NCBI GenBank assembly: GCA_963745305.1
Contig: CAVUWL010000001.1
Coordinates: forward strand, 32,278 to 96,277
DNA length: 64,000 nucleotides
Reading direction: 5' to 3'
Source of the DNA: an uncultured Solirubrobacterales bacterium
GTDB taxonomy: Bacteria > Actinomycetota > Thermoleophilia > Solirubrobacterales > 70-9
Shown here: positions 1 through 64,000 of the stretch, piece by piece
How the letters are laid out: each line of letters begins with the position of its first letter
Position numbering within the stretch: the stretch's first letter is position 1
Translations under genes and position numbers: made by a program
Notes under the pieces: generated by a model
What the model saw: only the letters and a program-made list of their open reading frames with translations
The model's database searches: none
Told to the model about the DNA's origin: nothing

Positions 1-2875
1 CCCCCGAGGTCCGCGCCGCGGTCCTGCGCGCCCACGACGAAGCGGTCGCCGAGGGAGTCTCCTACCTGCGAGCGCCACGCCTGCTTCGTGCAGCGCGGCG
101 CGGGGGCGAAGACGATCGAGCCCGGCGCCGGCCTGGTCGCGATGGCCTTCCGCCACCGCTCCTCGCGCGCCGGCGACCCGGCCCTCCACACCCACCTCGT
201 CACCGCCAACCTGACCCGCGCCGCCTCCGACGGCCGCTGGCTCAGCCTCGCCGCCCCGAAGGGCCGCACTCCCTTCTGGCGCCAGGCCAAGGCAGCCGGC
301 TACGTCTACCAGGCGGCGCTTCGCGCCAACGTCACCCGCGAGCTTGGACTGCAGTGGCATGCCCGTCCACAACGGCTACGCCGACCTCGCCGGGATCGAG
401 CGCACCGCGATCGAGCACTTCTCCCAGCGCCGGGCCGAGATCGTCGAGGCGATGGCCGAGCGCGGCATCGACCTCCGCGGCCGCCGCCGAAGTCGCCGCC
501 TACAGAACCCGCGACGCCAAGGACTACGGCGTAGACCCCGACACCCAGCGCTCGGAGTGGGTGGCCCGCGCGGCGGAGTTCGACCTCACCCCGGACTCGA
601 TCGACAGGCTCCTGCCATTCCGCCGTTCGCCGCGAGCCGCGTCCGATCGGCGCCGCCGAGCTCGAGCGCGCCCTCGCCGAGCTGGAGGCCACCCACTCCC
701 ACTTCGACCGCCGCGACCTGATCTGCGCGCTCGCCAACCAGCTCCCCGAGGGCGCCGACGCCAGCGCCCTCGATCGCGCGGTCGACGGTCTGCTCAGCAG
801 CGAGCGCCTGATCGAGATCCACCGCGGCGCGGATGCGATCGACTCCACCTACTACACGACCCCGCGCCTCTGGGAGCTGGAGCAGCGCTTCGTCAAGACC
901 GCCCGCGAGGGACAGAAGGCCGGCGCCGCGGTGGTAGATGAGGCAACCCTCGCCGCCGTCCTCGCACCGCCACAGCTACCTGAGCGCCGAGCAGGCCGAG
1001 ATGGTCCGTCGCCTCACCACCGGCGGCGAGCGGATCGTCCCGGTCGCGGCGCTGCCGGGCTCGGGCAAGACCACCGCCCTTGCCGCCGCGCGCGAGGCAT
1101 GGGTGGCGGCCGGGCACCCGGTGATCGGGGTCGCCACCGCCCGCAGCGCCTCGGGCGAGTTGAGCGACGCCGGCGTCCCCGCCACCTCGATCACCGCGCT
1201 CCTGATCCGCACCGGCGAGGCGACCGAGACCGGACACCGCCCGCTTGCCCCCGGCACGGTGATCGTCATGGATGAGTCGAGCACGACCTCGACCCCGCAC
1301 GCCGCGGCCCTCGCCGAGCTGGCCGAGCAGCTGCGAGGGCAAGCTGGTCGCGATCGGCGATCCGCGCCAGATCGGGGCGGTCGGTCCCGGCGGTCTCTAC
1401 GGGCACCTGACCAAGGTGATCGAGCCGGCCGTCCTCACCGAGATCCGCCGCCAGCGCGACCCGCTCGACCGCCGCATCGTCGAGCTCGCCCACGAAGGCC
1501 GCGGCTCCGACGCGCTCGACCTCTTGCGCTCCAGAGAGCGGCTGGTGATCGCCGACACCCTGCCCGAGGCCCTCGACGCGCTCGTCCTCGACTGGCACGA
1601 GCGCTACAGCGCCGGCGAGGACGCGGTGATGATCGCCCGCCGCGGTCGTGACGTCGCCGAGCTGAACGCGAAGGCACGCGAGATCCTTGCCGCCGAGCGC
1701 AGGGTGGGGGAGACGGCTCTGAGCGTCGCCGGGCGGGAGTTCGCCATCGGCGACCGTGTCGTCACCCGGATCAACACCCCGGAGGTATCCAACCGCGAGC
1801 GCTGGCACGTGATCGCGATCGACCAGGCGAGGCAATGCGTCTGAACTGCAGCGGGTTGGCGGTGACCAGCGCAACGTTGTCCTCGACCGCGACTACCTCG
1901 AGCGCCGCACCCCCTCCGGCGAGGCGGCGATCCAGCACGCCTACGCGCTGACCACCTACGCCACCGAGTCAAAGACCTTCGACTCCGCCTTCGCCTTGCT
2001 CGACGCTGGGATCAGCCGCGAGGACTTCCTCGTCGCGGTCTCCCGCGCCCGCGGCGCCACCACCGCCTACGGCGTCGCCGCCTCCGAGCTGACCGACCCC
2101 GAGCTCGGTCCCGGCACCCGCGAGATCGAGGACTCAGCCCACGAGCTGCGAGCCGGCGCCGAGCGATCCGCTGGCGAGTTCGCCGCGGTCGAGGTCGCCG
2201 CCCGCAAGCGCCTTGAGGCGCAGCCGGCCTTCGAGCTGATCAAACGTCGCACCGAGTTGGAGCGCCGGCTTGCCGGCCAGAAGGAGCCTTCGCCAGTCAG
2301 GCAGCGACTCGACGCCGTGGAGCAGCGGCTTGCCGGAGGCAACGCCCGCCTCGCCGAGCTGTCCGCGAAGCGCGAGGCGCTCTCAGCCGAGCGCCGCCCC
2401 GATCGCGGCGAGCTGGCACGTATCGAAAGCACCGAGCGTCTCGCCTTCCAGCAGCTCGGCCGTCTTCGCGACGAGCGCGACAGCCTTGCGGTTGAAGTCG
2501 CGATCGAGTCCCGCCGCCCCGCCGGTCTGAGCGACGCCGAGCGCTCCGAGCTGGCGCTGATCGGCGAGCGCCTGCAGCAGCTGCGCCGCCGCGAGGTGGC
2601 CGCCGAGCGGCTCCAGCCGTCCAAGCTGATCGAGGAGACCCTGGGCGACCGGCCCGCTGACCCCGCCAGGGCGGCGCTTTGGAACGAAGGCGTCGATCTG
2701 ATCTACGCCTTCCGCCACGGACACGGGATCGCCTCGCGCGGTGGCGATCCGCTTGGTCCAAAGACCGGCGACGCGGAGCGAAGGGCGGCCGAGCTGCGGC
2801 TTGACCCGTATCCAACAGAGCCTCGGCCAGGAGCGGTCGCGAAGCGCCGAGCGGTCCATCTCTATCGCGCGCTGA
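1..2875 (+). pseudogene. MobF/TraA-type conjugative relaxase-helicase; 5' end outside window, reading frame broken repeatedly
   Basis: Relaxase His-triad block AFRHRSSRAGDPALHTHLVTAN (ORF 88..534). RecD-like P-loop LPGSGKTTALAAAREAW and VIVMDESS (ORF 938..1651). GDPRQIGAVGPGG and later helicase blocks (ORF 1272..1844). Coiled-coil C-terminal region (ORF 1996..3099). Last block RIQQSLGQERSRSAERSISIAR ends at TGA 2873..2875 in another frame. Coding signal switches forward frame near 340, 475, 640, 965, 1330, 1830 and 2795. Confidence 0.8.
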
Positions 2876-2954
2876 GGCAGAGGCCAATGCCCGGGCGGCA
2901 GCCGGGAGCCACGCGAGCCGCATGGTCGCACGCTTCGCGTGCGGGGGCGGCCGC

Positions 2955-3522
2955 ATGGCCTCCCAGCCGCAGAGCCCGAGAAACCAGGCCGAGTGCCGAG
3001 CACAGATCCTCGATCAGCTTCTTCACTCCGAGCGCGATCGGCTGCTGCGCCAGGTGCGCTTGCACTCCCGGCGCCGGCAGGACGCAGAGGATGCGCTGAG
3101 CGATGCCTGCGTCCAGTTTCTTCGCTACTACGACGGCCGGCAGGGTGAAGATGCTTTGCGTTGGATGCTGGTCGTCGCCAAACGGTGTGCCTGGGCGATC
3201 GGCGCGGCGAGCGCGGTTGCGCGAAGGCCGCTCTCAGGTGGTTCCTTTCGAGATGGCCGGCGAGGATCTGGCGATCGTTGTGAGGGAGGAGCGGATCGGG
3301 CCGGCCGAGCTGACAGAGCGCTCTGAGGAGACGGCCCGGGTGGTCGAGGCGATCGAGCAGCTGAAGCCCGACGAGCGCACGGCGCTGATCCTGCTCGGCC
3401 TCGGTTGCTCATACAAGGAGATCGCCGAGCTGCGCGGATGGAGTGCCACGAAGGTCGACCGTTGCATCAGGGAGGGCCGGGCGCGGGTCAGGGATCAGCT
3501 GGGGAGGGGGGACAGATGCTGA
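2955..3522 (+). pseudogene. ECF-type sigma-70 family factor, two halves in different frames
   Basis: Region-2-like DAEDALSDACVQFLRYYD (frame of ORF 2922..3326). Region-4 HTH LKPDERTALILLGLGCSYKEIAELRGWSATKVDRCIREGRARV (ORF 3103..3522). Frame change somewhere in 3190-3240. Start could be ATG 2922 or 2955. Confidence 0.7.
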
Positions 3523-3854
3523 GGCCAGAGCCTTTAGCCCTTATGGAGGTTCTGCAACCGATCGAGTTCAACGACGCGCTCCTGCGCCTGCAGGGAATGA
3601 TCGGCTCAGAGGTCAAGGTGATCGTCAACTTCTACGGGCGCTTCTTCGGCTGCGGCTTTGAGGGAGAGCTTGATTCGGTCCAGACGCTGCCGCCCGATGA
3701 CACCGCGGTGCGCCTGGTCTTCGACGCCGGCGCTGGGCTCTTCCTCGACCCCGCCGATGTGGAGGCGTTCCTCGGCGGCAGCGCCGGGTCGGGTCCGAGC
3801 TGGCTGGAGCTCCACCTCTCCTTTGGCGCCACGGTGACGATCGAGTCCGCTTGA
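3516..3854 (+). CDS. hypothetical small protein, start overlaps the sigma-factor stop
   Basis: ATG 3516 overlaps the sigma-factor TGA 3520..3522 (ATGCTGA). High third-position GC ORF MLRPEPLALMEVLQPIEFNDALLRLQG... No recognisable domain. Confidence 0.5.
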   Translation: MLRPEPLALMEVLQPIEFNDALLRLQGMIGSEVKVIVNFYGRFFGCGFEGELDSVQTLPPDDTAVRLVFDAGAGLFLDPADVEAFLGGSAGSGPSWLELHLSFGATVTIESA

Positions 3855-3955
3855 GCTGGTTCCGGAACACGACAAGCCACACCTTCGAGCTCATCCAGCC
3901 CGCGAGCGTCTCCTCACCCTCAAACCTCGTGCCGACCCGATCGCCACCTAGCCCG

Positions 3956-5103
3956 TTACACGGAGACCAGGCTCCGCTCATCGCTTTCGCTGGCTGCCTC
4001 CTCGCCTGAGGGCTCGGTGGATCCGCGGCCCGGTTCCTCGGCGGCCCGCGTCGCTGAGGGCTCGCCGCTCGCCTCAGAGCTCACAGCCCCAGCGCCGCTA
4101 CCTTCCACCCGCTCCCGCACCTCGCGTGCGATCGCCTCGACCAGCTCCGGCCGCCCCTCCAACGTGGCCTTCGCCTTCGCCCGGCCCTGCCCGAGGCGCT
4201 CCTCGCCGTAGGCGAAGAACGCTCCCCGCCGCTCGATCACCCTGTGCTCGACCCCGAGGTCAAGCACGCAGCCGACCTGGGAGATCCCGCGTCCGAAGTC
4301 GATGTCGAACTCCGCCACTCCGAACGGAGCCGCCACCTTGTTCTTGGCGACTTTGACCCGCACCCGGTTGCCGACCGCGTCATCCCCGTCCTTGAGCGTC
4401 TCGACGCGGCGGATGTCGAGCCGCTGAGAGGCGTAGAACTTCAGCGCCCGCCCACCCGGTTGAGTCTCTTTCGGCCCGTAGATCACGCCGATCCGCTCGC
4501 GCAGCTGGTTGGTGAAAAGGCAGGTCGCGCTTGACTCTGCCGCAGGTTGCCGGCCAGCTTGCGCAGCGCCTGACTCATCATCCGCGCCTGCAGGCCGACG
4601 GTCTGATCGCCCATCTGGCCCTCCAGCTCCGCTTTCGGCACCAGTGCCGCCACCGAGTCGACCACCACCAGCGCCACTTCCCCGGATCGCACCAGCAGGT
4701 CGGCGATCTCCAGAGCCTGCTCGCCCCAGTCGGGCTGGGAGAGCAGCAGCGCATCCATGTCGACGCCGATCGCGGCGGCATAGGCCGGGTCCATCGCGTG
4801 CTCGGCGTCGATGAACGCGCATCGCCCACCCGCGCGCTGCGCCTCGGCGATCACGTGGTAGGCGAGAGTCGTCTTGCCGGAGGACTCGGGCCCGTAGACC
4901 TCGACAACCCGGCCCCTGGGCACCCCGCCGACTCCGAGCGCCAGGTCCAGTGAGAGCGCCCCGGTCGAGATCGCCTCGACCTCGGGCAGCCCGCTCTCGC
5001 TCGGCGAGATCACCGAGCCCTCGCCGAACTGCCGCTCGATTCGCGCCAGCGCACTCGCCAGATCGACGACAGCACCGTTGCCATTTCCGTTTGCCTTGCT
5101 CAT
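3956..5103 (-). pseudogene. recA: RecA recombinase with one frameshift
   Basis: N-terminal half in ORF 4483..5103: P-loop [52 protein letters not shown]-terminal half in ORF 3956..5269: [36 protein letters not shown]. Frames join near 4530. Acidic C-terminal tail. Confidence 0.9.
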
Positions 5104-5507
5104 CGCTCATTCCTCCTTTTATCGATTTCCTCTGACCAGGGCGGCGGCCATCCACCACCCTCCAATGCGTGTTGAAGTTCCTCAGCGCCGACATGGGCCA
5201 GCGCATGCGTCCGCTCCCGCTGAAACCCGCGGCCCAGATAGGGCGAGAGCGCGAGTCGGCGACTGTCAAACAACCGGTGGTGGGTGCGACAGAGCGCGAT
5301 CACGCAATCCGGACTCGCGCAACCTCCGAGTCGCTGTGGCACCAGATGAGCCGGGTCGACGGGGCGCCTCCCACAGACCACACAGCCGGTTCCGGAGACC
5401 TTGAGTCGCTGCTCGGGTGAAGCGGGAGTTCGGGGCGCACGAACGATCGATCCGGGCGGCAGTGGCCCAGAGAGCAGTCCTCTTCGGCTCATCGGCCTCG
5501 AGTCCAT
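5100..5507 (-). CDS. small HNH endonuclease-like protein, translationally coupled to recA
   Basis: [16 protein letters not shown]...[10 protein letters not shown] (Cys pair plus HNH-type His/Asn-like core). Its stop overlaps the recA start as ATGA at 5100..5103. Confidence 0.65.
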
Positions 5508-5666
5508 ATGACTTCTAAAGATCCGAGGACCGAGATTTGTCCCCCCCTTTAGATCGGGCGGGCAGATCCAAGACCGCCGAAGGCCAATGGGGGTCAGTTT
5601 TGGTGGGCCCGCCCCTTAAAAGACCGAGCCCAAACCGGCTCCGTAACCACCACAGAAGGGAACCCC

Positions 5667-6017
5667 ATGAACAACGTCACCCTCACCGGTCATCTCACCC
5701 ACGATCCCGAGCTGGTCTACCACGACGACCGTCCGATCTGCAAGATGCGCCTCGCCGTCGACAATGGCTCGCGCCCGACGACCTACATCGACGTGCGTAC
5801 CTTCGACGAACAGGCCTATGTCTGCGCCGAGTACATGCACAAGGGCAGCAAGATCGCCGTCAATGGCCGCCTTATCTATGACGAGTGGCGCAGCGCCGAC
5901 GATTCCAAGCGCTACCGCTACAGCGTCATCGGCTGGGTCGAGTTTCTTGACCGACCCCCTCGCGAGAAGGACACCGAATCCGACAAGAATGAGCCCCAGG
6001 TAGCCGTTGCCGCGTAG
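5667..6017 (+). CDS. ssb: single-stranded DNA-binding protein
   Basis: OB-fold SSB pattern MNNVTLTGHLTHDPELVY...RLAVDN...FIDVRTFDEQAYVCAEYMHKGSKIAVNGRLIYDEW. GAAGGGA Shine-Dalgarno-like motif 6 nt upstream of the ATG. Confidence 0.85.
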   Translation: MNNVTLTGHLTHDPELVYHDDRPICKMRLAVDNGSRPTTYIDVRTFDEQAYVCAEYMHKGSKIAVNGRLIYDEWRSADDSKRYRYSVIGWVEFLDRPPREKDTESDKNEPQVAVAA

Positions 6018-6023
6018 TTCCGT

Positions 6024-6080
6024 CCCTCCCGGGGGCCCCGGCTTCTGGTGCCGAGGTCTCCGGGAGGCCTTTTCTTTCTT
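6024..6080 (+). terminator. rho-independent terminator candidate after ssb
   Basis: CCCTCCCGG (about 6024..6033) pairs with CCGGGAGG (about 6058..6067), followed by CCTTTTCTTTCTT. Confidence 0.55.
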
Positions 6081-6465
6081 CCAATCCGCAGAACTCACAC
6101 CTCTCGACTCTTCGGTGGACCTTCGCGCCCCATCATCACTAGCCGGATCGCGTCGTCGAACCGCTGAGCAACCCGTTCCTGTCCAGTCCTGCATAGCGGC
6201 TTATGGCGAACAGCATCCAATTCCCGCCGAGGCCTCAAACGGTCTCAAGCATGCCCCCGACTCACCTTCCGGCCCTCACCTCCTCTTCCGGTTGAGAATT
6301 CACCCCGCCCTCTTTACTCCAGTCCGCTCCGAGGCCCAGTGACGTCGTATCGCTCACCCCTGTGGGTTTAACGGCGTCGACAGTGGCTCGTTCCACCGGG
6401 CACTCAAGTCAACGGGCAGAAACTGCCACCCAGTCCCAGCGCCCGCACTTTTTCGGCCTCTACGC

Positions 6466-7242
6466 TCAGCCCACGACCTGCGCGATCGCCGCCGCCGCGA
6501 AGGCAAACCCGAGCAAAGCGCTCACCCTTTGGACGGTGCGACGTGGGCGACGGGCCATCTTCTCCGAGGCGCTCACGACGGCGAGGCCCCCACACCAGAC
6601 CAGGCGCGCCGATGGCGCGACCAACATCACCAACATTATCGGCCAGCATGAGGCCACACAGGCGCTTCCATGGACAACCCCAAAGCGCACGGTGCCGGCG
6701 CTGGCCCGCCAACCACGCGGCGGCAGCGGCGAGGTGCGATGACAGCGGTTGAGCGCGATCCGCTTGGCGGGCGAGAGCTCCCACAGCGCCGCAATTGCAA
6801 GGCCGACGGTGAGTAGGACGGCCGATTGTTTAATCGGCATGAGCCCAATGAGGAATAGCGCCAACGCCCCAAAGGCGAGCCAGAGCATCAGGTAGGCGAG
6901 GATGAACTCCCAGACCGCGCGCCGGCGCCGGCGCCGCAGGCTGTTTACCGCCACATGCCCGCTCGCCGGGATCGCCGCCGGCAACATCATCGCCAGGGCC
7001 ATCAGCGACCACATCGGCATCCCGGCCAGAGCTTGTGAGAAGGGGCCGCCCGCGCCGGCGATCTGTCCGCTCATGCCCGGCATGCACATCCAGATCGAAG
7101 CCGAAGAGGACGGCGGGGCGCCGGCGGTCGCGCTCGGCAGGGCCGCCATCGTCAGTGCCAGCGCGATCCAGGCAAGGCTCGCGAGGATTGCCACGCCGAG
7201 CACCGGCGAAGGCAGGATCTGCGCTGCGCTGCCGTGGGCCAC
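6466..7242 (-). CDS. polytopic membrane protein, DUF2182-like (predicted metal-binding membrane protein)
   Basis: 258-aa ORF with about six hydrophobic segments and Cys/His positions (NRCHRTSP, HGSACVASCW). Family assignment is from memory only. Lies 25 nt downstream of the tyrosinase on the same strand. Confidence 0.55.
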   Translation of the reverse strand: MAHGSAAQILPSPVLGVAILASLAWIALALTMAALPSATAGAPPSSSASIWMCMPGMSGQIAGAGGPFSQALAGMPMWSLMALAMMLPAAIPASGHVAVNSLRRRRRRAVWEFILAYLMLWLAFGALALFLIGLMPIKQSAVLLTVGLAIAALWELSPAKRIALNRCHRTSPLPPRGWRASAGTVRFGVVHGSACVASCWPIMLVMLVAPSARLVWCGGLAVVSASEKMARRPRRTVQRVSALLGFAFAAAAIAQVVG

Positions 7243-7266
7243 CCGCCAGCTGGGTTACCCACGGCA

Positions 7267-8697
7267 TCAGGCGTCGTAGAAGACGCTGACCCGCCCGATT
7301 CGCACCGGTGGGTCTGCCTCGGAGGGTGGCTGGACCAAGTCGTTCTCGTCGGGAACTTCCGGCGGGATCAGCGCCAGCGGCCTGAACGTCACCGCAAGCT
7401 CGTGCCCGGCCCACTCGCCGCGCGCCGCCAGTTCGTGGGCGATCGAACTGATGTCCATCGCGATCCGCAGCCCGTGGGCGGGCTCATCGCCCTGCGGATC
7501 TCGTGCCCCCTCGATGCCGAAGAAAGAGAGGTTGCCGACGTGATGGAGGCCTCGAGCTCCGCCGGCGCATCTTCCGGCAGGTCGGCATAGACCCCGTAGA
7601 CCGTTCCGGGGTTCGTCTCGCCTTCGATGTCCTCGACGTTCAGATAGACGTTCTGGCTCGGGCTCAGGGTCTCCGCGGCGTCAGCGTCGATCAAGACATC
7701 GACGCTGACGGCCGCGCCGTGCAGCTCAAAGCTCTTTTCAGTGGCACCGATTAGCTGTGGTTCTGGAGATTTCAAAGGTGCGGCCTCCGAGGCTCTTGCT
7801 GCCGGTACCGACGGCGCCCTGACAGCCGCGGCGACAGGCGCTTGTCCGGCCGACGTGTCGTAGCTGTAGCCGAGATCGGCCACCGTTGCAAGGACCTCCT
7901 CGCATTTCATCGCCACCTTATGGCCGTTCTTGTCAAAGAACTCAAAGCTGTGCCCGCGCCACTTCGATTCGGCCGGATCGATGTGGCCGGAAGTTTCGCT
8001 CCACACCGACCACAACCGGTCGATGTTCGCGTGATGGAGCCAGAAAATCGGGTCCTGCGCGGCGGTAAGGATGTTCCCCATCAGACCCGTCCCGCCACCA
8101 ACGAAATTGTGAATCGCGTTATGCGGGGTATCCTCGAGCCTGCCGGTGCGGTGAGAGAACTGGGTGGCGGCGTTGACACCGCCACCGAATTCAGCCGCGC
8201 CGATGAAGTGCCCTCGCGCCAGCGCTTTCGACGGCGCGGTTGCGAGGGCTGGCAGCCCTGCGCCGGAGTTAATTCCCGGGCGCCCGCCGGCTGACGTAAA
8301 GCGGATTTGCCTCTCCGTTCGCCGACTGTGGTTTGCGAAAGGCGTGCGGCAGCGTCGCGTATTTACCATCGAGTCCATAATTCCAATATGGCAGCGCCCA
8401 GTCGGCAGGCCCACCAGCCTCGATGACGGCCGCTCGAACGATTTCCTCGAAGTGGTAGAGAAACATCCGGTGCCAGGGCAAGAAGAACCAGGTACCGTGC
8501 TGGCATTGATTCCACAATGCCTGGTTCGGCTTCGCTTCGGTACCATGAATCGCCGCCTGGTAGGCCCAGCTCGTCGGGTCACTCGCCGGCCTCGCCTGCA
8601 AGACCTTCACTGCCTTGGCATAGCCGCTGATGATCGGATCCTCTGGCGTTAGACCCCAGACCTCGCGTCGAACAAAGGTGCCCCCACTGCTAGTCAT
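7267..8697 (-). pseudogene. tyrosinase / polyphenol oxidase with C-terminal shielding-type domain, two frameshifts
   Basis: CuA region [34 protein letters not shown] (ORF 8269..8697). CuB region [10 protein letters not shown]...[15 protein letters not shown] (ORF 7389..8582). Final segment [16 protein letters not shown]...VRIGRVSVFYDA (ORF 7267..7458). Frame changes near 8275 (GGGAATTAAC) and near 7500-7560. Confidence 0.85.
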
Positions 8698-8924
8698 GGA
8701 TCCTCCAGTTCTATGTGCTGTCGCCTAGTCGGCGATGCGGAGACTGCACCCCACCAAATCGAGTTAAGCCTCCACCCGAAACAGCTGGATCGTAAATGAC
8801 TCCAGCTCGTGCTTGCCGGTCGATTTGCCAATCAGAGAGTCAAAATACCGATAAAAGTGAAACACAACCAGTCCGACGTCCCACGGCCGACGCGCGAAGC
8901 GCCCAGTCCCTGTCCGGTGGTGGG

Positions 8925-10925
8925 TCACCCCACCCCGTCAACCCCAACCCGCTCCCTCCAGTAACCCAACCCACCATGTCCATGCATCGCCGTGTACAGC
9001 GGCCGACACCCGGCGTCTTTGAATTCATTTTCCGTCGGGAAGGACTCGCGTCCCACCAGGAACTCCGCCAGCTCCCGCTTGATCCGCCCCTCTGTCCACG
9101 GCCGCTTCAGCTTCTTGTACCGGAGGCCGAATCGGTCCGCCCAAAGCTCCGCGCCGCCGTGAGACCGGACAGCGAAGCAGACTGGCCCCATCCCCGCGGC
9201 TTCGAATTCCTTCAGGCTTGGCCAGTCTTCCCGACCGCTCAGGAATGGAGCCAAGGCAGCTTGCAGCCTGGTCTCGTTCCAGCTGACGATCCCTCGCGGT
9301 ACGTTCACACCGAAGCGGTTTCCCCAGTAGTAGGGCCCGCCCCACGCCATCAGCTGAGCGTGCAGCCGCCCCCGGCCAGCATCTGCGAACTCTTGGTAGC
9401 TGGGCCACTCATCTCGACCGGCCAGCAACTCGCCAAGCTTCTTCGCGATCCGCTTCTTTGGCCACGGCCGTGGTTTCCGCAGTCTGCCAGCGCCGACCAT
9501 GCCCGGCTTGAATTCCCGCAGCCTCGTCGTCGCCTCGCCCATCAGCGGTCCCCGGCCGCGCCTAAAAATCCATGCCCGCTGCAGCGCGGGGCCCGAGCCC
9601 GGTTCGATCACCACGCAGTCGACCAATTCCTTGACGACTTCACAGCGCTCTCGCCTATCCAGCGATTGCCAGTCCGCCTCGATCGCCCCCAAATCTAAAA
9701 CCGGCCCATCCATCTCCCGCCGCGCCCTAGCCAGCTCAAGCAGCGCCCGCTCGTTCAGCCGCTGCCGCCTCGCCAATCCCGCCTCAAAGGAATGAGAGCC
9801 GAGCGTTCTCCGCAGACGCGGATTTCCGCCGTAGGCGTCCAGATCTTCAAACGTCGCCTCAGCCGCAACCCGGCATTTCTCCACCGCGGCCTGACACCTC
9901 TGCATGGTCGCCGCGCTGGCACCCGCCGATGCCGGGCCGCGCCGGTCAAAAATGAACTCTTCGACCAGAGGATCAAGTTCCTCTGCCGCCATGTGCGCCG
10001 GTGCAACACAACTACTGTCGTTGCTCCTGCAGTTGTAGCTGTTGGCACCTTTGTAGCTCGATGCCGGTTGCGGAGCCGCCATCGTCTCCCCGCAGGTGGC
10101 GCACCTGATCATGCCGGCCACCAGGCCACCAAATCGGTTGGTCTGAGTCTGTGGCAGGCCCTGGCACTCCTGCCAGCTCGCCGCATCGATGATCGGCTTG
10201 TGTGCTTTTCGATTGCGATGCGATCCTGAGAAGGCCTCTCCTCGATAGGTTGGATCGGCGATCATCCGCATCACCATCGGCCTGTTGAAACTCCTCCCAC
10301 GCTTGGGTTTCAACCCAGAGCCGTTCAGGAACTCCGCGAGCTCGTCATAGCTCGCTCCCCGCCGCCGGCGCCCGTAGATTGTCTTAATCAGCGCCGCCTC
10401 TCGCGGTTCGATTTGCAGCCGGCGGTCCTCACCCCGCCGATACCCGAACGGACCCTCGCGGCCGACGTAGATCCCGCGCTCTATTGCTCTTTCTGTAGCG
10501 ATATCCCAGCTTGAGCGCATCCGGTCCAGTTCCCACTCGCCGATCGAAAATAAAGTCCTTGCGACGAGCTTCCCCGTCGGTGTGCTCAGGTCAACACCGT
10601 CTTGGACGCTGACGAAGGTCCCTCCGGCGCTTTCAATCCTCGCGATTGACTGCAGCCCGTCCACCACAGAGCGAGCGAAGCGATCGAATTTGGCTACCAC
10701 GATGCCGTTTGACTCGCCGCTCTCCACCCGCGCCAGCGCCCGCCTCAGCAGCGGCCGATTTGCCCGAGCGCCGCTCTCGTCGAGCTCTTCGAAAACCTCG
10801 CCCAGCTCCGCATCATGCGATCTGGTCCAGGCCTCGATCTCCTCGCGTTGCACCGATGGCGAGATGAAGCTTTCGCCCTCTCGGCCTCGGACATCTGAGA
10901 CCCTGATGTAGCCGTCAACGTGCAA
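8925..10925 (-). CDS. large serine recombinase with three C-terminal ~53-aa repeats
   Basis: Resolvase-type N-terminus GYIRVSDVRGREGESFISPSVQ...VVAKFDRFARS. Recombinase domain and Cys cluster (CATCG...C). C-terminal repeats W..RI...L..FL.GR..WPS..EF..AG...GG...W..RFG x3 at about 8925..9430. TTG start. Confidence 0.9.
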   Translation of the reverse strand: MHVDGYIRVSDVRGREGESFISPSVQREEIEAWTRSHDAELGEVFEELDESGARANRPLLRRALARVESGESNGIVVAKFDRFARSVVDGLQSIARIESAGGTFVSVQDGVDLSTPTGKLVARTLFSIGEWELDRMRSSWDIATERAIERGIYVGREGPFGYRRGEDRRLQIEPREAALIKTIYGRRRRGASYDELAEFLNGSGLKPKRGRSFNRPMVMRMIADPTYRGEAFSGSHRNRKAHKPIIDAASWQECQGLPQTQTNRFGGLVAGMIRCATCGETMAAPQPASSYKGANSYNCRSNDSSCVAPAHMAAEELDPLVEEFIFDRRGPASAGASAATMQRCQAAVEKCRVAAEATFEDLDAYGGNPRLRRTLGSHSFEAGLARRQRLNERALLELARARREMDGPVLDLGAIEADWQSLDRRERCEVVKELVDCVVIEPGSGPALQRAWIFRRGRGPLMGEATTRLREFKPGMVGAGRLRKPRPWPKKRIAKKLGELLAGRDEWPSYQEFADAGRGRLHAQLMAWGGPYYWGNRFGVNVPRGIVSWNETRLQAALAPFLSGREDWPSLKEFEAAGMGPVCFAVRSHGGAELWADRFGLRYKKLKRPWTEGRIKRELAEFLVGRESFPTENEFKDAGCRPLYTAMHGHGGLGYWRERVGVDGVG

Positions 10926-10928
10926 TCT

Positions 10929-12941
10929 CTATGACTTTCGACTGGGATCGTTCTGCTCGATCACGTCGGCCGACCACTTTGGCTCCAACCGCTCGGCCCA
11001 GTAGCCGATCCCCCCGTGGTGCACCACTGCGCTGTAGAGGCTCCGCCGGTTTGTTTCGAGAAACTCCCGCTTCTTGGGAACGTGTTTGCCTTCTCCTATG
11101 AACTCGATCAGCTCACGCTCGATCCGCTCATCGGTCCAGAATCTCTTCTCCGTTGTGCGGAACTCGAGCCCGAACTCCCTGGCCCACCGCGCCATCCCGC
11201 CGCGATGCTGAATCGCCTCATAGACTGCCGTCATTCCTGCCGCTTTGAGCTCCTTGATCTGCGGCCACTCCGTCCGGCCCTCAACAAAGGGTGCCAGCGC
11301 GTTCCGAAGTAGGGGATCGGTCCAAAAGAACGTCCGCTCTCGGACTGCTAACCCCAGCTTGTGTGCCCAAAAATACGGGCCACCCCAATCCATCACCTGA
11401 GCGTGTAGGAGGGCACGTCCATCATCTGCGAAATCACCGTAGCTTGGCCATGCGCTGCGATTTCCCAGGAAGGCGCGCAGCTCCCTCTCGATCCGCTCCT
11501 TTGACCACGATCGAATTGCCACGAGCTTGCTCGCACCCCTGGGTTCTTGCTCGAATCGTTCGGCCTTCCTGGCGCCACCCCTATCGGCGTACGGTCCCTG
11601 ACCCGGCTCCCAGACCCACGTGCGCTCCGCCACCGGCTTCTTGCCCCGCGCCACCACAACGCAGTCCACGAACTCACCCACAGCTGCTCGCCGTTCATCC
11701 CAGCTCAGCTTCGACCATCGAGCTTCGAGATCTGTGGCGTTGAATTGAGGTCGCCGTATCGTCTTCGTTGACCGGTTCACCACCAGTAGCGCTTGCTCGA
11801 CCGTGCGTTGGCGACTGATCACCCCAGCCTCGAAAGCATCCGCCCCCAGCCTGCGATGCAGGCTCGAATTGTCACGATAGGCAGCCAGGGTCTCCCTTGC
11901 CTTCTCAAGCGCCTCCTCGCCGCCCGCTACGCTGACCTCGCTGCCGCTTGAGCCGGCCTGGCGGCATATCTTGAACACGAATTCCTCGATCAACGGGTCA
12001 AGTTGATCGTTTCGCACGTGGGCCGGTTCGCGACACCTGCCGCTCAGATCGCGGCAGTTATAGCGGTAGACGCCGCTTTGATTCCACGTCGCGCCCATCA
12101 ACACGCCGCAGCCAGCACACCGCACTCGCCCGCTGGCCAGAGCTTGCACCTCTCGATGGGGCTTTCTCGCGGCCGGCTGACATGCCTCCCAGGTGTCTTG
12201 ATCCACGATCGGCTCGTGCCCCTTCGGATTGTTGTGAGGCCCAGAGTGAACTTCTCCCCGGTAGGCGCGAGTCTTCACCAGTAGTTCCACGTGGGAGCAA
12301 CTAAAAGGAACGCCGGTATGGGTTTTCAGCTCCGAGTCGTTCAAAAAGCGGGCGATCGTTCGGAACGACTCTCCCCGCAGGCGCCGCCCATACATCTCTC
12401 TGATCACCGGCGCCTCCTTCGGCTCGATCCGCAGCCTGCGGTCCTTTCCCCGCCGGTACCCCGGCGGAGCGGACTGAAAAATGTAGATCCCGCGAGCGAC
12501 TGCCCGTCCTCGCGCGATGTCCCAGTTAATCCGTACTCGTTCGAGCTCCCACTCTCCGATTGAGAACATAATCCGCAGCACCAGCTTGCCCGTTGAAGTG
12601 CTCAAATCGAATCCGTCCTGCACACTGACGAATGTCCCTCCCGCGTCCTCGATCCGAGCAATAGCGCTCAGGCCGTCCAGGAGAGAGCGACCAAAGCGGT
12701 CGAGCTTGGCAACGACCATCCCATCGGATTCACCGTTTTCCACCCGCTCGATCGCTTTCATCAAAAGTGGTCGGTCCGCTCGCCCTCCGCTCTCGTCAAG
12801 CTCTTCGAAGACATCGCCGAGGAGTGCTCTGTTCGAGCTTGTCCAGGCCTCGATCTGCTCGCGCTGGACCGATGGAGAGATGAACGCATCACCCCGTCGG
12901 CCTGCTACCTGTGAAACCCGGATGTAGCCGTCGAGGATCAA
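10929..12941 (-). CDS. large serine recombinase, paralog of 8925..10925
   Basis: MILDGYIRVSQVAGRRGDAFISPSVQ...VVAKLDRFGRS. Cys cluster CAGCG. Same triple C-terminal repeat at about 10929..11455. TTG start. Stop is 3 nt from the start of the downstream recombinase. Confidence 0.9.
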   Translation of the reverse strand: MILDGYIRVSQVAGRRGDAFISPSVQREQIEAWTSSNRALLGDVFEELDESGGRADRPLLMKAIERVENGESDGMVVAKLDRFGRSLLDGLSAIARIEDAGGTFVSVQDGFDLSTSTGKLVLRIMFSIGEWELERVRINWDIARGRAVARGIYIFQSAPPGYRRGKDRRLRIEPKEAPVIREMYGRRLRGESFRTIARFLNDSELKTHTGVPFSCSHVELLVKTRAYRGEVHSGPHNNPKGHEPIVDQDTWEACQPAARKPHREVQALASGRVRCAGCGVLMGATWNQSGVYRYNCRDLSGRCREPAHVRNDQLDPLIEEFVFKICRQAGSSGSEVSVAGGEEALEKARETLAAYRDNSSLHRRLGADAFEAGVISRQRTVEQALLVVNRSTKTIRRPQFNATDLEARWSKLSWDERRAAVGEFVDCVVVARGKKPVAERTWVWEPGQGPYADRGGARKAERFEQEPRGASKLVAIRSWSKERIERELRAFLGNRSAWPSYGDFADDGRALLHAQVMDWGGPYFWAHKLGLAVRERTFFWTDPLLRNALAPFVEGRTEWPQIKELKAAGMTAVYEAIQHRGGMARWAREFGLEFRTTEKRFWTDERIERELIEFIGEGKHVPKKREFLETNRRSLYSAVVHHGGIGYWAERLEPKWSADVIEQNDPSRKS

Positions 12942-12974
12942 ATCCCAAGCCAGCTCAATTGGGCAAACCTACGC

Positions 12975-13252
12975 ATGCTAGCTATTCATGCTAACCCATT
13001 AGCAGGAATAGCTCCGACGATTGGTGAATCGCCCGCCCAAAACGCCAAGCCCCCGATGCCCTGGCCCGGCTTAATTCATTCGCCAAGGACCACGCCGAGC
13101 GTGAGGCGCAACAGGCTCAGTCTCGCGAGCGCCACCGCGCCGAGCGCGATCGCGCCATCCGCGCCGCCTATCGCGACGGTTTGCCGATGGCCGCCATCGC
13201 CAGGGCGCTGAATATGTCTCACCAGCGCGTATCCCAGATCGTCAGAAGCTAG
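12975..13252 (+). other. possible small HTH protein remnant
   Basis: Frame ending at TAG 13250..13252 reads ...FAKDHAEREAQQAQSRERHRAERDRAIRAAYRDGLPMAAIARALNMSHQRVSQIVRS (sigma-r4/HTH-like). There is no canonical start in that frame upstream of 13181. It may join ORF 12975..13211 by a frameshift. Confidence 0.3.
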
Positions 13253-13417
13253 TGTCCCGAGTCGTAAGTCGTGTGTCAGATCCGGCGAGTGGATCGCCGG
13301 TCGTGGCAAGGACGCAGGATGCAGACTTTGCCGGTTGGCAAAGGCAAATCCGAGGACACCGCCACGGGCGTTGAGACGCCGCCTGGGTGGTGCAGGACTT
13401 GCGACTCGGGACACTAG
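13249..13417. repeat. 22-bp inverted repeat (21/22 match) flanking a 125-bp spacer
   Basis: CTAGTGTCCCGAGTCGTAAGTC at 13249..13270. GACTTGCGACTCGGGACACTAG at 13396..13417 is its reverse complement with one mismatch. Confidence 0.85.
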
Positions 13418-13625
13418 ATCGGAGTGGGGAGGGGGGGCAACTTTTCGCGCCCCCCCTCCTTATGCCGACATGCCCACCTACTACCGGCGGTCCGAGAGAT
13501 GACCGAATCCGCTGTTCCCGAGAGAGCCCGCCCGGTTTCTCTAGCCGCTCGCGGCCACAGAACTCTGCGAATTAATGCTCACCCACAAATTGCGCCCTAA
13601 CCGAATGTCCCGCCTCTGTCCAACC

Positions 13626-14984
13626 TCACCCATCGCCCTCGCCGTGATTCCCCACCGGCACCAACCTGTCACGAGGGATATGGACCGGCTCGACTCTCTC
13701 GTTTCCGACCACAACGGCGTAGGCCTCCTCGGCGCCCAGGAACGGCACCAGGCTGATGTAGGCAGACATCCGAATCAGTTCCGCCAATCGCCCCGGCACT
13801 CTCGGCACGTCGATGTCATAGAGCAGCGCGTAGATTGCCCCGCCGATTGCCTCGCCGACGACCGGCGGCGTCTCGGGAGCCAGCTCGTAGCCGGGCTCCA
13901 GCAGCCCCTCGATCATCTTGCCAACGGCCTCGCGGTGCTCAAGCGCCCTGCTTCCGGCCGCATACATATCCGTTCCATTGAGGCGCGCGTACTCGGGCTC
14001 CGCCACGCTGAACTGAAACATTGCCTCCTCGGCCGCCAGCACTCGGTGCTGCCAATCAAAGGCCGAACGCGCCGCGGCCTCCATCTTCAGCGAGGCGTTG
14101 TCCAACGCAGCGACCATCGCGTCCTCTTTGTTGGCGAACGATTCGTAAAAGGTCCGCTGCGAAGTGCGAGCTCGTTGCACAATCTCGGCCACCGAGGTCT
14201 CCAGGTAGCCCTGCTCGGCGATCACCGCGGCCATCGCTCGCAGCACCCGCTCCTGTGGGCTCGAGGCCGCTTGGCGCTCTTCGAACGGCCGCGGCTCAAG
14301 CGAACGCGGCTGTGGTGCCCGCAGTGGACCGGGGGGTGGGGGGTAGCCGAGCATCCAGTCCCAGAGCGCCGGCGCCAGCTCGACCAGCTCCTCCTCTTGG
14401 CCCGAATTAAGGCGCCTGCGAATTACCTTCTGCACCCCGCCGATCAGCGCCCTGATTACCTCCGTCGGCATGTCCTCTCCACCGCGGGCCGAGTCGAGCA
14501 GCCGCTCCAGCACGGCCTCAAATCCGTCCAGTACTCGCTCGGCCAGAGCGACTCCCTTCGGCCCAGCCGCGTAGACATCAAAGACGACCCTCGCCGCCAC
14601 CGGCTGCTCCACGATCGCGCCAATCAGGGCTCCGAACGCCTCCCTGATCGACTCCCGATCTTCTCGCTCCAACCCCCCGCTGAGCCGCTCCGTCACCGGT
14701 TCGACCAGCTCCTCGATCATCGCCAGGAAACAGGCCTCCTTGTCCTCGAAGTGCTGGTAAAACGCGCTCCGCGAAACCCCGCACAACTCGGACAAATCGG
14801 CGACTCGGGTTGCCTCATAGCCTTTCGCCGCCACGGTCGCGAGCATCGATGCGAACAGCCTCTCGCGCTGATTTCGTTCCGCCACATCGCGCGGCGTGCC
14901 TCGTCCTGGGGGCATCATTCTCGCCCTCAGTTCGTCCGAATCGCCCCAGGGAGTTTGCACCATGTCAAGCGACGATACCCCCAT
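13626..14984 (-). CDS. double-domain (tandem-fused) TetR-family regulator, unit 1
   Basis: Two TetR HTH units: RERLFASMLATVAAKGYEATRVADLSELCGVSRSAFYQHF and QERVLRAMAAVIAEQGYLETSVAEIVQRARTSQRTFYESF. By homology with 43003..44286 the true start is probably MVQTPWG at 14963. Confidence 0.85.
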   Translation of the reverse strand: MGVSSLDMVQTPWGDSDELRARMMPPGRGTPRDVAERNQRERLFASMLATVAAKGYEATRVADLSELCGVSRSAFYQHFEDKEACFLAMIEELVEPVTERLSGGLEREDRESIREAFGALIGAIVEQPVAARVVFDVYAAGPKGVALAERVLDGFEAVLERLLDSARGGEDMPTEVIRALIGGVQKVIRRRLNSGQEEELVELAPALWDWMLGYPPPPGPLRAPQPRSLEPRPFEERQAASSPQERVLRAMAAVIAEQGYLETSVAEIVQRARTSQRTFYESFANKEDAMVAALDNASLKMEAAARSAFDWQHRVLAAEEAMFQFSVAEPEYARLNGTDMYAAGSRALEHREAVGKMIEGLLEPGYELAPETPPVVGEAIGGAIYALLYDIDVPRVPGRLAELIRMSAYISLVPFLGAEEAYAVVVGNERVEPVHIPRDRLVPVGNHGEGDG

Positions 14985-14999
14985 CTTGGCCTCCTCAGC

Positions 15000-15045
15000 G
15001 GTACGTCTACGTATTTAAGAGTAAAATTTACTGGTACGTCAACGT
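15000..15045. promoter_or_regulatory. candidate operator: two GGTACGTC(T/A)ACGT boxes in an AT-rich divergent promoter region
   Basis: GGTACGTCTACGT at 15000..15012 and GGTACGTCAACGT at 15033..15045. Each contains a TACGT-nn-ACGT inverted repeat. They are separated by ATTTAAGAGTAAAATTTACT and lie 16-60 nt upstream of the TetR ORF. A TTGACA hexamer sits at 15155..15160. Confidence 0.35.
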
Positions 15046-15449
15046 CCCAGACACCGTATCAAGCCGTGCCTCGTTTCAGCCAATATTTTCCCCATTATAA
15101 TGCGAAATTCGTAGGGCTCGCGACCCGTTTGCTCCTAAATGTTCGCCGATGGGCTTGACAAACGCGGTCCGCATGTGGTCCAATATCTGCGGGCTTACGG
15201 CACCCACTGATCCGTTTGCGGGTAGGCGGTGTTCCAGCCCAGGAGAAGATATGAACCGGCTGACCCGGACTGGGGCAGGGGATCCACGGAAGTGGATCGG
15301 GCCCAGGGGATGGGAAGCCATGGCAGAGGAGTTGCTACGTGAGGACATCGTCGGGACTGGGTTCCGGCTTCACCGCAGATCGAGCCATCGGCTCGGCGTG
15401 GTCTTCCGTGGCCTCTTCCGAGGATTTATCTGTTTCGGTTGTGTCCCTT

Positions 15450-15695
15450 GGCCGCGGCACTGGTTGCTCTGACCTTGAGCGGCTCGCGCAACGCCCCGTG
15501 AGCAAGGTAAGACCGCCCCTCCGCGGCGGAGGCGGGGGCGAGGGAGCGAGATTGCCGGTGATGCTTAGCGCGACCGAGCGGAAGCTGAGCACGCGGACGG
15601 AATTTAAAAATTGCGCTCGTCCCGGCTCCCTGGCCGACGACGCAAATGGAGCCCTGACTCTCCGGGTTCCCGATCAAAACAGCGTGGGCGGCCCC
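15450..15695. repeat. leader repeat modules A+B, copy 1
   Basis: Module A 15450..15606 (157 nt) recurs at 16257..16413. Module B 15611..15695 recurs at 16106..16186. A shorter B relative occurs in the unit-2 leader at 44779..44835 (GCGCTCGTC..TCCCTG..GAC...GGGCGGCCCC). Confidence 0.8.
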
Positions 15696-15860
15696 TTAGG
15701 TCTTGGGGGCAATCCCTGCCGTCCCCGGGCTTGGGCCGCCTGCGACTGTTCTCAGCTCCGTGCCACATCAGGCCGGACCGCAGTCACCCGCAGGGTGGCC
15801 GCAGGCCGAGGCCGAGCTGTTGCGAGTGCGTTGACGGCGAGTCCGGCTCACAATTTCCTC

Positions 15861-15937
15861 AGGTCGGCAGGGAGCTTTGCCTCTTCGCCCACCTACTGTC
15901 CCGCCACCACGCTGTCGGCAAAACTCCCTGCCGACCT
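15861..15937. repeat. long hairpin (21-bp stem, 35-nt loop), copy 1
   Basis: AGGTCGGCAGGGAGCTTTGCC at 15861..15881 pairs with GGCAAAACTCCCTGCCGACCT at 15917..15937 (one mismatch). Confidence 0.8.
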
Positions 15938-16105
15938 ACATGCTGGTGTAGGCGTAACCGCTCCATCCCACGACGCGACCCCGGGGACCACCACCCCCAC
16001 CGCGTCTCTCGCCCTAACGGCTGGCCAAACCATCCGGGCTGTGCCATCCTCGTTGGGCTTCTTCCCGGTCCAGCACCCTCAAGTGATGGCCCCCAACTTC
16101 CAAGC

Positions 16106-16413
16106 TTGCGCTCGTCCCGGCTCCCTGGCCGACGGCGCAAATGGAGCCCTGAATCTCCGGGCTCCTCGTAACGGTGCGGGCGGCCCCTACAGCCTCGCGA
16201 TGCTCCCTGCTCCCGAGTCTGGGGCCGCCCGCGTCTCCTCTTCAAGCCCTGCTCTAGGCCGTGGCGCTGGTTGCTCTGACCTCGAGCGGTTTGAGCAACG
16301 CCCCGTGAGCAAGGTAAGACCACCCGTCCGCGGCGGAGGCGTGAGCGAGGGAGCGAGATTTCCGGTGATCGTGAGCGCGACCGAGCGGGAGCTGAGCACG
16401 CGGACGGAATTTA
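16106..16413. repeat. leader repeat modules B+A, copy 2
   Basis: See 15450..15695. The order of B and A is swapped relative to copy 1. Confidence 0.8.
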
Positions 16414-16439
16414 TGAGGACCGCGGCCAATAATCTAGTT

Positions 16440-16516
16440 AGGTCGGCAGGGAGCTTTGCCTCTTCGCCCACCTATCGTCCCTTCTCTCCTCTCTCGGCAA
16501 AGCTTCCTGTCGACCT
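16440..16516. repeat. long hairpin, copy 2
   Basis: AGGTCGGCAGGGAGCTTTGCC at 16440..16460 pairs with GGCAAAGCTTCCTGTCGACCT at 16496..16516 (two mismatches). It lies about 170 nt upstream of the first cassette gene. Confidence 0.8.
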
Positions 16517-16684
16517 ACATGCCTCAGTTTCCGTGACCGTTTCGTCCCTCGACGCGTCGCGGGGGACCACCGAGTCCGCCTCGTCCCTCGCTCCAAGGGC
16601 TACCCACTCCTCCCTGCCCATCTACCTGGCTCGGTGGGCAGGGAGGAGTGGGGGAGACGGCTTCGCCGCCAGCGGAGCCCCCGG

Positions 16685-19376
16685 ATGAACTCCCCCCGCG
16701 TTCCCCTCGCGCTCGCTACGACCCTCGCCGCGCTCACGTCCCTCGTTCTCACTGCCTCCCCCGCCCTCGCCAAGGAATTCCACACCTTCAAATCCTCCTT
16801 CGGAAAAGGCGGATCCGGCAACGGGGAACTCGCCCTGGTTGCCCCCAGCCTCTCCGAACCAAAGAGCGCGGGCAGCGACCTTGCCGTCAACACCGAAGCC
16901 GGCGACGTTTACGTCGCCGACACCGGCAACGCCCGCGTCCAGGTGTTCTCATCCTCTGGCAGTTTCATTCGTACCTTCGCCACCGCCGACCCAACCTTCA
17001 TTGCCGTAGATAACTCCACCGGCGCCTCCAAGGGCGACGTCTACGTCGCCGACTCCACCACCAACACCGTCTCCAAATTCCAATCCAACGGCACCCTGAT
17101 CACCAGCTGGGGCACCGTCGGCCAGCTCTCAGGCTTTGCCGGCATCGCTGGCATCGCCGTCGACTCCTCCGGCAACCTTTGGATCTACGACCAAACCGGC
17201 CAGATGCGCGAGTACGCCCCAGACGCCAGCCCCATCACTGAATGGAACTCCGGCTTTGGCGTCACTCCCATCGGCATCGCCGTCGACTCCTCCGGCAACC
17301 TCTACGTCGCCCGCGGCGAACCCGCTATTGCCAAGCTCAGCACCACCGGCGCGACCATCGCCGAATCGGTCGATCCCGGCCCTGCCACCGGCCTCGCCCT
17401 CGACCCCTCCGGCGATGACCTCTACGTCGACCACGGCGCCGAAGTCGTCCACTACGGCTCGACCGGCGAACATCTTGAGAGCTTCGGTCTTCCCGATAGC
17501 GGCGCAGGTGCCGGCCTTGCCCTCGGCTCCTCCCACACCGTCTACCTCGCCGACACCACCAACCAGCGCATCGACATTTTCACTCTCAGCCCCGGCGTCG
17601 ACCTCACCGTCGCCAAGCAAGGCACCGGCTCCGGCGAAGTCACCTCCAGCCCGTCCGGCATCGCCTGCGGCTCCACCTGCACCGAAGAATTCGCCAACGG
17701 CGGCAAGGTCATCCTCACCGCCACCCGCGCCACCCACAGCAAGTTCACCGGCTGGGAAGGCTGCCCAAATGTGATCAGCACCAACGAATTCGACCCCAGC
17801 GAATGCGAAGTCCCAGATCTCACCGCCGCCTCCGAAGTCAAGGCCGCCTTCGAGCCGATCCCCCAGGCCGAACTTAAAGTCGAACTCGAAGGCTCCGGCG
17901 AACTCACCAGCTCTCCCTCCGGCATTGCCTGCACCGAAGGTGACGCCGGCACCTGCGCCGCACAATTCGACACCGAAGGCCCCGAAGCCACCGTCACCCT
18001 CTTCGCCTCGGCCGCCGCCGACAACCACTTCAAGGAATGGACCGGCTGCGAAGAACCGAGCGAAACCGAATGTAAGGTCACGATCAGCGCCGCCCGCTCG
18101 GTCAAGGCCGTCTTCGCCCCCACCTTCCAGACCCTGCCAATCGCCAAATCCGGGCCCGGCGAAGTCACCAGCTCTCCCGCGGGAATCGACTGCGGCGAAG
18201 ACCAGTGCTCCCACGAATTCCAGGAAGGCTCCACCGTCACCCTCACCGCCAGTCCCGGCGCTCACAACCACGTCACCTGGGGGCCGGGGAGTGCAAGGCC
18301 GAATCTGGCCCCAACCACGAACAATGCGAAGTCGAAATCGGCTCCTCCGAAACCACTGTGCAAGCCGAATTCTCCGTCAATATCCACACCCTCACCGTCG
18401 CCACCAGCGGCGCCGGCTCGCTCAGCGCCGCCAGCGGCCCGATCTCCAACTGCCCGAAGTTCGGCGGCACCTGCTCGGGCCGCTACCCCGAGGCCTCCAC
18501 CGTCACCCTCATCGCCTCGCCCTTCGCCCACCACCACGTGGAATGGGAAGCTGGCGAGTGCACCGAAGAACCGAGCCCCACCGAATGCGAAGTCGAAGTC
18601 GGCCCCTCTGACGAAACACTCCCCGTCGCCTTCGCCCCCAACACCCAGACCCTCACAGTCCTCCCCACCGGCCCCGGGCTCATCAGCGCCGACAGCGGCA
18701 CGATCGCCTACTGCTCCGCGACCGGCGGCACCTGCTCGGGCAACTACATCGAAGCCGCCACCCTCACCCTGATTGCGTCCCCCGGCCCCGGCCAGGCGGT
18801 CTCCTGGCATGGCTGCGCCGCCGAACCCACGTCCGACACCTGTCAAGTCGAAATCAGCCCCGCCGCCTCCGCCGGTAAAAGCCACCTTCGCCCAAATCAC
18901 CCACACCTTGATCGTTACCAAGGTCGGCTCCGGACAGGGCTCGGTCACCTGCAACGGCGCCCCCTGCGCCTCCGCCTACCCCGCAGGCACCGACCCTCAC
19001 GCTCACTGCCACCCCCGCCGCCGGCTCCACCTTCGCCGGCTGGAGTGGGGGAGGGTGCTCCGGCACCGGCGCCTGCCATCTCACTCTCGAAGCCGACACC
19101 ACCCTCACCGCCACCTTCAACGCCAAACCGCCGCCAGCCGAACAACACTGCGTCGTCCCCACCCTCACCGGCAAGACCCTCGCCCAGGCCGGCTCCGCCC
19201 TCGGCGCCGCCCACTGCACCCTCGGCAAGGTGACCAAACCCAAGCCTAAGAAAGGTCACAAGCTCGGCCCGCTCGTCGTCAAGTCCATCTCACCGCCCGC
19301 TGGCACCACCTTGCCCGCTGACAGTCAGGTCAACGTCACCCTCGGCTCGAAGCCTAAGCCTAAGAAGAAGCACTAG
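16685..19376 (+). pseudogene. secreted NHL-propeller + InlB-B-repeat protein with PASTA-like C-terminal domain, three frameshifts (unit 1)
   Basis: Signal peptide MNSPRVPLALATTLAALTSLVLTASPALA. NHL blades GDVYVADTGNARVQVFSSSG, GDVYVADSTTNTVSKF, GNLYVARG. About seven repeats of G.GEVTSSPSGIACG..C...F..G..V.LTA.P...S.F.GW.G.C.....C.V. C-terminus CVVPTLTGKTLAQAGSALGAAHCTLGKVTKPKPKKGHKLGPLVVKSISPPAGTTLPADSQVNVTLGSKPKPKKKH. Frame changes at the G5 run 18279..18283, near 18870 and near 18990. Confidence 0.8.
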
Positions 19377-19470
19377 GAGCCCAACTATGAGTCTTCGCCA
19401 ACCCCACCACGCCGCCACCGCTGAGCTAGCAACCGCAAGCCGCGGCGCAGTCACCCGTAGGGCGCAGCGA

Positions 19471-19606
19471 GGCGGAGCGAGCAAGCAGTCGCAATCTGAC
19501 TCTTCTGCGCCGCGAGCGAAGCCGAAGCATTTGTCGCTCGGCCGAGGCCGAGCGACAGCGAGCGCCTCGACGGCGGTCCCGGCTCACAATCTCATTAGGT
19601 CGGCAG
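19471..19606. repeat. dispersed intergenic repeat (unit 1)
   Basis: 19471..19530 resembles 24233..24295 (GCGAGCAAGCAGTCGC(A/G)ATCTGA...). 19531..19606 resembles 15806..15880 (GGCCGAGGCCGAGC...CCGGCTCACAAT.TC.T.AGGTCGGCAG). Confidence 0.7.
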
Positions 19607-19679
19607 TAAGCGCTCCGTCGACCAACCACGCTCCACGGACCACCCCCCACACCCCGCCCCTCACCACCGGAGCCCGCGC

Positions 19680-22600
19680 ATGACCTCCCGCCCTGCCCGC
19701 AGCCTCCTCGCAACGCTCGCTCTAGCCACCGGGTTGTTCCTCACCATCGCAGGTTCGGCGTCCGCCGAAACCTACACCAAGATCGCCGAAATCACCGGCC
19801 CCGAAGGCTCCAAACCCGCCCCCCCGCCCCCGAATTCCAAGCAGTGAACCCCGGGGAGGGCGTCGCCGTCGACCCCGCCAACGGCCACATCTTCATCGCC
19901 GACAGCAGCGCCGGCAAGGTCTACGACTTCTCCTCCCCCTCCGACACTTCCCCCACCGTCATCGACGGCTCCACCACCCCCTCTGGCCCCTTCCCCAGTG
20001 AACGAGACAATCTCTCCCTCGCCGTCGACAACACCACCGGCGACCTCTACGTCTTCGACGCCTCCCACGCCCTCCTCGACAAGTTCGACCGCAACGGCAA
20101 TCTCATCACCAGCTTCGGCGACGCCACCCCCACTCCCGACGGTCAGCTCACCGGCGCCGCCACCCCTGCCCACTCCTTCCGTCCTTATCAGGGAGCGTTT
20201 AATGGAGGTGAATCTGCGCCAATTGCCGTCGACCAGCAGACCGGCGAACTCTACGTCCTCGACCAGGGAGCCGAGGACGAAGCAGACCAGCCAGGGGAAG
20301 TCACCAAACACCAGGTCGTCGACGCCTTCGACCAAAACGGCGCCTACCTCCGCCAGCTCACCGCCTCTCCCCATGAACTGTACTCAATTGCGACCCACCT
20401 CACCTCGATCGCCGTCGATGCCGCCTCCGGCCACCTCTTCCTCTTCGACCCCTTCCACCAGCAAACGGCGGGGAAAGGAGGAGCCACTTATCCTCCCGAA
20501 CTGTACGACTTCGACGCCTTCAGCCTCGAATTTCTCGACACCTGGAACGGCGCCGAATCCCCTCTCGGCCCCTCCTCCCGCACCCCCCAAGGCAAGCTCG
20601 GCGTTACGGCCAATGTCGCCACGGATGATTCGGGCCATCTCTTCGTCGCCGTTGGCAGCAACAACGAAGGAGAAGAACCGTTCAGGGACCTCGACGTCTT
20701 CGACACCTCCGGCGCCTACCTCTTCCAGGTTCCGCTCCCGATTCCACCCACAAATACCTCTGAACGAAATTCCGCCGGTTTGGCCGTCGACGAAGCCACT
20801 GGCGACCTCTATGTCACCACACACAATGCGAACTCCGTCGAAGTCTACGCCCCCACCGTCCCCGGCCCCCGCATCGCCCCCCAACCCGCCTCGCCCCCCA
20901 CCCGCACCGCGGCCACCGTCCACGCCGCCGTCCAGCCCAATCCCGGCGAAGAAATCACCTTCTGCGCCTTCGAATACGGCACCACCCAGGCCTTCGGCCA
21001 AACCGAATCCTGCGCACCCTCACCTCCCTACACATCAGCCAAGGAAGTCGACGCCAATCTCACTGGCCTCTCCGCCGGCACCACCTACTTCTACCGCCTC
21101 TCCCTCACCAACTCCGCCGCCCACACCCGCACCGGCCCCATCCGCTCCCTCCAAACCCTCCCTGCCGTCACCGAACTCCAGACAACCGCCCCCGCCACCG
21201 CCATCACCCAGCAGTCGGCCACCCTCCACGGCTCCTTCACCGGCGAAGAAACGCTCGCCACCGAATACTTCTTCGAATACGGCACCTCCGCAAACTACGG
21301 TCAGAAGACCTCCACCGCCACCGTTCCCGCCCCCGCTTCCGCCACTCAGCCCGAGCACCGTCGAAGCCCCGAATCGAAGCAGAACTCGTCCCCGGCACCA
21401 CCTACCACTACCGCATCGTCGCCGAAAACAAATTCGGCACCACCGTCGGCCAAGACGAGACCTTCACCACCTACCCGGCCCCCCACCATCGAAGGCTTCT
21501 CCTCCTCCGACCTCACCGCCACCTCCGCCGACCTCCACGCCACGATCAACCCCCAGGGCTTCCCGACACCACCTGCCGCTTCGAATACGGCACCACCACC
21601 GCCTACGGCCAGACCGCCCCCTGCCCGAACCGCTCGAAGGCACCTCGGCTCCGCCAGCGCCAGCGTCGAAGTCCACATCCCGGCCTCCAGCGCGGCGTCA
21701 CCTACCACTTCCGCGTCCTCGCCGCACAACGCACTCGGCGGCACCGCCACCTCCGAAGACCAGAGCTTCGAATTCTTCCCCCCCGCCTGCCCCAACTCCG
21801 CCGTCCGCCAGCAGACCGGCTCCGCCTACCTCCCCGACTGCCGCGCCTACGAGCTCGTCTCCCCCGCCAACGCCAACGGCACCCTCCTCTTCCCCGGCGG
21901 CCCCAACACCGGCCAGGCCACCAGCCCCTCCCGCTTCTCCTTCGTCGGCGACTTCAGCGCCCTCCCCGGCGCCGAACACCATCGACACCGCCGGCGACCT
22001 CTACGTCGCCACCCGCACCGACACCGGCTGGGTCTCCCACTACATCGGCCTCCCCGGCAACCAGGCCGGCTGCATCGGCGGCCCGCCCAACCAACCCTGA
22101 GACTCCAGCCAGGCACGCGGCCCGACCAAGATCCAGAACACGCGTCCTCACCGACCCCTCGATGAGCCGCTTCCTCGACTTCGTCGACGGCGCCCCGATC
22201 GCCTGCTTCGGCGGCGGCAACGGCACCGGCGACGCCGGCGACGCCATCGCCTCCGCCTCCAACGCCCCCTACCTCTGGAGCGCCGAAGGCAGCCCCTCGC
22301 CCGCCTCCCCACCGACCTCGCCTCCACCCCCGGCGCCGCCGCCGCCCTCGACTGCCCCCTCGCCGACAACGTCCAGCTCGGTCCCGCCAGTGCTCCAGCG
22401 AAGTCACCGCCTCCGCCGACCTCACCCACCTCGTCTTCTCCTCCAACCGGCTCTCCTTCTCCGCCCGAAGGCGGCCTCACCGCCGCCCCCGGCTCCGCCT
22501 ACGACGACGACCTCGCCACCGGCGAAGTCACCCTCATCTCCAGGCTCCCGGCACGGCGGCAGACCATCCCCCAGGACCCCTCCTTCGCCACCGTGCCCGG

Positions 22601-24115
22601 CAACTACGCTGAAACCAAGTGCCCGGCGGCGCAGAAGAGTTCCTCCGCTTCCCCGCCGTCTCCACCGACGGCTCCCACATCCTCATCTCCACCGCCACCG
22701 CCGCGACCCCGCTCTATCGGCCGTGTACAGGAGACGGACTGCCATGCACCTCGCTTCACCGACACCCCCATCCACCTCTACATGCGCGTCGACGACGGCC
22801 GCGTCACCTACGAGATCGCCGAAAACCCGACCACCCACGAACCCGCCGCCGTCCACTACGTCGGCATGACCCCCGACGGCTCCAAGGTCTTCTTCACCTC
22901 CGAAGAACACCTCACCTCCGAAGACCCCGACACGTCGGCTCCTCCCTCTACATGTGGAGCGCCGAAAAGGCCGAAGCAGGAGAACACCCCCTCACCCTCA
23001 TCTCCAAGGGCCAAAGCGAAGCAACCCGGCGCACCCGGCAACACCGCCGCCTGCACTCCGGCTCGCCAGACCGATACAGCCGGAGATCCAGCCAGAGAAG
23101 TCCCCTGGACCACCAGCTGCGGCGTCGTCCCCTACTCCGGCTGCCCTACTCCCAGCAACGGCCGGCCTCGGCGGCAACGGCATCTCCGACACCGCCATCG
23201 CCGCCAAACGGCGACATCTACTTCTTCTCCCCCGAGCAGCTCGACGGCACCGCGGCGTCCCGGCCAGCAGAACCTCTACGACTACCGCGAAGGCCGGCCC
23301 CACTACGTCGCCACCTTCGCCCCCGGCAGCTACTGCGCCACGCTCGCCAGGATGCTCGACACGCAGGCGAACGTCTGCGCCGAACGGCCCGATCGTCCGC
23401 ATCAGGTCACCCCCGACGACACCCACATGGCCTTCCTCACCGCCGACCGCATCACCTCCTACGACAACACCGCCGGCTGCGAGACCTCGACTCCCGAGAT
23501 GTACTCCTACACCCCCGCCACCGGCGCCATCGTCTGCGATTCCTGCAACCCCGACGGCCAGCCCCCCACCGCCGACGTCTCGCCTCCCAGGACGGCCTCT
23601 TCATGACCGACGACGGCCGCACCTTCTTCTCCACCGCCGAATCCCTCGTCCCCGCACGACACCAACGAAGGCGAGCGACGTCTATGAGTTCGTCGACGGC
23701 CGCCCCCAGCTCATCACCCCCGGCACCGGCACCGCCACCGTCAGCCGGCCGAAGCCTCGTCGCCGTCGACGAGGTGCCCGGCCTCGTCGGCGTCTCCGCC
23801 AACGGCACCGACGTCTACTTCTCCACCTACGACACCCTCATCTCCGAAGACCACAACGGCAACTTCCTCAAGTTCTACGACGCCCGCACCAACGGCGGCT
23901 TCCCCCAGCCCCCGCCCGCCCAGCCCTGCGCCGCCGCCGAAGAGTGCCACGGCCCCGGCACCGAAGCCCCCGCCCTCCCCACCCAGGGCACCGCCGCCAC
24001 CCTCACCGGCGGCAACGCCACCCCCGGCTCCCACAAGCACCACAAGAAACACCACAAGCGCAAGAGCAAGCGCCACAACCACCGAGCCGCACGCCAACCG
24101 GAGGGCCGGAAGTGA
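19680..24115 (+). pseudogene. giant secreted beta-propeller protein 1 (unit 1), heavily frameshifted
   Basis: Signal peptide MTSRPARSLLATLALATGLFLTIAGSASA. NHL-like blades (GHIFIADSSAGKVYDF, GDLYVFDASH, GELYVLDQG, GDLYVTTHNANSVEVY). FN3-like modules (CAFEYGTTQAFG...TTYFYRLSLTN; YFFEYGTSANYG; TTYHYRIVAENKFG). ACPNSAVRQQTGSAYLPDCRAYELVSP. PD40-like blades (STDGSHILIST, TPDGSKVFFTSEEHL, SANGTDVYFSTYD). Tail AAEECHGPG...GGNATPGSHKHHKKHHKRKSKRHNHRAARQPEGRK. The coding path jumps between ORFs 19844.., 19998.., 22162.., 22593.., 22619.., 22954..; the first shift is in the C7 run 19819..19825. Confidence 0.8.
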
Positions 24116-24169
24116 ACTCCTTGCGACGTAACTCCGTTCGCACGACGCACTCTGAGCAGCGTCGCAACC

Positions 24170-24330
24170 GCGTCACCTCGTTGGCGCAAGCAGACTGAGC
24201 AGTCGCCGCTACACGCATAGCGACCCCGCGAGCCGTTGCGAGCAAGCAGTCGCGATCTGATTCCCGTGCGCCGCTCGCATGGCGAAGCATCGCGAGGGAG
24301 CCGTCGGCGGATTATGTGAAAGACCAGCGC
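24170..24330. repeat. dispersed intergenic repeat (unit 1)
   Basis: AAGCAGACTGAGCAGTCGCC resembles 35691..35712. 24233..24295 resembles 19471..19530. 24296..24330 (GTCGGCGGATTATGTGAAAGACCAGCGCTC) resembles 35826..35860. Confidence 0.65.
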
Positions 24331-24399
24331 TCCGCCAATCGCCGATCGCGATCTGATGACTCTCGGGGATTGGCGAGTGCCCCGCCGACCACGCCGCAG

Positions 24400-27329
24400 T
24401 CGCCACCCGCCGGCACTCACTCGCGCGGCCAGTCGTCCGCCGCTCTGCGTCCTGCGCCGTGCTGGGCACGCTCCTCCTCGCGTCGCCAGCAATGGCCAGC
24501 ACCTCCGATCCACTCCTTCTCCGCCCTACCCTCCACCACCCAGGCCGGCGGCCACCCCGACATCGACTTCGAGTTCGCCCTCTCCAGCTCACCAGTCGCA
24601 GTCCCCGACCCCTGCGCCTGCGACGACGCCACGAACGTCACCGTCCACCTCCCCGCCGGCTTCATCGGCAACCCCCACGCCACCCCCCAATGCGCCATCG
24701 CCGACTTCGCCGCCGACCACTGTCCCGTCGACTCCCAGCTCGGCATCGCCGAAGTCGGGATCGCTTCCGATGTCGCGGCAGGGCCCGGAATCTTCGCTCG
24801 CTCTTCGTCGCCCCCGTCTACAACCTCATCCCCCCTCCCGACCAGCCCGCCCTCCTCGGCTTCAAGAGCGGCCTCGTCGACACCCCCACCTTCGAGGTCA
24901 TCAGCGCCCGCACCAGACGCCGACTACGGCCTCGACGTCGACGGTCACCGACATCGACCACTTCTTCCCCCTCGTCCGCTTCGCCCAGCGTCACCTGGGG
25001 CGTTCCCGCCGCCCCGATCCACGACTACCTCCGCTTCGGCCTCGGCGAGCAGTCGATAGCACTCGGTTCCATTGGCGGCAGACAACCCGAATCGCTGCTC
25101 TGCGACGCCAACGGCAACCGAGCACCGACGATCCCGCCACGGCTACCAGCTCTGTGCGAATCCTCGGCCCCGCCGCCCTCGCCGGAGGCAGCGAAGGAAC
25201 TGGGGCGGCCCCGGCTTCCCGGTCTCCTCCAACAGCCCCGAAGACCCCCTTCCTCCAGAACCCCACCACCTGCGGCCTCGCCTCCCTCTCCACCTCCCTC
25301 GACGTCCTCTCCTACGACGGCGGCGAAACCCACGCCGACTCCACCTGGCCGCCCACCACCGACTGCGCCCAGCTCACCTTCAACCCCTCCCAGGCGATCG
25401 ACCCGACCACCGACCGCCGCCGACAGTCCCTCCGGCGCCGAATTCCGCCTCACCGTCCCCCAGTTCGAGAGCCCCGAAGTCCCCTCGCCCTCTGAGCTCA
25501 GCGCCGCCGACGTCACCCTCCCCGAGGCTTCTCCCTCGCCCCCAACGTCACCAACGGCAAGACCACCTGCTCTGAAGCCCAGTCGCGCTTCGGCACCACC
25601 GAAGAAGCCCAGTGCCCCGAAGACTCCAAGATCGGCACGATCTCCGTCGAAACCCCCGTCCTCCCCGGCGTCCTCCCCGGCGCCGTCTACCTCGGCGAAC
25701 CCAAGCCCGGCAACCGCTTCCGCATGATCCTCGCCTTCAACGGCTTCGGCGTCCACGTCAAGCTGCCCGGCACCGTCACCCCCGACCCGGTGACCGGCCA
25801 GATCCACATCGACTTCCAGAACCTCCCCCAGGCCCCCTTCGCCTACTTCAACCTCCACTTCTTCGGCTCCGAGCGCGGCCCCCTCGACACCCCCACCCAG
25901 TGCGGCACCTACGAAGTCTCCAACGAATGGACCCCCTGGGACTCCGCCCTCCCCGACCAGACCTCCCGCCAGTTCTTCAACGTCGACCGAAGGCCCGAAC
26001 GGCACCCCCTGCCCGAACGGCCCCCGCCCCTTCCACCCCGCCTTCCAGGCCGCCTCCGCCTCCAACACCGCCGCCGCCCACACCGCCTTCTCCCTCGACC
26101 TCACCCGCGAAGACGGCGAACAGAACCTCAGCTCCCTGAAGCGTCACCACCCCGCCCGGCTTCGCCGCCACCCTCAAGGGCGTCTCCTACTGCCCCGAGG
26201 CCGCGATCGCCGCCGCCGCCCTCGAAACCCACACCGGCCTCGCCGAGCAGGCCAGCCCCAGCTGCCCCGCCTCCAGCCTACGTCGGCGAACTCACCGCCG
26301 GCGCCGGCCCCGGCACCCACCCCCTCTACCTCCCCGGCAAGGTCTACCTCGCCGGCCCCTACCAGGGCGCCCCGCTCAGCTTCGTCTTCATCACCCCCGC
26401 CGTCTCCGGCGGCTATGACCTCGGCAACGTCGTCGTCCGCGAAGGCCTCGACGTCAACCCCGAAACCGCCCAGGTCACCGCCGTCGGCGCCCCGCTGCCC
26501 CAGATCTTCCAGGGCATCCCCCTCCGCCTCCGCCAGATCTTCGTCAACCTCAACCGCCCGAACTTCGCCCTCAACCCGACCAACTGCGACCCCCTCGAAG
26601 TCAAGGCCGAAGTCTTCGGCACCGAAGGCGCCGTCTCCACCTCCTCCGAGCACTTCCAGGTCGCCAACTGCGCCTCCCTCTCCTTCGCCCCCAAGCTCAC
26701 CACTCGAGCTCTCCGGCTCCACCAAGCGCACCGGCAACCCGGCCCTGCAGGCGACCGTCACCTACCCCAGGGCGGCCCCAACGCCAACATCGCCCGCACC
26801 TCGGTCACCCTGCCCCCCACCGAGCTCCTCGACAACGCCCACATCAACGACCCCTGCACCCGGGTCCAGTTCGCCGCCAATCGCACTGCCCGCCGGCTCG
26901 CTCCTCGGCTATCGCCAAGGCCGAAACCCCGCTGCTCGAAAAGCCCCTCGAAGGCCCGGTCTACCTGCGCGCCACCGGTCGGCAACAAAGCTCCCCGACC
27001 TCGTCGCCGCCCTCAACGGCCAGATCGACATCAACCTCGACGGCCGCGTCGACATCCGTCCACGGCACGGCTCCGCACCACCTTCGACACCGTCCCCGAC
27101 GCCCCCGTCTCCAAGCTTCACCCTCAACCTCGACGGCGGCAACAAGGGCCTCCTCGAAAACACGACCAACCTCTGCTCGGCCACCCGTGCACGTCAACGT
27201 CCAGATGACTGGCCAAAACGGCAAGACGGCCGACCAGAACCCGATCCTCCAAACCCCCTGCGGCAAGAAGCACCACAAGCGCGCCAAGCTCGATCGAGCT
27301 TGGCGCGCCACCGGGGAGGGGGTCGCTGA
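24400..27329 (+). pseudogene. QAGGHPD-motif secreted protein, type A (unit 1), heavily frameshifted
   Basis: LPSTTQAGGHPDIDFEF (CAG..GAC at 24541..24561). FIGNPHATPQCAIADFAADHCPVDSQLGIAEV. Later blocks are spread over ORFs 24316.., 24356.., 24459.., 25724.., 26415.. (VYLGEPKPGNRFRMILAFNGFGVHVKLPGTVTPDPVTGQIHIDFQNLPQAPFAYFNLHFFGSERGPLDTP; GIPLRLRQIFVNLNRPNFALNPTNC). Tail TPCGKKHHKRAKLDRAW. The homologous stop TGA 27327..27329 is out of frame after a G-run at 27313..27322. Confidence 0.75.
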
Positions 27330-27440
27330 TGGGCGCCAAGCTAAAGTTCGCCACTGCCCGTGCCAAGCTCCGGCGCAGCCGGGAGTGGGGGAGGGGTGTG
27401 TCTTCAGTCCCATCCACCGCAGCGGCCCAGTCGCCGATAG

Positions 27441-27545
27441 TAAGTCCAGAGATCGCCTCGCCCCGTACTAGCGCGAAGCGCGGAGCAGGACGCCAAGGGT
27501 TTCCTGAGCGGTGGCGCCATTCCCCAGTGGCAACGGACGTGCCCC
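27441..27545. repeat. dispersed repeat inside the 5' extension of the giant ORF
   Basis: TAGTAAGTCCAGAGATCGCCTCGCCCCGTACTAGCGCGAAGCGCGGAGCAGG... aligns by eye over about 100 nt with 35716..35820 (…CGCCCGTACTAGCGCGAAGCGCGGGTCAGG…). Confidence 0.7.
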
Positions 27546-27628
27546 GAGCCCAAGCGAGGGAGCGTCACCAATTGGTTCTTCGTGACCGAGCGAAGATCAC
27601 GCTCTGGGCGCGGAACAGGCGCCGGGCT

Positions 27629-30600
27629 ATGTCGGCCGCCAGCGTTGTGGCTGTCGTAGCGGGGACCCTCCTCCTCGCCACGCCAGCGCTTGCGCTGACC
27701 GTGACCACATCCCTCCCCACCCGCTCCGGAACCGCCGCCACCCTCAACGGCGTTGTCGATCCCCAGGGCGTCGAACTCAAATCGGGGGCCGCGGGCTGCC
27801 GCATCGAATGGGGCAAAACCGAAGCCTACGGCGAAGTAGCCCCTTGTAACTTTCTCACCGAAGTGAACGGAGCGGACTTCACTCCCAAAGGCATTGTCCC
27901 CACCGGCCTGGAATCCGGCGACGCTGTCGCTGAAATCACCGGCCTCGAACTGGGCCATACCTACCACTACCGCCTCGCGGCCGCCAACGCCACTGAAGCC
28001 AAGACGGGCGCCGACCAGTCCTTCATTGCTGGCTTTGGGCACGCCTTTTCGACTTCCTTCTCCGGTTCCGGCCCCACCACCCTCACCAACCCCACCGCCG
28101 TCGCCGTCGACGAATCCAGCGGCGACGTCTACGTCACCAACTCCCCTGTGAATGAGCTCCAGACCCTCACCGTCGGCGCCACCGCCACCGGCGACCTCAC
28201 CAAAGCCTCCACCGAAGTGACCGGCCTCCACCTATCGGCAGGTGAACTCGCCGAAGGCGCCAGCATCGAAGGCGAAGGCATCCCCCTCCACACCACGGTC
28301 CTCGCCGTCAACGAAACCGAACACAAGCTCACTCTCTCCAAGCCAGCCACCACCACCGCCACCACCGTCCCCCTCGCGGTTACGCCCAACGGCGGCACCT
28401 TCACCCTCACCTTCAAGGGCCAGACCACCAACCCTATCCACTTTCCCGCCTCGAGCGTCGTCGTGCAAAACGAACTTGAGGCACTCTCCACCCTCGGCCC
28501 GAAAAGCGTCAGCATCACCGAACCAGGCCAAAACTCGCGCGGCCCCTATGCGGTCGAATTTGTAGGCAAGCTTGCCGGTTCCTCACAGCCCTCGATCGCC
28601 GTCGACCCCTCCGCCCTCACCGCCGGCCCCCACACCGCCCAGGTTGCCGTCGCCCGCCCCGGCAGCTCCACCGCCGACGTCGAGAAGTTCTCCCCCACCG
28701 GCGAATTCCTCCTCATGATCGGCCGCGAAGTGAACCGCAAGGCGGTCGAAAGCCACGGCACCGAAGCCGAACAGGACGTCTGCGCCGCCGAACCTGGAGA
28801 AGCCGAACCTGGCGAAGACTGCCAGCCCGGCGCCCCCACCACCGCTCCCGGTGGTTTCACCGACCCCGCTCTTCTCGCCGTCGACAACTCCGCTCTCGAC
28901 CACTCCACCGGCGACCTCTACGTCGGCGATCGCCTCACCGGCGCTGGTAGCGGCGACATCCAGAAATTCGGCCCCGAAGGCCACCTCATCACTACCTGGG
29001 GCGACTCCGGCCTCCTCGACGGCTCCACCGACCCCGAAGGCGGCTTCGCAACCCCTGGCACAGATGAAGGCCTCAGCGGCCTCGCCGTCGACCCCTCTGG
29101 TCGCCTCTTTGCCACCGCCGAAAAACGCTATTCCGAGTTCGACCCCTCCGGCGCCTTCCTCGCCGGCACCCCCTTCCCCACCGGAATTGCGAGCCTCGCC
29201 GTCGACTCTTCCGGCCATCTCTATCTCAGCGAGACCAGGGAAGGGGGGGCACTCGGCAAGTGGTCCGCACAGGGCACCCGCATCGGCACTCTCGTCAACA
29301 ATTTCGCCGGCACCCCCACCAGCCTTGCCATCGACCCCGTCACTCGCGACCTCTTCGCCCTCTACGGCGACCGCGTCAAGCGCTTCGCCGGCTCCTGCGA
29401 CAACTTCCAGGCCCCCTGCACTCCCCTCGAAACCTTCGGTGAAGGCCAGCTCTCCGGCCCCGGGAACCTCGCCCTCGACGCCTCCTCCGGCGCCGTCTAC
29501 GTCGCCGACACCGGCAACCACCGCGTCGCCGCCTTCACCGCCGCCCCCTACCTCCCCCGCGCCGCCGCCGCCGCCGCCCCCAAGGCCTCCACCGCCGAGA
29601 CACTCACCGGCAACGCCGACCCCGCCGGCGCCCCTCCCATCGAAGCCTGCGCCTTCCAGTACGCTCCCGTCTCTGCCTTCAACGAAGTCCAGAACCTTAC
29701 CCTCCACGGCGCCACCGGCGGCACCTTCTCCCTCCTCACTTACTCCTCCGAAGACCGTAGATTCGAACAAGAGCACGAAGACACCACACTAGCACTCCCC
29801 TACAATGCTCCCGCCCAGCATGTCGCCGCTGCGAACGAATCCACCGCGAATATTGGCAAGGGCAATCTTTCCGTCACCGGCCCTCCCGGCGGTCCCTTCC
29901 GTATCGAATTCGTCGGTCGCTTCGCCCACCATCGCAACGCTCTGCTGGTCGTCAATTCCTCCTCCAACCTCACCCCACCCACAGCCACCACCGAAGTCCT
30001 CCGCCAGACCGAAGGCGACGCCGCCTGGGGCACCGCCCCCACTTCCGCATGCGAACCCCTCCCTTCACCTCAATTCTCCACCGCCACCCCCGTTACCGCC
30101 CAGGCGACCGGCCTTCAGCCCGGCACCGCCTACTTCTTCCGCCTCCTCGCCGAAGACAAAAACGGCCCCGCCCAGAGCTACGAAGAAAACGAATTCACCA
30201 CCCTCCCCCTCGCCCCCACCGTCGGTGCCACCTCGGCCTCTGCCGTCCACGCCGACACCGCCCAGATCGCCACCGAGATCGACCCCGGCGGCGGCGAAGC
30301 CGCCTACCACACGCACTACTATCTCGAATACGTCACCCAAAAACACTTCGAAGAAGAAGAATTCACCGGCGCCGCCCGCAGCCCCGAACTCGACGCCGGC
30401 GGCGCCCATACCCCCCAGAGCCTCACCGTCTCCCTCAGCGCTCTGGACCAGAACACTACCTACCACTACCGCGCCATCGCCTCCAACGAATGCGAACTCG
30501 AAAAGCAATGCCTGGTGCCGGGAGCCGCCCACACCTTCACCACCCTGCCCTCCCCTGAACAGATCCACGACACCTGCCCCAACGCCCACGTCCGCCAGCA

Positions 30601-33600
30601 GACCGGCTCAGCTCTCCTCCTCGACTGCCGCGCCTACGAGCTCGTCTCCGCCGCCAACGCGGGTGGCTATGACGTCGAGTCCACCCTGATCGAAGGCCAG
30701 TCCCCCTTCGCCGGCTACCCGCAGGCCTCCGGCCGCGTCCTCTACGGCGTCCACGGCGGCGGCATCCCCGGCACCGATCACCCCACCGACCGCGGCGTCG
30801 ACCCCTACCTCGCCACCCGCACCGAAAACGGCTGGAGTACCGAATACGTCGGCATCCCCTCCAACGCCACCCCCTCGACCGCCCCCTTTGCCTCCACCTT
30901 GCTCGAAGCCGATCAGGGCCTCGGCGCCTTCTCCTTCGGCGGCCCCGAAATCTGCCAGCCCTGCTTCGCCGACGGCTCCACCGGCATCCCCCTCCGCAAC
31001 TCAGACGGCAACCTCGTCCAGGGCATGGCCGGCTCTGAAGACCCCGGCCCCTCCGCCGAACCGGCCGGTTTCATCGCCAAGCACTTCTCCGCCGACGGCA
31101 CCCACTTCCTCTTCGGCTCGACCGCCAAATTCGAGACTGACGGCAACGAAGGCCAGATCTCGATCTATGACCGTAACCTCGCTACCGGCGTTACCCACGT
31201 CGTCTCCAAGGCCCCCGGCGGCGGCAGCCTGCCCTGTGAAATCAACTGCCAAAGCAACGGCATCGGCGTCCTCGACGTCTCCGCCGACGGCTCCCACATC
31301 CTCCTCGGCCAGCTCGTCTCCGTGAAAGAAGGGATCAAGCGCTGGCGCCTCTACATGAACGTCGGCGACTCCGGCGAAACCACCGCGCTCACCCCCGGCG
31401 CCACCGAAGGCGTCCTCTTCGACGGCATGACCGCAGACGGCTCCAAGGTCTTCTTCTCCTCCCCACAGCACCTCACCAATGAAGACACCTCCCACACCGG
31501 CCCCGCCATCTTCCTCTGGCAAGAAGGCCACCTGCTCGCCCTCATCACCAAGGGCAACTCCGGCTCCTGCGATCCGCTCGCCAATTCAGCCCACGAACAC
31601 TGGAATGTGAGCGGATCTGAAAAAACCTGCGGCGCGCTCGCGATCGGCGGCGGCGGCGGCGTCTCCTCCGCCACCGGCGCCGTCTACTTCCTCTCCCCCG
31701 AGCTCCTCGCCGGCACCGAAGAACCCAAAGATGGCGTCCTGAACGCTCCCAACCTCTACCGCGCCGGCCCCGAAGACGGCTACGCCACCCACTTCGTCGC
31801 CACCCTCGAATCGGCGCTTAACGGCCCCCAGCCGCCCCGCTCCGGCCGCTCCTTCCTCCGCGAATTCGGCTTCTTCACCAAGGCCACCGGCCTCGCCGTC
31901 GATCGCGCCAGCGGCGACGTCTACGTCCTCGACCTCGGCGGCGGTGAAAACGAACTGCCGGCCGGCGTCGCCAAGTTCGACTCCTCCGGCAACCTAATCC
32001 AAGGCTGGGGCTCCCACGGCCACCTCTCCGGCTCCTCCGCCACCGGCACCGGCGAACTCACTGCCGGCTCCAACACGATTACCAAAGTCACCACCGCCTC
32101 CGGCGCCTTCAGCCCCGGCCAGGAGATATCCGCCCCCGGCATCCCCCCCGAAACCACCATCGCCGCCTGCTCTCCCTCTTGCGAAGCCCCGACCTCCCTC
32201 GAAATTTCCCAGGAAGCGACCGCCTCCGGGCCGGCGCAGCTCAGCGCCAAGCAGCCCTTCTCGGAGCTGCCCTCCTCCGGCTCGCCCACCCAGCTCGCCG
32301 TCGATCAGTCCAGCGGCGACCTCTACGTCCCCGACCTCCTCCACTTCGCCGTCGACGTCTTCGACTCCTCTGGCAACTACCTCACCCAGATCGGCGGCAT
32401 CTTCGGCCCCACCGCGCTCGCCGTCGACCCCTCCAACGGCGATCTCTACGTCGCCACCATCTTCGGCGGCATTGACGTCTTCGAACCCTCCGCAGGCTCC
32501 CCCCCGACCTTCACCCCGAACCCCGAATTGTCCATCCCCGCTGCCCACTCGACCACCGGCCTCGCCGTCGCTCCCAACGGCACCGTCTACGTCGCCAACG
32601 GCTCCGAAACCGCGGTTTATAAAAAAGGCCCCACTGCCTATGAAAAAGTCTCCACCCTCGACCCCGAACCCTCCCAGGGCGTCGCCATCGACCCCACCAC
32701 CGGCTACGTCTCCGTCGACGAGGGAAATCGCGTCGTCCAGTTCGACTCCTCCGGTCACCAGCTCGCCACCTTCAGCTCTGAAGCCTTCTCCGGATCGGTC
32801 GGCCTCGCCCTCGACCCCGGCGGCGACCTCTACGCCACCACCGCGGGAGGCGCCAAGCTCGCCGCCTTCGGTCGCTTCGGCCTGCCCCCCGGCCCCGCGA
32901 TCGACAACCCCGCCGTCATCGACTCCGTCACCGAACCCGAAGCCCGCCACACCGCCGACTTCCAACTCACCCCATCCGGCGAATTCGCCGCCTTCCCCTC
33001 CTCCCTCGCCCTCGCTGGTGCTGAAGAAGAACCCGCTGGCCACGATGTCCTCTACCGCTACGATGCCGCCGCCAAAAAGCTCACCTGCGTCTCCTGCACC
33101 CCCACCGGCGCTCCCTCCACCGGCGACTCCAACCTCGCCCCCGACGGCCTCAGCCTCACCGAAGACGGCCGCGTCTTCTTCGACTCCACCGACCGCCTCG
33201 CCGCCGCCGATACCGACAATCGCCGCGACGCCTATGAGTGGGAGGCGGCCGGGACCGGCAACTGCACCGCGCAAAGCCCCTCCTTCAGCGTCCGCACCGG
33301 CGCCTGCCTAGCCCTCATCTCCGCCGGCACTTCCACCTTCGACTCCGGCCTCCTCGGCGTCTCCGCCGACGGCACCGACGCCTACTTCTTCACCCGCGAC
33401 TCCCTCGTCCCCCAGGACAAAAACGGCCCCACCATGAAGATCTACGACGCCCGCGAAGGCGGCGGCTTCCCCTACCTCCCCCCGCGCGAAGACTGCAAGG
33501 CCTCCGACGAGTGCCACGGCGCCGCCAGCCCGCTTCCTCCACCGATCGAAGCCGGCTCAGAAGCCGGCTCCCCCCACAACGCCGAAGAAGAACCCAAACC

Positions 33601-33736
33601 GTGCAAGAAGAGCTTCGTCAAAAAGCACGGCAAGTGTGTCCAGCGCCACCCCCACAAGCACCGCCACCACGTGCGCCATGAACGCAGCAAGAAGCACCGA
33701 GCCAAGCACCACAGGAAAGGATCGGTGCACTCTTGA
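27629..33736 (+). CDS. giant secreted beta-propeller protein 2 (unit 1), intact; stop codon supplied by the group II intron
   Basis: Uninterrupted ORF 27329..33736. Signal peptide MSAASVVAVVAGTLLLATPALA starts at ATG 27629. FN3-like modules (WGKTEAYG...GHTYHYRLAAANA; TAYFFRLLAEDKNG; TTYHYRAIASNE). NHL blades (GDVYVTNS, GDLYVGDR, GAVYVADTGNHRVAAF, GDVYVLDLGG, GDLYVPDL, GDLYVATI). TCPNAHVRQQTGSALLLDCRAYELVS. PD40-like blades (SADGTHFLFGS, SADGSHILLG, TADGSKVFFSS, SADGTDAYFFT). CKASDECHG. PCKKSFVKKHGKCVQRHPHKHRHH. Exon 1 ends at 33670. Confidence 0.85.
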   Translation: MSAASVVAVVAGTLLLATPALALTVTTSLPTRSGTAATLNGVVDPQGVELKSGAAGCRIEWGKTEAYGEVAPCNFLTEVNGADFTPKGIVPTGLESGDAVAEITGLELGHTYHYRLAAANATEAKTGADQSFIAGFGHAFSTSFSGSGPTTLTNPTAVAVDESSGDVYVTNSPVNELQTLTVGATATGDLTKASTEVTGLHLSAGELAEGASIEGEGIPLHTTVLAVNETEHKLTLSKPATTTATTVPLAVTPNGGTFTLTFKGQTTNPIHFPASSVVVQNELEALSTLGPKSVSITEPGQNSRGPYAVEFVGKLAGSSQPSIAVDPSALTAGPHTAQVAVARPGSSTADVEKFSPTGEFLLMIGREVNRKAVESHGTEAEQDVCAAEPGEAEPGEDCQPGAPTTAPGGFTDPALLAVDNSALDHSTGDLYVGDRLTGAGSGDIQKFGPEGHLITTWGDSGLLDGSTDPEGGFATPGTDEGLSGLAVDPSGRLFATAEKRYSEFDPSGAFLAGTPFPTGIASLAVDSSGHLYLSETREGGALGKWSAQGTRIGTLVNNFAGTPTSLAIDPVTRDLFALYGDRVKRFAGSCDNFQAPCTPLETFGEGQLSGPGNLALDASSGAVYVADTGNHRVAAFTAAPYLPRAAAAAAPKASTAETLTGNADPAGAPPIEACAFQYAPVSAFNEVQNLTLHGATGGTFSLLTYSSEDRRFEQEHEDTTLALPYNAPAQHVAAANESTANIGKGNLSVTGPPGGPFRIEFVGRFAHHRNALLVVNSSSNLTPPTATTEVLRQTEGDAAWGTAPTSACEPLPSPQFSTATPVTAQATGLQPGTAYFFRLLAEDKNGPAQSYEENEFTTLPLAPTVGATSASAVHADTAQIATEIDPGGGEAAYHTHYYLEYVTQKHFEEEEFTGAARSPELDAGGAHTPQSLTVSLSALDQNTTYHYRAIASNECELEKQCLVPGAAHTFTTLPSPEQIHDTCPNAHVRQQTGSALLLDCRAYELVSAANAGGYDVESTLIEGQSPFAGYPQASGRVLYGVHGGGIPGTDHPTDRGVDPYLATRTENGWSTEYVGIPSNATPSTAPFASTLLEADQGLGAFSFGGPEICQPCFADGSTGIPLRNSDGNLVQGMAGSEDPGPSAEPAGFIAKHFSADGTHFLFGSTAKFETDGNEGQISIYDRNLATGVTHVVSKAPGGGSLPCEINCQSNGIGVLDVSADGSHILLGQLVSVKEGIKRWRLYMNVGDSGETTALTPGATEGVLFDGMTADGSKVFFSSPQHLTNEDTSHTGPAIFLWQEGHLLALITKGNSGSCDPLANSAHEHWNVSGSEKTCGALAIGGGGGVSSATGAVYFLSPELLAGTEEPKDGVLNAPNLYRAGPEDGYATHFVATLESALNGPQPPRSGRSFLREFGFFTKATGLAVDRASGDVYVLDLGGGENELPAGVAKFDSSGNLIQGWGSHGHLSGSSATGTGELTAGSNTITKVTTASGAFSPGQEISAPGIPPETTIAACSPSCEAPTSLEISQEATASGPAQLSAKQPFSELPSSGSPTQLAVDQSSGDLYVPDLLHFAVDVFDSSGNYLTQIGGIFGPTALAVDPSNGDLYVATIFGGIDVFEPSAGSPPTFTPNPELSIPAAHSTTGLAVAPNGTVYVANGSETAVYKKGPTAYEKVSTLDPEPSQGVAIDPTTGYVSVDEGNRVVQFDSSGHQLATFSSEAFSGSVGLALDPGGDLYATTAGGAKLAAFGRFGLPPGPAIDNPAVIDSVTEPEARHTADFQLTPSGEFAAFPSSLALAGAEEEPAGHDVLYRYDAAAKKLTCVSCTPTGAPSTGDSNLAPDGLSLTEDGRVFFDSTDRLAAADTDNRRDAYEWEAAGTGNCTAQSPSFSVRTGACLALISAGTSTFDSGLLGVSADGTDAYFFTRDSLVPQDKNGPTMKIYDAREGGGFPYLPPREDCKASDECHGAASPLPPPIEAGSEAGSPHNAEEEPKPCKKSFVKKHGKCVQRHPHKHRHHVRHERSKKHRAKHHRKGSVHS

Positions 33737-35626
33737 TGCGCCGCTGTACAGAAGATGGAGGCAGGCCCTCCGTGGTCGCCGTGCAGGCGGAGATCACAAA
33801 CCACCCCAAGGTGCGGCGGTCAAGAGCCGCTCGTGCTGAGCGTTGCGGGAAAAGGCGTGCCGACGAGCACGTCAGGTATGACCCGATGAAGACGAGCGAG
33901 AGCGAACCACTGCTGAAGTGTCGAAATGTGTTAGACGACATCGAAACCAGGCCATGTGGTGGCGCCTGGGATGAGCCTGGGATGGCACCTGTTTACTGCC
34001 CAGGCGGTGTCCGGCATGTAGGTGGCGTGAGCGCGGGTCAGGCTCCTGTACGGAACATGGGAACCTGTCGTCTCGCGGGAGAGCGGCTCATGGTCGAAGA
34101 TCTCCGGCCGCTCATCCCAGGGAAGGCCCCAAGCGGCAGAAACCGCAAGGGACCACATCCTGATGTGAGGCACAGGGGCGGATCGCCCGGTAGTAGTAAT
34201 GAAGGCTCCGTAATGGGGCTGGAGCGAAGCGGGCGGGCCATCCAGGCAAGGACAGCGGTCAACCACGAGGTGAGTGGGAGGACCCGGTGACCGAGCCAAA
34301 GTCAAAGGTCAAGAAGTCGTTTTGCATCGACAAGAGGGTGGTCTGGAAGGCGTGGAAGCAAGTCAAGGCCAACCAGGGCGCTCCAGGTGTTGACGAGGAG
34401 TCGGTTGCGGAGTTCGAGAGGAGCCTGGAAGGGAACCTCTACGTGCTGTGGAACCGGATGTCCTCGGGTGCCTACATGCCACCGCCTGTGAAGGCGGTGC
34501 AGATACCGAAGAAGAGTGGGCGAGGGTCAAGAACCCTCGGTGTGCCCACAGTCGCAGACAGGGTCGCGCAGACGGTCGCCAAGCTGCACTTGGAGCCCGA
34601 GGTGGAGCCAGTGTTCCACCCCGACTCCTACGGCTACCGACCGAACCGCTCGGCCCTTGACGCGGTGGGGACATGCCGGGAGCGGTGTTGGAGATATGAC
34701 TGGGTTCTAGATTTGGACCTGAAGTCATTTTTCGACTCCGTCGATCACAAGCTCATCCTGAAAGCGGTAGCCGCCCACACCGATGAGCGGTGGGTGCTCC
34801 TCTACGTCGAGCGCTGGCTGAAGGCCCCGCTCGACAATGGGGACGGCAACCTGGAAGCGCGTGATCGCGGCACCCCTCAAGGGTCCGCGATCTCCCCGGT
34901 GCTCGCCAACATCTATCTCCACTATGCGTTCGATACATGGATGGCCAGGGAGTTCCCGGCCGTTCCCTTCGAGCGCTATGCAGACGATGTTGTCGTACAC
35001 ACCAAAAGTGAGCGCCAGGCGCGGTTTGTGCTCGGCGAGATCAAGAAGCGGATGGCGGACTGTCACCTGGAGCTAAACCAGGAGAAGAGCCGCATTGTGT
35101 ACTGCAAGGACGCAAACCGCACCGGCTCTCACGAGCACGAGCGGTTCGACTTCCTCGGGTACACGTTTCGACACCGGCAAGCCCGCAACGGGCGGGGCGA
35201 GCTGTTTCGTAGCTTCTCCCCAGCAGTCAGTGACGAAGCCGCGAAAGCGATACGCCGGACGATCCGCAAATGGAGGATTCACCTATGGAGCGGGACACCA
35301 CTCACGGACCTCGCACGGGAGCAGGGCGCGATCGTGCGAGGCTGGATCAACTACTACGGGCATTTCCACCCGTCCGAGCTGGCCAGGTCTCTCCTGCGCA
35401 TCGACGAGTACCTGATGCGCTGGGCGATGCGGAAGTTCAAGCGACTGAAAGGCCGCCGCGAGCGGGCCTGGGAGTTCCTGGCGGACGTGCATGCACGTCA
35501 ACCGGAGCTCTTTGCTCACTGGCGGTTGGTACGACCCTACGACCGGATGGTGGGAGCCGTATGACGGGAGACTGTCACGTGCGGTTCTGCGAGAGCCGGG
35601 GGGCGAAATCCTCCCTGCCACTCACC
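33671..35626 (+). mobile_element. group II intron, copy 1 (1956 nt)
   Basis: Begins GTGCGCC (GUGYG consensus). Canonical 34-nt domain V GAGCCGTATGACGGGAGACTGTCACGTGCGGTTC at 35554..35587. Domain-VI-like hairpin with bulged A (CCTCCCTGCCACTCACC) ends at 35626. RT/maturase ORF sits in the domain IV position. Similarity to copy 2 (51628..53583, same length) starts and stops exactly at these borders. Borders are +/-1 nt because of a shared C. Confidence 0.85.
34287..35564 (+). CDS. group II intron reverse transcriptase/maturase (no endonuclease domain)
   Basis: RT blocks GAPGVDEESV, RTLGVPTVADRVAQ, YGYRPNRSALDA, LDLDLKSFFDSVDH, GTPQGSAISPVLANIYL, FERYADDVVVH. Maturase X domain GWINYYGH. The ORF ends inside domain V. 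Confidence 0.9.
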   Translation: MTEPKSKVKKSFCIDKRVVWKAWKQVKANQGAPGVDEESVAEFERSLEGNLYVLWNRMSSGAYMPPPVKAVQIPKKSGRGSRTLGVPTVADRVAQTVAKLHLEPEVEPVFHPDSYGYRPNRSALDAVGTCRERCWRYDWVLDLDLKSFFDSVDHKLILKAVAAHTDERWVLLYVERWLKAPLDNGDGNLEARDRGTPQGSAISPVLANIYLHYAFDTWMAREFPAVPFERYADDVVVHTKSERQARFVLGEIKKRMADCHLELNQEKSRIVYCKDANRTGSHEHERFDFLGYTFRHRQARNGRGELFRSFSPAVSDEAAKAIRRTIRKWRIHLWSGTPLTDLAREQGAIVRGWINYYGHFHPSELARSLLRIDEYLMRWAMRKFKRLKGRRERAWEFLADVHARQPELFAHWRLVRPYDRMVGAV

Positions 35627-35662
35627 AAACGAGCCAACCACAAGCGCGGAGGTAAGAAATGA
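35627..35662 (+). other. predicted 3' exon of giant gene 2 (KRANHKRGGKK-stop)
   Basis: Joining 33670 to 35627 keeps the frame and gives ...RHPHKHRHH-KRANHKRGGKK*. The uninterrupted paralog tail at 61720..61765 reads RHHRRANPHRGGHK* across the same junction (GGCACCAC-AGGCGAGCCAACC vs CGCCACCAC|AAACGAGCCAACC). Confidence 0.65.
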
Positions 35663-35715
35663 TCTTCCGCCGACACAATCACGTCCGCGCTGCCAAGACT
35701 GAGCAGTCCTCGCTA

Positions 35716-35860
35716 GTCCGTCCCTCGAAACGCTCGCCCGTACTAGCGCGAAGCGCGGGTCAGGCGGTCCAAGGTTCCCAGGGCGTTGGCGCAATTCCCC
35801 GACGACAGCGGAGGCGAAGCCGAGCAGTCGTCGGTTTATGTAGATGGGCCAGCGCTCAGG
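35716..35860. repeat. dispersed intergenic repeat (unit 1)
   Basis: Related to 27441..27545 and, at its 3' end, to 24296..24330. Confidence 0.7.
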
Positions 35861-35934
35861 GCGGTCCCAGTCACGAACTGATTCTTCCTGGGGCCGCCCT
35901 GAGCGCCCCGCCGACCACCTCACACACGGCCAAG

Positions 35935-38900
35935 CGTGGCCGAATCTTCCCCCGCCGGCACCACCTACCCGCCCGAGTCGCCGCCGCTGTTTTGTCCGCC
36001 GCCGCCATCGTGGTGGCTGGCGCAGTCTGGCTGCCCGCCGCCGCCCAGGCTTCAGAGGCAGTTACCTCCTTCAAGACCACCCTCGTCGAACCGGTCCCCC
36101 CGCTCGAAAATGACGCGGCGACTGGCACTGTCGAGGCTGCGCCCACCTCCGAAAGCTTCACCCTCAAAGAACCCAGTGGATCTAAGCTCACCGTCAAAGT
36201 CTCGCCCTCGACGATCTACCGCGAGTTTGGCGCCCCCAATCCCACCCTCGGCAACGTCGGTGCCGGCGACTTCGTCGAAGTTGTCGGCCCCGGCGAAGGC
36301 ATTGAACTGACAGCGACCAAAGTCCAGATCGCCGATCCGACTGCCGGCATCGTCCAAGCTGCGCCCAGCGGCGAAAGCTTCACCATCGAAACGCTCACTG
36401 GATCCACCGACACGGTCGAAGTCTCGCCCTCGACCACCTACGTCAAGGCCAAGCCCGAACCGGGCGAAACAAGCCCAACCCTGGCTGACGTCGGGGTCGG
36501 CGACTACGTCGGGATCGTCGGCCCTCTCTCCGGGCACACCGTCACCGCGACCGGGGTGGGGATCTCCGTCCCCCAGGCCGGCGGCCACCCCGACCTCACC
36601 ACCTCCTTCGCCCTCGCCGAACCCGGCCAACCCGAAGCCGCCCAGAACGTCATCTTCAACGCCCCCACCGGCGTCTTCGGCAACCCCCGCGCGATCACCC
36701 AGTGCCCCACCTCCGAATTCGCCCTCGACGCAGTGCCCCCCCGACTCCCAGGCCGGCCTGATCACCCTCCACGCCAACTACGCAGGCAACCCCGACTACC
36801 TCCTCGGCACCGCCCCGATCTTCTCGATCGTCCCCTCCGAAGGGGAAACCGCCCGCTTCGCCTTCGTCGTCCCCGTCCTCGACATCCCGATCGCGATCCC
36901 CGTTCAGGTCCGCACCACCGCCGACTACGGCCTCCGCTTCACCGTCAAAGACATCACCCAGCTCACCCCCCTCGCCTCCGCCAGGATGACCTTCTGGGGC
37001 TTCCCCGCCGAATCGAACCCACACGCTTCGAACGCTTCCCCAAAGGGACCCCGGGGAACCCCACCGGCTGCCCCGGAGAAGAAGGCACCGCCTGCCTCGC
37101 AAAGGCCCACCGATGCCAGCATCTTCCCCCAGCCGCTCACCGACAACCCCACCACCTGCACCGGGCGCCAGCTTACCGCCACCCTCGAAGTCGAAACCTA
37201 CGCCGACCCCATCCATCACCCGGCGACCGAAGCCACCTACCCCACGATCGAAGGCTGCGAAAACGAGGTCTTCAACCCCGTCCTCCAGGCCTCCCCGACC
37301 ACCAACCAGACCGACTCCGCCTCGGGCTTGAACGTCGACCTCAAATCCCCCCAGTTCCTCACCTACGCCTCCGAGCCCTCCGAGATCCGCTCCGCCACCG
37401 TCACCCTGCCCGAAGGCTTCACCATCAACCCCGACGCCGCCGACGGCCAGACCGAATGCACCGAATCGCAGGCAAACTTCAGCTCACGAAGGCCCCGCCG
37501 AATGCCCCGACACCGCCAAGATCGGCACCTTCTCGATCGGCACCCCCGCCCTCCCCGAACGCCTCGAAGGCTCCGTCTATCATCGGCGAACCCAAGCCCG
37601 GCGACCAGTACCGGCTCTTCATGACCGCCTCTGGCTTCGGCATGAACATCAAGCTCGTCGGCTCGGTCATTCCCAATCCGAAGACCGGCCAGCTCATCGC
37701 CGAATTCCCCAACCTTCCCCAGGCTCCCTTCGAAGACTTCCAGCTCCACCTCTTCTCCGGCGAACGCGCCCTCATGGCCACCCCGACCGCCTGCACGATC
37801 TACCCCGTCGAGCGCCGAGTTCTACCCCTGGAACGCCACCCTCGCCGAACAGACCTCCAGCCAGATCTTCAGCCTCGAATCGGGTCCCCACGGCTCCCAG
37901 TGCCCGGGCCAGGTCCGCCCCTTCATCCCAACCCTCGAAGCCGGCACCTCCAACGCCACCGCCGGCGCCTTCTCCAACTTCGCCCTCAAGCTGAACCGCG
38001 AAGACGGCGACCAGGACCTCGGCCATATCAACTTCACCATGCCCCCGGGCCTCACCGCCAACCTGCACGGCGTCACCTACTGCTCCGACGCGGCGATCGC
38101 CCAGCCGCGGCGAACACTCCGGGCCGCACCGAGCAGGCCGACCCAAGCTGCCCGGCCTCTAGCGAAATCGGCACCTCAAACGTCGCCGCCGGCCCCGGCA
38201 CCCACCCCTTCCACGCCACCGGCAAGATCTACTTGGCCGGCCCCTTCCAGGGCGCCCCGCTCAGCCTCGTGGTGGTCACCCCTGCCTTGGCCGGCCCCTA
38301 TGACTACGGCACCGTCGTCGTCCGCGTCGCCCTCCACATCGACCCCCTCGACGCCCACGTCATCGCCGACTCCCAGGCGGTCCCCGAGATCATCGGCGGC
38401 ATCCCGCTGCGCATCCGCTCGATCCAGGTCAACATCAATAAGCCGAACTTCATGATCAACCCGACCAACTGCTCCGAATTTCACACCACCTCCGAAGGGG
38501 TCGGGGACCAGGGCACAGCGGTCAGCTTCACCTCCCCCTTCATCGCGGTCAACTGCGACACCCTGCCCTTTGCGCCGAAGATGTCGATCACCCAGCTCGG
38601 CGGTCACAAGGCCACCGCTCGCAGCAAGGACCCCAGCCTCGCGATCGAACTCAATACCACGAGCGGGCGATGCCAACATCAAATCGCTCACCGTCACCCT
38701 GCCCAAAGCCTTCGAGATCGACCAGCGCCACCTCGGCAACATCTGCGACCGGGCAGAACTCGCCTCGGACCAGTGCGCCGGCCGCCAGCCGATCGGCGAA
38801 GCGACCACCAACACGCCGCTGCTCGAAGCCCCCCTCAAGGGCCCTGTCTATGCGGTCTCGGGCTTCGGCGACTCTTGCCCCACCTCGCCTTCATCCTCGC

Positions 38901-39214
38901 CGGCCAGGTCACCCTGATGCCCGAGGCCGAATCCTCCTCGGTTCAACACGGCCGCCTGAAAACCGTCGTCCCGGTCATCCCCGACGCCCCGATCGGCCAC
39001 TTCCGCTTCACCCTCTTCGGCGGCTCCCAGGGCTACCTCTCAAACACCCAGAGCCTCTGCAGCGCTCCGACCGCTCTCCACGATCGAATTCAACGCCCAA
39101 AACGGCAAGAAGCTGACCCAACAGGTAAAGACCAAGACCGCGTGTAAGTACGAAGTCGAAGAGATCAAAGCACGGCACCAAGCGTCGTCGTCGCTAGTAC
39201 CTCGGGAGCCTTGA
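35935..39214 (+). pseudogene. QAGGHPD-motif secreted protein, type B with DUF5666-like N-terminal repeats (unit 1), heavily frameshifted
   Basis: Signal-peptide-like ARVAAAVLSAAAIVVAGAVWLPAAAQA. Three repeats of the type GTVEAAPTSESFTLKEPSGSKLTVKVSPSTIY...GDFVEVVG. PQAGGHPDLTTSF (36574..36594). VFGNPRAITQC. First shift at 36725-36735 (GACGCAGTGCCCCCCC vs AATGAATGCCCACCC in the paralog). Later blocks lie in ORFs 36986.., 37xxx, 38039.., 38570... True end ...STIEFNAQNGKKLTQQVKTKTACKYEVEEIKARHQASSSLVPREP at TGA 39212..39214. Start codon not resolved. Confidence 0.75.
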
Positions 39215-39279
39215 GGCGCTCGCCGATCGCTCCTTTGAGCGCGAGGGCCAGATTCGCCAAAGGGATCTGGGATCAGAAA

Positions 39280-39904
39280 ATGCTCAGAGAAAGACTGACC
39301 TACGGCAACGTCGTCGCCACGCTCGCGCTCTTCATCGCCCTGGGCGGCTCCGCCTACGCGGCGCTCCGCGTTCCCCCCAACAGCGTCGGCGCCCGCCAGC
39401 TCAAGGCCTCCTCGGTCACCAGCGGCAAGATCGCAAGCGGAGCGATCACCGCCGCCAAGGTCGCCGAACACTCGCTGACCGGCTCCGACATCAACCTCCC
39501 CGCCCTCGGCACCGTTCCCAATGCCGCCAACGCCGCCAACGCCTCAAACGCCAACACCGTCGGCGGTCACGCCGCCTCCTGTCCCGCCAACACCACCTTG
39601 ATCCGCGGCCTCTGCTTTGACTCCCAATCCAACCCCGAAGCCCCCAATCTCGAGGCCGCGGCAGAGGACTGCGCCGCCAAGGGCGGCTACCTGCCGACTC
39701 CGATGGAGCTCTACTCAACCCAGGGCATCCTGCACCTGGGCACCGGTCTCGGCCCCTCCCAGCACCAGTTCACCGATGACCTCTACAGCCTCAACGACCG
39801 ACAACGAATACACGACGATCGTCGTCAATGGCTCCGGCGACCCCACTGAACAGCCGGCCGGCGATCCATCCGCCTACTACTGCGTCTACCCACTGGTGCG
39901 TTAG
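39280..39904 (+). pseudogene. N-terminally anchored protein with Cys-containing lectin-like C-terminal domain, one frameshift
   Basis: MLRERLTYGNVVATLALFIALGGSAYA. Repeats of V.S.KIA.GAIT.AKVA. C-terminal CPANTTLIRGLCFD...AAAEDCAAKGGYLPTPMELY (reminiscent of DUF1566-type domains, from memory). Last 37 aa (…DNEYTTIVVNGSGDPTEQPAGDPSAYYCVYPLVR) are in the frame of ORF 39617..39904. Shift near 39790. Confidence 0.5.
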
Positions 39905-39998
39905 GGGCGAAGTGGTGGGGGAGAGGGCAGAATCTGGCACTAACTCCCAGGGGCGAGCCCAGATTAACTCAATACCAAGAAGGTCATGAGGATCCGTC

Positions 39999-40859
39999 TT
40001 GTCATTCCTGCGTTCCACTCTCCGAGCTGCGGAGAGGCATCCCCGAGTCGACAGCTGCACATCCGATCGAGTCCGCGCCAGGCGTAGCGGGGCCGTCGCA
40101 TCTGTGGTTTTCGCGGTCGGTCTGTCCCTTGCCGCCACAGCCGCAAGCGCGGCGCTCGCTCAGCACGGCGACCTCTTCGTCAGCTTCAACGGCGCCATCT
40201 CACCCACCTCCCTGCCCCGCCATACTCTGGCCCCGATCTCACTCACCGTCTCGGGCACGGTCAGGACCCCTCCCGGCACCCAGCCCCCGCCGCTTCGCCA
40301 GATCGAGATCTCGATCAATCGCAATGGTCACCTCGAAACCGTCGGGCTGCCGATCTGCCACGCCGCCCAGATCGAAGCGACCACCTCCGCCCAGGCCCTC
40401 GCCGTCTGCCGCGACGCCCTGGTCGGCTCGGGCACCTACGTCGCCCAGGCCTCCTTCCCCGAAAAGTCGACCTTTCCCGCCCAGGGTCACATCCTCGCCT
40501 TCAACGGCCTAAGCGAAGGCCGCCAGGTGATCCTCGCCCACATCTACGGCACCAACCCGGTTTCCGGCACCAGCGTCATCACCTTCTACATCCACCGCCT
40601 CCACGGCGCCTACGGCACCCAGCTGATCGACAACCTGCCCGCCTCGCTTAACCACTACGGCTACGTCAAGCACATCTCCCTCACCCTGCACCGCACCTAC
40701 ACCTACCGCGGCGCCCGCCACAGCTACCTCTCAGCCGCCTGTCCCGCCCCGGTCGGGTTCTCGGGTGCGCTGTTCCCCTTCGCCCATGCCTCAATGCGCT
40801 TCGAGGACGGAGTCAGCCTCGCCTCGACCATTGTCCGCAGCTGCAAGGTCAGCCGGTGA
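39999..40859 (+). CDS. secreted Cys-containing hypothetical protein (paralog of 42006..42830)
   Basis: Signal-like AVASVVFAVGLSLAATAASAALA. Blocks shared with the paralog: GLPIC, A..(A/I)C..ALVG.G, H.L.FNG, R.HSYLSA.CP.P. Start codon uncertain (TTG 39999 or a later GTG). Confidence 0.6.
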   Translation: MSFLRSTLRAAERHPRVDSCTSDRVRARRSGAVASVVFAVGLSLAATAASAALAQHGDLFVSFNGAISPTSLPRHTLAPISLTVSGTVRTPPGTQPPPLRQIEISINRNGHLETVGLPICHAAQIEATTSAQALAVCRDALVGSGTYVAQASFPEKSTFPAQGHILAFNGLSEGRQVILAHIYGTNPVSGTSVITFYIHRLHGAYGTQLIDNLPASLNHYGYVKHISLTLHRTYTYRGARHSYLSAACPAPVGFSGALFPFAHASMRFEDGVSLASTIVRSCKVSR

Positions 40860-41031
40860 GAAGCCCCACGGCACAGGCAGTGGGGAGCCAAGGACCACGC
40901 TTGCAGCCGCAAGGACGACGATCCTCGGCCTTGACCAACTCGACCATCGGCGAAGCATCGGCCTGGAAGCCAATCGGCCTTGCTCCAGGCACCATCGTCC
41001 AGATTCCCTGAGTCATAGGAAAGCACGATCG

Positions 41032-41298
41032 ATGGCGACACGAATCAGCTGCATCATCCCGCATCCCCACGATCCCGAGGGCCGCATCTTCGGTGTCGGC
41101 GGCCTCTTCGGCTGGACCGAGTGGGAGGACGTCGTCATCGGCGAGATCGAAGACGGTGCCAACTATTACGTGGAAGTCGAAGACCATCAGCGTGTCGACG
41201 TGGTGGTGGCAACTCACCCCGACGGCCGCACGTACCTGACCACCGATCCCGACCACACCGCCACCAACCACCTCCTCTCCTTGCCCCACTGCCCATAG
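41032..41298 (+). CDS. DUF3892-like small protein
   Basis: MATRISCIIPHPHDPEGRIFGVGGLFGWTEWEDVVIGEIEDGANYYVEVEDHQRVDVVVATHPDGRTYLTTDPDHTATNHLLSLPHC. Matches my memory of the DUF3892 pattern (GG..W.....I..I......YyV.......V.V......yL.T..D....N.LL.LP.C). Confidence 0.55.
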   Translation: MATRISCIIPHPHDPEGRIFGVGGLFGWTEWEDVVIGEIEDGANYYVEVEDHQRVDVVVATHPDGRTYLTTDPDHTATNHLLSLPHCP

Positions 41299-41322
41299 AA
41301 CTTAAATAGGTATGCACCCGAA

Positions 41323-41773
41323 ATGAAGAGGTCCCTGGCTCTGGCCGCCGTAGCGACGTTTCTGTTTATCGCCTCCCTCGCCTCCGCCGCAGGAATAACC
41401 CGCAAGGAATACGTCGCCAAGGTTGACCCGATCTGCAAGGCCTATGAAGTGAAGTCCGTGCAGCCCTGGACCAAGTCAGAAAAGCGCCAGCTCAGTGTCA
41501 TCCGACGCTTGGCCAGGGAAAGAGCCCAGGAAGGAAGGAACCTGAAGCATCTCTACATCGAGCTCAGGGCAGTGCCCCAGCCCAAAGCAGACGAAGCCAG
41601 GCTGACCAGATGGCTTGGCTATCTCCGCTCAGGGTGCTTTGCTTTTGGATGGAGAGAGCAGGGCGATCAGAGCAGGCCATCCGCATAAGTACCGCCAGCT
41701 TGAAGCCCAGATCAAGCACGACGCCACGCTCGCCAATAGGGCGGTCTCGCGGTTTGATTTCGCCTACTGCTAG
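41323..41773 (+). pseudogene. small secreted hypothetical protein, one frameshift
   Basis: Signal peptide MKRSLALAAVATFLFIASLASAAG. After about 41618 the coding signal continues in another frame (…LLLDGESRAIRAGHPHKYRQLEAQIKHDATLANRAVSRFDFAYC, TAG 41771..41773). Confidence 0.45.
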
Positions 41774-42005
41774 GTCGAGACCGCCTGCGTAGTGCTGGTA
41801 CACCCAAGTTTTAAAACTTTTGATCAATCGAACCCAACGACGGTTCTCGCTGCCTTGTAGAGGAGCGGTGTGGTGGTCCGCGGATGTGCTAATAATTGTT
41901 GCCTTGGATGTCGCCGCTTGCGACGCAATCGGCCTCCTGGGACCTAGGGCCGCAGGGGAATGATGCGTCGCTAAACCCGAGTCCAGGATTGAAGAGTGAG
42001 CAACC

Positions 42006-42830
42006 TTGCCTGATCCGCGAAGCAAAAGGGCCACACGGCTCGGCGTCAGGTGGCGTGTCTGGTTGCCATCGGTCCTTGCTTCCCTCGGAATGCTCGCACT
42101 CCTGGCAGGACCGGTCTATGCCGAACGCTATGAGACGACTGGGGGCCTGATCGTCTTCATCAAAGGTGGCATCTTTCCCCGTAAGCTGCCCCGCAGCTAT
42201 GCGGCGCCGGTCGCCGTGCGCTTGCAGGCCGGCATTAGCACCGCCGAATCGATCCCGCTTCCCCGCGTTAAATCGATCAAACTCGAATTGGCCTGGCGCG
42301 GCGCGCTCGACGTCAGGGGACTTCCGATCTGCCCCCAGTCCCGACTCCGGTTCATAGACAGTCACCAGGCCACCTCGATCTGTGGCAGCGCCCTCGTCGG
42401 GCGCGGTCGGCTCTTTGACCGGGTTTTCGTCCCCGGCCAGGCTCCCTTCGGCCTCCATGCCCACCTGCTCGTCTTCAATGGAAAGACCAAGCGAGGGCAC
42501 ACGGCTGTCTACGTGCTCGCCTACACATCAGACCCCCCGGTCTCCTTTGTCCTCCCCTTCCACGTCCGCCGCCAGTCCGGTCCGTTCCCGACGGTCTTGG
42601 TTACCCGGGTGCCCCGCTCGATCGGTCCCTGGCCTCATTTCGCCCATTTCAGCATCGTCGTCTCACGCCACTTCTCCTACCGCGGCAGGACCCACAGCTA
42701 CCTCAGCGCTTCCTGCCCGCTTCCACCACGCTTCACCTCCGGGCCTCTCTCCCTGGCTCGTGCAACCTTTGAACTCGCCGAAGGCCCAGACCTCAAACAG
42801 GAAACCGTCCGCACCTGCCGCGCCCGCTGA
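42006..42830 (+). CDS. secreted Cys-containing hypothetical protein (paralog of 39999..40859)
   Basis: Signal-like VWLPSVLASLGMLALLAGPVYA. Shares GLPICPQ, SICGSALVGRG, HLLVFNG, RTHSYLSASCPLPP with the paralog. Confidence 0.65.
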   Translation: MPDPRSKRATRLGVRWRVWLPSVLASLGMLALLAGPVYAERYETTGGLIVFIKGGIFPRKLPRSYAAPVAVRLQAGISTAESIPLPRVKSIKLELAWRGALDVRGLPICPQSRLRFIDSHQATSICGSALVGRGRLFDRVFVPGQAPFGLHAHLLVFNGKTKRGHTAVYVLAYTSDPPVSFVLPFHVRRQSGPFPTVLVTRVPRSIGPWPHFAHFSIVVSRHFSYRGRTHSYLSASCPLPPRFTSGPLSLARATFELAEGPDLKQETVRTCRAR

Positions 42831-43002
42831 CCGACCATAACGTGGCCAATTCCGTACTCCATCATTCGGTTGACCTGGTCCCCGCATATTGATCCAGTTT
42901 TGTCGAACGCGACGGCGGTTAGTAGCTGACCCTCGACCGAGACGACAAGAATTACCGTTTGGCTACCAGATGCCCACCCCAAGCTTTTGAAGCTGAGCGC
43001 TC

Positions 43003-44286
43003 CTACCGACCTCGACTGCGCCCTCGTCCTCCGCCGTTGGCCACCGCGCAGGACTCCTCGACTCCGAGGAATGGGGCAAGTGTGATGTAGGTAAGAACCG
43101 GGGCGATCTGCGGCAGGCCCTCGGGCCCGGAGTCTCGCACCTGTCGATAGACCAGCTCATATGCCGCCCCGCCGATCGCCTCAGCGGCAATCGGCTCGGT
43201 CTTCGGAGCCCGTTCATAGCCTGGATTCAAGAAAACGAAGAGGGATTCGAGAAGGCTGTCCCGACGCTCCAGCGCCCTCGTCGTTCCGCTCAGGATCTCG
43301 ACCAGGGCGATCCGGGCGAAAGCCGGGTGGGCGGCGAGGAAGTCGAGCATCGCCTCAAAAGAGACCCGCACCGCGGCTGGCCACTCCTTTGCCCGTCGGT
43401 AGGCGGGCAGGGTCACGGCCAGCATCTGCGCCTGACCCGCGTCCAGCGCCGCCACGAAGACGTCCTCCTTATCGTCGAAATGCTCATAAAAGGTGCTGAG
43501 CGAGGCGGAGGCTCGCTCAACGATCTCTGCAATCGTCGTCGCCGCGTAGCCGCGCTCGGCGATTGCCTCGGTCGCCGCCGAGACGATTCGCTCCGCGGGT
43601 TTCTTGGAGCGATATATCCCAGCCTCAGGGTCATGCCCCTGCCTGACCCTCCGTTTCAGCTCTCTGGGGGGTGGTTCATAGCCGAGACTCCACCGCGCCA
43701 GCGGCCCGGCCAGGCTGCTCAGCTCCTCCTCCTTACCGCGCCGCAAACGTGTGTAGATCACCTTGCGCAGCCCCCCGACTATTGCCTGCACCAGCTCCGC
43801 TGGCATCGTTGGCCCAGCCTCTCGCGTGTCGAAGGCCTGCTGGTAAAGGGCCTCAAAGCCGGCTACGGTCTGATCCATCAAGGCCACGGCGTCTGACCCC
43901 GCGCTGAAGGACTCCACAAAGCACATTCGCGCCGCGGCTGGCTGAGCGACGATCTGCTCCATGAAGGCCGCCAGCGCCGATCCCCTCCCGTCATAGCGGG
44001 CCGAGACAGCCCTGGAGGTTCGCCGCAGGATCTCCTCCATCGTCGCCACGAAGCACTCCTGCCTGTCGGCAAACTGCTGATAGAACGCCGTTCTTGAGAC
44101 TCCCGACAGCGCGACTATGTCGGCCACGGTGGTCGCCGCGTAGCCCTGATCGGCCACCGTGGCCACCATTGCGGCAAATAGCCGCTCGCGTTGGCTGCGC
44201 ACCACCTCCTCGCGCGGAACCCCCGGTCCTGGGCGAATCTTGCGGTCGCGCAGCTCCTCTGCGTTGCCCCAGGGAGTGATGACCAT
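43003..44286 (-). CDS. double-domain (tandem-fused) TetR-family regulator, unit 2
   Basis: RERLFAAMVATVADQGYAATTVADIVALSGVSRTAFYQQF and AERIVSAATEAIAERGYAATTIAEIVERASASLSTFYEHF. Collinear with 13626..14984. Confidence 0.85.
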   Translation of the reverse strand: MVITPWGNAEELRDRKIRPGPGVPREEVVRSQRERLFAAMVATVADQGYAATTVADIVALSGVSRTAFYQQFADRQECFVATMEEILRRTSRAVSARYDGRGSALAAFMEQIVAQPAAARMCFVESFSAGSDAVALMDQTVAGFEALYQQAFDTREAGPTMPAELVQAIVGGLRKVIYTRLRRGKEEELSSLAGPLARWSLGYEPPPRELKRRVRQGHDPEAGIYRSKKPAERIVSAATEAIAERGYAATTIAEIVERASASLSTFYEHFDDKEDVFVAALDAGQAQMLAVTLPAYRRAKEWPAAVRVSFEAMLDFLAAHPAFARIALVEILSGTTRALERRDSLLESLFVFLNPGYERAPKTEPIAAEAIGGAAYELVYRQVRDSGPEGLPQIAPVLTYITLAPFLGVEESCAVANGGGRGRSRGR

Positions 44287-44861
44287 CTCTTGAACCCTAC
44301 CCAGGCCAGCTCAGCTCATCTTGCCCCCTCGGGCGCCACTCGCGTGGGTAAGGCCCTGTTTAGCCCTGCAGAATCGCGACATATTTCCGCATCCAAAGCT
44401 CGGATCGCGTGTTTCGATCCATATGAAATCCGGCTTAGGCACCTCTATTGCGGCCCAGCGCTTGACATCGCCGTAAGGATATGTTTTTCTCTTGGGTGCA
44501 GACTGAGGCAGCGGATTTGGGAACGGTCAAGTCTCCCGTGGCGGTTCGAGCTGGGCTCGACGCACCGTCAGGGCCGCAGGGCGCGCCAGGCGGAGGAACA
44601 AGGCATAGGAGGGCCGGTGGCAATCACCTGTAAAGACCATTTATTGCAATGTTGCCTCGAGAGCGCCGCTCACCGCGGACCCATCCTTTTCGTGCAGTGG
44701 AGCTCTGGAGATGCCGCACCCGCAGCCCCGCCCTCTGAATTCGCGCCGCGCCGCAACGTTTGCTTGCCTAACCCTCAATTCGGCGCTCGTCTCTTCCCTG
44801 ACAGACACCGCTCAGCTAACAGTGCGGGCGGCCCCCGTCCTGTCCGTGGCATGGGTGGTGG

Positions 44862-47297
44862 ATGACCAGGGATCGGAAATCGATCGGTGGAGAGCAGCTG
44901 AGAGACGCCACGCCAGGCGCCAGCTCCGATCGCCCAACCACCTGCATCGTTGAGAGTCAAAGACCGGATGCCGCGGGTCGGCCTCTCCACCGGGGTATCC
45001 ATACCCCGTTCCCTCCCGCTGTCGGCGTGGTCCTCTCTTTCATCTCAGCTCTCGCGGCGCTGATGGCCCTCGCCGCCGCCCCCGCGTTCGCGTCCGGAAC
45101 CGAAACCCTCAAGGTCTCCATCTCAGGGAGCGGTACCGGCACGGTCAGCGGAGCCGGCATCGAATGCGGCAATGGCGCCGAAACCTGCGAAGCACAGTTC
45201 GCCGCCAAATCCGTCATCACACTCACCGCTACCCCAACCGAACGCTCAACCTTCGCTCGTTGGTCCGGCTGCACAGAAGTGCCAAGCCCGACCAAGTGCA
45301 GGGTCAGAATTGCCGCAGGGGTTCCGACTGAAATCGGCGCAGAATTCTCCGCCATCCCCCAGGAGACGCTCGCAGTTGTCAACCCCGGCGCCGGGCTGGG
45401 CGGCGGCCGCGTTGTCGGCACCACTCCCGGACGCGAATTCAGCGAAATCGAATGCGGTAACGAACGCGAAGGCTGCCAGGCCGAATACAACCAGGCAGCC
45501 GTCATCACCCTCACCGCGACCCCAACCGAACGCTCAACCTTCAGCGGCTGGGAAGCCGGCGACTGCAAATCCGAAAGCGGCCCCGGCAACGACGAATGCA
45601 AAGTCGAAATGACCAAAGCCGAGACCGTCAAAGCCGAATTCGTCCCGATCCCCCAGAAGACCCTCTCCGTCGCCGCCCAAGGCGCCGGCCAGGGCACCCT
45701 CACCGCTTCTCCTGGAGGCGAATTCGCCTCGATCGAATGTGGCAACGGCGCCACCGCCTGCGAAGCGCAGTACAACCAGGGCACCACTCTCGTCCTCACC
45801 GCTCGCTCTTCAACCCACAGCAAGTTCGTTGCCTGGACCGGCTGCGAAGCGCAACCCAGCGAAACCGAATGCGAAGTGACGCTGAGCGCCACCAGGGCCA
45901 TCACCGCCGAATTCCTCCCTATCCCCCAGCAGCCTCTCGAACTCTCCGTCACCGGGCCCGGTGAAGTGACCAGCTCCCCGCCGGGCATCGCCTGCACCTC
46001 GACCGGCGAAACCTGCAGCGAACACTTCGACTCCGAAGGCTCCGAAGGCAGGGTCACGCTCTTCGCTTCGCCCCCTGCCGACCACCACGTCGTCTGGAGC
46101 GGCTGCGAAATCTCGAGCGGAACCGAATGCACGGTGACGATGAGCTCCGCCCGATCGGTAACCGCCCAATTTCTCCCCACTCTGCAAACGGTGCTCGTCA
46201 CCCGCATCGGCGCCGGCGAAATCACCAGCTCCCCATCCGGCATAGCCTGCGACGAAGACCTCTGCAGCGCAGACTTTCAGGAAGGAGCCACCGTCGTCCT
46301 CACTGCCCACCCCGCCGCCCACAACCGTCTCGGTGCCTGGGGAGTCGGTGAGTGCAAAGAAGAACCGAGTCCCACCGAATGCGAAATCGAAATCGGCGCC
46401 TCCTTCTCGATCGTCGCGGCCGAATTCGCTCCCATTTCGCACACCTTTGCCGTCGCGGTCAGCGGTGGAGGCTCGGTGAGCGCTAGCGCCGGCCCGATCG
46501 CCGGCTGCGCTCACGGTGGCGGCGTCTGCGCGGGAGAATACGATGAGGGTTCAACGCTTGTTCTTACCGCGTCGCCCTTTTCCAACAGCACCCTTCCCAC
46601 CTGGAGCGGCTGCACACCGAAGCCCAATCCCGCCGAATGTGAGGTCACGATCGGCTCTTCGGGCGAAACGATCCATGCCGATTTTCCGCCCAACTCCCAC
46701 ACCCTCACTGTAGAACCCTTCGGCTCCGGCTCGATTAGTGCCGATAGCGGCACGATCTCCGACTGCTCCGAAGCCGGCGGCACCTGCGCCGGCTCCTATA
46801 TCGAAGCAGCCACCCTCACTCTGATCGCAACTCCCGGCCCCCATCAGGCCGTCGCCTGGCACGGCTGCACCCACACCGAAGAGGACAGTTGTCAGGTTGA
46901 AATCGGCGCCTCTTCCTCCTCCGTCAAAGCCAGCTTCGCACAGATCACCCATGCTCTCACAGTCACGAGGGTCGGCTCGGGGCAGGGTTCGGTCACCTGC
47001 AACGGCGCCACCTGCGCCTCCAGCTACCCCGAAGGTACCACCCTGACCCTGACTGCCTCCCCGGCCGCCGGCTCGGCCTTCGCAGGCTGGAGTGGGGGAG
47101 GGTGCTCGGGAACCGGAGCCTGCCATCTCACCTTCGAAGCCGACACCACTGTCACCGCGACCTTCAACGCCAACACCGCGCCGCCTATCGAAGAAGAAAA
47201 GAAGCCGCCGCCGCTCAAATGTCGCAACGGCTTCGTCAAGAAGAATGGCCGCTGCGTCCGCAAGTCCAAGCCTCGTCATCACAAGAAGAAGCACTAG
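44862..47297 (+). CDS. secreted InlB-B-repeat protein (about eight repeats) with Cys-hairpin basic tail, intact (unit 2)
   Basis: Signal-like VVLSFISALAALMALAAAPAFA (GTG 45027 is an alternative start). Repeats of G.G.V......I.CG.....C.A.Y..G..V.LTA.P...S.F.GW.G..C......ECKV....A..V.A.F. Tail PPLKCRNGFVKKNGRCVRKSKPRHHKKKH. Confidence 0.8.
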   Translation: MTRDRKSIGGEQLRDATPGASSDRPTTCIVESQRPDAAGRPLHRGIHTPFPPAVGVVLSFISALAALMALAAAPAFASGTETLKVSISGSGTGTVSGAGIECGNGAETCEAQFAAKSVITLTATPTERSTFARWSGCTEVPSPTKCRVRIAAGVPTEIGAEFSAIPQETLAVVNPGAGLGGGRVVGTTPGREFSEIECGNEREGCQAEYNQAAVITLTATPTERSTFSGWEAGDCKSESGPGNDECKVEMTKAETVKAEFVPIPQKTLSVAAQGAGQGTLTASPGGEFASIECGNGATACEAQYNQGTTLVLTARSSTHSKFVAWTGCEAQPSETECEVTLSATRAITAEFLPIPQQPLELSVTGPGEVTSSPPGIACTSTGETCSEHFDSEGSEGRVTLFASPPADHHVVWSGCEISSGTECTVTMSSARSVTAQFLPTLQTVLVTRIGAGEITSSPSGIACDEDLCSADFQEGATVVLTAHPAAHNRLGAWGVGECKEEPSPTECEIEIGASFSIVAAEFAPISHTFAVAVSGGGSVSASAGPIAGCAHGGGVCAGEYDEGSTLVLTASPFSNSTLPTWSGCTPKPNPAECEVTIGSSGETIHADFPPNSHTLTVEPFGSGSISADSGTISDCSEAGGTCAGSYIEAATLTLIATPGPHQAVAWHGCTHTEEDSCQVEIGASSSSVKASFAQITHALTVTRVGSGQGSVTCNGATCASSYPEGTTLTLTASPAAGSAFAGWSGGGCSGTGACHLTFEADTTVTATFNANTAPPIEEEKKPPPLKCRNGFVKKNGRCVRKSKPRHHKKKH

Positions 47298-47394
47298 GAG
47301 CCAACCAGTGAGCCTTCGCCGATTCCGCTCTTCCCTCACCCCCAGGAATTGCCCTGCCCCATCCGGCCGCGCGGGGTTGGCGGACCAACTGCCT

Positions 47395-50300
47395 ATGTCC
47401 CGTTCCGGGCGTTTCCTCTGCGCCGCTGCGATCGCGGTGTCTGCGGCGTTCTGGTTGCTCCCCTCGGTTGCCCAGGCCGTTCCGGCACGTAACTTCGACA
47501 CCCAGCTCACCGGCTTGACGCCCCCGACCGCCCCGGTGCAGGGCCCCTTCAGGACTCCCTTCGGCGTCGCGATCGGAGCTGACGACAACCTCTGGGTTGT
47601 CGACGAAGGCCGTGGCGCGATCCCTGAGTTCGACCCCCTCGGTGGCTACCTCTCCCAGGTCCCCGACTCCGCCGGCCGCCGCCTGGCCGTCGATCGTTCC
47701 AGCGGTGATATCTACGCCGTTAGTGGAGCCAACGGTGCAAACGCGATCGGGGTATTCGAAAGCAACGGCACCTTTCTCCGCCACATCGCATTCGGTCGAG
47801 AAGAGTGTGGCGAAATCGCGGTGGCCGTCGACAACTCCGGCGGCGCCGGCGGTCCCGGCGAAGGCGAACAGGGCCGGCTCTACCTCACCTATAACTGCGG
47901 TATCCGCGGCGTCCAAGCCCTCGATCCCGATGGAAACCCCGTCGACTTCTCCGGCTCCGCCGGCTATATCTTCGGTAACGAAATCACCGGTACGCCCGCC
48001 GGCGAATTCGAAAGCGCCAACAACGCACTCGCTACCGATGCCCACGGCGACGTATACCTCTTCGGCCGCGCCGGGAGCGAAGAACCCGCCGGCTATGAGT
48101 TTGCACCCAGCGGCACTTTCATTCGGGCCTTCACGGGTGCCGAAGTTCCTGGTGGCCTTTCCCGCGACATCGAAGGTATCGCCGTCGATCCCACCAACGG
48201 GAATGTCCTTTTTGCAGCAGCAGATTACGCCGAAAGCGCCATCTATGAATTCAACGAAACCGGAAAATTCCTCCAAAAGATCAGCGGCACCTCCGAAGGC
48301 AATACCTTCGCTGGTCTCAGTGGCGGCATCGCCGTCAGCTCGACCGGCTACCTCTACGCAGCCGACGCCGCCGCAGGGGTCATCGACGTCTTCCTTCCAC
48401 CAGGCCTCGGCCCCTTGCCCGAAGCTAGGACCGAAGCCGCCACCGAAATCGAACGCAATTCTGCGACCCTCCATGCCAAAGCCAGTTTGGCCGGCGGCAG
48501 CCATATCACGAAATGCCAGTTCGAATACGCCATTGCCGCCGCCTACAGGCCCTCGGCGGAACCCGAACCCTATACCGATACCGCACCCTGCCTTAACAAT
48601 GCGGGCGAAACAGTCGGTACCGGCGCAGCGCCGATCGAAGGCGCCACCGAACTACACGCACCCATCCAAGGAATCCACGCTGGCGACACCTTCCACTTTC
48701 GCATCTCACTCACCAATGATGATGATGTCGCCCGCTACGGCTCCGACCGTACCTTCGAAACACCTCCCGCCGTCACCGCTGTCAAGACCCTTCCTCCGAC
48801 CGAGATCACCAACAAGTCCGCACTCCTGCACGGCTCCTTTACCGGCGAAGGTATCCCCACCACCTACCACTTCGAATACACAACGGAAGGCGATTTCGAA
48901 GACCACGGCTACGGAACCTCGATCAAGCTGCCCGTCCCCGATGCCGGCGCTCCGGAAGGGGCTGGTGAAGTTTTCGTCCCCCCGGTTGAAGCCGCCGGTG
49001 TCGTCCCCGACACCCCCTACGTCTACCGGCTTGTCGCCACCAACAAATATGGGACGACCATCGGCGAAAATCAGTCCTTTACCACCTTCCAGCCACCTAG
49101 CATCGAAGGATTCTTCACCTCCCACCTCAGCGCCACCTCCGCCGACCTTGAAGCCAAGATCAACCCCCAGGGCTTTGCCACTGAATGTCGCTTCGAATAC
49201 GGCCCCACGACTTCCTATGGAGCCATTGCGCCTTGCCCAGAAGCGCTAGGGAGGACACAGCGGCCTGCCGATCGTGGTCCCAATCTCCGGCCTCCAGTCG
49301 GGCGTCACCTACCACTTCCGCGTCATCGTCGAAAACAAATGGGGAGCCGTCACCTCCGAAGATCAGAGCTTCGAATTCTTCCCCCCGGCTTGCCCCAATC
49401 CGCCATCCGCAACCAGACCGGCTCCGCATACCTACCCGACTGCCGCGCCTATGAGCTCGTCTCCCCGCCGAACGCCAACGGCACTCTGCTCTACGCCGGT
49501 GGGCCAAACACGGGGAACGCCACAAACCCATCCCGCCTCTCCTTCACCGGGCTCTACGGCTCCATTCCTGGCGCCAAGACCATCAACTCCGCCGGTGACC
49601 TCTACGTCGCTACCCGCACCGACACCGGTTGGGAATCCAAATATATCGGCCTCCCCGGCAGTCAGGCCGGCTGCATGGGTGGGCCACCCAACTATCCGCT
49701 CTCCCACGTCGTCTCCCCGAACCCGCCGTATCTCACCAACTCGGTCCCTCGGATTCCTCCATGAAAGGTTCCTCATCTGGAACGACGGTACTCCCGGTAG
49801 CATGCTTCAACGGGACTTCGCCCTTCGCCGATACCAACTGGGAACTGGACTCGCCGTCCAATGCTCCCTACATGTACAGCGCCGAAGGCGGCCTGATCCA
49901 GCGCCTGCCGACCGACTTGCCGGGGGGAACGGGAGCGGTGGAAGCCAGCACTCAAGTGCCCCTATCCACACAGGAGACCGTGACGCCGCCCTGCACCAGC
50001 GAAGTCGCGGCCTCCGGTGATCTCAGCCACCTGGTCTTCTCTTCCAACACCACCTCCTTCTCCGAACCAGGACAGCCGCCTGGCCTTACCAAAGCCCCCG
50101 GCTCCGCTTATGACAACGACATTGCTTCCGGCACGGTCGAGTTGATCTCGCTGGGGCCCAATGGCGAAAACATTCCCCAGGACCCCGTCTTCGCCAATGC
50201 TCCTCCCCAACCCAACAACGGAAGCAGAATCGAAGTGCCCGGCGGCGCCGAAGAGTTCCTCCGCTTCCCGGCCATCTCCACCGACGGTTCCCACATCCTC

Positions 50301-51693
50301 ATTTCGACCGCGACCGCCGGCACCAGCATTTGCAACAACGGGGGTGAAATCAGATTCGGGCTCTGTCCTCGATTTACAGCCACGCCCCGTCCATCTCTAC
50401 ATGCGCGTTAAGGATCTCATCACCTACGAAATCGCCGAAGGCCACACAAACCCGTCGCCATTCATCGGCATGACTCCCGATGGCTCAAAGGTGTTCTTTA
50501 GCTCCGAAGAACACCTGACCACTGAAGACCCCGGGCATGTCGGCGCCTCCCTCTACATGTGGTCTCAGAAGGGCGAAGAAGAACACCATCCACTTACGCT
50601 GATCTCAAAGGGCGAAAGCGAAGAATCCGGCGCATCCGGGAACACCGGCGAATGCCACCCGGCACGCCGTAGTGGGGCGCCCTGGACCACCAACTGCAGC
50701 GCCGTGCCGATCTCGACTTACCTTTACTCCTTCCTTACGGGTGGGGCTGGCGGCAACGGCTTTTCGGACTCCGCGATCTCCGCCGACGGTGATATCTACT
50801 TCTACTCTCCAGAGCAGCTCGAAGGCACCGAGGGTGTTCCTGGGCAGGAGAACCTCTACGACTACCGCGACGGCAAGGCACGCTATGTGACCACGCTCAA
50901 GCCCGAAGAAAAGTGCACCAAAACCGCAGTCCTCGGCGTTGACACGGTCTGCACCACCGAAGCGGTGCTGCGCATCGACGTCAGTCCCGACGACAGCCAT
51001 ATGGCCTTCGTCACCGCCTCTCGGTTGAGCTCCTATGACAACGCCGGCCATCTTGAGATGTACTCCTACACCCCTGCCTCGGGGGCGCTCGTTTGCGATT
51101 CCTGTAACCCCGACGGCCAGCCCGCGACCGCCGATGTCCAGGCCAGCCAGGACGGGCTGTTCATGACTGACGATGGCCGCGCATTTTTCTCCACAACCGA
51201 ATCGCTGGTACCCCAGGACACAAACGAAGGCCCTGATGTCTATGAGTTCGTCGACGGCCGCCCGCAGCTGATCTCTCCCGGCACTGGGACGGCCACTGCT
51301 GGAAGCGCCGTCTTTAGCTTCGCCGCCTCAAACGAGTTGCCTGGCCTGGTTGGCGTCAGCGCCGACGGCACCGACGTCTACTTCGGCACCTTCGACAGCC
51401 TCGTCTCCGGCGATCACAACGGAAACTTCTTTCGCTTCTACGACGCCCGCACCGATGGCGGTTTTCGTCAGGCCGCGCCGGTCCAACCCTGTGCCGCTGC
51501 AGAAGAATGCCACGGTCCCGGCAGAGAAGAACCCGGACTTCCGACCCAAGGCACAGGATCCGCCCTGACCGGAGGTAACGCCACCTTGCGAAGCCACCTA
51601 AGGCACCGCACCAAGAGGCACAAGCGCGTGCGCCATGAACGCAGCAAGAAGCACCGAGCCAAGCAACACCGGAAAGGATCGGTGCGCCCTTGA
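47395..51693 (+). pseudogene. giant secreted beta-propeller protein 1 (unit 2), at least four frameshifts; interrupted by group II intron
   Basis: MSRSGRFLCAAAIAVSAAFWLLPSVAQA. NHL-like blades (DNLWVVDEGRGAIPEF, GDIYAVSG, GDVYLFGRAG). FN3-like modules (CQFEYAIAAAY, TFHFRISLTND, YHFEYTTEGDF, PYVYRLVATNKYG, CRFEYGPTTSYG, VTYHFRVIVENKWG). ACPNP-AIRNQTGSAYLPDCRAYELVSP. PD40-like blades (STDGSHILIST, TPDGSKVFFSSEEHL, SADGTDVYFGTFD). AAEECHGPG. Path: frame of ORF 47092.. to about 49250, ORF 49274.. to about 49400, back to about 49760, ORF 49629.. to about 50370, then ORF 50161... Exon 1 ends at 51627. Confidence 0.8.
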
Positions 51694-53583
51694 TGCGGCG
51701 CTGCACAGAAGATGGAGGTAGGCCCTCCGTGGTCGCCTTGCAGGAGGCGATCACAAACCACCCCGAGGTGCGGCGGTCAAGAGCCGCTCGTGCTGAGCGT
51801 CGTGGGAAAAGGCGCACCAACGAGTGCGTCAGGTATGACCCGATGAAGGCGAAGACGACTGAACCGCAGGAAACGTGTCGAAAGCTTTTAGACGACATCA
51901 AAACCAGGCTCGGCGCTTATGCCTGGGATGAGCCTGGGAGTCACCTGTCTACTGACCAGGCGGTGTCCGGCATATATGCGGCGCCAGCGCGGGTCAGGCT
52001 CCTGTGCGGAACATGGGAACCTGTCGTCTCGCGGGAAGCCGGCTCATGGTCATCTGACCTCCGGCCGGCTCTCCCAGGGAAGGCCCCAAGCGGCAGAAAC
52101 CGCAAGGGACCACATCCTGATGCGAGGCACAGGGGCGGACTGCCCGGTAGTAGTGATGAAGGCTCTGTAATGGGGCTGGAGCGAAGCGGGCGGGCCATCC
52201 AGGCGAAGTTGACGGTCAACCACGAAGTGTGTGGGAGGACCCGGTGACCGAGCCAAAGTCAAAGGTCAAGAAGTCGTTTTGCATCGACAAGCGGGTGGTC
52301 TGGGAGGCCTGGAAGCAAGTCAGGGCCAACCAGGGCGCTCCAGGAGTCGATGAGGAATCGGTTGCGGAGTTCGAGAGGAACCTCAAGGGGAACCTATACG
52401 TGCTGTGGAACCGGATGTCCTCGGGTGCCTACATGCCACCGCCTGTGAAGGCGGTGCAGATACCGAAGAAGGATGGGCGAGGGTCAAGAACCCTCGGTGT
52501 GCCCACCGTCGCCGACAGGGTCGCGCAGACGGTCGCCAAGCTGTATTTGGAACCAGAGGTGGAGCCGATGTTCCACCCCGACTCCTACGGCTATCGACCG
52601 AACCGCTCGGCCCTTGATGCGGTGGGGACGTGCCGGGAGCGCTGTTGGAAGTCGGACTGGTTGATTGATTGTGATCTCCGCTCCTTCTTCGACCTCGTTG
52701 ACCATCAGCTCATCCTCAAAGCGGTAGCCGCCCACACCAAGGAGCGGTGGGTACTCCTCTACGTCGAGCGCTGGCTGAAGGCCCCGCTGGACAATGGGGA
52801 CGGCAACCTGGAAGCGCGTGATCGTGGCACTCCACAGGGTTCTGCGATCTCCCCGGTGCTCGCCAACATCTATCTCCACTATGCGTTCGATGCCTGGATG
52901 GCCAGGGAGTTCCCGGCCGTCCCCTTCGAGCGCTACGCAGACGATGTTGTCGTACACACCAAAAGTGAGCGCCAGGCACGGGTTGTGCTCGGCGAGATCG
53001 AGAAGCGGATGGCGGACTGTCACCTGGAGCTAAACCAGGAAAAGAGCCGCATCGTCTACTGCAAGGACTCGAATCGCAAAGGCTCTCACGAGCACGAGCG
53101 CTTCGACTTCCTCGGGTACACGTTTCGCCACCGACAAGCCCGTAACGGGCGGGGTGAGCTGTTCCGCAGCTTCTCCCCAGCAGTCAGTGACGAAGCCGCG
53201 AAAGCGATACGCCGGACGATCCGGACTTGGAGGATTCACCTATGGAGCGGGACGCCCCTTACGGACATCGCACGAGAGCAAAGTGCGATCGTGCGAGGCT
53301 GGATCAACTACTACGGGCATTTCTACCCGACCGAGTTGAAGCAGTCCCTCAAGCGCATCGACGAGTACTTGGTGCGCTGGGCGATGCGGAAGTACAAACG
53401 ACTGAAAGGCCGCCGCGAGCGGGCCTGGGAGTTCCTGGCGGACGTGTCCTCACGCGAACCAGAGCTCTTTGCTCACTGGCGGTTGGTACGACCCTACGAC
53501 CGGATGGTGGGAGCCGTATGACGGGAGACTGTCACGTGCGGTTCTGCGAGAGCCGGGAGGCGCAATCCTCCCTGCCACTCACC
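51628..53583 (+). mobile_element. group II intron, copy 2 (1956 nt)
   Basis: GTGCGCC start. Domain V GAGCCGTATGACGGGAGACTGTCACGTGCGGTTC at 53511..53544. Ends ...CCTCCCTGCCACTCACC at 53583. About nine-tenths identical to copy 1 by eye. Confidence 0.85.
52244..53521 (+). CDS. group II intron reverse transcriptase/maturase
   Basis: Same blocks as 34287..35564 (YADD, GWINYYGH). ORF track starts at GTG 52229. GTG 52244 corresponds to the copy-1 start. Confidence 0.9.
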   Translation: MTEPKSKVKKSFCIDKRVVWEAWKQVRANQGAPGVDEESVAEFERNLKGNLYVLWNRMSSGAYMPPPVKAVQIPKKDGRGSRTLGVPTVADRVAQTVAKLYLEPEVEPMFHPDSYGYRPNRSALDAVGTCRERCWKSDWLIDCDLRSFFDLVDHQLILKAVAAHTKERWVLLYVERWLKAPLDNGDGNLEARDRGTPQGSAISPVLANIYLHYAFDAWMAREFPAVPFERYADDVVVHTKSERQARVVLGEIEKRMADCHLELNQEKSRIVYCKDSNRKGSHEHERFDFLGYTFRHRQARNGRGELFRSFSPAVSDEAAKAIRRTIRTWRIHLWSGTPLTDIAREQSAIVRGWINYYGHFYPTELKQSLKRIDEYLVRWAMRKYKRLKGRRERAWEFLADVSSREPELFAHWRLVRPYDRMVGAV

Positions 53584-53640
53584 AAGAGCAGGCGCCATCC
53601 ACGCCGAGCCGCTCATCACGATGGCAGGGCTGCGCGATGA
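53584..53640 (+). other. predicted 3' exon of giant gene 1 (KSRRHPRRAAHHDGRAAR-stop)
   Basis: Joining 51627 to 53584 gives ...TKRHKR-KSRRHPRRAAHHDGRAAR*. The uninterrupted unit-1 paralog reads KHHKR-KSKRHNHRAARQPEGRK* (CACAAGCGC-AAGAGCAAGCGCC at about 24052..24073 vs CACAAGCGC|AAGAGCAGGCGCC). Confidence 0.65.
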
Positions 53641-53708
53641 GCGCAGAGCAAAGAAGCAATCGCCATCTATCTCATTTTGGATATCGAGCCCGCCACAAAT
53701 TATCCATT

Positions 53709-56663
53709 ATGATCTCGCCTCTTCGCCTCTTCGCCGCAGCGGTCTCAGGATTCCAGCCGACTGAGGATCTCGAGGCGCGTGGCTCCGCGCGCCGGCTGAG
53801 CATCGCCGTGTGCGTGACCGCGGTGGTGGTGGGCTTGCTGGTGCCCGCAGTTGCCCAAGCGGTACCGATCTTTCGCTTTACCACCCTGCCCTCCACCACA
53901 CAGGCGGGCGGTCATCCCGACGTCGCCTTTTCATATGCGGTCGGCAACCGTGCGCAGAATCCCAGTCCTTGCGGCTGTGATGACCCTAAGAACATCTCCG
54001 TTCACCTCCCCACTGGTCTGATCGGCAATCCCCATGCCACCCCGCAGTGCACCATCGCCGCATTTGCCTCAGAAGAATGCCCTACCGACTCTCAGGTCGG
54101 GATCACCCAGGTCCACGTAAGCACCGGCACCTGCATCGAACTGGAAGAATGTACGATCAGCTTTCTGACCCCCGTCTTCGCCCTTGTCGCTCCTCCCGAA
54201 GACGCGGGCCTCCTCGGTTTTAAAACCGGCATTTTCGCCAGTCCGATACTCACAGTCATAAGCTCCCGTACCGACAGCGACTACGGTATCAACGCGACGG
54301 TCGAAAATACCCCACATTTCTTCCCGCTGTTCAGCTTCAAAGAGGATATCTGGGGTATTCCCTCCGAACATAGCCACGACGACCTCAGATTTGGCTTCCG
54401 TCAGTTGCCGACAATCGGAGGGACGGAAATCTGTACGACCGGCGGTGAACCGAGTACCTTCGACCCCAACACGATGGCCACCTGGTGTCCGTTCCGCGGA
54501 GAACACAAAGCGGTTGGCACAAACACCGAATTCGGTGGACCCGGAGGTCCCGTTTCCTCCGACAGCCCCCACGTCCCTTTCTGGCAAAACCCAACCACCT
54601 GCGGTGAATCTTCGCTCGTTGCCTCGCTCGACGTCCTCAGCTACACAGAAGAATTTACCCAGGCGGACTCCTCCTACCCTGCGACCACCGACTGCGATCA
54701 GCTCACCTTTAACCCCAGCCAATCGGTGGTCCCCACGACATCGGCTGCAGATTCACCCTCCGGCGCCGAACTGCATCTCAGCGTTCCCCAGTTCGAGAGC
54801 CCCAGCGTACCGTCACCCTCCGAGCTCCGCGACGCCACCATCACCTTTCCCGAAGGCTTCTCCCTCGCGCCTAACGTGGCCAACGGCAAGACCACTTGTT
54901 CCGAAGCGCAGGCGCGTTTTGGCACGACCGAAGAAGCCCAATGCCCCGAAGACGCGAAGGTCGGTACGATCTCCATTGATACCCCCGTCCTGCCCGGCCC
55001 CCTCCTCGGCGCCGTCTACCTTGGTGAACCGCAACCGGGCAACCGCTTCCGACTATTCCTTGTCCTCGACGGCTTCGGACTCCACATCAAGCTGTCTGGC
55101 AAGGTCATCCCCGACCCGGTCACGGGGCAGATTCGAATCGCCTTCCAGAACCTCCCTCAAACCCCCTTTGAATCCTTCAACGTGCACATTTTCGGCTCCG
55201 AGCGGGGCGCCCTCGACACGCCGAGCCAGTGCGGCTCCTATGAAGTAAGCAGCGTCTTCACTCCGTGGGACGCCGCTCTGCCAGAACAGACCTCCCGCCA
55301 GTTCTTCAAAGTGACCGAAGGGCCAAACGGCAGCTCCTGCCCAGACGGCGCGCGCCCCTTCAGCCCCGGCTTGAAGTCTGCCTCTTCCGCCAACACCGCC
55401 GCCGCCCATACCTCATTCTCGATTGATCTGACCAGAAACGACGGCGAACAGAATCTGAAGGCGCTGAACGTCACCACACCACCGGGCTTCTCTGCGACCC
55501 TTAAGGGCGTTTCTTATTGCCCGGACGCCGCGATCGCAGCCGCCGCCCTGGAAAGCCATACAGGTCTCGCTGAGGAAGCCAGCCCCAGCTGTCCTGCATC
55601 GAGTTTGATCGGCGAATCGAGCGCCGGAACCGGAGCCGGCGATCACCCGCTTTTCCTCCCCGGCAGGGTCTACCTTGCCGGTCCTTACAAGGGTGCGCCG
55701 CTAAGCCTCGCGATCATTACTCCGGCAGTCTCCGGAGGCTATGACCTCGGCAACGTCGTGGTCCGCGCTGCGCTTCATGTCAATCCCGAAACCGCCCAGA
55801 TCACCGCCATCTCTGACCCCCTGCCCCAGATCTTCCAGGGTATCCCCCTCCGCCTGCGCGCGATTCTCGTCAACCTCAACCGTCCGGGTTTCGCCTTAAA
55901 CCCGACCGATTGCAACCCCCTCGCCGTGACCGCTCAGGTCTTCGGCACAGAAGGCGCCGTTTCCACCCCCTCCGAGCACTTCCAGGTCGCCAACTGTGTC
56001 TCCCTCTCCTTTGCCCCCAGGCTTGCGATGGGATTCTCGGGCTCCACCAAACGCGCCGGCAACCCGTCTCTTCGCACCGAACTCACCTATCCAAGCAGCG
56101 GCCCCTACGCCAACGTCTCTCGCGTCGCCGTCACCCTGCCGCCAACCGAGATTGTCGACAACGCCCACATCAAGGACCCTTGCACCAAGGACCAGTTCTT
56201 CGAAGGCAAGGTCCCCGGCGAAAAGTGCCCCCCAGGTTCCGACATCGGCTTCGCAAAGGCAAGCACGCCCCTCCTTGAAAAGCCCCTCGAAGGCCCGGTC
56301 TACCTGCGGACCGGAGGCGGCCACAAGCTCCCCGACATCGTCGCCGCCTTAAACGGTCAGATAGACATCGCCCTCGACGGCCACGTGGACGCCGTTCACT
56401 CTGGCATTCGTACCACCTTCGAAACAGTCCCCGACGCCCCCGTTTCCCACTTCACATTGAGCCTCGACGGCGGACGTAAGGGTCTCCTCCAAAACGACAC
56501 GAACCTCTGCACCAACACCCTTCGCGCGGTCGCTGACATCGCCGCCCAAAACGGCAAGGCGGCTAATCAGAACCCCGTTCTCAGCACTCCTTGCGCCAAG
56601 AAACACCAAAAGCGCGCCAGGCTTGGACGAGCTTTGGGCGTCAACCGGGCAGGTGGGCGTTGA
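53709..56663 (+). CDS. QAGGHPD-motif secreted protein, type A (unit 2), intact
   Basis: Signal-like LSIAVCVTAVVVGLLVPAVAQA. FRFTTLPSTTQAGGHPDVAF (53901..53921). LIGNPHATPQCTIAAFASEECPTDSQVG. WQNPTTCGESSL. FPEGFSLAPNVANGKTTCSEAQARFG. VYLGEPQPGNRFRLFLVLDGFGLHIKLSGKVIPDPVTGQIRIAFQNLPQTPFESFNVHIFGSERGALDTP. GIPLRLRAILVNLNRPGFALNPTDC. Tail TPCAKKHQKRARLGRALGVNRAGGR. Start ATG 53709 is the first in-frame ATG before the hydrophobic segment. Confidence 0.8.
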   Translation: MISPLRLFAAAVSGFQPTEDLEARGSARRLSIAVCVTAVVVGLLVPAVAQAVPIFRFTTLPSTTQAGGHPDVAFSYAVGNRAQNPSPCGCDDPKNISVHLPTGLIGNPHATPQCTIAAFASEECPTDSQVGITQVHVSTGTCIELEECTISFLTPVFALVAPPEDAGLLGFKTGIFASPILTVISSRTDSDYGINATVENTPHFFPLFSFKEDIWGIPSEHSHDDLRFGFRQLPTIGGTEICTTGGEPSTFDPNTMATWCPFRGEHKAVGTNTEFGGPGGPVSSDSPHVPFWQNPTTCGESSLVASLDVLSYTEEFTQADSSYPATTDCDQLTFNPSQSVVPTTSAADSPSGAELHLSVPQFESPSVPSPSELRDATITFPEGFSLAPNVANGKTTCSEAQARFGTTEEAQCPEDAKVGTISIDTPVLPGPLLGAVYLGEPQPGNRFRLFLVLDGFGLHIKLSGKVIPDPVTGQIRIAFQNLPQTPFESFNVHIFGSERGALDTPSQCGSYEVSSVFTPWDAALPEQTSRQFFKVTEGPNGSSCPDGARPFSPGLKSASSANTAAAHTSFSIDLTRNDGEQNLKALNVTTPPGFSATLKGVSYCPDAAIAAAALESHTGLAEEASPSCPASSLIGESSAGTGAGDHPLFLPGRVYLAGPYKGAPLSLAIITPAVSGGYDLGNVVVRAALHVNPETAQITAISDPLPQIFQGIPLRLRAILVNLNRPGFALNPTDCNPLAVTAQVFGTEGAVSTPSEHFQVANCVSLSFAPRLAMGFSGSTKRAGNPSLRTELTYPSSGPYANVSRVAVTLPPTEIVDNAHIKDPCTKDQFFEGKVPGEKCPPGSDIGFAKASTPLLEKPLEGPVYLRTGGGHKLPDIVAALNGQIDIALDGHVDAVHSGIRTTFETVPDAPVSHFTLSLDGGRKGLLQNDTNLCTNTLRAVADIAAQNGKAANQNPVLSTPCAKKHQKRARLGRALGVNRAGGR

Positions 56664-59600
56664 TGAAGACCAAGCCCAATCTGCTTCGCTTTTTCCGCGA
56701 TTCAGTGTGTATTCAGCTTGCCGTCACTTCTGTCGTTGCGATCGCGGCACTCCTTTTTACCGCCGCCCCCGCTCTCGCCGACCGCAGCTACGACACCCAG
56801 ATCACCGAACTTCCGGACGCCTTTGGCATTACGGTGGATTACTCCGACAGCCTTTGGGTCGCCAACTCCGGCAACAACGGTCAAATCTCTGAGTATGGGC
56901 CCTTCTCCTCAAACCTCGTCGCCACCCAGAACGGCAGCGGCGCCGGTGAACAATTCAGCGCCTACTACAACCGAAGTGTGGCGCTCGACGATCTGAACGG
57001 TTACCTCTACGTCGCAAACTCTGACACAGATAAGCTGGATGTCTTCGAAAATGGCACCGGGCCCCTTATCGAACAATGGGGTGGCTTCGGCGGTGGGTTC
57101 GTCTACGCGGCCATCGACAACTCAGGGGGGACCGCAAACGGTACAGTGTATGTGGCAGCCTCCGGCCCAAAGAATATCCAGGCCTTTGACGCAAATCATA
57201 GCCAGGCCAATTTCTCGGCCCTCGACGAGCCATATATTGCCGGTAACCGAATCACCGGAACGCCCAATGGCACCTTCGGCTTCATTCGAAACATCGCTGT
57301 TGATTCCAACGGCAACATTTATCTTGTTGACCAGGAAAAGAGTGAAGTCGACGAGTTCAAGCCAAGTGGCGAATACGTTCGCTCCTTCAAGAAGGCGGAA
57401 CTCACCACCCCGACCGCTGTTGCGGTCGACCCGACCAACGCCAACGTCCTCATAGCGGAAGAAGGCGGTGGGGTCATTGACGAATTCACTTCCTCCGGTG
57501 AATTCCTCGCCCAGATCAATGGATCGGAAACCCCCGCCGGATCGTTCTCGCCCGCCGGCATCTCCTTCAACTCCGAAGGCTACCTGTATGTCTCCGATTC
57601 CGCGCACGAAGCGGTAGACCTCTTCACTCCGAACGTCCCACTACCCAAGATCAGCTATGAACCACCATCGAACCTCAAGCAGACCTCCGTCACTCTGAAC
57701 GCAAAGGTCGATCCCAACGGCGGTGAAGTCACCGGCTGTTACTTTGAATACGGGGTCACCGCCGCCTACGGCTCGCCCCATGTCCCCTGTTCGCCAGAAC
57801 CTCCCTACTCGGGAACCGCAGAAACCAACGTCAGCGCCGAAATCTCGGGGCTCACTTCTGAGACCGCGTATCACTACCGGGTCGTGGTCACAGCTGCGAG
57901 CGGCCATCCAAGAAGGGGTGGCGATCAGACATTCACGCTGCACGCCGTGGCGAACCTCGCGACCGAACCGGCGACGGCGCTTACTCCCACCGGCGCCACG
58001 CTCAACGCCTCCTTCCTCGGCAACGGCGAGGACACCCACTACTACTTCGAATGGGGGACCACCACCTCCTACGGAAACCAGACGACAATTCCACCGGGAG
58101 AAGATGCCGGCTCCCCCTCGGGCCCGACCCCCACCGGACTCTCATTTCACCTCACAGGCCTGGAACCGGCAACCACCTATCACTACCGGGTGGTCGCTGA
58201 AAACGGCGCCGGCACGACCACGGCCGGCGATCGGACCTGACGACTCCGGCGGCGCCGCCCCTGGTCAGCGGCGAGCAGGTGGGCAATGTGCATGCCGATA
58301 CCGCCCAGGTACACGCTGAGATCAATCCGGGCGGGGGAGAAACCACCTACCACGTCGCCTATGGCACCACCAGCAGCTACGGATCGCTCGGCCCGATCCC
58401 CGATGCAAAAGCGGGATCCGGGAGAACTCTGCAGAGCGTCACCGTCCAGCTGAGCGCCCTCACGCCCGGCACCACCTACCACTACCAGGTGGTCGCTCAG
58501 AACGCCACCGAAACCACCAAGGCGACGCGACCGTACCTTCACGACCCTGCCTTTCACCAAGGAAATCACCGACACCTGCCCCAACTCCCACGTCCGCCAG
58601 CAGACCGGCGCCGCCCAACTCCTCGACTGTCGCGCCTACGAGCTGGTCTCCGCGGCCAATACCGCCGGCTATGACGTCGAGTCCAATCTCGTCCCCGGCC
58701 AGGCCCCCTTCGCCGGCTATCCCGCAAGCCTCCGGCCGGGTCCTCTACGGCGTCCACGACGGTGCCATCCCCGGCGTCGGCTATCCGACCAACCGCGGCG
58801 TCGACCCCTATCCTCGCCACCCGCGGCGCAAGACGGCTGGAGCACCGAATACGTCGGCATCCCCTCCAACGCAACCCCCTCCTCCGCTCCCTTTGCCTCG
58901 ACCCTGCTCGAAGCCGACGCCGGCCTCGACACCTTCGCCTTCGGCGGCCCGGAAATCTGCTCGCCCTGCTTCGCCGACGGCTCCACCGGCGTCCCGCTCC
59001 GCCTCCCGGCGGCGAGCTGATCCAGGGCATGGCCGGCTCGCTCGACCCCGGTCCTGCCGCCGAACCGGCCGGCTACGTCGCCAAGCCGCTCTCCGCCGAT
59101 GGCACCCATCTCGTCTTCGGCTCGACGTCCAAGTTCGCAGCGGGAGGGAACTCCAAGGCCAGATCTCGATCTATGACCGCGATCTGAGGACGAACGAAAC
59201 CCACGTCGTCTCCGACGATTCCGCCGGCAGCCCGATCGCCTGCCTCAACAACTGCTCATCCGACGGAATCGCCGAGCTCGACATCTCCAAGGGACGGCTC
59301 CCACATCCTCCTCGGCCAGCTCGTCGAAGAAGCCGGAGGTGCCAAGTACTGGCACCTCTACATGAATGTCGATGACTCGGTCCAGACGGTCGAACTCACC
59401 CCCGGCACCGCCGCAGGCGTCCTCTTCGACGGCATGACCGCCGATGGCTCCAAGGTCTTCTTCTCCTCCGAAGAACACCTGACCCAGGAAGATGAACAGC
59501 ACAGCGGCGCTGACATTTACATGTGGGAAGAAGGGCCACCCGCTCACCCTGATCTCCCAGGGACCGAAGGCAACGCAAGCTCATGCGATCCCGCCGCCAA

Positions 59601-61765
59601 CACCGCACACGTTCACTGGAACACGGCCGAAAAAGAAGAAGAGAACTGCGGCGCCGTCGCCGTCGGCGGAGGCGGGGGCGTAGCCTCAGCCAACGGCACC
59701 ATCTCCTTCCTTTCCCCCGAGCCTCCTCGACGGCTCCCAGAACGCAGACGGCGTCAAGAACGCCCCCAACCTCTACATTGTCCGTCCCGGCACTGGCGCC
59801 CCATTCGTCGCCACCCTCGAATCGTCCCTGAACACCTCGCTCCCGCCAAAAACGATCCACCCGTTCGTCGGTTCCTTCGGCTCGTTCGAAAAGCCCACCG
59901 CCGTCGCGATCGCCGAAGGCCCCGGTGAAGAAGGTGACACCTACGTCCTCGACACCGGCCGAACATTCGGACCGGGTTTGGCGAGGAAGTTCGACCCCGC
60001 TGGTGACCCGATCACTGCATTCGGCAAGAACGGCAAACTTGCCGGGCAGAGCGCCAAAGGCAGCGGCGACCTACAGAGCGGCTCGACCACGATCGAATCG
60101 GTGACGACGACCGGCGGCGCCTTCAGCGTCGGCCAGGGAATCACCGGCGCCGGCATCCCCTCGGGGGCGACGATCACAGCCCTCGGCGCCGGCTCGCTTG
60201 AAATCTCTCAACCAGCGACTGCGTCGGGACTCACATCGCTAACCGGCGGGCTCAACTTTGAAGAGTACGGCTATGCCGGCATGCCGGGCGGAATCGCGGT
60301 CGACAACGATCCTTCCAGCCCCTCCTACCGCGACCTCTACGTCCCCGACCTCATTCACGACGTCATCGACAAGTTCGGGCCTTCGGGCGAATTCATCTCC
60401 CAGATCAAATCTTCCCCAATGCATTTCCCACTGGTGCGACGGTTGATCAGGCCAACGGGGACGTCTACGTCTCCGAGTATTCCCACCGAGCGGTCCAGGT
60501 CTTTGGGCCCACGGAGAAGCGATCAAAGCGCGGAAACGAATTGGAACATAGCCCCACCGGGGTCGGCGTAGCCTCGGACGGCGGCGTCTACGTCGTCGAC
60601 GGCGACGGGATTACGCCAGAAGGAACCGAAGTCTACGAACCTTCCAGCCACTCGCCGCTCGAATACAAAAGCACAGGCAAACTGTTTGACGCGAACCCAT
60701 CCTTCGGCGTCGCCGTCGCGCCCGACGGAAGCGTTTACGTCGACGAAGGCACCCAGGTCAGCCAGTTCGATCCCGCCGGTCAGCGGCTCGGCACTCCCCT
60801 CGGCGTCGGGCTACCTGAAGGAACATCCCGTACTCACGGGTGGCACGGCCTCAATTGGGCTTGGCGCGAGCTCAAATAGCCTGGTCATCTCCAACCCCGG
60901 CTCCGGCCCCGGCGAAAACGGGGACGCTATCGCCTTCCGCTCCCTCTATCCGCCCTCCCCGCAGACCGACAACCCGCTCGTCGTCGATTCGGTCACTGCG
61001 CCCGAAACTCGCCAAACGGCCGACTTCCAGATCACCCCCTCGGGCAATGACGCCGCTTTCACCTCGACCCTCGCCCTGGCGGGCCATGAAGAAGAAACCG
61101 CCGGCAACACCGAGGTCTACCGCTACGACGCCCCGACCGAAAGGCTCGACTGCGTCTCGTGCACCCCCACCGGCGCTCCCTCGGCGCGGCGAAGCCGGCC
61201 TAGCCTCCGAATGGCTTGAGCCTCACCGACGAAGGCCGCGTCTTCTTCACCACCACCGACCAGCTCACCGCGGCCGACACCGACAAAAAACAGGACGTCT
61301 ATGAGTGGGAGCCCCTGGGCGCCGGGAACTGCGAAGAATCCAGCCTGAGCTTCACAAGGCCAGCGAACGCATGCCTCGCGCTGATCTCCGCCGGCACCAG
61401 CGCCTTTGACTCCGGCCTGCTCGGCGTCGATGCAAACGGTAAGGATGCCTACTTCTTCACCCGCGACAGCCTCGTCCCCCAAGACAAGAACGGCCCTACG
61501 GTGAAGATCTATGACGCCCGCGAAGGCGGGGGCTTTCCCTTCGAACCACCCCCGGCCCCATGCAGGGCCTCCGATGAGTGCCACGGCGCTTCAAGCCCCG
61601 CTCCCCCGCCGCTCGAGGTCGGCAGCGAATCAGGCACTCCCATAACCATGGAAACGAACCGAAGGCCTGCAAGAAGGGTTACGTCAAAAAGCACGGTAGC
61701 TGCGTCCGTAGAGCACGCAAAGGCACCACAGGCGAGCCAACCCCCACCGTGGAGGTCACAAGTGA
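56663..61765 (+). pseudogene. giant secreted beta-propeller protein 2 (unit 2), many frameshifts
   Basis: ATG 56663 overlaps the preceding stop (TGATG). MKTKPNLLRFFRDSVCIQLAVTSVVAIAALLFTAAPALA. NHL blades (DSLWVANSGNNGQISEY, GYLYVANSDTDKLDVF, GNIYLVDQEKSEVDEF, GYLYVSDSAHEAVDLF). FN3-like modules (CYFEYGVTAAYG, TAYHYRVVVTA, YYFEWGTTTSYG, TTYHYRVVAENGAG, TTYHYQVVAQNA). TCPNSHVRQQTGAAQLLDCRAYELVSAANTAGYDVES. CRASDECHG. ACKKGYVKKHGSCV. Tail RHHRRANPHRGGHK ends at TGA 61763..61765. The first 1.6 kb is one ORF (56591..58240); afterwards coding blocks are scattered over all frames. Confidence 0.75.
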
Positions 61766-61881
61766 GCGCCACCACGGGAATGCGGTGGTTGAGGTATTCT
61801 GCTGCCCCGCCGGAGGCTTTCGGTTCAAGCGTGGCAAGGACGCCACACCGCGCAAGGTCCGGAGTTGCAGCAAGTTGCTGA

Positions 61882-64000
61882 TTGCCAGTATTCTTCATCC
61901 TGGCGATCAACACTGCGCCATCCGGAGCAGCGGAGCCAATCACCTCCTTCAAGACCACCCTGATCGAAGCGAATGCCTTCGGCGAATCCGGCAAGGTCTT
62001 TTCAGGGGTGATCAAGAGTGCTCCCAGCCACCAGAGCTTCACGATTGAAACGCCCAGCGGGTCGATCGACACGGTCGTCGCTTTCCCAACCACGAAAATC
62101 AGCGGCCACGGTTTCTCGGAACTCTCACTAAGCAGCCTGCAAAGCGGGGAATCGGTCGTGGTTTTGGGATCCCTCTCAGGCGCCGGTGCGATCATAAACG
62201 CCGCACGGATCTTCGTCGAACCGAAACCGGGAGAATTGACGGTTCCGAGCCTCGAATTCGTCACGGAAGGCGTCGTCCAGGCCGCACCCAGCGGGGAAAG
62301 CTTCACGATCGAAACTGGCGGCGGATCGATCGACACGGTCGACGTCTCTACCTCGACCACATATAGCAGGGCAGGCCGGTGCCAGGCATCCCGCAGCCGA
62401 GCTTGGGCGATGTCAGAAACGCCGATTTCGTGGGGATCTCCGGAACCATCTCAGGCACGACTGTGACAGCGACTCACGTTGTTATCGCTACCCCTCAAGC
62501 CGGCGGTCACCCCGACCTTAAAACCTCCTTCGCGCTCAAAGACCCCGGCGCGCCCGAAGCGGCTAGGAACATCATCTTCAACGCGCCCACCGGAGTCTTC
62601 GGCAACCCCCGCGCGATCACCCAGTGCCTCCTCGCCAGCTTTGCCCTCAATGAATGCCCACCCAACTCCCAGGCCGGCCTGATCACGATCCATGCCAACT
62701 ACGCGGGCAACCCCGATTACCTCCTCGGCACCGCCCCGATCTTCTCCATCGCTCCCGAAGAAGGAGAAACCGCGCGCTTCTCTTTCATCGTCCCCGTTCT
62801 GGACATCCCGATCACAATCCCCGTGACGGTCCGCACCGCCACCGACTACGGCCTGCGTTTCACCGTCTCCGACATCGCCGAGCTCGCCCCTCTCGCAGAA
62901 GCCAAGCTGACCTTCTGGGGCTTCCCGGCCGACGACAAGCCATGATGCCGAACGCTTCCCGATCGGCACCCCCGGCAACCCGACCGGCTGTGCCCACGAA
63001 GTTGGCACCGGCTGCATCGCCGAACCGACTTCGGACAGCATCGTGCCCCAGCCCCTACTGGACAACCCGACGGTCTGCACGGGCAATGAACCCACCAGCC
63101 TGCTCGAAGTGCAAACCTACGGGGACCCCACGCACCCCTCCGAAGATAGTGCCACCTACCCCCCGATCGAAGGCTGCGAGAGAGAGGTCTTCAAACCGGT
63201 CCTCCAGGCCTCTCCCACCACCACCCAGACCGACTCCGCCTCGGGCCTCAACGTCGACCTCAAAACTCCGCAGTTCCTCACCTTCGCAGCCGAGCCCTCA
63301 GAGATCAAAGCTGCCGACGTCACCCTGCCCGAAGGGTTTCACGATCAACCCGGACGCCGCCGACGGGCAGACCGCCTGCAGCGAGGCCCAAGCCAACTTC
63401 GAATCCGAAGGCCCCGCCGAATGTCCCGATCAGTCCAAGATCGGCACCTTCTCGATCGGCACCCCTGCTCTGCCTGAACGTCTCGAAGGCTCCGTCTACC
63501 TCGGCGAACCGAAACCCGGCGACCAGTACCGCCTATTCATGATCGCCTCGGGGTTCGGTATGAACATCAAGCTCGATCGGCTCGGTCAGACCCAACCCGG
63601 TGACCGGCCAGCTCACCGCCGAATTCCCAAACCTGCCCCAGGCACCCTTCGAAGACTTCCAGCTGCACCTCTTTTCCGGCGAACGGGCGCTGATGGCAAC
63701 CCCGACGTCGTGCACGATCTACACAGTGAACGGCGAGTTCTACCCTTGGAACGCGACTCAGCCCGAACAGAGTTCAAGCCAGATCTTCGGCCTCGAATCA
63801 GGTCCCCACGGCAGCGAATGCCCCGGCCCAGATCCGTCCCTTCAAACCAAGTTTGGAAGCCGGCACCACCAACGCCACCGCCAACGCCTTTAGCTCCTTC
63901 AGCCTCAAGCTAAGCCGCGAAGACGGAGATCAGAATCTCGGCCACATCAATTTCACCATGCCTCCCGGCCTGACCGCCAACCTGCACGGGATTACTTACT
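61882..64000 (+). pseudogene. QAGGHPD-motif secreted protein, type B (unit 2), frameshifted, runs off the window
   Basis: AEPITSFKTTLIEA plus DUF5666-like repeats (GVIKSAPSHQSFTIETPSGSIDTVVAF; GVVQAAPSGESFTIETGGGSIDTVDV). PQAGGHPDLKTSF (62496..62516). VFGNPRAITQC. NECPPNSQAGLITIHANYAGNPDYLLGTAPIF. Premature TGA at 62943. Later blocks lie in ORFs 63043.., 62654.., 63600.. (LPEGF, GEPKPGDQYRLFMIASGFGMNIKL, FPNLPQAPFEDFQLHLFSGERALMATP). An in-frame TGA directly precedes 61882 inside the signal-peptide-like region. Confidence 0.75.

Follow-up and report, generated by a model that had tools for sequence, protein, structure and literature searches.

The 64,000-nucleotide stretch of DNA analyzed here (the window), from an uncultured Solirubrobacterales bacterium, carries two tandem copies, long diverged from each other, of a lineage-specific cassette that uncultured soil Solirubrobacterales have many times over in each genome. 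Across the window the same gene order is seen twice: a fused TetR regulator on the minus strand, an NHL/InlB-B protein, a giant propeller protein (G1), a QAGGHPD-family protein (QA), a second giant propeller protein (G2) and a second QAGGHPD-family protein (QB). A regulated cell-surface binding complex, with two diverged tandem multicopy cassettes, is the best explanation we can offer, and we would give it an even chance of being correct.

The collinearity of the two units, claimed in the initial annotation, was far above chance in blastn of positions 13001-42900 against 42901-64000 and in blastp of stop-to-stop segments. The offset between paired genes had been given as a constant ~29.3 kb and was found to range from 25.9 to 29.4 kb, mostly because two group II introns occupy non-homologous positions (33671-35628 and 51628-53585). 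The fused TetRs (13713-14966 and 43042-44289, both on the minus strand; blastn/blastp) share 44% amino acid identity at an offset of 29,329, and the QA proteins (24499-27326 and 53859-56660) share 53% over 539 residues at ~29,330. For the InlB-B repeat regions (17579-19159 and 45639-47206) identity was 49-82% at an offset of ~28,060, for G1 (20327-24076 and 47947-51654) 33-43% at ~27,610, and for QB (36049-38080 and 61927-63999) 43-75% at ~25,920. G2 was paired over its C-terminal 60% alone (30182-33673 and 58225-61764), with 39-70% identity by segment and an offset of ~28,000-28,065. The N-terminal parts of paired proteins align poorly; an NHL propeller was present in the InlB-B protein of unit 1 (InlBB-1) and absent from that of unit 2 (InlBB-2), and the N-terminus of G2-2 resembles G1. 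The TGATG stop/start overlap from QA to G2 was confirmed in both units, at 27327-31 and 56661-65. In unit 1, the G2 signal peptide begins 100 codons past the TGATG start, at 27629.

Unit 1 opens with the fused (tandem) TetR (13626..14984, minus strand; 452 aa), in which Pfam TetR_N matched two stretches with 80 bits; all subsequent genes lie on the plus strand. A repeat search delineated a repeat-rich non-coding spacer at 15447..16606 with two hairpin elements (15860-15938 and 16439-16517; 21-22 nt arms, 35 nt loop), for which a motif search gave 4 matches against 0 expected; this spacer is probably not part of the system. It is followed by the accessory secreted protein InlBB-1 (16685..19376; ~3 frameshifts), which combines an NHL propeller (77 bits) with InlB B-repeats (Flg_new_2, 40 bits), a predicted signal peptide (MNSPRVPLALATTLAALTSLVLTASPALA) and a polybasic tail. 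G1-1 (19680..24115), a giant propeller/fn3 protein identified by tblastn to G1 of the related locus L001, has a signal peptide, a basic tail and at least 4 frameshifts. QA-1 (24400..27329; tblastn) carries the QAGGHPD motif, is 53% identical to QA-2 at the amino acid level and contains at least 5 frameshifts. Exon 1 of G2-1 (27329..33670), which overlaps QA at TGATG, is an intact ORF of 2114 codons with matches to Pfam NHL (77 bits) and fn3/Pur_ac_phosph_N, and AF2 predicted tandem propellers. Group II intron 1 (33671..35628; RT/maturase ORF 34287-35564) interrupts G2-1 within its basic-tail codons, in phase 0, and a predicted exon 2 (35629..35655), reading TSQPQARR plus stop after the intron 3' end, would be joined by splicing. 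QB-1 (35935..39197) has an extra N-terminal repeat domain of ~200 aa, the tail KSKRSKHGTKRRRR and ~5-6 frameshifts, and its translation shows out-of-frame stretches. Four conserved small genes that the initial annotation did not list follow QB in unit 1, in the order S205, S262, S162, S262. S205 (39280..39849) is a small, putatively membrane-anchored protein with a tail-fibre-like repeat (phrog_892 match, 1.2e-5), a Cys-containing C-terminal domain and a frameshifted C-terminus; it is 69% identical to the L022/L013 copies. S262a (39999..40859), a small secreted Cys-containing protein, is 41% identical to L001 S262 in tblastn. The S162-like small secreted protein (41335..41770) is a weak tblastn match (34% over 41335-41625, 53.5 bits), with the merged match reaching 41770. 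A second S262 paralog, S262b (42006..42830), is 29-31% identical to S262a and 67% identical to the L029 protein.

Unit 2 begins with its own fused TetR (43003..44286, minus strand; 427 aa), with two Pfam TetR_N domains (83 bits), and again continues on the plus strand. InlBB-2 (44862..47297; 811 aa), an accessory InlB B-repeat protein, is intact and has a signal peptide, five Flg_new_2 stretches (132 bits) and a Cys-hairpin polybasic tail, with the tail motif at 47220. Exon 1 of G1-2 (47395..51627) was identified by tblastn to G1 (40-55%) and has a signal peptide and 2 frameshifts. Its basic-tail codons contain group II intron 2 (51628..53585; RT ORF 52229-53521). QA-2 (53637..56663) is intact and 100% identical to a public protein of 1008 aa (P0001). 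G2-2 (56663..61765), with a TGATG overlap with QA, has a G1-like N-terminus, at least 5 frameshifts and the tail motif at 61668. QB-2 (61882..64000; ~4 frameshifts) is cut by the window end, and showed 60-72% identity to QB in tblastn and 43-75% to QB-1.

The two group II introns were also absent from the initial annotation, and their reverse transcriptases, located inside the units, contradict its view that the cassette contains no enzyme. Each intron is 1.96 kb long and the two are 90% identical at the nucleotide level. The RT matched RVT_1 (137 bits), GIIM (60 bits) and TIGR04416 (408 bits; cut-off 300). In both copies, ribozyme domains D1-D4 were detected upstream of the ORF (RF01999, 105 bits in intron 1 and 107 in intron 2; gathering score 36) and DV/DVI downstream (RF00029, 57 and 56 bits; gathering score 40). 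The 5' boundary agrees with GUGYG: the two copies begin to resemble each other at 33671 and 51628, and both read GTGCG there. The RT/maturase, ribozyme domains, GUGCG end and length of ~1.96 kb are all as in bacterial group II introns, whereas the insertion niche is unusual: in several genomes it was always phase 0 and in the polybasic-tail codons of cassette genes, and L003, L014 and L079 have copies 84-94% identical at the corresponding tail-codon sites. The RT was present in 3 of 80 cassettes. We infer that the introns are secondary invaders homing into tail-coding DNA.

The super-cassette is not peculiar to the window but is one instance of a multicopy family. At least 575 loci were counted among species-representative genomes; each of the 80 related loci compared here belongs to a Solirubrobacterales/Thermoleophilia MAG, and a single genome has at least 4-6 such loci. 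Synteny in these genomes bears out the proposal of a coherent, conserved gene set: QA has a G gene directly upstream in 77 of the 80 loci and both a G gene and QB downstream in 70, and the QA..QB order is kept in 67. The six-gene unit originally proposed holds for its four-gene core, G-Q-G-Q, found at ~70 of the 80 loci, and fails for the fused TetR and the InlB-B protein as constant members, the latter accompanying the core at 5 loci only. In other genomes the core spans ~17 kb and is itself an internal G-Q duplication; tandem arrays (QB-QA-QB) were found there as well. Overlapping stop and start codons are usual: of ~145 G-to-Q junctions, about half overlap by 4 nt and roughly one in four by 8 nt, and at L001 all three junctions overlap, with the signal peptides located directly at the overlapping start codons. 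As read from the sequence, every cassette encodes two pairs of translationally coupled proteins, a giant multi-propeller/fn3 protein (G) with a ~950-aa multi-beta-sandwich protein (Q) in each pair. Small genes (S205, S262, S162) often come after the core; where a locus extends far enough past QB, S205 and S262 are found there in about one third of cases. S205 is the highly conserved component, its homologs across MAGs being 65-94% identical to the L001 copy, compared with 45-66% for the more variable Q and G.

Could the repeated order have arisen from collapsed or duplicated contig ends, or from a very recent tandem duplication? Nothing beyond the repeated order itself speaks for this, and its probability is negligible: the units are 66-79% identical in DNA (blastn) and 33-65% in protein (blastp), they differ in GC content (~0.67 and ~0.62), and the genes of each are closer to cassettes of other genomes than to the sister unit, in agreement with the old duplication initially suggested. 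For example, the fused TetR of unit 1 (TetR2-1) is 63% identical to that of L078 versus 44% to TetR2-2, and QA-2 is 66-75% identical to proteins elsewhere versus ~53% to QA-1. Both artefact and recent duplication were hence rejected on inter-unit divergence and on closer relatives elsewhere. The frameshifts raise another concern, since if they are real, most of the large genes in the window are dead. Frame correction was needed in 7 of the 10 large structural genes (InlBB-1, G1-1, QA-1, QB-1, G1-2, G2-2 and QB-2), while G2-1, QA-2, InlBB-2, both TetRs and both intron RTs were intact. The idea that the window cassettes are decaying pseudogenes, non-functional relics of a family expansion, can point to ~25 frameshifts, to multiple corrections in these seven genes and to several frameshift sites outside long homopolymers. 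We nevertheless consider it quite improbable. The core gene recA, outside the cassette, is split between two frames by the same kind of indel and other flanking genes fit Pfam models only partially, which indicates that errors are window-wide; moreover, the sequence between shifts is open with 50-80% amino acid identity to intact homologs, intact homologous cassettes exist in other assemblies, and close relatives stem from Nanopore-only metagenome assemblies that were polished once. Because recA is also affected, the frameshifts are most likely assembly errors rather than gene decay.

Both fused TetRs contain two TetR_N HTH domains in one chain and are about twice the normal TetR length. The initial description of a dedicated fused regulator holds with respect to the two-domain fusion and not with respect to constant linkage: a full-length copy on the opposite strand was found no more than 10 kb upstream at 29 of 80 loci, and any TetR-like match upstream at 44 of 80 (~36-55%). 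Where present, it is a single-chain double TetR in divergent orientation. In the PDB, the unit 2 TetR gave weak matches to TetR proteins including the double-TetR Mce3R (9b7y), the latter at E 5.3e-6 over residues 227-311 only, a single HTH region. Both regulator types combine two TetR_N HTH domains within a single chain of ~430 aa, but the cassette has no mce-type target genes. No convincing operator palindrome was found in the intergenic regions, and neither promoter nor terminator signals were conspicuous.

The QAGGHPD (Q) family, which the initial annotation could not place, comprises at least 9,805 clusters; it had no match in Pfam, NCBIfam or PDB sequences and all source names are 'hypothetical'. 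An AF2 model of QA-2 (pLDDT 81) is all-beta, a chain of beta-sandwich domains, and its best Foldseek matches in the PDB were integrin legs, complement MG domains and the MSCRAMM/pilin-like adhesins SdrD, ClfA and 3lso. G proteins are predicted to be stacked beta-propellers with fn3-like domains, the C-terminal model showing tandem propellers like WD40, YWTD, GH74, BT4663 and PorZ. The fold matches are generic (TM-score ≤0.33) and equally compatible with enzymes or structural proteins. NHL (PF01436) scored above its gathering cut-off of 20 bits in G2-1 (76.8), InlBB-1 (76.9) and L001 G2 (85.9), as did Flg_new_2 (PF18998; cut-off 23.6) with 132 bits over five stretches in 44862-47297 and 40.5 bits in 16634-18772. 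Signal peptides, claimed initially for every structural gene, were visible on the readable N-termini. All large proteins carry predicted Sec-type signal peptides, many conserved Cys (18-35 per protein, many invariant) and polybasic C-terminal tails, with 9-20 K/R/H in the last 30 residues, and they lack both an LPXTG motif and a membrane anchor at the C-terminus. In 30 proteins from 23 loci, the conserved hairpin C[KR]xGF[VI][KR]KxGxC[VI] and basic tail lie ~21 aa before the stop.

A cell-surface or extracellular role of the cassette is plausible. As far as function can be read from folds and sequence features alone, G and Q would be exported and assemble at ~1:1 into disulfide-stabilized complexes, held non-covalently at the cell envelope by cationic tails and/or membrane-anchored S205, with variable propeller surfaces facing external ligands or surfaces for binding. 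By analogy, the basic tail may act as the anchor of the large secreted proteins. TetR would keep its own cassette off until released by a small-molecule cue, and such gating would let paralogous cassettes serve different conditions or targets. More speculatively, and with doubts that outweigh our confidence, G-Q-G-Q with S205, S262 and the double TetR may form an unrecognized Thermoleophilia-specific Gram-positive envelope apparatus of multicopy, individually ligand-gated heteromeric propeller/Ig-like surface complexes, which would attach by a new kind of C-terminal signal, a cationic Cys hairpin, and no sortase, occupy several percent of ~3-Mb genomes and host a dedicated group II intron lineage on its tail-coding sequence.

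A catabolic cassette of the PUL type is an unlikely alternative, in which G would be secreted beta-propeller enzymes (lactonase, lyase or glycosidase-like) breaking down small molecules or polymers, Q scaffolds or carriers, and TetR a substrate sensor. Weak SGL/SMP-30 gluconolactonase-like matches (E 1.5e-7 to 3.5e-7), weak PDB matches to exported gluconolactonase and peptidylglycine amidating monooxygenase, JGI auto-names such as 'sugar lactone lactonase YvrE', and GH74 and PorZ among the fold matches all fit enzymes, and small molecules are typical TetR signals. These matches are, however, short, they score close to or under the curated cut-offs, and they are what any NHL or six-bladed propeller typically gives; most NHL matches are to binding modules, TRIM71 and the PknD sensor among them, and the cassette holds no transporter or downstream catabolic gene. 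The presence of many paralogous cassettes and of a regulator for each also recalls the polysaccharide utilization loci of Bacteroidota, which occur as many paralogous cassettes per genome with a conserved surface protein pair and often their own sensor or regulator. In contrast to those loci, there are no SusC/SusD homologs, outer membrane, glycoside hydrolases or transporters here, and the likeness is one of organization, not homology. Far less probable still is that the locus is a diversity-generating retroelement, derives from a phage, serves in defence or delivers polymorphic toxins; in favor of this, one could cite RT genes adjoining the C-termini of large secreted proteins, the weak tail-fibre repeat match of S205 and large serine recombinases upstream. 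The RTs are true group II intron maturases, at equivalog level and flanked by ribozyme domains, at 3 of 80 loci, and the intron itself accounts for the repeat shared by the units, so a diversity-generating retroelement was rejected. PADLOC returned 0 families for 9 cassette proteins, Q had no PHROG match and G1 only a generic propeller, domain scans found no toxin, nuclease or immunity domain, and cassettes elsewhere show no linkage to such recombinases.

The surface binding complex that we favor resembles several known systems in part. Gram-positive surface adhesins and pilins (the MSCRAMMs SdrD and ClfA, the Corynebacterium pilin-like 3lso, and Sgo0707) are among the best Q fold matches and share a Sec signal peptide, Ig-like beta-sandwich chains and presumed surface display, but TM-scores are only 0.2-0.26 and there is no sequence homology. 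Unlike them, Q is always paired and translationally coupled with a giant propeller protein and has no LPXTG, C-terminal hydrophobic anchor or cassette sortase gene. No C-terminal LPxTG-like motif was found (a single internal LAVTA lies at residue 738 of QA-2), maximum hydropathy in the last 80 aa was ≤0.54 in 6 of 7 proteins tested (1.49 in L001 QB), and neither the L001 gene table nor the scanned window ORFs contained a sortase Pfam family. A sortase-anchored Gram-positive adhesin or pilus, whose tandem Ig-like domains are present, was rejected on these absences. NHL/YWTD/TolB-like propeller ligand-binding modules (the PknD sensor, the periplasmic sensor BT4663 and PorZ) share with G the above-cut-off NHL match, a PDB match to the PknD sensor and predicted tandem propellers. 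G differs in fusing several propellers and fn3-like domains into a secreted protein of 1,400-2,100 aa with a cationic Cys-hairpin tail, and the cassette has no kinase, two-component or T9SS partner. In Apilactobacillus kunkeei, one array is reported to encode five giant extracellular proteins of 3,000-8,000 aa, Giant1-5 (PMC12863079). In both systems, consecutive genes for very large extracellular proteins account for several percent of a genome of small size; the domains and the phylum differ, and here many dispersed and tandem copies of four-gene G-Q-G-Q occur with a regulator and small partners.

The gene order that the initial annotation had described as repeated in two tandem units was confirmed by blastn of 13001–42900 against 42901–64000 and blastp of all stop-to-stop segments, which gave a single collinear series of matches with agreeing strands, and by the TGATG overlaps present at 27327–31 and 56661–65. 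With the suffixes -1 and -2 marking the unit of each gene, the matched pairs were the fused double TetR gene TetR2 (13713–14966 and 43042–44289, minus strand, 44% amino acid identity, offset 29,329), the InlB-B repeats of the accessory protein InlBB (17579–19159 and 45639–47206, 49–82%, about 28,060), the giant propeller/fn3 protein G1 (20327–24076 and 47947–51654, 33–43%, about 27,610), the QAGGHPD-family protein QA (24499–27326 and 53859–56660, 53% over 539 aa, about 29,330), the C-terminal 60% of the second giant protein, G2 (30182–33673 and 58225–61764, 39–70%, about 28,000–28,065), and the second QAGGHPD-family protein, QB (36049–38080 and 61927–63999, 43–75%, about 25,920). The constant offset of about 29.3 kb claimed earlier therefore did not hold, as the values ranged from about 25,920 to about 29,330. 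Neither the accessory protein nor G2 pairs between the units in its N-terminal part: InlBB-1 carries an NHL propeller, and G2-2 has a G1-like N-terminus. The original gene list also lacked two group II introns and four small genes after QB-1, all conserved elsewhere, namely S205 (39280–39849), S262a (39999–40859), a weakly matching S162-like ORF (about 41335–41770) and S262b (42006–42830).

The introns appeared in blastn as an off-diagonal block, 33670–35628 against 51627–53585, with 90% nucleotide identity and an offset of 17,957. Their ORFs of 425 and 430 aa contain RVT_1 and GIIM domains and reach 408 bits against TIGR04416, which models group II intron RT/maturases (cut-off 300), and Rfam detected group-II D1–D4 upstream (105–107 bits) and domain V/VI downstream (56–57 bits) of both ORFs. 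The copies become similar precisely at GTGCG (33671 and 51628), and their similarity extends to 35628 and 53585. On these sequence signatures both elements are classified as group II introns, lying in G2-1 and G1-2, and they account for most of the offset jumps between the units. An assignment of the RT genes to a DGR was rejected, as Rfam and TIGR04416 identify group II introns. Further copies with 84–94% nucleotide identity were found in related loci of other genomes (L014, 16193–18160; L079, 16556–18500; L003, 20103 to the end), together with a diverged copy in L078 at about 12716. In all readable cases, the intron interrupts the codons for the polybasic tail of a cassette gene (G1, G2 or QB) in phase 0, the residues before the intron being ...HKHRHH in G2-1, ...RHRTKRHKR in G1-2, ...KHGKCVKK in L014 G2, ...HNKHHKHHKR in L079 G2, and ...CKAKRHKR in L003 QB. 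If read through, the unspliced intron would add VRHERSKKHRAKHHRKGSVHS, which is once more a basic tail. The predicted exon 2 in unit 1 encodes TSQPQARR and then terminates. In unit 2, the frame past the predicted intron 3' end (53586–53710) stays open and enters the QA-2 ORF without a stop codon, so that predicted splicing would join G1 to QA unless a stop is masked by an assembly error; either an error or a genuine fusion could explain this arrangement. Such tail-specific group II introns offer a natural case in which an intron lineage is bound to a single protein-coding motif.

Searches with intact homologs (tblastn) revealed repeated frame changes in InlBB-1, G1-1, QA-1, QB-1, G1-2, G2-2 and QB-2, and the long 'ORF' at 35659–39147 includes out-of-frame stretches. 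Frame changes of this kind might be taken as signs of pseudogenes. The recA gene outside the cassette (about 3956–5200, minus strand) is also divided between two frames by a 1-nt indel near 4496–4557, not in a homopolymer, and frameshifts in this assembly thus extend beyond the cassette genes. Because recA is split, other flanking genes have only partial Pfam matches, and the closest relatives derive from Nanopore-only metagenome assemblies with one Medaka polish, the frameshifts are likely assembly errors and not gene decay, and the pseudogene reading is unlikely. Homopolymers as the cause of all frameshifts gave a partial fit, with C-runs enriched in unit 1 and several sites, including that in recA, outside homopolymers.

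For every gene of both units, other genomes hold closer relatives than the sister unit does. TetR2-1 was 63% identical to its relative in L078 and 44% identical to TetR2-2, which ranked 19 among the TetR2-1 matches; QA-2 was 66–75% identical to proteins in other genomes and about 53% identical to QA-1; the C-terminus of QB-1 was 72% identical to L004; and the C-terminus of G1-2 was 60% identical to L012 and 44% identical to G1-1. As judged from these identities, the two units are ancient paralogs, older than the divergence of these species. The same closer relatives rule out an assembly duplicate and a recent tandem duplication, in agreement with the old duplication originally proposed.

Members of the Solirubrobacterales abound in soil; the cassette-bearing lineages are known here from MAGs only. 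QA-2 is intact, identical to the public protein P0001, and has at least 952 homologs, all 'hypothetical' and without a Pfam domain, the named ones coming from Solirubrobacterales MAGs. When a Q profile was run against 1.84 billion cluster representatives, it matched at least 9,805 clusters, defined at 50% identity, at E≤1e-3 and 3,758 at E≤1e-30, among them proteins with as many as 16 matched stretches in 7,161 aa; the named examples were hypothetical proteins of Actinomycetota or Thermoleophilia. Some members are giant (P0121–P0128; 3,420–7,161 aa, 8–18 matched stretches), so the Q module also occurs as a tandem repeat within single polypeptides. The species-representative genomes scanned contained at least 575 relatives, and the best 80 of these loci were all in Solirubrobacterales/Thermoleophilia MAGs, with at least 4–6 per genome. 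One 2.87-Mb chromosome, OY970304.1, held five of the best 80 loci and six G2-type paralogs; the cassette is estimated at roughly 17 kb per copy in a genome of roughly 2.9 Mb.

Among the best 80 loci, a G gene lay directly upstream of QA in 77, G with QB downstream was found in 70, and the Q genes were ordered QA..QB in 67 and QB-QA-QB, in tandem arrays as in the window, in five. A full-length fused TetR on the opposite strand within 10 kb upstream was present in 29 loci (44 with any upstream TetR-like match), and an upstream InlB-B protein in five. S205 followed QB in 22 of the 65 loci with room for it, and S262 in 18 of 61. Of the six-gene unit sought in related genomes, the four-gene core G-Q-G-Q thus recurs across the loci, whereas the TetR and InlB-B genes are inconstant. 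The intact locus L001 has the order G1 (1416 aa), QA (955), G2 (1547), QB (901), S205, S262, S162, with a 4-nt overlap at each of the three large-gene junctions and signal peptides beginning at the overlapping starts. Over about 145 G-to-Q junctions, about half had a 4-nt and a quarter an 8-nt overlap, where a start codon at a fixed position is expected by chance at only a few percent. Identity was 27–35% between G1 and G2 and 42% between QA and QB, which indicates that the core itself goes back to an old doubling of one G-Q pair.

The Q family, which the initial annotation could not place, has no entry in Pfam, NCBIfam or PDB, and PDB sequence searches with Q and S205 gave zero matches. An AF2 model of QA-2 (45-sequence alignment; pLDDT 81, pTM 0.68) was an all-beta chain of beta-sandwich domains. 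Foldseek returned only generic multi-Ig matches with TM-scores ≤0.26, comprising integrin alpha legs, complement MG domains, the adhesins SdrD, ClfA and Sgo0707 and the pilin-like 3lso in the PDB, and DUF11, Ig and PKD proteins in the viral libraries. Invariant cysteines are numerous in Q proteins, and the QAGGHPD motif lies about 14 residues past the predicted signal-peptide cleavage site. QB-1 (35935–36540) and QB-2 (61882–62430) have an extra N-terminal repeat domain of about 200 aa ahead of QAGGHPD, with repeats such as VQAAPSGESFTIET..GS.DTV.VS.STTY, that is missing from L001 QB; the JGI name of the multi-Q-module protein P0124, 'Cu/Ag efflux protein CusF', is possibly owed to such a domain. 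The G proteins matched Pfam NHL repeats well over cut-off, fn3/PhoD_N/Pur_ac_phosph_N-like domains and, weakly, SGL, and among PDB sequences the NHL binding modules of TRIM71, TRIM2/3 and the PknD sensor. For G2-1, an AF2 model of the C-terminal 1033 aa showed tandem beta-propellers (pLDDT 77), with generic Foldseek matches only (WD40 double propellers, LRP YWTD propellers, GH74, the BT4663 sensor and PorZ). Databases also contain fused G-Q proteins (P0071, 1556 aa; P0073; P0080).

S205 has a membrane anchor at its N-terminus, a repeat that weakly matches phage tail fibres (phrog_892, 1.2e-5) and a Cys-containing C-terminal domain. With 1,297 homologs, it is far better conserved than its neighbors, at 65–94% identity across MAGs to the L001 copy (20226–20843), compared with 45–66% for G and Q. 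The small secreted proteins S262 and S162 had no family match; S262 as a single Q-type module, with motifs that seemed common by eye, was rejected by hhalign (A2 against A1, probability 1.3%). The regulator has two TetR_N domains in a single chain, and the double-TetR Mce3R (9b7y) was a weak PDB match. Promoter and terminator scans gave counts at or below the shuffled expectation, and no convincing operator-like palindromes were seen beside the TetR genes.

The large proteins lack both an LPXTG motif and a C-terminal hydrophobic segment, and their last 30 residues contain 9–20 K/R/H. G2-type and InlB-B proteins have in common a conserved C[KR]xGF[VI][KR]KxGxC[VI] hairpin with a polybasic tail after it; the motif lies about 21 residues before the stop, occurs 30 times in 23 loci on the cassette strand only, and is found in the window at 33602, 47220 and 61668. 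No NCBIfam C-terminal sorting model matched this motif. By analogy, this cationic tail with its Cys hairpin may serve as a novel signal for retention at the surface.

The surface reading builds on G-Q-G-Q coupling, Sec signals, Cys-rich all-beta folds, cationic tails without a sortase signal, a divergent double TetR that is often linked, and a conserved small membrane protein. G and Q would be exported to form roughly equimolar complexes, kept on the envelope via the cationic tails and/or S205, with variable propeller faces displayed for binding, and TetR would gate each paralogous cassette through a small-molecule cue. We consider the chances of this whole scheme to be about even, and that the cassette is a truly new envelope apparatus seems rather doubtful. 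By analogy it would work most like Gram-positive surface adhesin loci, although it differs from sortase-anchored adhesins and pili in that the LPXTG motif and sortase are absent. Its organization somewhat resembles that of PULs, and SusC/D homologs are absent. The main rival, in which the propellers are secreted enzymes of a PUL-like catabolic cassette, draws on the weak SGL and lactonase-type matches; no transporter or catabolic gene supports it, and we regard it as improbable. Readings as an artefact, a DGR or defence locus, or a toxin are each unlikely: no DGR feature was present, PADLOC gave zero matches for cassette proteins, and the PHROG matches were limited to the weak S205 tail-fibre repeat and, for G2, a generic propeller.

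The earlier view of a coherent, undescribed cell-surface or extracellular system was thus retained in part and corrected on four points: introns and small genes are added, the frameshifts are probably errors, and the real unit is the core of four genes. No relevant report on Solirubrobacterales with NHL or giant surface proteins was found in the literature, and the Q family, G-Q coupling, tail motif and multicopy cassette appear new relative to the searched libraries and literature; the NHL, fn3-like, Ig-like and TetR domains themselves are ordinary. The cassette is a real, large, unannotated and lineage-specific system of familiar building blocks with a proposed function. Once named and characterized, the module would give an annotation to thousands of giant proteins now called 'hypothetical' and could show how these bacteria meet surfaces, substrates or neighbors.

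GC content was about 0.60–0.73 across the window, and the plus strand is strongly C-rich over the cassette genes. Unit 1 had a GC content of about 0.65–0.70 and a skew of −0.22 to −0.39 (16000–40000), and unit 2 about 0.60–0.66 with a much weaker negative skew of −0.12 to −0.23 (44000–64000); C-homopolymers of at least 6 bases were far commoner in unit 1 (18 in 16.6–33.7 kb). Directly upstream of unit 1 lie two paralogous large serine recombinases (8925–10925 and 10929–12941, minus strand; 666 and 670 aa, 49% identical); a tie to the cassettes was rejected, as no such link was seen in the 80 related loci except for one fragment (L032). A tyrosinase-like gene and its PpoB2 copper-chaperone partner were found at 6466–7242 and 7389–8582 (minus strand); the tyrosinase matched its Pfam model only in part, perhaps because of another frameshift. 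The spacer of 1.7 kb that separates TetR2-1 from the first structural gene (15447–16606) is built of duplicated segments and includes two hairpins (15860–15938 and 16439–16517; arms of 21–22 nt, loops of 35 nt) that are absent from unit 2 and possibly represent a MITE- or REP-like element; their arm motif TTAGGTCGGCAG occurs once more, as a half-site upstream of G1-1 (19595–19606).

Follow-up and report, generated by a model that had tools for sequence, protein, structure and literature searches.

A group II intron in the basic C-terminal tail codons of a giant Solirubrobacterales gene, with a candidate surrogate tail

Background

Group II introns of bacteria are generally unusual inside gene codons (PMC4424553), and transposases or non-coding DNA make up most of the hosts listed for class D introns (PMC3552965, Table S1). 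The closest described systems to the locus studied here are RmInt1 of Sinorhizobium meliloti (class D, IIB3, En-less) and its relatives. Their intron-encoded protein (IEP) has only RT and X domains in about 420 aa and carries the class D C-terminal LF[A/V]HW motif. RmInt1 has a IIB-type layout, with IBS2 at -9 to -13, IBS1 at -1 to -7 and a single-base EBS3/IBS3 pair with IBS3 at +1 (PMC4075523). These introns spread via retargeting of the EBS loops. The intron described below, W1, resembles them in all of these respects, including the apparent mode of spread of its lineage. However, RmInt1-type introns target IS elements, transposase genes, other introns and non-coding DNA, whereas the W1 lineage occupies the final codons of large host ORFs; outgroup loci of the lineage have RmInt1-type sites as well.

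We analysed a window of 64,000 nucleotides from an uncultured Solirubrobacterales bacterium (GenBank assembly GCA_963745305.1, contig CAVUWL010000001.1). Features are collected in Table 1.

Table 1 Features of the two intron copies, their hosts and the empty sites (window positions)
Feature	Position	Strand	Details
Empty site in paralog	24053..24074	+	CACAAGCGC/AAGAGCAAGCGCC, junction 24061/24062; near-perfect match to W2 exons
5' exon, giant NHL-repeat protein gene	27329..33670	+	ORF opens 27329; likely true start near 27629 at MSAASVVAVVAGTLLLATPALA
IBS2 of W1	33657..33661	+	AGCAC, positions -14..-10; pairs with GUGUU of EBS2 loop
IBS1 of W1	33663..33670	+	GCCACCAC, positions -8..-1; 8 contiguous Watson-Crick pairs with GUGGUGGC of EBS1 loop
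Group II intron copy W1	33671..35626	+	1956 nt, class D/IIB3-like, En-less
In-frame 5' segment of W1, proposed surrogate basic tail	33671..33736	+	VRHERSKKHRAKHHRKGSVHS + TGA, first 66 bases
Domain I (D1) core, conserved	33757..33877	+	Rfam RF01999, 105 bits, E=1.4e-20
EBS2 loop of W1	33925..33933	+	AAUGUGUUA, hairpin GUGUCG...CGACAU
EBS1 loop of W1	33953..33963	+	CAUGUGGUGGC, hairpin CCAGGC...GCCUGG
EBS3 of W1	34019	+	U, partner is IBS3 A35627
RT/maturase (IEP) of W1	34287..35564	+	425 aa, GTG start, upstream GGGAGG, YADD motif
Domain V (DV) of W1	35554..35587	+	Rfam match, folding
Domain VI (DVI) of W1	35591..35626	+	Bulged branch-point A35620, then 3' terminal ACC
3' exon of W1	35627..35662	+	KRANHKRGGKK + TGA; contains GGAGG Shine-Dalgarno
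Downstream gene	35659..39147	+	1162 aa
Intron copy W2	51628..53583	+	1956 nt, 90% identical to W1, in basic tail of paralog
W2 in-frame peptide	51628..51693	+	
W2 IEP	52244..53521	+	GTG start at 52244
W2 DV	53511..53544	+	
3' exon of W2	53584..53640	+	KSRRHPRRAAHHDGRAAR + TGA; overlaps next gene's ATG at 53637
Empty site in unit-1-like paralog	61722..61742	+	GGCACCAC/AGGCGAGCCAACC, junction 61729/61730

Results and discussion

Identity and class of the intron

W1 is almost certainly a complete En-less group II intron with the borders given in Table 1. Its 5' end reads GTGCG (GUGCG in the RNA). An Rfam scan matched RF01999 (group-II-D1D4-2) well above its gathering score of 36 bits, and RF00029 (DV/DVI) at 35552..35626 with 56.9 bits (gathering score 40). 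With E-values of 1e-20 and 1e-8, these matches are far from what chance would produce. DVI folds with a bulged C35619/A35620, a basal helix of 3 bp and a 3' tail ACC. Profile searches of the IEP identified RVT_1 and GIIM domains and a TIGR04416 match at 408 bits; the same domain searches found no nuclease (D/En) domain. A previous, sequence-only reading had described an element with a GTGCG start, a DV, a DVI with a bulged A and an En-less RT. All of these occur where it had placed them, and the comparison with covariance models that it had proposed agrees.

Full-length comparison of the IEP with a 419-aa IEP of S. meliloti gave 58% identity. The intron of the latter, an RmInt1 relative, also matches RF01999 and likewise has the 3' end CCACUCACC. 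The published class D motif is LX3AX3PXLF[V/A]HW (PMC4615759), and the corresponding W1 sequence, LADVHARQPELFAHW, matches at 7 of 8 positions. W1 is an intact endonuclease-less intron, probably active, of the RmInt1 type and class D/IIB3-like, where the class placement has IEP similarity and the motif as its basis, not a phylogeny with reference IEPs.

The host is a giant surface-protein gene, and W1 lies in its last codons. The ORF is uninterrupted for 2114 codons, has NHL, fn3 and Pur_ac_phosph_N matches, and ends on a codon boundary at the intron. The host TGA (35660..35662) overlaps the ATG of the next ORF in an ATGA. We found no Pfam match in this downstream gene; its translational coupling to the host is predicted only after splicing.

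Exon recognition and empty sites

In an own-versus-cross test, EBS1 pairing scored 6.0 at an intron's own site and 3.76 at other sites (P=1.5e-11), and EBS2 pairing 4.57 and 3.15 (P=1.2e-7). The EBS1, EBS2 and EBS3 pairings covary in about 25 relatives. We assigned EBS3 to the D1 column that covaries best with the first base of the 3' exon (19 of 26 Watson-Crick and a further 3 wobble, with more added by metagenome copies); all four Watson-Crick types occur among relatives. We infer that W1 splices in vivo. The removal of W1 would join ...RHPHKHRHH to KRANHKRGGKK and the stop in frame, as the sequence-only reading had claimed, and the borders that it proposed are backed by the covarying pairings, the empty paralogs and a branch A at -7.

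Support for the borders also comes from homologous tails that lack the intron, such as ...HHRRKKANHQRGGGK. The paralog that had been cited as uninterrupted, at 61722..61742, indeed aligns to the spliced host without a gap, with 27 of 36 bases identical up to the common TGA by manual count. This gene copy appears frameshifted. The other empty site, at 24061/24062, is better, and neither it nor W2 was part of the earlier reading. The EBS loops of W2 are retargeted relative to those of W1. The W2 host gene and the unit-3 paralog appear fragmented, so some host copies may be pseudogenes, or the assembly may contain indel errors.

A lineage residing in basic tails

W1 belongs to an intron lineage of soil actinobacteria. 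Its closest relatives all come from Solirubrobacterales, and nearly all lie in the K/R/H-rich tails of long ORFs, at a distance of 0-50 codons from the stop. We counted 16 distinct positions in at least five tail types, all in codon phase 0. In the 26 copies that dwell in tails and whose 5' border was mapped, the sole long upstream ORF is in phase 0 (its length is at most 798 codons where limited by the flanks, about 2150 in the window and only 38 on the short contig of L085), and the host stop is 4-49 codons downstream of the intron. New targets resemble old ones, and strings of K/R/H codons read as such in only one frame. Phase 0 could therefore be inherited passively, and the naive probability of (1/3)^15 overstates the case.

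Two comparisons point to movement within this niche. W1 and L007 occupy orthologous tails, with insertions 6 nt apart and a different EBS1 in each. W2 and L040 are 96% identical and occur in different genes that have CACAAGCGC/AAG in common. Judging from such comparisons, the lineage moves among basic C-terminal tails by altering its EBS loops, and insertion into tail codons appears to be its rule rather than an accident. The location of W1 had previously been called unusual. This is correct for bacterial group II introns in general and for class D, but not for the W1 lineage.

A candidate surrogate tail

When introns of this lineage are read in phase 0, their first 13-33 codons specify a basic peptide followed by a stop. 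In W1, the stop lies about 20 nt ahead of the D1 core start at 33757. Since the stop comes before the ribozyme core, unspliced mRNA would still give a basic tail, ...HRHH-VRHERSKKHRAKHHRKGSVHS. The median net charge of the peptide is +8 in tail-dwelling copies versus +2 in copies at other sites (P about 5e-6), and the K/R/H fraction is 0.62 versus 0.30 (P about 1e-6). Within the W1 clade, indels in the coding linker measure +9, +12, +9 and -9 nt, and K-to-R replacements in the linker occur via multi-base changes, e.g. AAG to CGT.

In some sub-lineages, the intron peptides reproduce motifs of the host tail, namely the second Cys and CEKxARxxYGP. L090 and L092 encode ...KCEKEARA[RK]YGPVRKK, keep the 11-residue Cys-Cys spacing of the family, and differ within this motif by three synonymous changes and one conservative change. 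L009, L010 and L087 have C/VRHAR[KR]EFG where the host consensus is C/EKQARKKYG. L018, L019 and L091 have VRHEC, in which a CGC-to-TGC change supplies the displaced second Cys. Such motif-level mimicry occurs only in sub-lineages other than that of W1; in W1, the displaced tail resembles the intron peptide no more than other tails do (rank 17 of 26).

The W1 peptide segment overlaps a variable hairpin with the stem CACCGAGCC/GGAUCGGUG. The HRA and GSV stem codons are complementary strands, and the hairpin dictates part of the peptide. The purine-rich loop yields K/R codons almost by default.

Taken together, a class D intron in tail codons, belonging to a lineage specialised for basic tails and carrying a surrogate tail, is the likely explanation. 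For its adaptive part, we lean, with some hesitation, towards the intron carrying a surrogate host tail; we infer that the peptide is translated and was selected in this role. W1 would have reverse-spliced into the K/R/H-codon tail of the NHL-repeat gene, on the sense strand, with the 5' exon held via EBS1/IBS1 (33953-63 with 33663-70) and EBS2/IBS2 (33925-33 with 33657-61), and the 3' exon via U34019 and A35627. Branching at A35620 and the joining of 33670 to 35627 would yield ...HRHH-KRANHKRGGKK and restore the ATGA coupling. In unspliced mRNA, translation would run into the intron and terminate just ahead of the ribozyme core, after the basic VRHERSKKHRAKHHRKGSVHS. If so, a basic C-terminus may persist on the host protein with or without splicing of its mRNA.

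Alternative explanations

It is possible, though we think it improbable, that W1 is an ordinary, selfish member of class D without any adaptation directed at its host, and that its purine-rich D1 hairpin yields the basic peptide as a side effect. Basic tails are low-complexity, alike in DNA and rich in near-cognate EBS targets; insertions near a stop would be tolerated, and phase 0 would pass from target to target. The common 12-nt target of W2 and L040 in unrelated genes fits this account, as does the CA[CT]CAC/AA[AG]CGAG present at both W1 and L004. The peptide overlaps a conserved hairpin, and non-tail copies also start somewhat basic, e.g. VRHERRRKGIG. RmInt1 relatives are known to spread through divergence of their target specificity (PMC4615759; PMC4181065). 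However, selfishness leaves unexplained the CGC-to-TGC change, the CEKEARAxYGP module with its exact Cys spacing, the GAA-to-GCG change yielding VRHAR where the site follows C/E.QAR, the 3-nt periodicity of the linker indels, K-to-R changes by three-base substitutions, and the charge difference between tail and non-tail copies.

More doubtful is domestication as a regulator, in which the level of splicing would set the ratio of genomic to intron-encoded tails and toggle downstream coupling, comparable to the constitutive alternative splicing of C.te.I1. For both W1 and W2, the restored stop lies in an ATGA overlap with the next ORF, and a group II intron that diversifies the C-termini of surface proteins is a precedent (PMC3919590). 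The unspliced products of L090 and L092 are also closer to the family Cys spacing than the spliced products (11 versus 10 residues). Against regulation, the intron is sporadic and absent from most homologous tails: of 40 homologous protein tails from a protein database, only one has the intron-encoded ending. Moreover, the copies keep an intact mobile IEP, their positions vary even among orthologs (W1 and L007), and an Rfam scan of the window found no extra DV/DVI copies or shifted splice sites.

W1 and W2 have roughly equivalent positions in paralogous tails, as expected of an immobile relic inherited vertically since before the paralog duplication and kept only because it still splices. This is very unlikely: the introns are 90% identical but the host flanks only about 50%, and the paralogs most similar to the two hosts (75% and 67% identical) both lack an intron. 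The IEP ORFs are also unbroken, and other genomes carry almost identical copies at sites that differ (L015a/L016; W2/L040).

The sequence-only reading had also raised a 3' splice site one base earlier, at 35625/35626 (...CUCAC/C), which would give ...HRHH-QTSQPQARR and not restore the basic tail. Deletion of 33670..35625 and of 33671..35626 leaves identical DNA, so the paralog alone cannot tell the two borders apart; RNA evidence does. About 30 relatives end in ...CACTC[A/G][C/A]C followed by any base, and their similarity stops right there. W1/W2 identity starts precisely at GTGCG. With the 35626 border, the branch A35620 lies at -7, as does the branch A of Ll.LtrB. Although the earlier site would end in AC, which suits the common AY ending, and C35626 is nearly invariant and in principle a possible exon base, this site is scarcely credible: EBS3 tracks the base after CACC and not an invariant C, some relatives end in GAC, GCC, TCC or GCT, tandem copies at one locus meet as ...CACC/GTGCG..., the branch A would be at -6, the tails of the paralog and of homologs align with no extra C, and an equivalent shift in W2 would fuse the frame into the next gene.

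Comparison with known systems

Compared with the RmInt1 type, the 5' hairpin region of the W1 lineage is expanded (about 54 versus about 30 nt), in-frame and basic-coding. C.te.I1 of Clostridium tetani, like W1, occupies the 3' end of a surface-protein gene, and the C-terminus encoded differs between spliced and unspliced mRNAs (PMC3919590). It has no IEP, splices at a 5' site displaced by 8 nt and uses four downstream DV/DVI copies (PMC3919590). By contrast, W1 is an ordinary mobile intron that has a single DV/DVI and a canonical 5' site, and the alternative C-terminus is encoded within the intron.

In 2003, Adamidi and colleagues (reference 138 in PMC4424553) reportedly described an Azotobacter vinelandii group II intron located at the stop codon of groEL. 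Like W1, it lies at the very 3' end of a coding gene within an operon but, unlike the W1 lineage, is a single case. To our knowledge, neither lineage-wide specialisation nor an intron-encoded replacement tail has been described for it. The yeast mitochondrial introns aI1 and aI2 have ORFs in frame with the upstream exon, and read-through expresses the intron's own RT/maturase. W1 resembles them in its in-frame reading from exon to intron, but what would be read is a short, host-like tail with a stop before the ribozyme core, and a separate Shine-Dalgarno sequence and start codon serve the W1 IEP.

Integrative elements entering the 3' end of tRNA or protein genes bring a replacement 3' end; they use DNA recombinases and carry a near-exact duplicate of the target. 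They are a conceptual analogue of W1, in that the insertion neutralises itself by supplying the displaced end of the gene. [quoted passage not shown]

Structure and host gene of the intron

W1, the intron copy in the basic tail of the giant NHL-repeat gene of unit 1 (units 0 to 3 are tandem paralogous genes for giant proteins), is a group II intron, as the sequence-only reading had correctly interpreted it. All the parts which that reading had named are present, namely a GTGCG start, a domain V, a domain VI with a bulged A and an RT/maturase without a nuclease domain. In a covariance-model check of W1, two Rfam group II families matched above their gathering scores (table below). The GUGCG at 33671 corresponds to the 5′ boundary motif GUGYG, which is kept in all relatives compared. 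Domain V has the expected form of a 34-nt hairpin with the AGC triad. In the fold of domain VI, C35619 and A35620 are bulged, the basal helix has 3 bp and the 3′ tail is ACC; the branch A35620 is at position −7, within the usual 7-8 nt of the 3′ end. The intron-encoded protein (IEP) of 425 amino acids is encoded within domain IV. It contains RVT_1 and GIIM domains, matches TIGR04416 (group II RT/maturase) with 408 bits and extends 31 residues past the GIIM match; a domain search of this protein found no nuclease or HNH domain. Given the intact catalytic elements and the matching pairs of intron (EBS) and exon (IBS) binding sites, we infer that W1 splices in vivo.

The loop of the 5′ hairpin of W1 repeats the IBS2-like AGCAC and the IBS1 CACCAC of the exon. 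This repeat could be due to chance (His codons) or be an internal decoy for EBS1 and EBS2.

Features of the intron copies W1 and W2, empty sites, and peptides encoded by the intron in the host frame (slash, intron position)
Feature	Position	Strand	Evidence or sequence
W1 intron	33671..35626
W1 in-frame peptide, phase 0	33671..33736		VRHERSKKHRAKHHRKGSVHS, then stop
W1 5′-hairpin loop	33704..33712		AAGCACCAC
W1 domain I core (RF01999)	33757..33877		Rfam, 105 bits (gathering score 36)
EBS2 loop	33925..33933		partner at exon positions −14..−10
EBS1 loop	33953..33963
EBS3	34019		U
W1 IEP ORF	34287..35564	+	GTG start, GGGAGG upstream
W1 domains V and VI (RF00029)	35552..35626		Rfam, 56.9 bits (gathering score 40)
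W1 domain V	35554..35587	+	Rfam match, fold
W2 intron	51628..53583		Rfam match; 90% identical to W1
Empty site, third paralog (ends 24115)	24053..24074		CACAAGCGC/AAGAGCAAGCGCC
Empty site, unit 3	61722..61742		no intron
L020 in-frame peptide, phase 0			VRHERKKTHKKKKK, then stop
L018 in-frame peptide, phase 0			VRHECKKKPKTKHKSARKAARRKSRRS, then stop

The 5′ exon of W1 is an uninterrupted ORF of 2114 codons for an NHL-repeat protein, with a signal-peptide-like segment about 100 codons into the ORF, and its last codon is complete at 33670. Joining 33670 to 35627 does restore the tail in frame (...CKKSFVKKHGKCVQRHPHKHRHH/KRANHKRGGKK and stop), and the spliced junction would read CACCGCCACCAC/AAACGAGCC. 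The restored stop codon overlaps the ATG at 35659 of the following ORF (ATGA), with GGAGG 6 nt upstream of this ATG. An uninterrupted paralog had also been claimed, and the site in unit 3 indeed aligns without gaps to the spliced W1 sequence up to a shared TGA. Intron-less homologs of other genomes span the junction with ...HHRRKKANHQRGGGK and ...HKHKRAVHHKRGGHK.

The four paralogous units encode giant proteins with NHL, fn3 and InlB-B repeats and occupy 13.5-62 kb (ORFs 16634..24115, 27329..35662, 44862..53640 and 56591..61767). Only unit 1 is a single continuous ORF; units 0, 2 and 3 are split into overlapping ORFs, and either are pseudogenes or reflect indel errors in a long-read assembly. 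The tail of unit 3 is out of frame and 7 nt shorter than that of unit 1. Other, intron-less genes of the cluster with the same kind of C-terminal module (44862..47297 and 53637..56663) read ...CRNGFVKKNGRCVRKSKPRHHKKKH followed by stop and ...QNGKAANQNPVLSTPCAKKHQKRARLG..., respectively. The combination of a Cys pair and a polybasic tail is apparently an uncharacterised C-terminal module of secreted proteins in Solirubrobacterales. No Pfam or NCBIfam family covers this module, and the downstream proteins of 1162 and 1008 amino acids have no Pfam or NCBIfam match.

A second, retargeted copy

The window contains a second copy, W2, which the sequence-only reading leaves unmentioned in its note on W1. 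Identity between W1 and W2 begins exactly at GTGCG and stops at ...CACTCACCAA. W2 also splits a basic tail in phase 0 (...LRHRTKRHKR/KSRRHPRRAAHHDGRAAR, then a stop codon that overlaps the following ATG), and its spliced junction would read CACAAGCGC/AAGAGCAGG (51627/53584). The paralog ending at 24115 provides a better empty site than unit 3; its tail reads ...HHKRKSKRHNHRAA, and the counterpart in spliced W2 reads RHKRKSRRHPRRAA. The host flanks of W1 and W2 are only about 50% identical, and each is nearer to an empty paralog (75% and 67%). Given that the hosts are closer to empty paralogs than to each other, the intron spread after the gene duplications.

Exon recognition and borders

Of roughly 1,160 relatives, 160 loci were retrieved. 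For 40 intron copies, located at 39 of these loci, we mapped both borders, and at further loci the 5′ border alone. A comparison by alignment columns revealed two domain I hairpin loops that vary among copies, each fitting the copy's own 5′ exon. The EBS1 loop of W1 (GUGGUGGC) pairs with GCCACCAC and that of W2 (GCGCUU) with AAGCGC; both the EBS1 and EBS2 loops of W2 are retargeted to its own host exon. In W1, EBS1/IBS1 pairing comprises 8 bp and EBS2/IBS2 pairing 5 bp. Among 23 distinct sites, pairing with the own site exceeded pairing with other sites for both EBS1 (P=1.5e-11) and EBS2 (P=1.2e-7). The domain I column that pairs best with the first base of the 3′ exon is U34019 (EBS3), with U:A, G:C, A:U and C:G pairs among relatives. 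An IIA-type delta-delta′ pairing was rejected: the base 5′ of EBS1 fits position +1 in W1 (U:A) and not in W2 (G:A), and the EBS3 column is preferred.

It had been suspected that the 3′ splice site lies one base earlier. Several observations contradict such a shift: EBS3 covaries with the +1 base, similarity among copies stops at ...C[A/G][C/A]C with any base next, tandem copies at locus L015 are joined as CACC/GTGCG, the branch A is at −7, and the mapped border restores the frame of both tails.

Head-to-tail tandem copies with the joint ...CACC/GTG... occur at L015 (2386..6289, a Solirubrobacterales MAG) and L081 (about 1..2811, an S. meliloti plasmid). The EBS1 of the downstream copy mismatches its “5′ exon”, i.e., the end of the upstream intron. 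At locus L085 (Ga0302325_10030895), the intron (116..2075) is flanked by a 39-nt direct repeat, AAAAGCAAGCGTAAGAGCAAGTCCAAAGCGAAAAAGTCT, of 13 basic codons. Its EBS3 (C) fits the G next to the second repeat; the base now adjacent to the intron is an A, which does not match. The repeat could be a duplication restoring the tail upstream of the intron, or an artefact of recombination or assembly.

A lineage found at gene ends

Among the loci retrieved, every close relative (at least about 70% IEP identity) is from a Solirubrobacterales MAG or a soil metagenome. With few exceptions, these introns are inserted in the sense strand at the extreme end of long ORFs, within tails rich in K, R and H, where 4-49 codons remain up to the stop. 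We counted 16 distinct positions. Six of these belong to the family with CKxGFVKKHGKC plus a basic tail, which includes the host of W1; in this family, W1 and the intron at L007 occupy orthologous tails 6 nt apart, each with its own EBS1. Another four lie in a tail family with ...QNG...TGCPK / LKAC-x11-CE.xARKKYGP. One position is the W2 site, and another, at L040, repeats the 12-mer of that site within a different gene (the ortholog of the window gene 53637..56663). The remaining four are at L001, L004, L082 and L085. A few copies have other gene-terminal positions: the one at L008 directly follows a stop codon, those at L005 and L006 lie upstream of start codons, and those at L084 and L088, as judged from the 3′ exon only, apparently lie directly before a stop codon.

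All tail insertions are in phase 0. The naive probability of this, (1/3)^15, is only an upper bound on its significance, because phase is inheritable through target similarity. We found no report in the published literature of a lineage-wide specialisation for protein tails.

An in-frame peptide at the intron 5′ end

Conceptual translation of the intron in the host frame starts with V-R-H-E-R and runs through 13-33 codons, most of them for K, R or H; the stop at the end always lies ahead of the conserved domain I core. In the other frames, a stop follows after 3 codons (phase 1), or the frame is open deep into the ribozyme (phase 2). For copies in tails, the median net charge of the peptide is +8 and its K/R/H fraction 0.62, versus +2 and 0.30 for copies at other sites (P about 5e-6 and 1e-6). 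Linker indels are all multiples of three (+9, +12, +9 and −9 nt), and lysine is replaced by arginine via multi-base changes, e.g., AAG to CGT.

In three sub-lineages, the peptide resembles the host at the level of motifs. At L090 and L092 (site LKAC-xxx/), the intron encodes ...KCEKEARA[RK]YGPVRKK..., which reproduces the second cysteine of the host at the canonical 11-residue spacing, together with CE.xAR..YGP. Within this motif, only three synonymous changes and a single conservative one separate the two loci. At L009, L010 and L087 (site ...KC/), the intron starts with VRHAR[KR]EFG, and the host consensus is EKQARKKYG. At L018, L019 and L091 (site CKxG/), codon 5 is TGC, replacing the displaced cysteine.

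The Cys-Cys spacing at L090 and L092 would be 10 residues in the spliced product and the family-typical 11 in the unspliced one, a hint that the unspliced form is perhaps the constrained one.

In Smith-Waterman comparisons of each intron peptide with its own displaced tail versus other tails, ranks were scattered: L020 and L087 ranked first, and W1 ranked 17 of 26. The similarity of the W1 peptide to its own tail is not above background, though HRAKHHRKG resembles KRANHKRGG. When the unspliced C-terminus served as query for homologs, only 40 short fragments were retrieved, which are not a census but also include uninterrupted tails. One of the 40 has an intron-encoded tail (the protein fragment P0003, ...KKPKRH-VRHERNKKHRAKHHRKGSVRS) and represents an extra insertion site.

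Interpretation and significance

On the most economical reading, this is a mobile lineage of class D type that is adapted to basic C-terminal tails, moves from tail to tail by EBS change, and by splicing would restore the host tail and the coupling to the following gene; these parts of the reading are well supported. Spread by EBS change has been described for relatives of RmInt1 (PMC4615759).

In a further, proposed step of this reading, the in-frame peptide would act as a surrogate tail, so that even an unspliced message gives a protein with a basic C-terminus. The unspliced W1 product would contain ...HKHRHHVRHERSK..., with translation ending at 33734-36. For this step, which relies on predicted translation, we consider the chances even or slightly better. 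Several caveats apply. Phase 0 can be inherited passively, with new targets resembling old ones. The peptide is partly fixed by the RNA hairpin, in that HRA and GSV are encoded by complementary stem strands. K and R codons arise by default from a purine-rich loop. Finally, the peptide of W1 resembles its own displaced tail no more than background.

The surrogate-tail reading extends to a dual use of the ribozyme 5′ end (the first ~40-100 nt, in the variable domain-I hairpin region). This region would be an in-frame coding extension that replaces the basic tail, at the level of motifs in some sub-lineages. The host protein would no longer depend on splicing for its function, and this independence would let the intron colonise the ends of large surface-protein genes in Solirubrobacterales. 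We regard this proposal as evenly balanced. To our knowledge, no group II intron has previously been shown to carry a coding segment that mimics a host protein, and we found no report in the published literature of an intron-encoded stand-in for a displaced host C-terminus.

On the prevailing view, bacterial group II introns persist mostly by keeping out of host genes, and the question of how introns could settle within coding sequence is central to theories of how spliceosomal introns arose. This lineage apparently cancels the effect of its insertion by coding for a substitute tail. If true, this would be a new route to host tolerance, and a case of a ribozyme in which RNA structure and the coding of a host protein are superimposed. 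The naturally diverse EBS/IBS pairs are a resource for retargeting class D introns, and the intron is a marker for the uncharacterised module of Cys pair and polybasic C-terminus in Solirubrobacterales surface proteins.

Comparison with known introns

A group II intron reportedly occurs at the groEL stop codon in Azotobacter. As a rule, group II introns of bacteria are absent from host genes (PMC4424553), and C.te.I1, in an S-layer gene of C. tetani, is likewise an exception at a gene 3′ end (PMC3919590). The alternative-splicing layout of C.te.I1, with several downstream copies of domains V/VI and a shifted 5′ splice site, was rejected for the window copies: each has one domain V/VI, and IBS1 adjoins GUGCG, with no shifted 5′ site.

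More distant sampled relatives occupy typical class D sites (for comparison, see Table S1 of PMC3552965), namely the YADD codons in RT genes of other introns, the IS66 transposase motif TNNHAE/R and IS3 orfA (...LKKA/). Phase-1 insertions exactly after the YADD codons were seen at L031-L033, L081, L108, L110, L115, L137, L138, L154 and L158; judging by these loci, the YADD codons are a conserved homing site inside other introns. L006 and L010 contain twintrons (each about 1840..2620): domain I of the tail-type intron harbours a nested group II intron of a different type, which lacks an ORF, matches RF02003 (D1D4-4) and has its own domains V and VI.

Among RTs with solved structures, those of En-less IIC introns are closer to the IEP than LtrA or T.el4h. 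Class C (IIC) introns insert after a transcription terminator or attC site and have no EBS2 and a short domain I. This class was ruled out, because the intron lies within an ORF, EBS2/IBS2 is present and covaries, and the kinship of the IEP to IIC RTs is only distant. Recognition of the 3′ exon is IIB-type, by a single-base EBS3/IBS3 without a delta-delta′ pair beside EBS1. The layout of exon recognition is the same as that of RmInt1, with IBS2 at −9..−13, IBS1 at −1..−7 and IBS3 at +1 (PMC4075523). Full-length comparison of the IEP with a multi-copy 419-aa IEP of S. meliloti, which is in the RmInt1 size class, gives 58% identity, an indirect sign of class D placement; the corresponding S. meliloti intron also matches RF01999 and also ends with CCACUCACC. 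The C-terminal motif of class D is LX3AX3PXLF[V/A]HW (PMC4615759), and W1 has LADVHARQPELFAHW, with seven of the eight specified positions (the A is H in W1 and S in W2). Based on the likeness to S. meliloti and this motif, we file W1 as class D/IIB3-like. The intron itself adds a member to a known class; what is new is the niche of its lineage and the coding 5′ end.

Follow-up and report, generated by a model that had tools for sequence, protein, structure and literature searches.

The two group II introns found in the window, i.e., the whole stretch of 64,000 nt that was analyzed, are inserted in phase 0 in the region coding for the basic C-terminal tail of large secreted NHL-repeat proteins, and each of them begins with a short K/R/H-rich reading frame that continues the host frame up to a stop codon. 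It is on balance probable that a tolerant hairpin loop of these introns was recruited to encode a substitute C-terminus, a function that we infer from the comparison of related copies, and the host protein is probably still usable when the intron remains unspliced.

Both introns have 1956 nt and lie on the forward strand. Copy 1 (33671..35626, +) runs from 5' GUGCG to CCACUCACC at its 3' end, and its boundaries were set by comparing over 25 copies that are flanked by different exons and by means of uninterrupted homologs. Those of copy 2 (51628..53583, +) come from its pairwise alignment with copy 1 and from the alignment with an empty site. The GTGCG found at 33671 and 51628 agrees with the GUGYG 5' end of these elements, and GTG[CT]G is kept at the 5' end of the relatives listed, the motif being fixed by the search pattern for another subset. 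Both copies contain the domain I core structure according to Rfam RF01999 (group-II-D1D4-2), which matches copy 1 at 33757-33877 and copy 2 at 51714-51834 with 105 and 107 bits, respectively (gathering score 36). Domains V and VI and the 3' end of copy 1 (35552..35626, +) were located with RF00029 and with the 3' ends of more than 60 relatives, which read ...ACUC(A/G)(C/A)C; the RF00029 scores are 56.9 bits at 35552-35626 of copy 1 and 56.1 bits at 53509-53583 of copy 2 (gathering score 40). Read by eye, domain V of copy 1 is GAGCCGUAU...GCGGUUC, followed by the domain VI stem, whose bulged A stands 7 nt from the intron 3' end (GCC-A-CUCACC, also by eye). The window copies end in ...CUCACC and their relatives in AC, CC or CU. 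The position is ambiguous by 1 nt, as C is the last base of both exon 1 and the intron. One of the relatives (L015) carries the intron in a tandem copy.

The RT/maturase of copy 1 (34287..35564, +; 425 aa) is encoded by a separate ORF in domain IV, whose stop codon falls within domain V. It matches Pfam RVT_1 and GIIM as well as TIGR04416 (408 bits; cutoff 300) and contains the YADD motif. The corresponding ORF of copy 2 (52229..53521, +; 430 aa) was identified from the ORF list and the alignment with copy 1. The Pfam and TIGR04416 searches yielded no HNH/En match in the 425-aa IEP, and the protein ends soon after the maturase domain. The absence of an endonuclease domain is the feature of the En-minus classes C/D/E/F as defined in PMC4424553, of which class C is unlikely because the insertion is not after terminators. 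Both elements are complete and probably active group II introns with an endonuclease-less RT/maturase.

Host gene 1 encodes an NHL-repeat secreted protein whose exon 1 (27329..33670, +; ORF list and Pfam NHL match) ends in ...CKKSFVKKHGKCVQRHPHKHRHH, and its homologs share the conserved architecture ASDECHG...CKKGFVKKHGKC plus a basic tail. Its 3' exon (35627..35662, +) carries the natural tail KRANHKRGGKK and a stop codon, to be compared with the homolog tails KKANHQRGGGK and HHRGGKK, which are likewise followed by a stop. In host gene 2, the ORF list gives a last open stretch of exon 1 (50161..51627, +) that ends in ...LRHRTKRHKR, the upstream part being split over other frames; apparent frameshifts are present in this gene and in paralog B. 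The 3' exon of this gene (53584..53640, +) encodes the natural tail KSRRHPRRAAHHDGRAAR up to the stop, as deduced from the alignment with an empty-site paralog. Both displaced tails, which had been proposed from the window alone, are real according to the uninterrupted homologs and the paralog. Neither intron is located in or next to a start or stop codon, the natural stop being 11 and 18 codons farther downstream in the window copies.

The original prediction stated that both introns follow a complete host codon and that their first 63 nt read in the host frame as a basic peptide plus stop, and both points were borne out. By translation, the read-through segment of copy 1 (33671..33736, +) comprises the 21 codons VRHERSKKHRAKHHRKGSVHS and a TGA at 33734-33736, and that of copy 2 (51628..51693, +) comprises VRHERSKKHRAKQHRKGSVRP and a TGA; they are in frame with the long host ORFs 27329..33736 (2135 aa) and 50161..51693, respectively. 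Gene callers will give host proteins such an intron-derived tail, as in the raw ORF 27329..33736. The idea that the intron peptides mimic the tails they displace holds for the composition (66% K/R/H in intron tails and 64% in natural tails), but the resemblance of an intron tail to its own displaced tail is clear only for copies L009/L010. Natural tails start with C-VRKH/VRRH, and the introns start with VRHER.

The comparative data place the 5' splice site at 33671/51628 and not at the second GTGC. The similarity between the two copies starts at these positions, as had been noticed, with one common C upstream, and extends to 35626-28/53583-85. Every relative begins with GTGYGCCAYGARCGC, and the first 15 nt (GUGCGCCAUGAACGC), which read V-R-H-E-R in the host frame, constitute the conserved 5' end of the ribozyme and are found next to unrelated exons in hundreds of relatives. 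In copy 1, the 5' exon ends with the 9-nt IBS1 CGCCACCAC (33662..33670, +), which is fully complementary to the EBS1 GTGGTGGCG (33956..33964, +), located in the loop of the hairpin AAACCAGGC[..]CCUGGGAUGAG, and in copy 2 the EBS1 GCGCUU (51913..51918, +) pairs with the IBS1 AAGCGC (51622-51627). This pairing, anchored at -1, was tested in 26 copies; it comprises 6-9 bp in most of them and covaries with their different exons, being weak or missed in L009, L010, L016, L018, and L019; when own and cross pairings were compared, 0 of 20,000 permutations were as good (p<5e-5). An intron-less paralog presents the unoccupied cognate site (CACAAGCGC^AAGAGCAAG; 24053..24070, +), with the junction between 24061 and 24062 and a tail ...HKKHHKR^KSKRHNHRAARQPEGRK closed by a stop, and exons 1 and 2 of copy 2 are colinear with this uninterrupted paralog at 24031-24115. 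The exon junction of copy 1 agrees with uninterrupted homologs too, e.g., ...HHRRKKANHQRGGGK followed by a stop.

These data also bear on the other possibility raised in the original prediction, i.e., that part of a former 5' exon was incorporated into the mobile unit. The 54 nt would then be a captured or co-converted exon, and the true 5' splice site would be the second GTGC(A/G)C, which is indeed present 54 nt downstream, at 33725/51682. This second motif resembles GUGYG and the 54 nt encode a tail-like peptide, but we give this explanation hardly any credit. Both the former exon and a splice site at 33725/51682 are contradicted by the 15 nt conserved throughout the family beside unrelated exons, by the covarying EBS1, which pairs with the bases upstream of 33671 and not with those upstream of 33725, and by the paralog, which lacks the whole unit starting at 33671/51628. 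Moreover, copy 1 has GUGCA at 33725, off the GUGYG consensus, and the second GTGC is the 3' strand (33725-33728) of a conserved 5' hairpin, where it is paired in the stem, and is absent from most clade members (L020 has GUGGGU). A nucleotide comparison did not establish the capture of a natural tail in the intron loop: the longest similarity without gaps, to paralog A, covers 16 nt, one of them mismatched, and is not significant (codon-shuffle p = 0.07).

The hairpin in question, common to the whole family, follows the first 15 nt. It is 5'-subterminal in domain I (33683..33740, +; MFE -24.8 kcal/mol, z = -3.4) and is formed by an outer stem CGCA/UGCG, a middle stem CAAGA/UCUUG, an inner stem GCACCGA (33694-33700)/UCGGUGC (33722-33728), and a terminal loop at 33704-33718. 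The MAFFT/RNAalifold alignment, in which the outer pairs are kept with some changes on both sides, held only the outer stems in register and gives no covariation count for the inner stem, and therefore the hairpin was judged from per-sequence folds. Folded one by one, the K-rich-clade copies and sister copies of the alignment and most of the more distant relatives examined are predicted to have the same architecture. In the Solirubrobacterales clade, the upper part and the terminal loop of the hairpin are enlarged with Lys/Arg/His codons in the host frame, and the stop codon that closes the basic frame sits in the 3' strand. Since the hairpin is kept in the copies examined, the coding change respects the RNA structure.

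The genome scan took in 80 of at least 576 relatives, and within this sample the 24 genome copies of the Solirubrobacterales clade are all in phase 0 of long ORFs, each encoding in the host frame a K/R/H-rich peptide of 14-27 aa followed by a stop. Phase 0 and a basic peptide were likewise found in at least seven metagenome contigs, among the matches listed, in which the intron is inserted in basic-tail genes, so that the basic frame is conserved and in phase with host ORFs in other copies, the point on which the original prediction had proposed to be checked. The 24 clade copies occupy at least 11 positions with respect to motifs of the host proteins (CKxG^F, GRC^V, GKCVKK^, GCPK[AVKT]^, AC^E, among others; the caret marks the insertion point), and their IBS1 sequences include unrelated ones. 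The copies of the GCPK^ group probably all share a single type of site. There are two partial exceptions, the L147/L150 copy, without a clear host ORF, and L201, without an early stop and with a 1-nt frameshift upstream; owing to this shift, P0028/L201 reads through the intron in a different frame. Many of the source genomes are MAGs from long reads and contain indel errors. The relatives located elsewhere do not encode such a peptide; most of them lie in the YADD codons of other intron RTs, where they are in phase 1 and read GAPRARLEVAM plus stop from the same 5' end, and the peptide of the sister copies L005/6/8 is not basic. Among the matches listed, K-rich loops occur only in copies within basic-tail genes. 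In L011/L027/L035, the intron tail takes the place of a conserved C-terminal region of ~50 aa, and therefore it is not a full substitute there. None of the best 120 host homologs retrieved in a protein search ends in VRHER.

The pattern goes beyond chance in the indels of the segment as well. All seven gap events within it are multiples of 3, whereas of the 16 events in the remaining ~540 nt of domains I-III only 3 are (Fisher p ~5e-4). The slippage of AAG repeats gives multiples of 3 without selection. The in-frame TGA of YUGAUGCG is conserved in 8 of the 9 copies of subclade A, which have five different lengths (57-78 nt), and the ninth (L004) has an earlier stop, at 54 nt. The sublineage L009/L010 matches a non-basic host motif, reading C^VRHARKEFG where the natural sequences are C-VRTAHKRYG and C-ERQARKKYG, and this is the best anchored score of all pairings. 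In all other copies, the intron tail resembles the tail it displaces no more than it resembles those of other hosts, and a site-specific resemblance was rejected for these copies, which match in composition only. The constant phase may be due in part to the way in which the intron homes, if it recognizes similar sequences in codon-periodic Lys/His/Arg targets.

The recruitment of the loop as a coding module could work as follows. In bacteria, the first ribosomes would enter the intron behind the RNA polymerase well ahead of the synthesis of domains V and VI, located 1.9 kb downstream, and read-through would be unavoidable for this reason. By making a coding module out of a hairpin loop that tolerates structural change, the lineage would have achieved two effects: the read-through tail would have a charge similar to that of the natural tail (~20 aa, 64% K/R/H) and a broadly similar length, and the ribosome would be released after 14-27 codons, before unfolding the catalytic core of domain I. 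The spliced mRNA would yield the natural tail, with the peptide ...HRHHKRANHKRGGKK, and the unspliced mRNA would yield the substitute tail, with the peptide ...HRHHVRHERSKK.../...KGSVHS, which we infer to act as a surrogate. The insertion would then be cheap for the host, and only phase-0 insertions would persist. The ancestral frame-1 peptide (VRHERDWRLRCRRSR plus stop), already basic, may have pre-adapted the family to the tail niche. A more far-reaching form of the proposal, which we regard as quite possible and advance tentatively, is that of a protein mimicry by the intron, in which the loop at the tip of a dispensable 5' hairpin would be an evolvable coding cassette re-tuned for each target-site family, as suggested by the K-rich loops in K-rich tails, the H/R/K-rich loops in H/R/K tails, and the ARKEFG found where the host has ARKKYG. 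Co-transcriptional read-through would therefore give a working protein, allowing the intron to live in ORFs without efficient splicing.

The peptide could instead be a by-product without any selected role, resulting from the constrained V-R-H-E-R start, an inherited Arg-rich frame, and AAG slippage, while phase 0 would recur through the similarity of the targets to codon-periodic Lys/His/Arg sites. We find this rather unlikely, even though some basic character must be inherited, since frame 1 of the ancestral hairpin was already Arg-rich and its peptide both basic and stop-terminated. Many loops are indeed simple AAG repeats, several IBS1 are made of in-frame CAC/AAG/CGC codons, and the similarity to own versus other tails is mostly not significant. 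However, copies with unrelated IBS1 (GGCCGCTGC, AAACGA, GAAAGCC, ATCGCCTGC, and GCAGGGC) are all in phase 0, and non-repetitive tails stay open and basic, as in L018 (27 aa) and in the 57-78 nt of subclade A. Some of the indels that keep the frame are non-repeat blocks of 9-18 nt; elsewhere in the ribozyme, most indels are of 1 nt. The gain of A, F, and G by L009/L010, which match the host motif, and the restriction of the K-rich loops to copies in basic-tail genes, among the matches listed, also speak against such a by-product.

An action of the purine-rich loop as RNA has to be weighed as well, either by binding the intron protein, the ribosome, or some other factor, or by stalling or positioning the ribosome in a way that aids folding, much as has been proposed for subdomain Ia of the groEL introns; its coding appearance would then be secondary. 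The conservation of the hairpin would fit this explanation, and so might its 5'-subterminal place in domain I, which by description may be like that of Ia in the start/stop-codon IIB1 clade. It nevertheless appears decidedly improbable, given that the loops are not conserved as RNA but only as K/R/H codons in one frame, with indels that are multiples of 3. One specific idea of this kind, in which the hairpin would contain a mimic of IBS1 or a second 5' site, was rejected (own match of 3.5 nt vs. cross match of 4.1 nt, p = 0.93).

Bacterial group II introns are held to stay out of protein-coding genes, where translation is coupled to transcription and splicing would come too late. At gene ends, the only solution described to our knowledge is that of the groEL introns, which insert into the stop codon itself. 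If the recruitment of the loop as a substitute tail is true, an intron with its own C-terminus would solve the problem in a second and more elaborate way, with ribozyme RNA and host-frame coding constraints acting together in the same 60 nt. It would also provide a testable system for the tolerance of introns inside genes, a step in most scenarios of intron spread. Our literature searches found no description of such an intron-borne substitute tail.

In the yeast mitochondrial aI1/aI2, the intron is translated in frame with the upstream exon, but that in-frame ORF is the RT of the intron itself, later cleaved, whereas here a short host-like tail is encoded and the RT is separate. RmInt1 and most bacterial introns are found in mobile DNA or outside genes and have no host-frame coding segment, unlike the present ones. 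Like these, the En-less introns of the RmInt1 type consist of a ribozyme and an RT/maturase without En and perform a site-specific retrohoming guided by EBS-IBS pairing (PMC4424553). B.a.I2 from Bacillus anthracis and C.te.I1 from Clostridium tetani generate protein isoforms by alternative splicing and resemble the present loci in that the isoforms from one locus differ at the C-terminus through the behavior of the intron (PMC4424553). In those introns, the isoforms arise from alternative 3' splice sites and downstream exons, whereas here the second isoform would arise from non-splicing, with a C-terminus encoded within domain I.

The closest parallels are offered by the groEL introns Avi.groEL and EcKTE56.groEL (Ferat 2003 and Michel 2007, cited in PMC12584367), in which, according to PMC12584367, UAA becomes UAG via the first G of the intron. 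The start/stop-codon IIB1 clade carries an extra 5'-subterminal domain Ia, whose deletion cuts mobility about eightfold (PMC12584367). The groEL-type IIB1 introns share with ours a mobile lineage at the very end of protein-coding genes, a host ORF that is still properly terminated in the unspliced RNA, an extra 5'-subterminal element in domain I, and tandem insertions (here L015). The groEL introns contribute one nucleotide of the stop codon, whereas the present introns contribute 14-27 codons plus the stop and replace a real tail. The groEL introns encode a CL1 RT with En, unlike the present RT, which lacks the endonuclease domain of the CL1 + En type. Their hosts are proteobacterial housekeeping genes, and those found here code for Solirubrobacterales surface proteins. 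Their extra element is a subdomain of 300-700 nt, compared with a hairpin of ~58-60 nt in an apparently comparable position. On the reading that we favor, the recruitment of a substitute C-terminus by the present introns extends the stop-codon insertion strategy known from the groEL introns.

One group II intron is present twice in the window, on the + strand each time, at 33671-35626 (copy 1) and 51628-53583 (copy 2), each copy inserted in a gene for a large secreted NHL-repeat protein. Both copies show a domain I-IV core (Rfam RF01999; 33757-33877 and 51714-51834), domains V/VI (RF00029; 35552-35626 and 53509-53583), and an intact reverse transcriptase/maturase ORF (34287-35564, 425 aa, in copy 1; 52229-53521 in copy 2). 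The intron-encoded protein carries RVT_1 and GIIM domains (TIGR04416, 408 bits), and domain searches detected no endonuclease domain in it. Its stop codons (35562-35564 and 53519-53521) fall inside domain V (GAGCCGUAUGACGG), and thus the ORF overlaps the catalytic hairpin. In the pairwise alignment, the similarity runs from 33671/51628 to 35626-28/53583-85, mostly at 85-95% identity. Most positions of the EBS1 loop (33955-33966 vs 51912-51923) differ, whereas the introns are otherwise about 90-95% identical, and two more short segments of domain I (33885-33930 and 34093-34105) are hypervariable with respect to their copy-2 counterparts.

Host ORF 1 (27329..33736, + strand, 2135 aa, NHL repeats) enters copy 1, and host ORF 2 (50161..51693, + strand) enters copy 2, both in phase 0. 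In the host frame, intron nt 1-63 encode VRHERSKKHRAKHHRKGSVHS in copy 1 and VRHERSKKHRAKQHRKGSVRP in copy 2, each closed by TGA. GTGC(A/G)C recurs 54 nt after each intron start. The features described in the original prediction, i.e., host ORFs running into the intron, a basic peptide with its stop, and a second GTGC, are all present. A downstream 1162-aa ORF opens with an ATG (35659-61) that shares bases with the natural TGA stop (35660-62) of host gene 1; if this ATG is a real start, the translation of that downstream gene would be uncoupled when ribosomes stop at 33736 on an unspliced transcript. Host gene 2 is split across three overlapping frames (47092..49764, 49629..50411, and 50161..51693), and the tail HHRRANPHRGGHK of paralog B (61578-61765), with its stop, is out of frame with its own ACKKGYVKKHGSCVRRARKG. 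These frameshifts reflect long-read indel errors or else mark pseudogenes, and they call for caution with frame-based arguments elsewhere in the window.

It had also been suggested that the mobile unit may have taken up part of a former 5' exon, and that the second GTGC, too, resembles an intron start. Relatives of the intron protein were sought in one-genome-per-species contigs, considering the best 80 of at least 576 loci, mostly from Solirubrobacterales MAGs, and four lines of comparative sequence evidence show that the 5' splice site is at 33671/51628. Every relative listed has the 5' end GTG[CT]G-CCAYGARCGC beside unrelated upstream sequence; the start is shared even by the distant Streptomyces, Kribbella, and Actinoplanes relatives, and a metagenome pattern scan anchored on the motif yielded at least 120 further copies, again with unrelated upstream sequences. 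In most copies tested, the complement of the final 6-9 nt of the copy's own 5' exon sits in a hairpin loop ~280-300 nt inside the intron (copy 1: GTGGTGGCG with CGCCACCAC; copy 2: GCGCTT with AAGCGC; loops such as CTTCTT, TCGTTT, GGCTTTT, and GTGCTTTG elsewhere, each fitting its own exon), and own-exon pairing exceeded cross pairing in 20,000 of 20,000 permutations. Among the four paralogous host genes within the window, an uninterrupted one (tail at 23981-24115, ...HKKHHKR^KSKRHNHRAARQPEGRK and stop; ^ marks the junction) is colinear with exon 1 plus exon 2 of copy 2 across CACAAGCGC^AAGAGCA, and the copy 1 junction HRHH^KRANHKRGGKK, before its stop, fits uninterrupted database homologs ending in, e.g., ...HHRRKKANHQRGGGK or ...HHKRSEHHRGGKK. 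The 3' end ...CCACUCACC is common to more than 60 relatives with differing 3' exons.

An extended hairpin is predicted at 33683-33740 (MFE -24.8 kcal/mol, z = -3.4), with outer (CGCA/UGCG), middle (CAAGA/UCUUG), and inner (GCACCGA/UCGGUGC) stems, and the 3' side of the inner one includes the second GTGC (33725-28). The same architecture is predicted in each copy of the Solirubrobacterales clade with an enlarged purine-rich (K-rich) loop, in its sister copies, and in most of the distant relatives examined, with varying stem sequences (ACCCAC/GUGGGU at locus L020, AACAC/GUGUU at L011, UCGAU-GUAGAAG-AUCGA at the hairpin position of distant relatives) and a compensated outer stem, UGCA/UGCA, at L018. 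Because of this pairing and the boundary evidence, a splice site at 33725/51682 and a captured exon are both rejected.

The intron-less paralog carries an empty site (24053-24070, junction 24061^24062) whose IBS1 (CACAAGCGC) and opening 3'-exon bases (AAGAGCA) equal those of occupied copy 2, so that a cognate target is left unoccupied in the same genome. At L015 (3386-7289), two identical introns stand in direct tandem (...CTCACC^GTGCGCC...), the second right after the 3' end of the first, and in L016, which comes from that MAG too, the EBS1 is unchanged and the IBS1 mismatched (CCCGAAGAAG vs CCCGAAGGCA); both cases point to recent mobility. Five copies (L006, L009, L010, L023, and L035) measure 2.7-3.3 kb vs the usual ~1.95 kb, the extra 0.8-1.4 kb lying somewhere in domain I-IV.

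Whether the basic frame is kept, and in phase, in other copies was answered affirmatively: within the enlarged-loop clade, all 24 genome copies listed continue a long ORF in phase 0, and their peptides (14-27 aa in total) read VRH(E/A)(R/C), then a K/R/H-rich stretch and a stop, as in VRHERKKTHKKKKK, VRHERNKRKKHHHRGKK, VRHARKEFGQSKKTKKKKKK, and VRHECKKKPKTKHKSARKAARRKSRRS. Metagenome contigs, e.g., GKCVKK^VRHERKKNRRSKK and SGCPKV^VRHERKKKHTKRKKK, both closed by a stop, are likewise in phase 0 among the matches listed. The exceptions are a K-rich copy without a clear host ORF (L147/L150) and a copy lacking the early stop, with a 1-nt shift upstream (L201). The insertion points differ with respect to host motifs (CKxG^FVK, HGRC^V, GKCVKK^, GCPK[AVKT]^, AC^EKQARK, and various places in H/K/R runs) and their IBS1 sequences are unrelated, so that the insertions arose independently and do not descend from a single one; an intron identity of about 90% vs ~50% for the flanking host protein (a rough estimate from translated C-termini) agrees with this. 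This conserved in-phase frame supports the main interpretation of the original prediction, that the intron encodes a surrogate basic tail plus stop.

Among the matches listed, the majority of the family with the same 5' end interrupts the reverse transcriptase genes of other introns, in their YADD codons and in phase 1, reading GAPRARLEVAM and a stop; most of loci L081-L200 (e.g., L089, L094, L106, and L117) lie directly after these codons (..RYADD^, ..RFADD^), and the family as a whole seems to use other introns as homing targets. One Actinomycetota MAG (CAWDEZ01) holds 15 near-identical related introns (L044-L058) spread over the copies of a single repeated gene, which looks like a putative IS630-type transposase, all after ..GACAACTACG(C/G)CACCCAC^ and before AA(A/G)CA..., a retrohoming burst into a multicopy element. 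In the sister copies L005, L006, and L008, the peptide is neither basic nor in phase 0; they lie (~3371, ~2598, and ~3398, respectively) a few nt past what looks like a start codon (AAGGAGAACATGGTGA^, GATAAGGTGA^) or directly after ..CGATGA^, upstream of a signal-peptide gene.

The indel pattern and the retained stop speak for a coding constraint. In alignments of two subclades, the tail-coding segment has seven gaps, all divisible by three (one subclade: 3, 6, 9, 12, and 18; the other: 6 and 9), vs 3 of the 16 gaps in the rest of domains I-III (~540 nt), which has mostly 1-nt gaps (our Fisher's exact test, p ~5e-4). Despite five segment lengths of 57-78 nt, the TGA of the conserved YUGAUGCG is in frame in eight of the nine subclade-A copies, the ninth (L004) having an earlier stop, at 54 nt. 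Codon-periodic targets and AAG slippage could account for part of the phase and frame pattern without selection. Many of the source genomes are long-read MAGs, in which indel errors occur, and the window too has apparent frameshifts.

Uninterrupted homologs end in ...CKKGFVK[KR]HGKC-V[RK][KR]H..., then a tail averaging ~20 aa, 64% K/R/H, usually ending RGGKK or RHG; intron-encoded tails have 66% K/R/H past the first five residues. At L002, where the intron directly follows a Cys, read-through gives HGRC^VRHERHKGKKHKHR... and splicing HGRC^VKKHPKKHHKSKK..., and at L011, L027, and L035, the substitute stands in for a longer conserved C-terminal region. A site-specific match beyond composition was found only at L009/L010 (read-through C^VRHARKEFG vs natural C-VRTAHKRYG and C-ERQARKKYG), the highest anchored score of all intron-tail/natural-tail pairings. 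Nucleotide-level capture of the natural tail into the intron was not established (p = 0.07), and an RNA-level IBS1 mimic in the hairpin was rejected (p = 0.93).

We propose that transcription-coupled ribosomes would enter the intron before splicing is possible, and that the enlarged loop would give the protein a C-terminus resembling a tail and end translation early, sparing the host protein and keeping ribosomes off the ribozyme core; persistence would be limited to phase-0 insertions. The ancestral frame-1 peptide was already basic (VRHERDWRLRCRRSR, then stop), suggesting that the intron may have been pre-adapted to this role.

In the literature searched, we found no description of an intron-encoded substitute for a host tail. 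B.a.I2 and C.te.I1 also produce C-terminal isoforms, by a differing route, alternative 3' splicing (PMC4424553). The closest described case is a IIB1 clade specialised for start and stop codons, whose groEL introns, with a 5'-subterminal subdomain Ia, are inserted after the second base of UAA and restore the stop as UAG (PMC12584367). The sites of L005, L006, and L008 recall this niche, and the logic is common to both lineages; the present one lies outside the IIB1 clade, being off the stop codon, with a reverse transcriptase without endonuclease domain and with only a small hairpin.

Follow-up and report, generated by a model that had tools for sequence, protein, structure and literature searches.

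Why should proteins of quite different architecture, encoded together in one cassette, end in the same way? The question is raised by the stretch of 64,000 nucleotides analysed here (hereafter the window), which belongs to the Solirubrobacterales, an order that is abundant in soil and almost entirely uncultured, and for which, to our knowledge, nothing is known of the display of surface proteins. The ending is a C-terminal module of large secreted Solirubrobacterales proteins, in which a two-cysteine hairpin is followed by a strongly positive, unstructured tail, and it is uncatalogued.

The ending and its copies in the window

The host gene at 44862..47297 (+ strand, as are all copies below) encodes, by translation, an 811-aa secreted protein of divergent InlB B-repeats with the module at its C terminus. 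Its signal peptide, again from the translation, is …ALAALMALAAAPAFA/SG, and an identical protein, P0001, is found in a public collection of 5.8 billion proteins. Pfam recognises only Flg_new_2 in this protein, in five stretches (E 7.6e-39). The module is without any Pfam or NCBIfam model. From the last B-repeat a disordered Pro/Glu/Lys linker, APPIEEEKKPPPLK (47179..47219; AF2 pLDDT ~52), leads to the Cys-bracketed cationic hairpin CRNGFVKKNGRCV (47220..47258), delineated by regular expression, DNA pattern and AF2, and then to the polybasic tail RKSKPRHHKKKH with its stop codon (47259..47297), as given by the translation and by a ranking of ORF ends.

Of the four giant proteins of the cassette, which form the paralog pairs Giant 1/1' and Giant 2/2', the second pair carries the hairpin. 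In Giant 2, the hairpin CKKSFVKKHGKCV and the start of the tail, QRHPHKHRHH, make up exon 1 (33602..33670; regular expression, DNA pattern and splice reconstruction), with exon 2 of the tail, KRANHKRGGKK and stop, at 35627..35662 (splice reconstruction). In Giant 2' the hairpin CKKGYVKKHGSCV and its tail …RHHRRANPHRGGHK with stop lie at 61668..61765 (regular expression and DNA pattern), the tail end RHHRRANPHRGGHK being reached only via a frameshift after 'CV'. Many frame breaks are seen across the whole locus. Giant 1 has a plain basic tail, GSHKHHKKHHKRKSKRHNHRAARQPEGRK and stop, with no Cys pair (24026..24115; ORF-end ranking), while that of Giant 1' is again in two exons, RSHLRHRTKRHKR (51589..51627; splice reconstruction) and KSRRHPRRAAHHDGRAAR with stop (53584..53640), the latter aligning with Giant 1 (HKR/KSKRHNHRAA). 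All four giants also contain C.A.[DE]ECHG, at 23927, 33494, 51490 and 61561, as had been reported.

Variant endings are found on the other proteins. The unit-1 NHL/B-repeat protein ends instead in a PASTA domain and then SKPKPKKKH, closing at 19376 (19155..19376; Pfam PASTA E 2.3e-8, residues 82-145 of the 18912-19373 translation). Two QAGGHPD-family proteins end in …TPCGKKHHKRAKL (27253..27291) and …TPCAKKHQKRARLGRALGVNRAGGR with stop (56586..56663), located by TPC[AG]KKH matches at 27253 and 56586, and members of this family in other genomes have '…STPCGKK…' and then a basic tail.

All the tails cited in the sequence-only reading are present in the DNA at or near the places where it put them. 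Its description of the proteins as unrelated is right between the B-repeat, Giant and QAGGHPD families and wrong within Giant 1/1' and Giant 2/2', since these are paralogs. When the 571 stop-to-stop ORF ends of the window are ranked by K+H in the last 25 residues, the top four, with 9-12 where the mean is 1.2, coincide exactly with cited tails, whose ends lie at 24115, 33736, 47297 and 51693. A six-frame search for C-x3-[FY]VKK-x-G-x-C-V returned three occurrences in the window, all on the + strand, where none was expected; a further match at 5798 was discarded as an unrelated out-of-frame sequence. At the DNA level, a degenerate pattern matched at 33602-33642, 47220-47260 and 61668-61708, and not once across 100 dinucleotide-preserving shuffles of the window. 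The hairpin codons of the copies at 47220 and 33602 differ at synonymous sites, from which it follows that the likeness between the B-repeat protein and Giant 2 is held at the protein level, and a recent DNA duplication behind it is ruled out.

Group II introns inside the tails

Two of these tails are interrupted. The Giant 2 tail is split between two codons by a group II intron of 1956 nt (33671..35626, +), as defined by Rfam (RF01999 at 33757-33877, RF00029 at 35552-35626), Pfam (an RT/maturase ORF at 34287-35564 with RVT_1 and GIIM) and boundary mapping. A second copy, also of 1956 nt, lies inside the Giant 1' tail (51628..53583, +), and the two are 92% identical over the aligned region of introns and short flanks. 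What Giant 2 and Giant 1' show as raw ORF ends ('VRHERSKKHRAK.HRKGSV..' and stop) is the translation of intron 5' ends, and the true tails are the spliced forms, which the earlier reading had given in brackets; in other words, raw ORF ends are misleading here for annotators. The splice junctions are confirmed by the uninterrupted paralogs, HKR/KSKRH in Giant 1 and RHH/RRAN in Giant 2', the empty site of the latter (RHH/RRANPHRGGHK and stop) matching Giant 2 exon 2. The same intron sub-lineage occurs in tail-coding DNA of two other genomes, and it may be specialised for homing into tail-coding sequences, with an in-frame surrogate basic tail and stop masking the insertion.

Anatomy of the module

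The module has three parts. It begins with a disordered, Pro/Ala/Lys-rich linker, with a composition of 18% P, 14% A and 10% K across 113 homologous modules among the matches listed from the genome scan described below. There follow the 13-17 residues of C-[KR]-K-G-[FY]-(0 or 4 basic residues)-V-K-[KR]-x-G-[KR]-C-V-[KR], the short and long forms of which align with a four-residue insertion. The last part is an unstructured tail, often closing with a Gly-containing motif, with a median length of 20 residues and a median net charge of +9; in the genome-scan set its composition, among the matches listed, is 31% K, 21% R and 6% H (58% K+R+H), with D+E below 2%. Glycine is enriched 3-4 residues from the end, with a frequency of 0.21-0.28 in the last six residues against 0.07-0.09 further upstream. 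Positions that the search pattern left free are nearly invariant among the matches listed (Gly at +3 in 106/110, K/R at +10 in 104/110, K/R at +13 in 108/110), which speaks for true homology.

For the ending of the 811-aa protein, the AF2 model has two strands, FVKK (residues 100-103) and RCVR (106-109), joined by an NG turn; this block has a pLDDT of ~81, the linker and tail being of low confidence beside it (linker ~52). The Cys-bracketed element is thus predicted to be an ordered β-hairpin. When cysteines are counted after 'ECHG', 212 of 214 non-redundant family members have an even number (none in 16, two in 193, four in three, one in two), as expected for an obligatory disulfide pair. The two predicted strands and the even Cys count would suit the format of a cationic β-hairpin stapled by a putative disulfide.

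No hydrophobic run is found in the translated tails of the window, and among the matches listed the Kyte-Doolittle mean over 15 residues peaks at 1.25, the median being 0.53 (last 40 plus tail residues of hairpin-bearing C-termini). The earlier statement that the ending is not LPXTG-, PEP-CTERM- or GlyGly-CTERM-like is therefore sound. We propose a new family, the Solirubrobacterales C-terminal cationic hairpin-tail module, for signal-peptide proteins with the hairpin ~25-45 residues from the stop and an acid-poor, K/R(/H)-rich tail; its members are the window copies at 47220, 33602 and 61668 and 113 genome matches of like architecture among the matches listed.

Distribution across genomes

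A degenerate DNA scan over 185,579 species genomes, using a pattern of ~39 bits by our own estimate and with ~2 chance matches expected, gave at least 115 matches. Two among those listed, in Nitrosomonas and Ca. Mediterraneibacter, appear to be of the chance kind and were set aside. The genuine matches among those listed number at least 113, from 72 species-level MAGs, with up to six modules per genome; their carriers are all of Solirubrobacterales/Thermoleophilia/Actinomycetota type, all of them uncultured MAGs, such that the module is lineage-specific to Solirubrobacterales/Thermoleophilia. A search for homologs that might be named or cultured gave metagenomic 'hypothetical proteins' only. 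The first cysteine lies a median of 32 residues ahead of the stop, and no more than 60 residues ahead in 107/111 (among the matches listed).

The suggestion of a common tag had been tied to enrichment beyond this locus and to conservation in orthologs, and both are found. The scan gives the former. As to the latter, the syntenic cassette L001 also carries the ending, and a basic tail is kept in 130 of 150 (87%) representatives of the Giant 2 family (clusters at ≤50% identity). The tail sequence itself is not conserved in this family while its basic composition is retained, which indicates selection on composition. The ending is, in other words, a real C-terminal tag of signal-peptide proteins and is maintained by selection.

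Host proteins and database searches

Signal-peptide-like N-termini were counted in 41/58 basic-tail ORFs against 41/213 other ORFs of the same loci (odds ratio 10, p = 4e-13), by a home-made heuristic with a substantial false-positive rate; a looser first version (46/61 hosts, 40/87 controls) was replaced by this stricter one, which gives the cleaner contrast. In L001, all four cassette proteins with N-terminal signal-peptide-like segments have basic tails, and the cytoplasmic TetR neighbours have none. The sharing of one ending by different architectures, as first noticed in the window, extends to homologs beyond it, the module being found after at least four domain types (PD40-like, FN3-like, B-repeat and others); Pfam on 52 other hosts finds only NHL, fn3 or PD40-type domains. 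TetR-like regulators are the only recognisable recurrent non-tail family in the neighbourhood of the 113 host genes, among the matches listed.

The position of the module is not fixed. It is in tandem in P0235 and apparently, by inspection, in P0215 and P0188; in L065, L087 and L099 a further domain and a second tail come after it. A hairpin found in tandem or before another domain behaves as a binding module and not as a cleavage signal. In many family members the tail stands alone, the hairpin being absent. Moreover, a PASTA domain and KPKKKH form the ending of P0002-P0008, the full-length homologs nearest to the 811-aa protein (46-66% identity, covering 85-94% of the query), as they do in the unit-1 protein of the window. 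PASTA is an extracellular domain associated with peptidoglycan. B-repeat homologs of other phyla (P0044, P0050, P0064) have, by eye, an ending of Cys, hydrophobic stretch and Arg cluster, which NCBIfam does not recognise and which is not taken as evidence.

Neither tail-bearing proteins nor isolated tails match NCBIfam release 20 at E ≤ 1, and Pfam on isolated tails at permissive thresholds gives nothing usable. Sub-threshold Pfam hits are Furin-like_2 (E 0.035, 14.8 bits against a cut-off of 28) and TIL_2 (E 0.072, 13.3 against 24); with profiles below the curated cut-off, only two Cys per unit and no multi-disulfide framework, membership of the EGF-like/furin-like group is not indicated. In the 811-aa protein and the 52 other hosts no C-terminal match was found to the profiles of known non-covalent wall-binding domains (GW/SH3b, LysM, CWB1, CWB2, SLH, WxL, PASTA), that of PASTA being confined to the alternative-ending paralogs. 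LPXTG and PEP motifs are absent from the translated tail proteins of the window, and of the parts of a tripartite sorting signal only the terminal basic cluster is present, the transmembrane helix and any signature or profile match being absent. Full-text literature searches returned no description of the motif, nor of cationic-tail anchors in Actinomycetota.

Proposed function and alternatives

On the most likely reading, to which we would give about an even chance of being right, the module serves to retain proteins exported via Sec at the cell surface, through binding that is electrostatic and non-covalent. Binding of this kind, to anionic wall polymers or eDNA, had been offered before as one possibility, and the sequence evidence favours it. 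The protein would be exported via Sec by its N-terminal signal peptide, after which, outside the cell, the two cysteines would form a disulfide that staples the cationic β-hairpin. Hairpin and polycationic tail would then bind polyanionic parts of the envelope through multivalent charge interactions, candidate ligands being teichoic/teichuronic-type wall glycopolymers, peptidoglycan-associated anions and anionic lipid head groups. The C terminus would thereby be held at the wall, while the spacer would allow the large domains (NHL/PD40 β-propeller, FN3 or B-repeat) to reach outward. The plain Giant 1 tails and the 'TPCGKK…', 'VTGCPK-AKKK…' and PASTA plus KPKKKH endings would be variants of one strategy, and the charge would depend on pH where, as in the window, the tails are rich in His. 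The membrane potential should make export of a long polycationic stretch difficult, and the extracellular topology of the tail is to that extent assumed. The swap for PASTA at the module's position in close homologs is a pointer towards the cell wall. That proteins can be retained non-covalently by anionic wall polymers is itself established, through the GW modules of InlB (PMC7155027) and through CWB2, with PSII as the polymer (PMC4973711).

The same charge might instead be directed at polyanions outside the cell, that is at eDNA, matrix polysaccharides, polyphosphate or soil surfaces (clay, humic), which would make the module an adhesion or matrix-crosslinking device. This we hold to be possible but doubtful. 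The physical chemistry would be as for wall binding, the linker resembles histone-H1-like 'KPKAKPKAKP' repeats, and the carriers, among the matches listed, are all soil- or peat-type MAGs judging by names such as 'palsa_744'. However, the hosts have ordinary cleavable-type signal peptides with no lipobox seen and no other recognisable cell anchor, so that without wall binding they would diffuse away, and the positional exchange with PASTA again favours the wall; the two readings are in any case compatible and not mutually exclusive. A true sorting signal is a further step removed, and is unlikely. Here a candidate dedicated enzyme (protease, transpeptidase or lipid/glycan transferase) would recognise the hairpin, the Gly-containing terminus or both, remove the tail and attach the protein covalently to the envelope, with no transmembrane helix. 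The very strongly conserved hairpin core and the non-random C-terminal Gly signature would suit this, as would the many-to-one pattern, with up to six or more carriers per genome, and the strict lineage restriction among the matches listed, both of which are typical of sorting-signal systems (10.1101/2023.06.07.544157). Yet every described system uses a hydrophobic segment to hold its substrate at the membrane (10.1101/2023.06.07.544157), and the module has none; the hairpin may be tandem or internal and many family tails do without it. Furthermore, the window contains no sortase- or peptidase-like gene, in agreement with the earlier remark that no processing enzyme is visible there, and in the 113 loci among the matches listed no enzyme family is seen repeatedly at distances up to about 4-8 kb from the host genes, where only TetR-like regulators recur. 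A dedicated sorting signal served by a processing enzyme is accordingly unsupported, and to that extent the earlier proposal was overstated. The more specific idea, that hairpin and Gly-containing polybasic end are the recognition element of a helix-less Thermoleophilia sorting system, whose dedicated enzyme would read the stapled hairpin and process the protein or anchor it covalently, is decidedly unlikely; if true, the signals of sortases, exosortases/archaeosortases/rhombosortases and myxosortases would be joined by a fourth design principle. It should be said that the hairpin core is conserved beyond purely electrostatic need, and this, with the Gly signature, could hint at a specific partner or processing step.

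The remaining alternatives concern the hairpin, the histidines and the possibility of no function. The hairpin predicted by AF2 would resemble in format cationic β-hairpin peptides with one disulfide, such as thanatin, arenicin and bactenecin, and it could be imagined that hairpin and tail are cleaved off as a free, disulfide-stapled antimicrobial or signalling peptide with the large protein as carrier. The variable P/A/K linker with no conserved cleavage site (among the matches listed), the dispensability of the hairpin in many tail-keeping members and the uneconomical use of many different, very large structural hosts, several per genome, make this highly improbable. That the His-rich tails of the window are metal-binding (Ni, Zn or Cu) tags and not charge anchors is very unlikely too: tails in the window and many in the Giant 2 family are indeed His-rich (HKHRHH, HKHHKKHH), with H in 20-30% of tails at -7 to -9, and a tyrosinase with its copper chaperone is encoded at 6466-8582, but the latter genes lie in a separate, mobile-element-like flank. 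Of the Lys/Arg/His-rich composition described earlier, the K/R part holds family-wide, whereas His-richness is specific to a sub-lineage, His making up only 6% of tail residues in the wider family (among the matches listed) where K/R dominate; metal binding as a general function is rejected on the same figure, there being no common requirement for His. Lastly, the endings might be functionless, through low-complexity drift, paralog gene conversion or as a by-product of group II intron targeting, given that the tails are of low complexity, that Giant 1/1' and Giant 2/2' are paralogous and that introns sit in tails. This is strongly disfavoured and scarcely credible, since the tail is kept in 87% of representatives at ≤50% identity and in 72 species (among the matches listed), the protein sequence of the hairpin is invariant across differing codons, Cys parity is 212/214, tails are strongly tied to exported proteins and tails free of introns number more than 100, to only four copies of the intron seen.

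Significance

If electrostatic surface retention is its role, the module, which can be found computationally, probably marks surface-retained proteins, and a scan would amount to a list of the probable surface proteome of a whole order. It is also a candidate new domain model for annotation pipelines, in which the hosts are currently 'hypothetical' and their C-termini have no Pfam or NCBIfam coverage, and, as a compact tag of ~40 residues, a candidate for surface display. More generally, the module is an example of a many-to-one C-terminal tag that departs from the canonical series of motif, transmembrane helix and Arg cluster; should a partner enzyme exist, a new sorting principle would result.

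Comparison with known systems

Tripartite sorting signals (LPXTG, PEP-CTERM, GlyGly-CTERM, MYXO-CTERM) and the module are both short, lineage-restricted C-terminal tags on many secreted proteins per genome. They also share the possession of a conserved motif, which in the MYXO type contains an invariant Cys, and a terminal basic cluster (10.1101/2023.06.07.544157). The module differs in having no transmembrane helix between motif and basic cluster, two putatively paired cysteines in place of one lipidation-type Cys, a basic region of 20-30 residues in place of a few Arg, and no cognate enzyme found in the window or in the neighbourhoods of the listed hosts. The C-x2-G-[FY]-x4-8-G-x-C sub-loop of EGF-/furin-like/TIL repeats, the last disulfide loop of EGF, resembles the C-x-x-G-[FY]-…-G-x-C-V of the module, which in contrast has one putative disulfide, where EGF-type repeats have three or more, and is extremely cationic with a disordered tail to follow. 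The C-terminal tail of the secreted Semaphorin 3A, disordered and polybasic, is reported to bind glycosaminoglycans at the cell surface or matrix (PMC8465649); the likeness is an analogy only, the protein being eukaryotic and unrelated in sequence and ligand. PASTA (PF03793) is a ~65-residue α/β domain with no Cys pair and no similarity to the hairpin, but it occupies the same place, after the last B-repeat and before a KPKKKH-type tail. Finally, the GW (SH3b-like) modules of Listeria InlB and autolysins retain Sec-secreted protein via wall teichoic acid (PMC7155027). They are folded domains of ~80 residues from a different phylum, with no Cys pair, no disordered tail and no sequence or profile similarity to the module; like the hairpin-tail module as read here, they are C-terminal, non-covalent and basic, and they too act through repetition.

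Basic C-terminal tails in the window

The 811-residue InlB B-repeat protein, which has a Sec-type signal peptide together with five divergent B-repeats of the InlB kind, ends (47200-47297) in PPLKCRNGFVKKNGRCVRKSKPRHHKKKH and a stop codon. A sequence-only reading of the window (G+C ~65%) had claimed that such Lys/Arg/His-rich tails are shared by unrelated proteins of the cassette, and these tails, together with the minor motifs TPC[AG]KKH, C.A.[DE]ECHG and SKPKPKKKH (the last directly before a stop codon), are all borne out by regular expression, by DNA pattern and by a ranking of ORF ends, in which the four of 571 window ORF ends richest in Lys and His over the last 25 residues are those of that reading. 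The Cys-bracketed element within the tails belongs to only three genes in a six-frame search of the window, starting at about 33602, 47220 and 61668; a degenerate back-translation finds exactly the same three sites, with 0 matches in 100 shuffles.

From the GC3 frame plot, the giant genes of the window (the paralog pairs Giant 1/1' and Giant 2/2') span several broken reading frames (19844-24115, 24316-27300, 35659-39147, 47395-51693 and 56591-61765), and the tail of Giant 2' is reachable solely via a frameshift. The locus as a whole is rich in such breaks, which could stem from indel errors in the assembly or from genuine pseudogenisation; public gene calls at such loci are therefore fragmented. 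Many database 'proteins' of the Giant family are C-terminal pieces of 200-400 residues.

The left flank of the window (1272-12941) is mobile-element-like. It contains an AAA_30 fragment, a sigma-70 region 4 protein, a RecA fragment (4483-5103, minus strand), an SSB (5667-6017), a tyrosinase (7389-8582, minus strand) with its copper chaperone (6466-7242, minus strand) and two tandem large serine recombinases (8925-10925 and 10929-12941, minus strand).

Lineage-wide distribution and consensus

A scan of one genome per species for 185,579 prokaryotic species, using a degenerate pattern of ~39 bits (our own estimate), returned at least 115 matches vs ~2 expected by chance. Among the 115 matches listed, 113 are genuine, coming from 72 different MAGs with up to six per genome, such that the tail is evidently present outside the locus from which it had been described. 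The labels of the MAGs behind all 113 are Solirubrobacterales, Solirubrobacteraceae, Thermoleophilia or the coarser Actinomycetes/Actinomycetota. Matches in Nitrosomonas and Ca. Mediterraneibacter were rejected as visibly chance.

The consensus that emerges is C-[KR]-K-G-[FY]-V-K-[KR]-x-G-[KR]-C-V-[KR]-[KR], preceded by a linker of Pro, Ala and Lys, in which positions left unconstrained by the DNA pattern hardly vary (G at +3, K/R at +10 and +13). A long form of the hairpin, with four additional basic residues after G-F (e.g. CKKGFKKKKVKGKQRCVK), aligns cleanly with the short one. Among the matches listed, the distance from first Cys to stop codon has a median of 32 residues (5-95% range 26-44), and the C-termini contain no hydrophobic stretch; beyond the second Cys the tail runs to a median of 20 residues, with a net charge of ~+9 and <2% Asp plus Glu. 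Gly is three- to four-fold enriched in the last six tail residues (0.21-0.28 vs 0.07-0.09 further upstream) and roughly every second tail from loci fetched from other genomes (L003-L117) has it at -3 or -4. Typical endings are RGGKK, GRK and RHG, the window itself having RGGKK (35645-35659) and RGGHK (61748-61762). Such a non-random, Gly-containing C-terminus may act as a signal for recognition or for protection.

Conservation in orthologs and cassette neighbours

A syntenic cassette, with the gene order of the window, occurs in an unrelated assembly (locus L001). All four of its proteins have a signal-peptide-like N-terminal segment and a strongly basic tail, one of them bearing CRKGFVKRHGKCVKRHHHRRHH…, and the cytoplasmic TetR regulators that adjoin it have ordinary ends. 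When the last 423 residues of Giant 2 served as query, an exhaustive HMMER search (E <= 1e-30) gave 538 representatives of this C-terminal family, one per cluster at 50% identity, and 130 of the best 150 (87%) have a basic tail. Orthologs, in other words, keep the tail. Most of the best 150 of the 538 contain a C-x10-14-C element, some are without the Cys pair, like Giant 1, and others show a long variant, C-x~45-50-C, rich in Arg, Lys and Ala. What is conserved in the tail is its composition, not its sequence.

In some family members the place of the β-hairpin is taken by a third tail type, a probably helical Arg/Lys/Ala-rich segment of ~45-50 residues with two bracketing cysteines (…C…KRAKAMRRRAAHAKGKRAKALRKKA…KRCRAR…), seen at L001 7736-10345 and in the public proteins P0202, P0225, P0228, P0233, P0239, P0257 and P0260. 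The Giant family also has an almost invariant C-x-[AS]-[AS]-[DE]-E-C-H-G, ~45-65 residues before the stop codon (window 23927, 33494, 51490 and 61561, as well as almost every one of the 150 best representatives). With His-Gly directly behind it, this is another small Cys pair (C-x5-C), and not a canonical CXXCH heme site.

Near the 113 host genes, TetR-like regulators are the one non-tail neighbour family that both recurs and can be recognised; they lie beside module hosts at L001 633-3899 and at 20 other loci. In the window, every cassette unit has at its head a divergently oriented regulator with two TetR_N domains (13626-15014 and 43003-44310, both minus strand). The arrangement suggests that the cassettes are subject to small-molecule-responsive repression. 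A larger cluster of short ORFs near the same host genes resembles antisense shadow ORFs. Four window proteins carry a QAGGHPD motif in their N-terminal part (24541, 36574, 53901 and 62496); these fall into two sub-families, neither with a Pfam match, and their orthologs occupy the equivalent cassette position in L001, ending in '…STPCGKK…' basic tails.

Group II introns in tail codons

Read without splicing, the ORFs of Giant 2 and Giant 1' both finish in VRHERSKKHRAK.HRKGSV.. and a stop, which is the 5' end of an intron and not a protein tail. Each tail is interrupted by a group II intron of 1956 nt (33671-35626 in Giant 2, 51628-53583 in Giant 1') with Rfam D1-D4 and domain V/VI matches and an RT/maturase ORF; the two are 92% identical over the aligned region, which comprises both introns and short flanks, and both are inserted at a codon boundary within tail-coding DNA. 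In-silico removal restores …RHH/KRANHKRGGKK and …HKR/KSRRHPRRAAHHDGRAAR, each followed by a stop (the stroke marking the junction). These spliced tails align with the uninterrupted paralogs, and the continuations that the sequence-only reading had placed in brackets are therefore right.

Four copies of this intron sub-lineage (RT at least 70% identical) came to light, two in the window and one each in L080 (minus strand, 5' end at reverse-strand position 7537) and L111 (minus strand, 6116), on every occasion inside basic-tail codons and in codon phase 0. A relative in L066 (54% identical) lies between genes, following a TetR gene. In all four copies, translation that continues in frame into the 5' end of the intron produces a surrogate basic peptide closed by a stop (VRHERSKKHRAKHHRKGSVHS, VRHERSKKHRAKKGSVHS, VRHERKKTHKKKKK), and this basic end is kept despite divergence of the intron, with an in-frame 9-nt deletion in L080 and as VRHERKKTHKKKKK in L111. 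Since the read-through peptide is basic in 4/4 copies, insertion into the tail appears to be phenotypically buffered, whether by selection or by coincidence.

Module independence, structure and probable export

Linker, hairpin and tail behave as an independent module, presumably exported and disulfide-containing. The domain just before the linker varies, being the end of a PD40-like propeller ('YDAR..GGFP…C…C.G'), FN3-like ('TTYHYR…TFTT'), an InlB B-repeat or others. The hairpin is in tandem in P0235 and, by inspection, apparently also in P0215 and P0188; in L065, L087 and L099 it precedes an extra β-rich domain of ~60 residues and a second His/Lys tail (…KKHKHKHKGHGHKK and a stop). The hairpin, therefore, need not be terminal, while a basic tail always is.

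AlphaFold2 predicts FVKK-NG-RCVR to be a β-hairpin (block pLDDT ~81), set between a disordered linker (pLDDT ~52) and an unstructured tail. The Cys count downstream of 'ECHG' is even in 212 of 214 non-redundant family members, a parity that is the probable signature of an obligatory pair. Within the fetched loci, signal-peptide-like N-termini are ~ten-fold enriched among basic-tail ORFs (41/58 vs 41/213 of the others, p = 4e-13).

Novelty and possible function

There is no model of the module in Pfam (2025) or NCBIfam (2026), the 120 closest C-terminal fragments are all 'hypothetical' and without a precomputed Pfam domain, and a full-text literature search found no description of the motif. 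A comprehensive review of monoderm bacterial surface display makes no mention of a cationic-tail anchor. On these grounds the module is rated an undescribed sequence family, a putative C-terminal surface-retention tag of atypical design without a transmembrane helix.

Sortase-, exosortase-, rhombosortase- and myxosortase-type signals all comprise a motif, a transmembrane helix and an Arg cluster (10.1101/2023.06.07.544157). The module has no hydrophobic segment and is therefore of none of these types, in keeping with the earlier view that it is not LPXTG-, PEP-CTERM- or GlyGly-CTERM-like. This absence, and that of any candidate processing enzyme within the window, makes it rather improbable that the module is a true sorting signal; the possibility is nevertheless kept live by the strongly conserved hairpin and the Gly-containing terminus, both of which would be compatible with a specific partner or with a step of processing.

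In the closest full-length homologs of the 811-residue protein, and in the unit-1 protein itself (the NHL/B-repeat protein of the window), the position of the module is held by a PASTA domain and 'KPKKKH'. PASTA is an extracellular, peptidoglycan-associated domain, and the swap therefore makes the cell wall the likely destination. Non-covalent retention is the mechanism with the best support: the host would be exported together with its tail, a disulfide would form in the hairpin, and the module would hold its host on anionic envelope polymers by multivalent electrostatic binding, the stapled hairpin serving as a structured, cationic unit for binding and the linker, rich in Pro, as a spacer. 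In this regard, there are known systems in which a surface polymer is bound: the GW modules of InlB bind wall teichoic acid (PMC7155027) and CWB2 binds the polymer PSII (PMC4973711). The retention proposed for the module would work like both, although the module itself lies outside the GW and CWB2 families.
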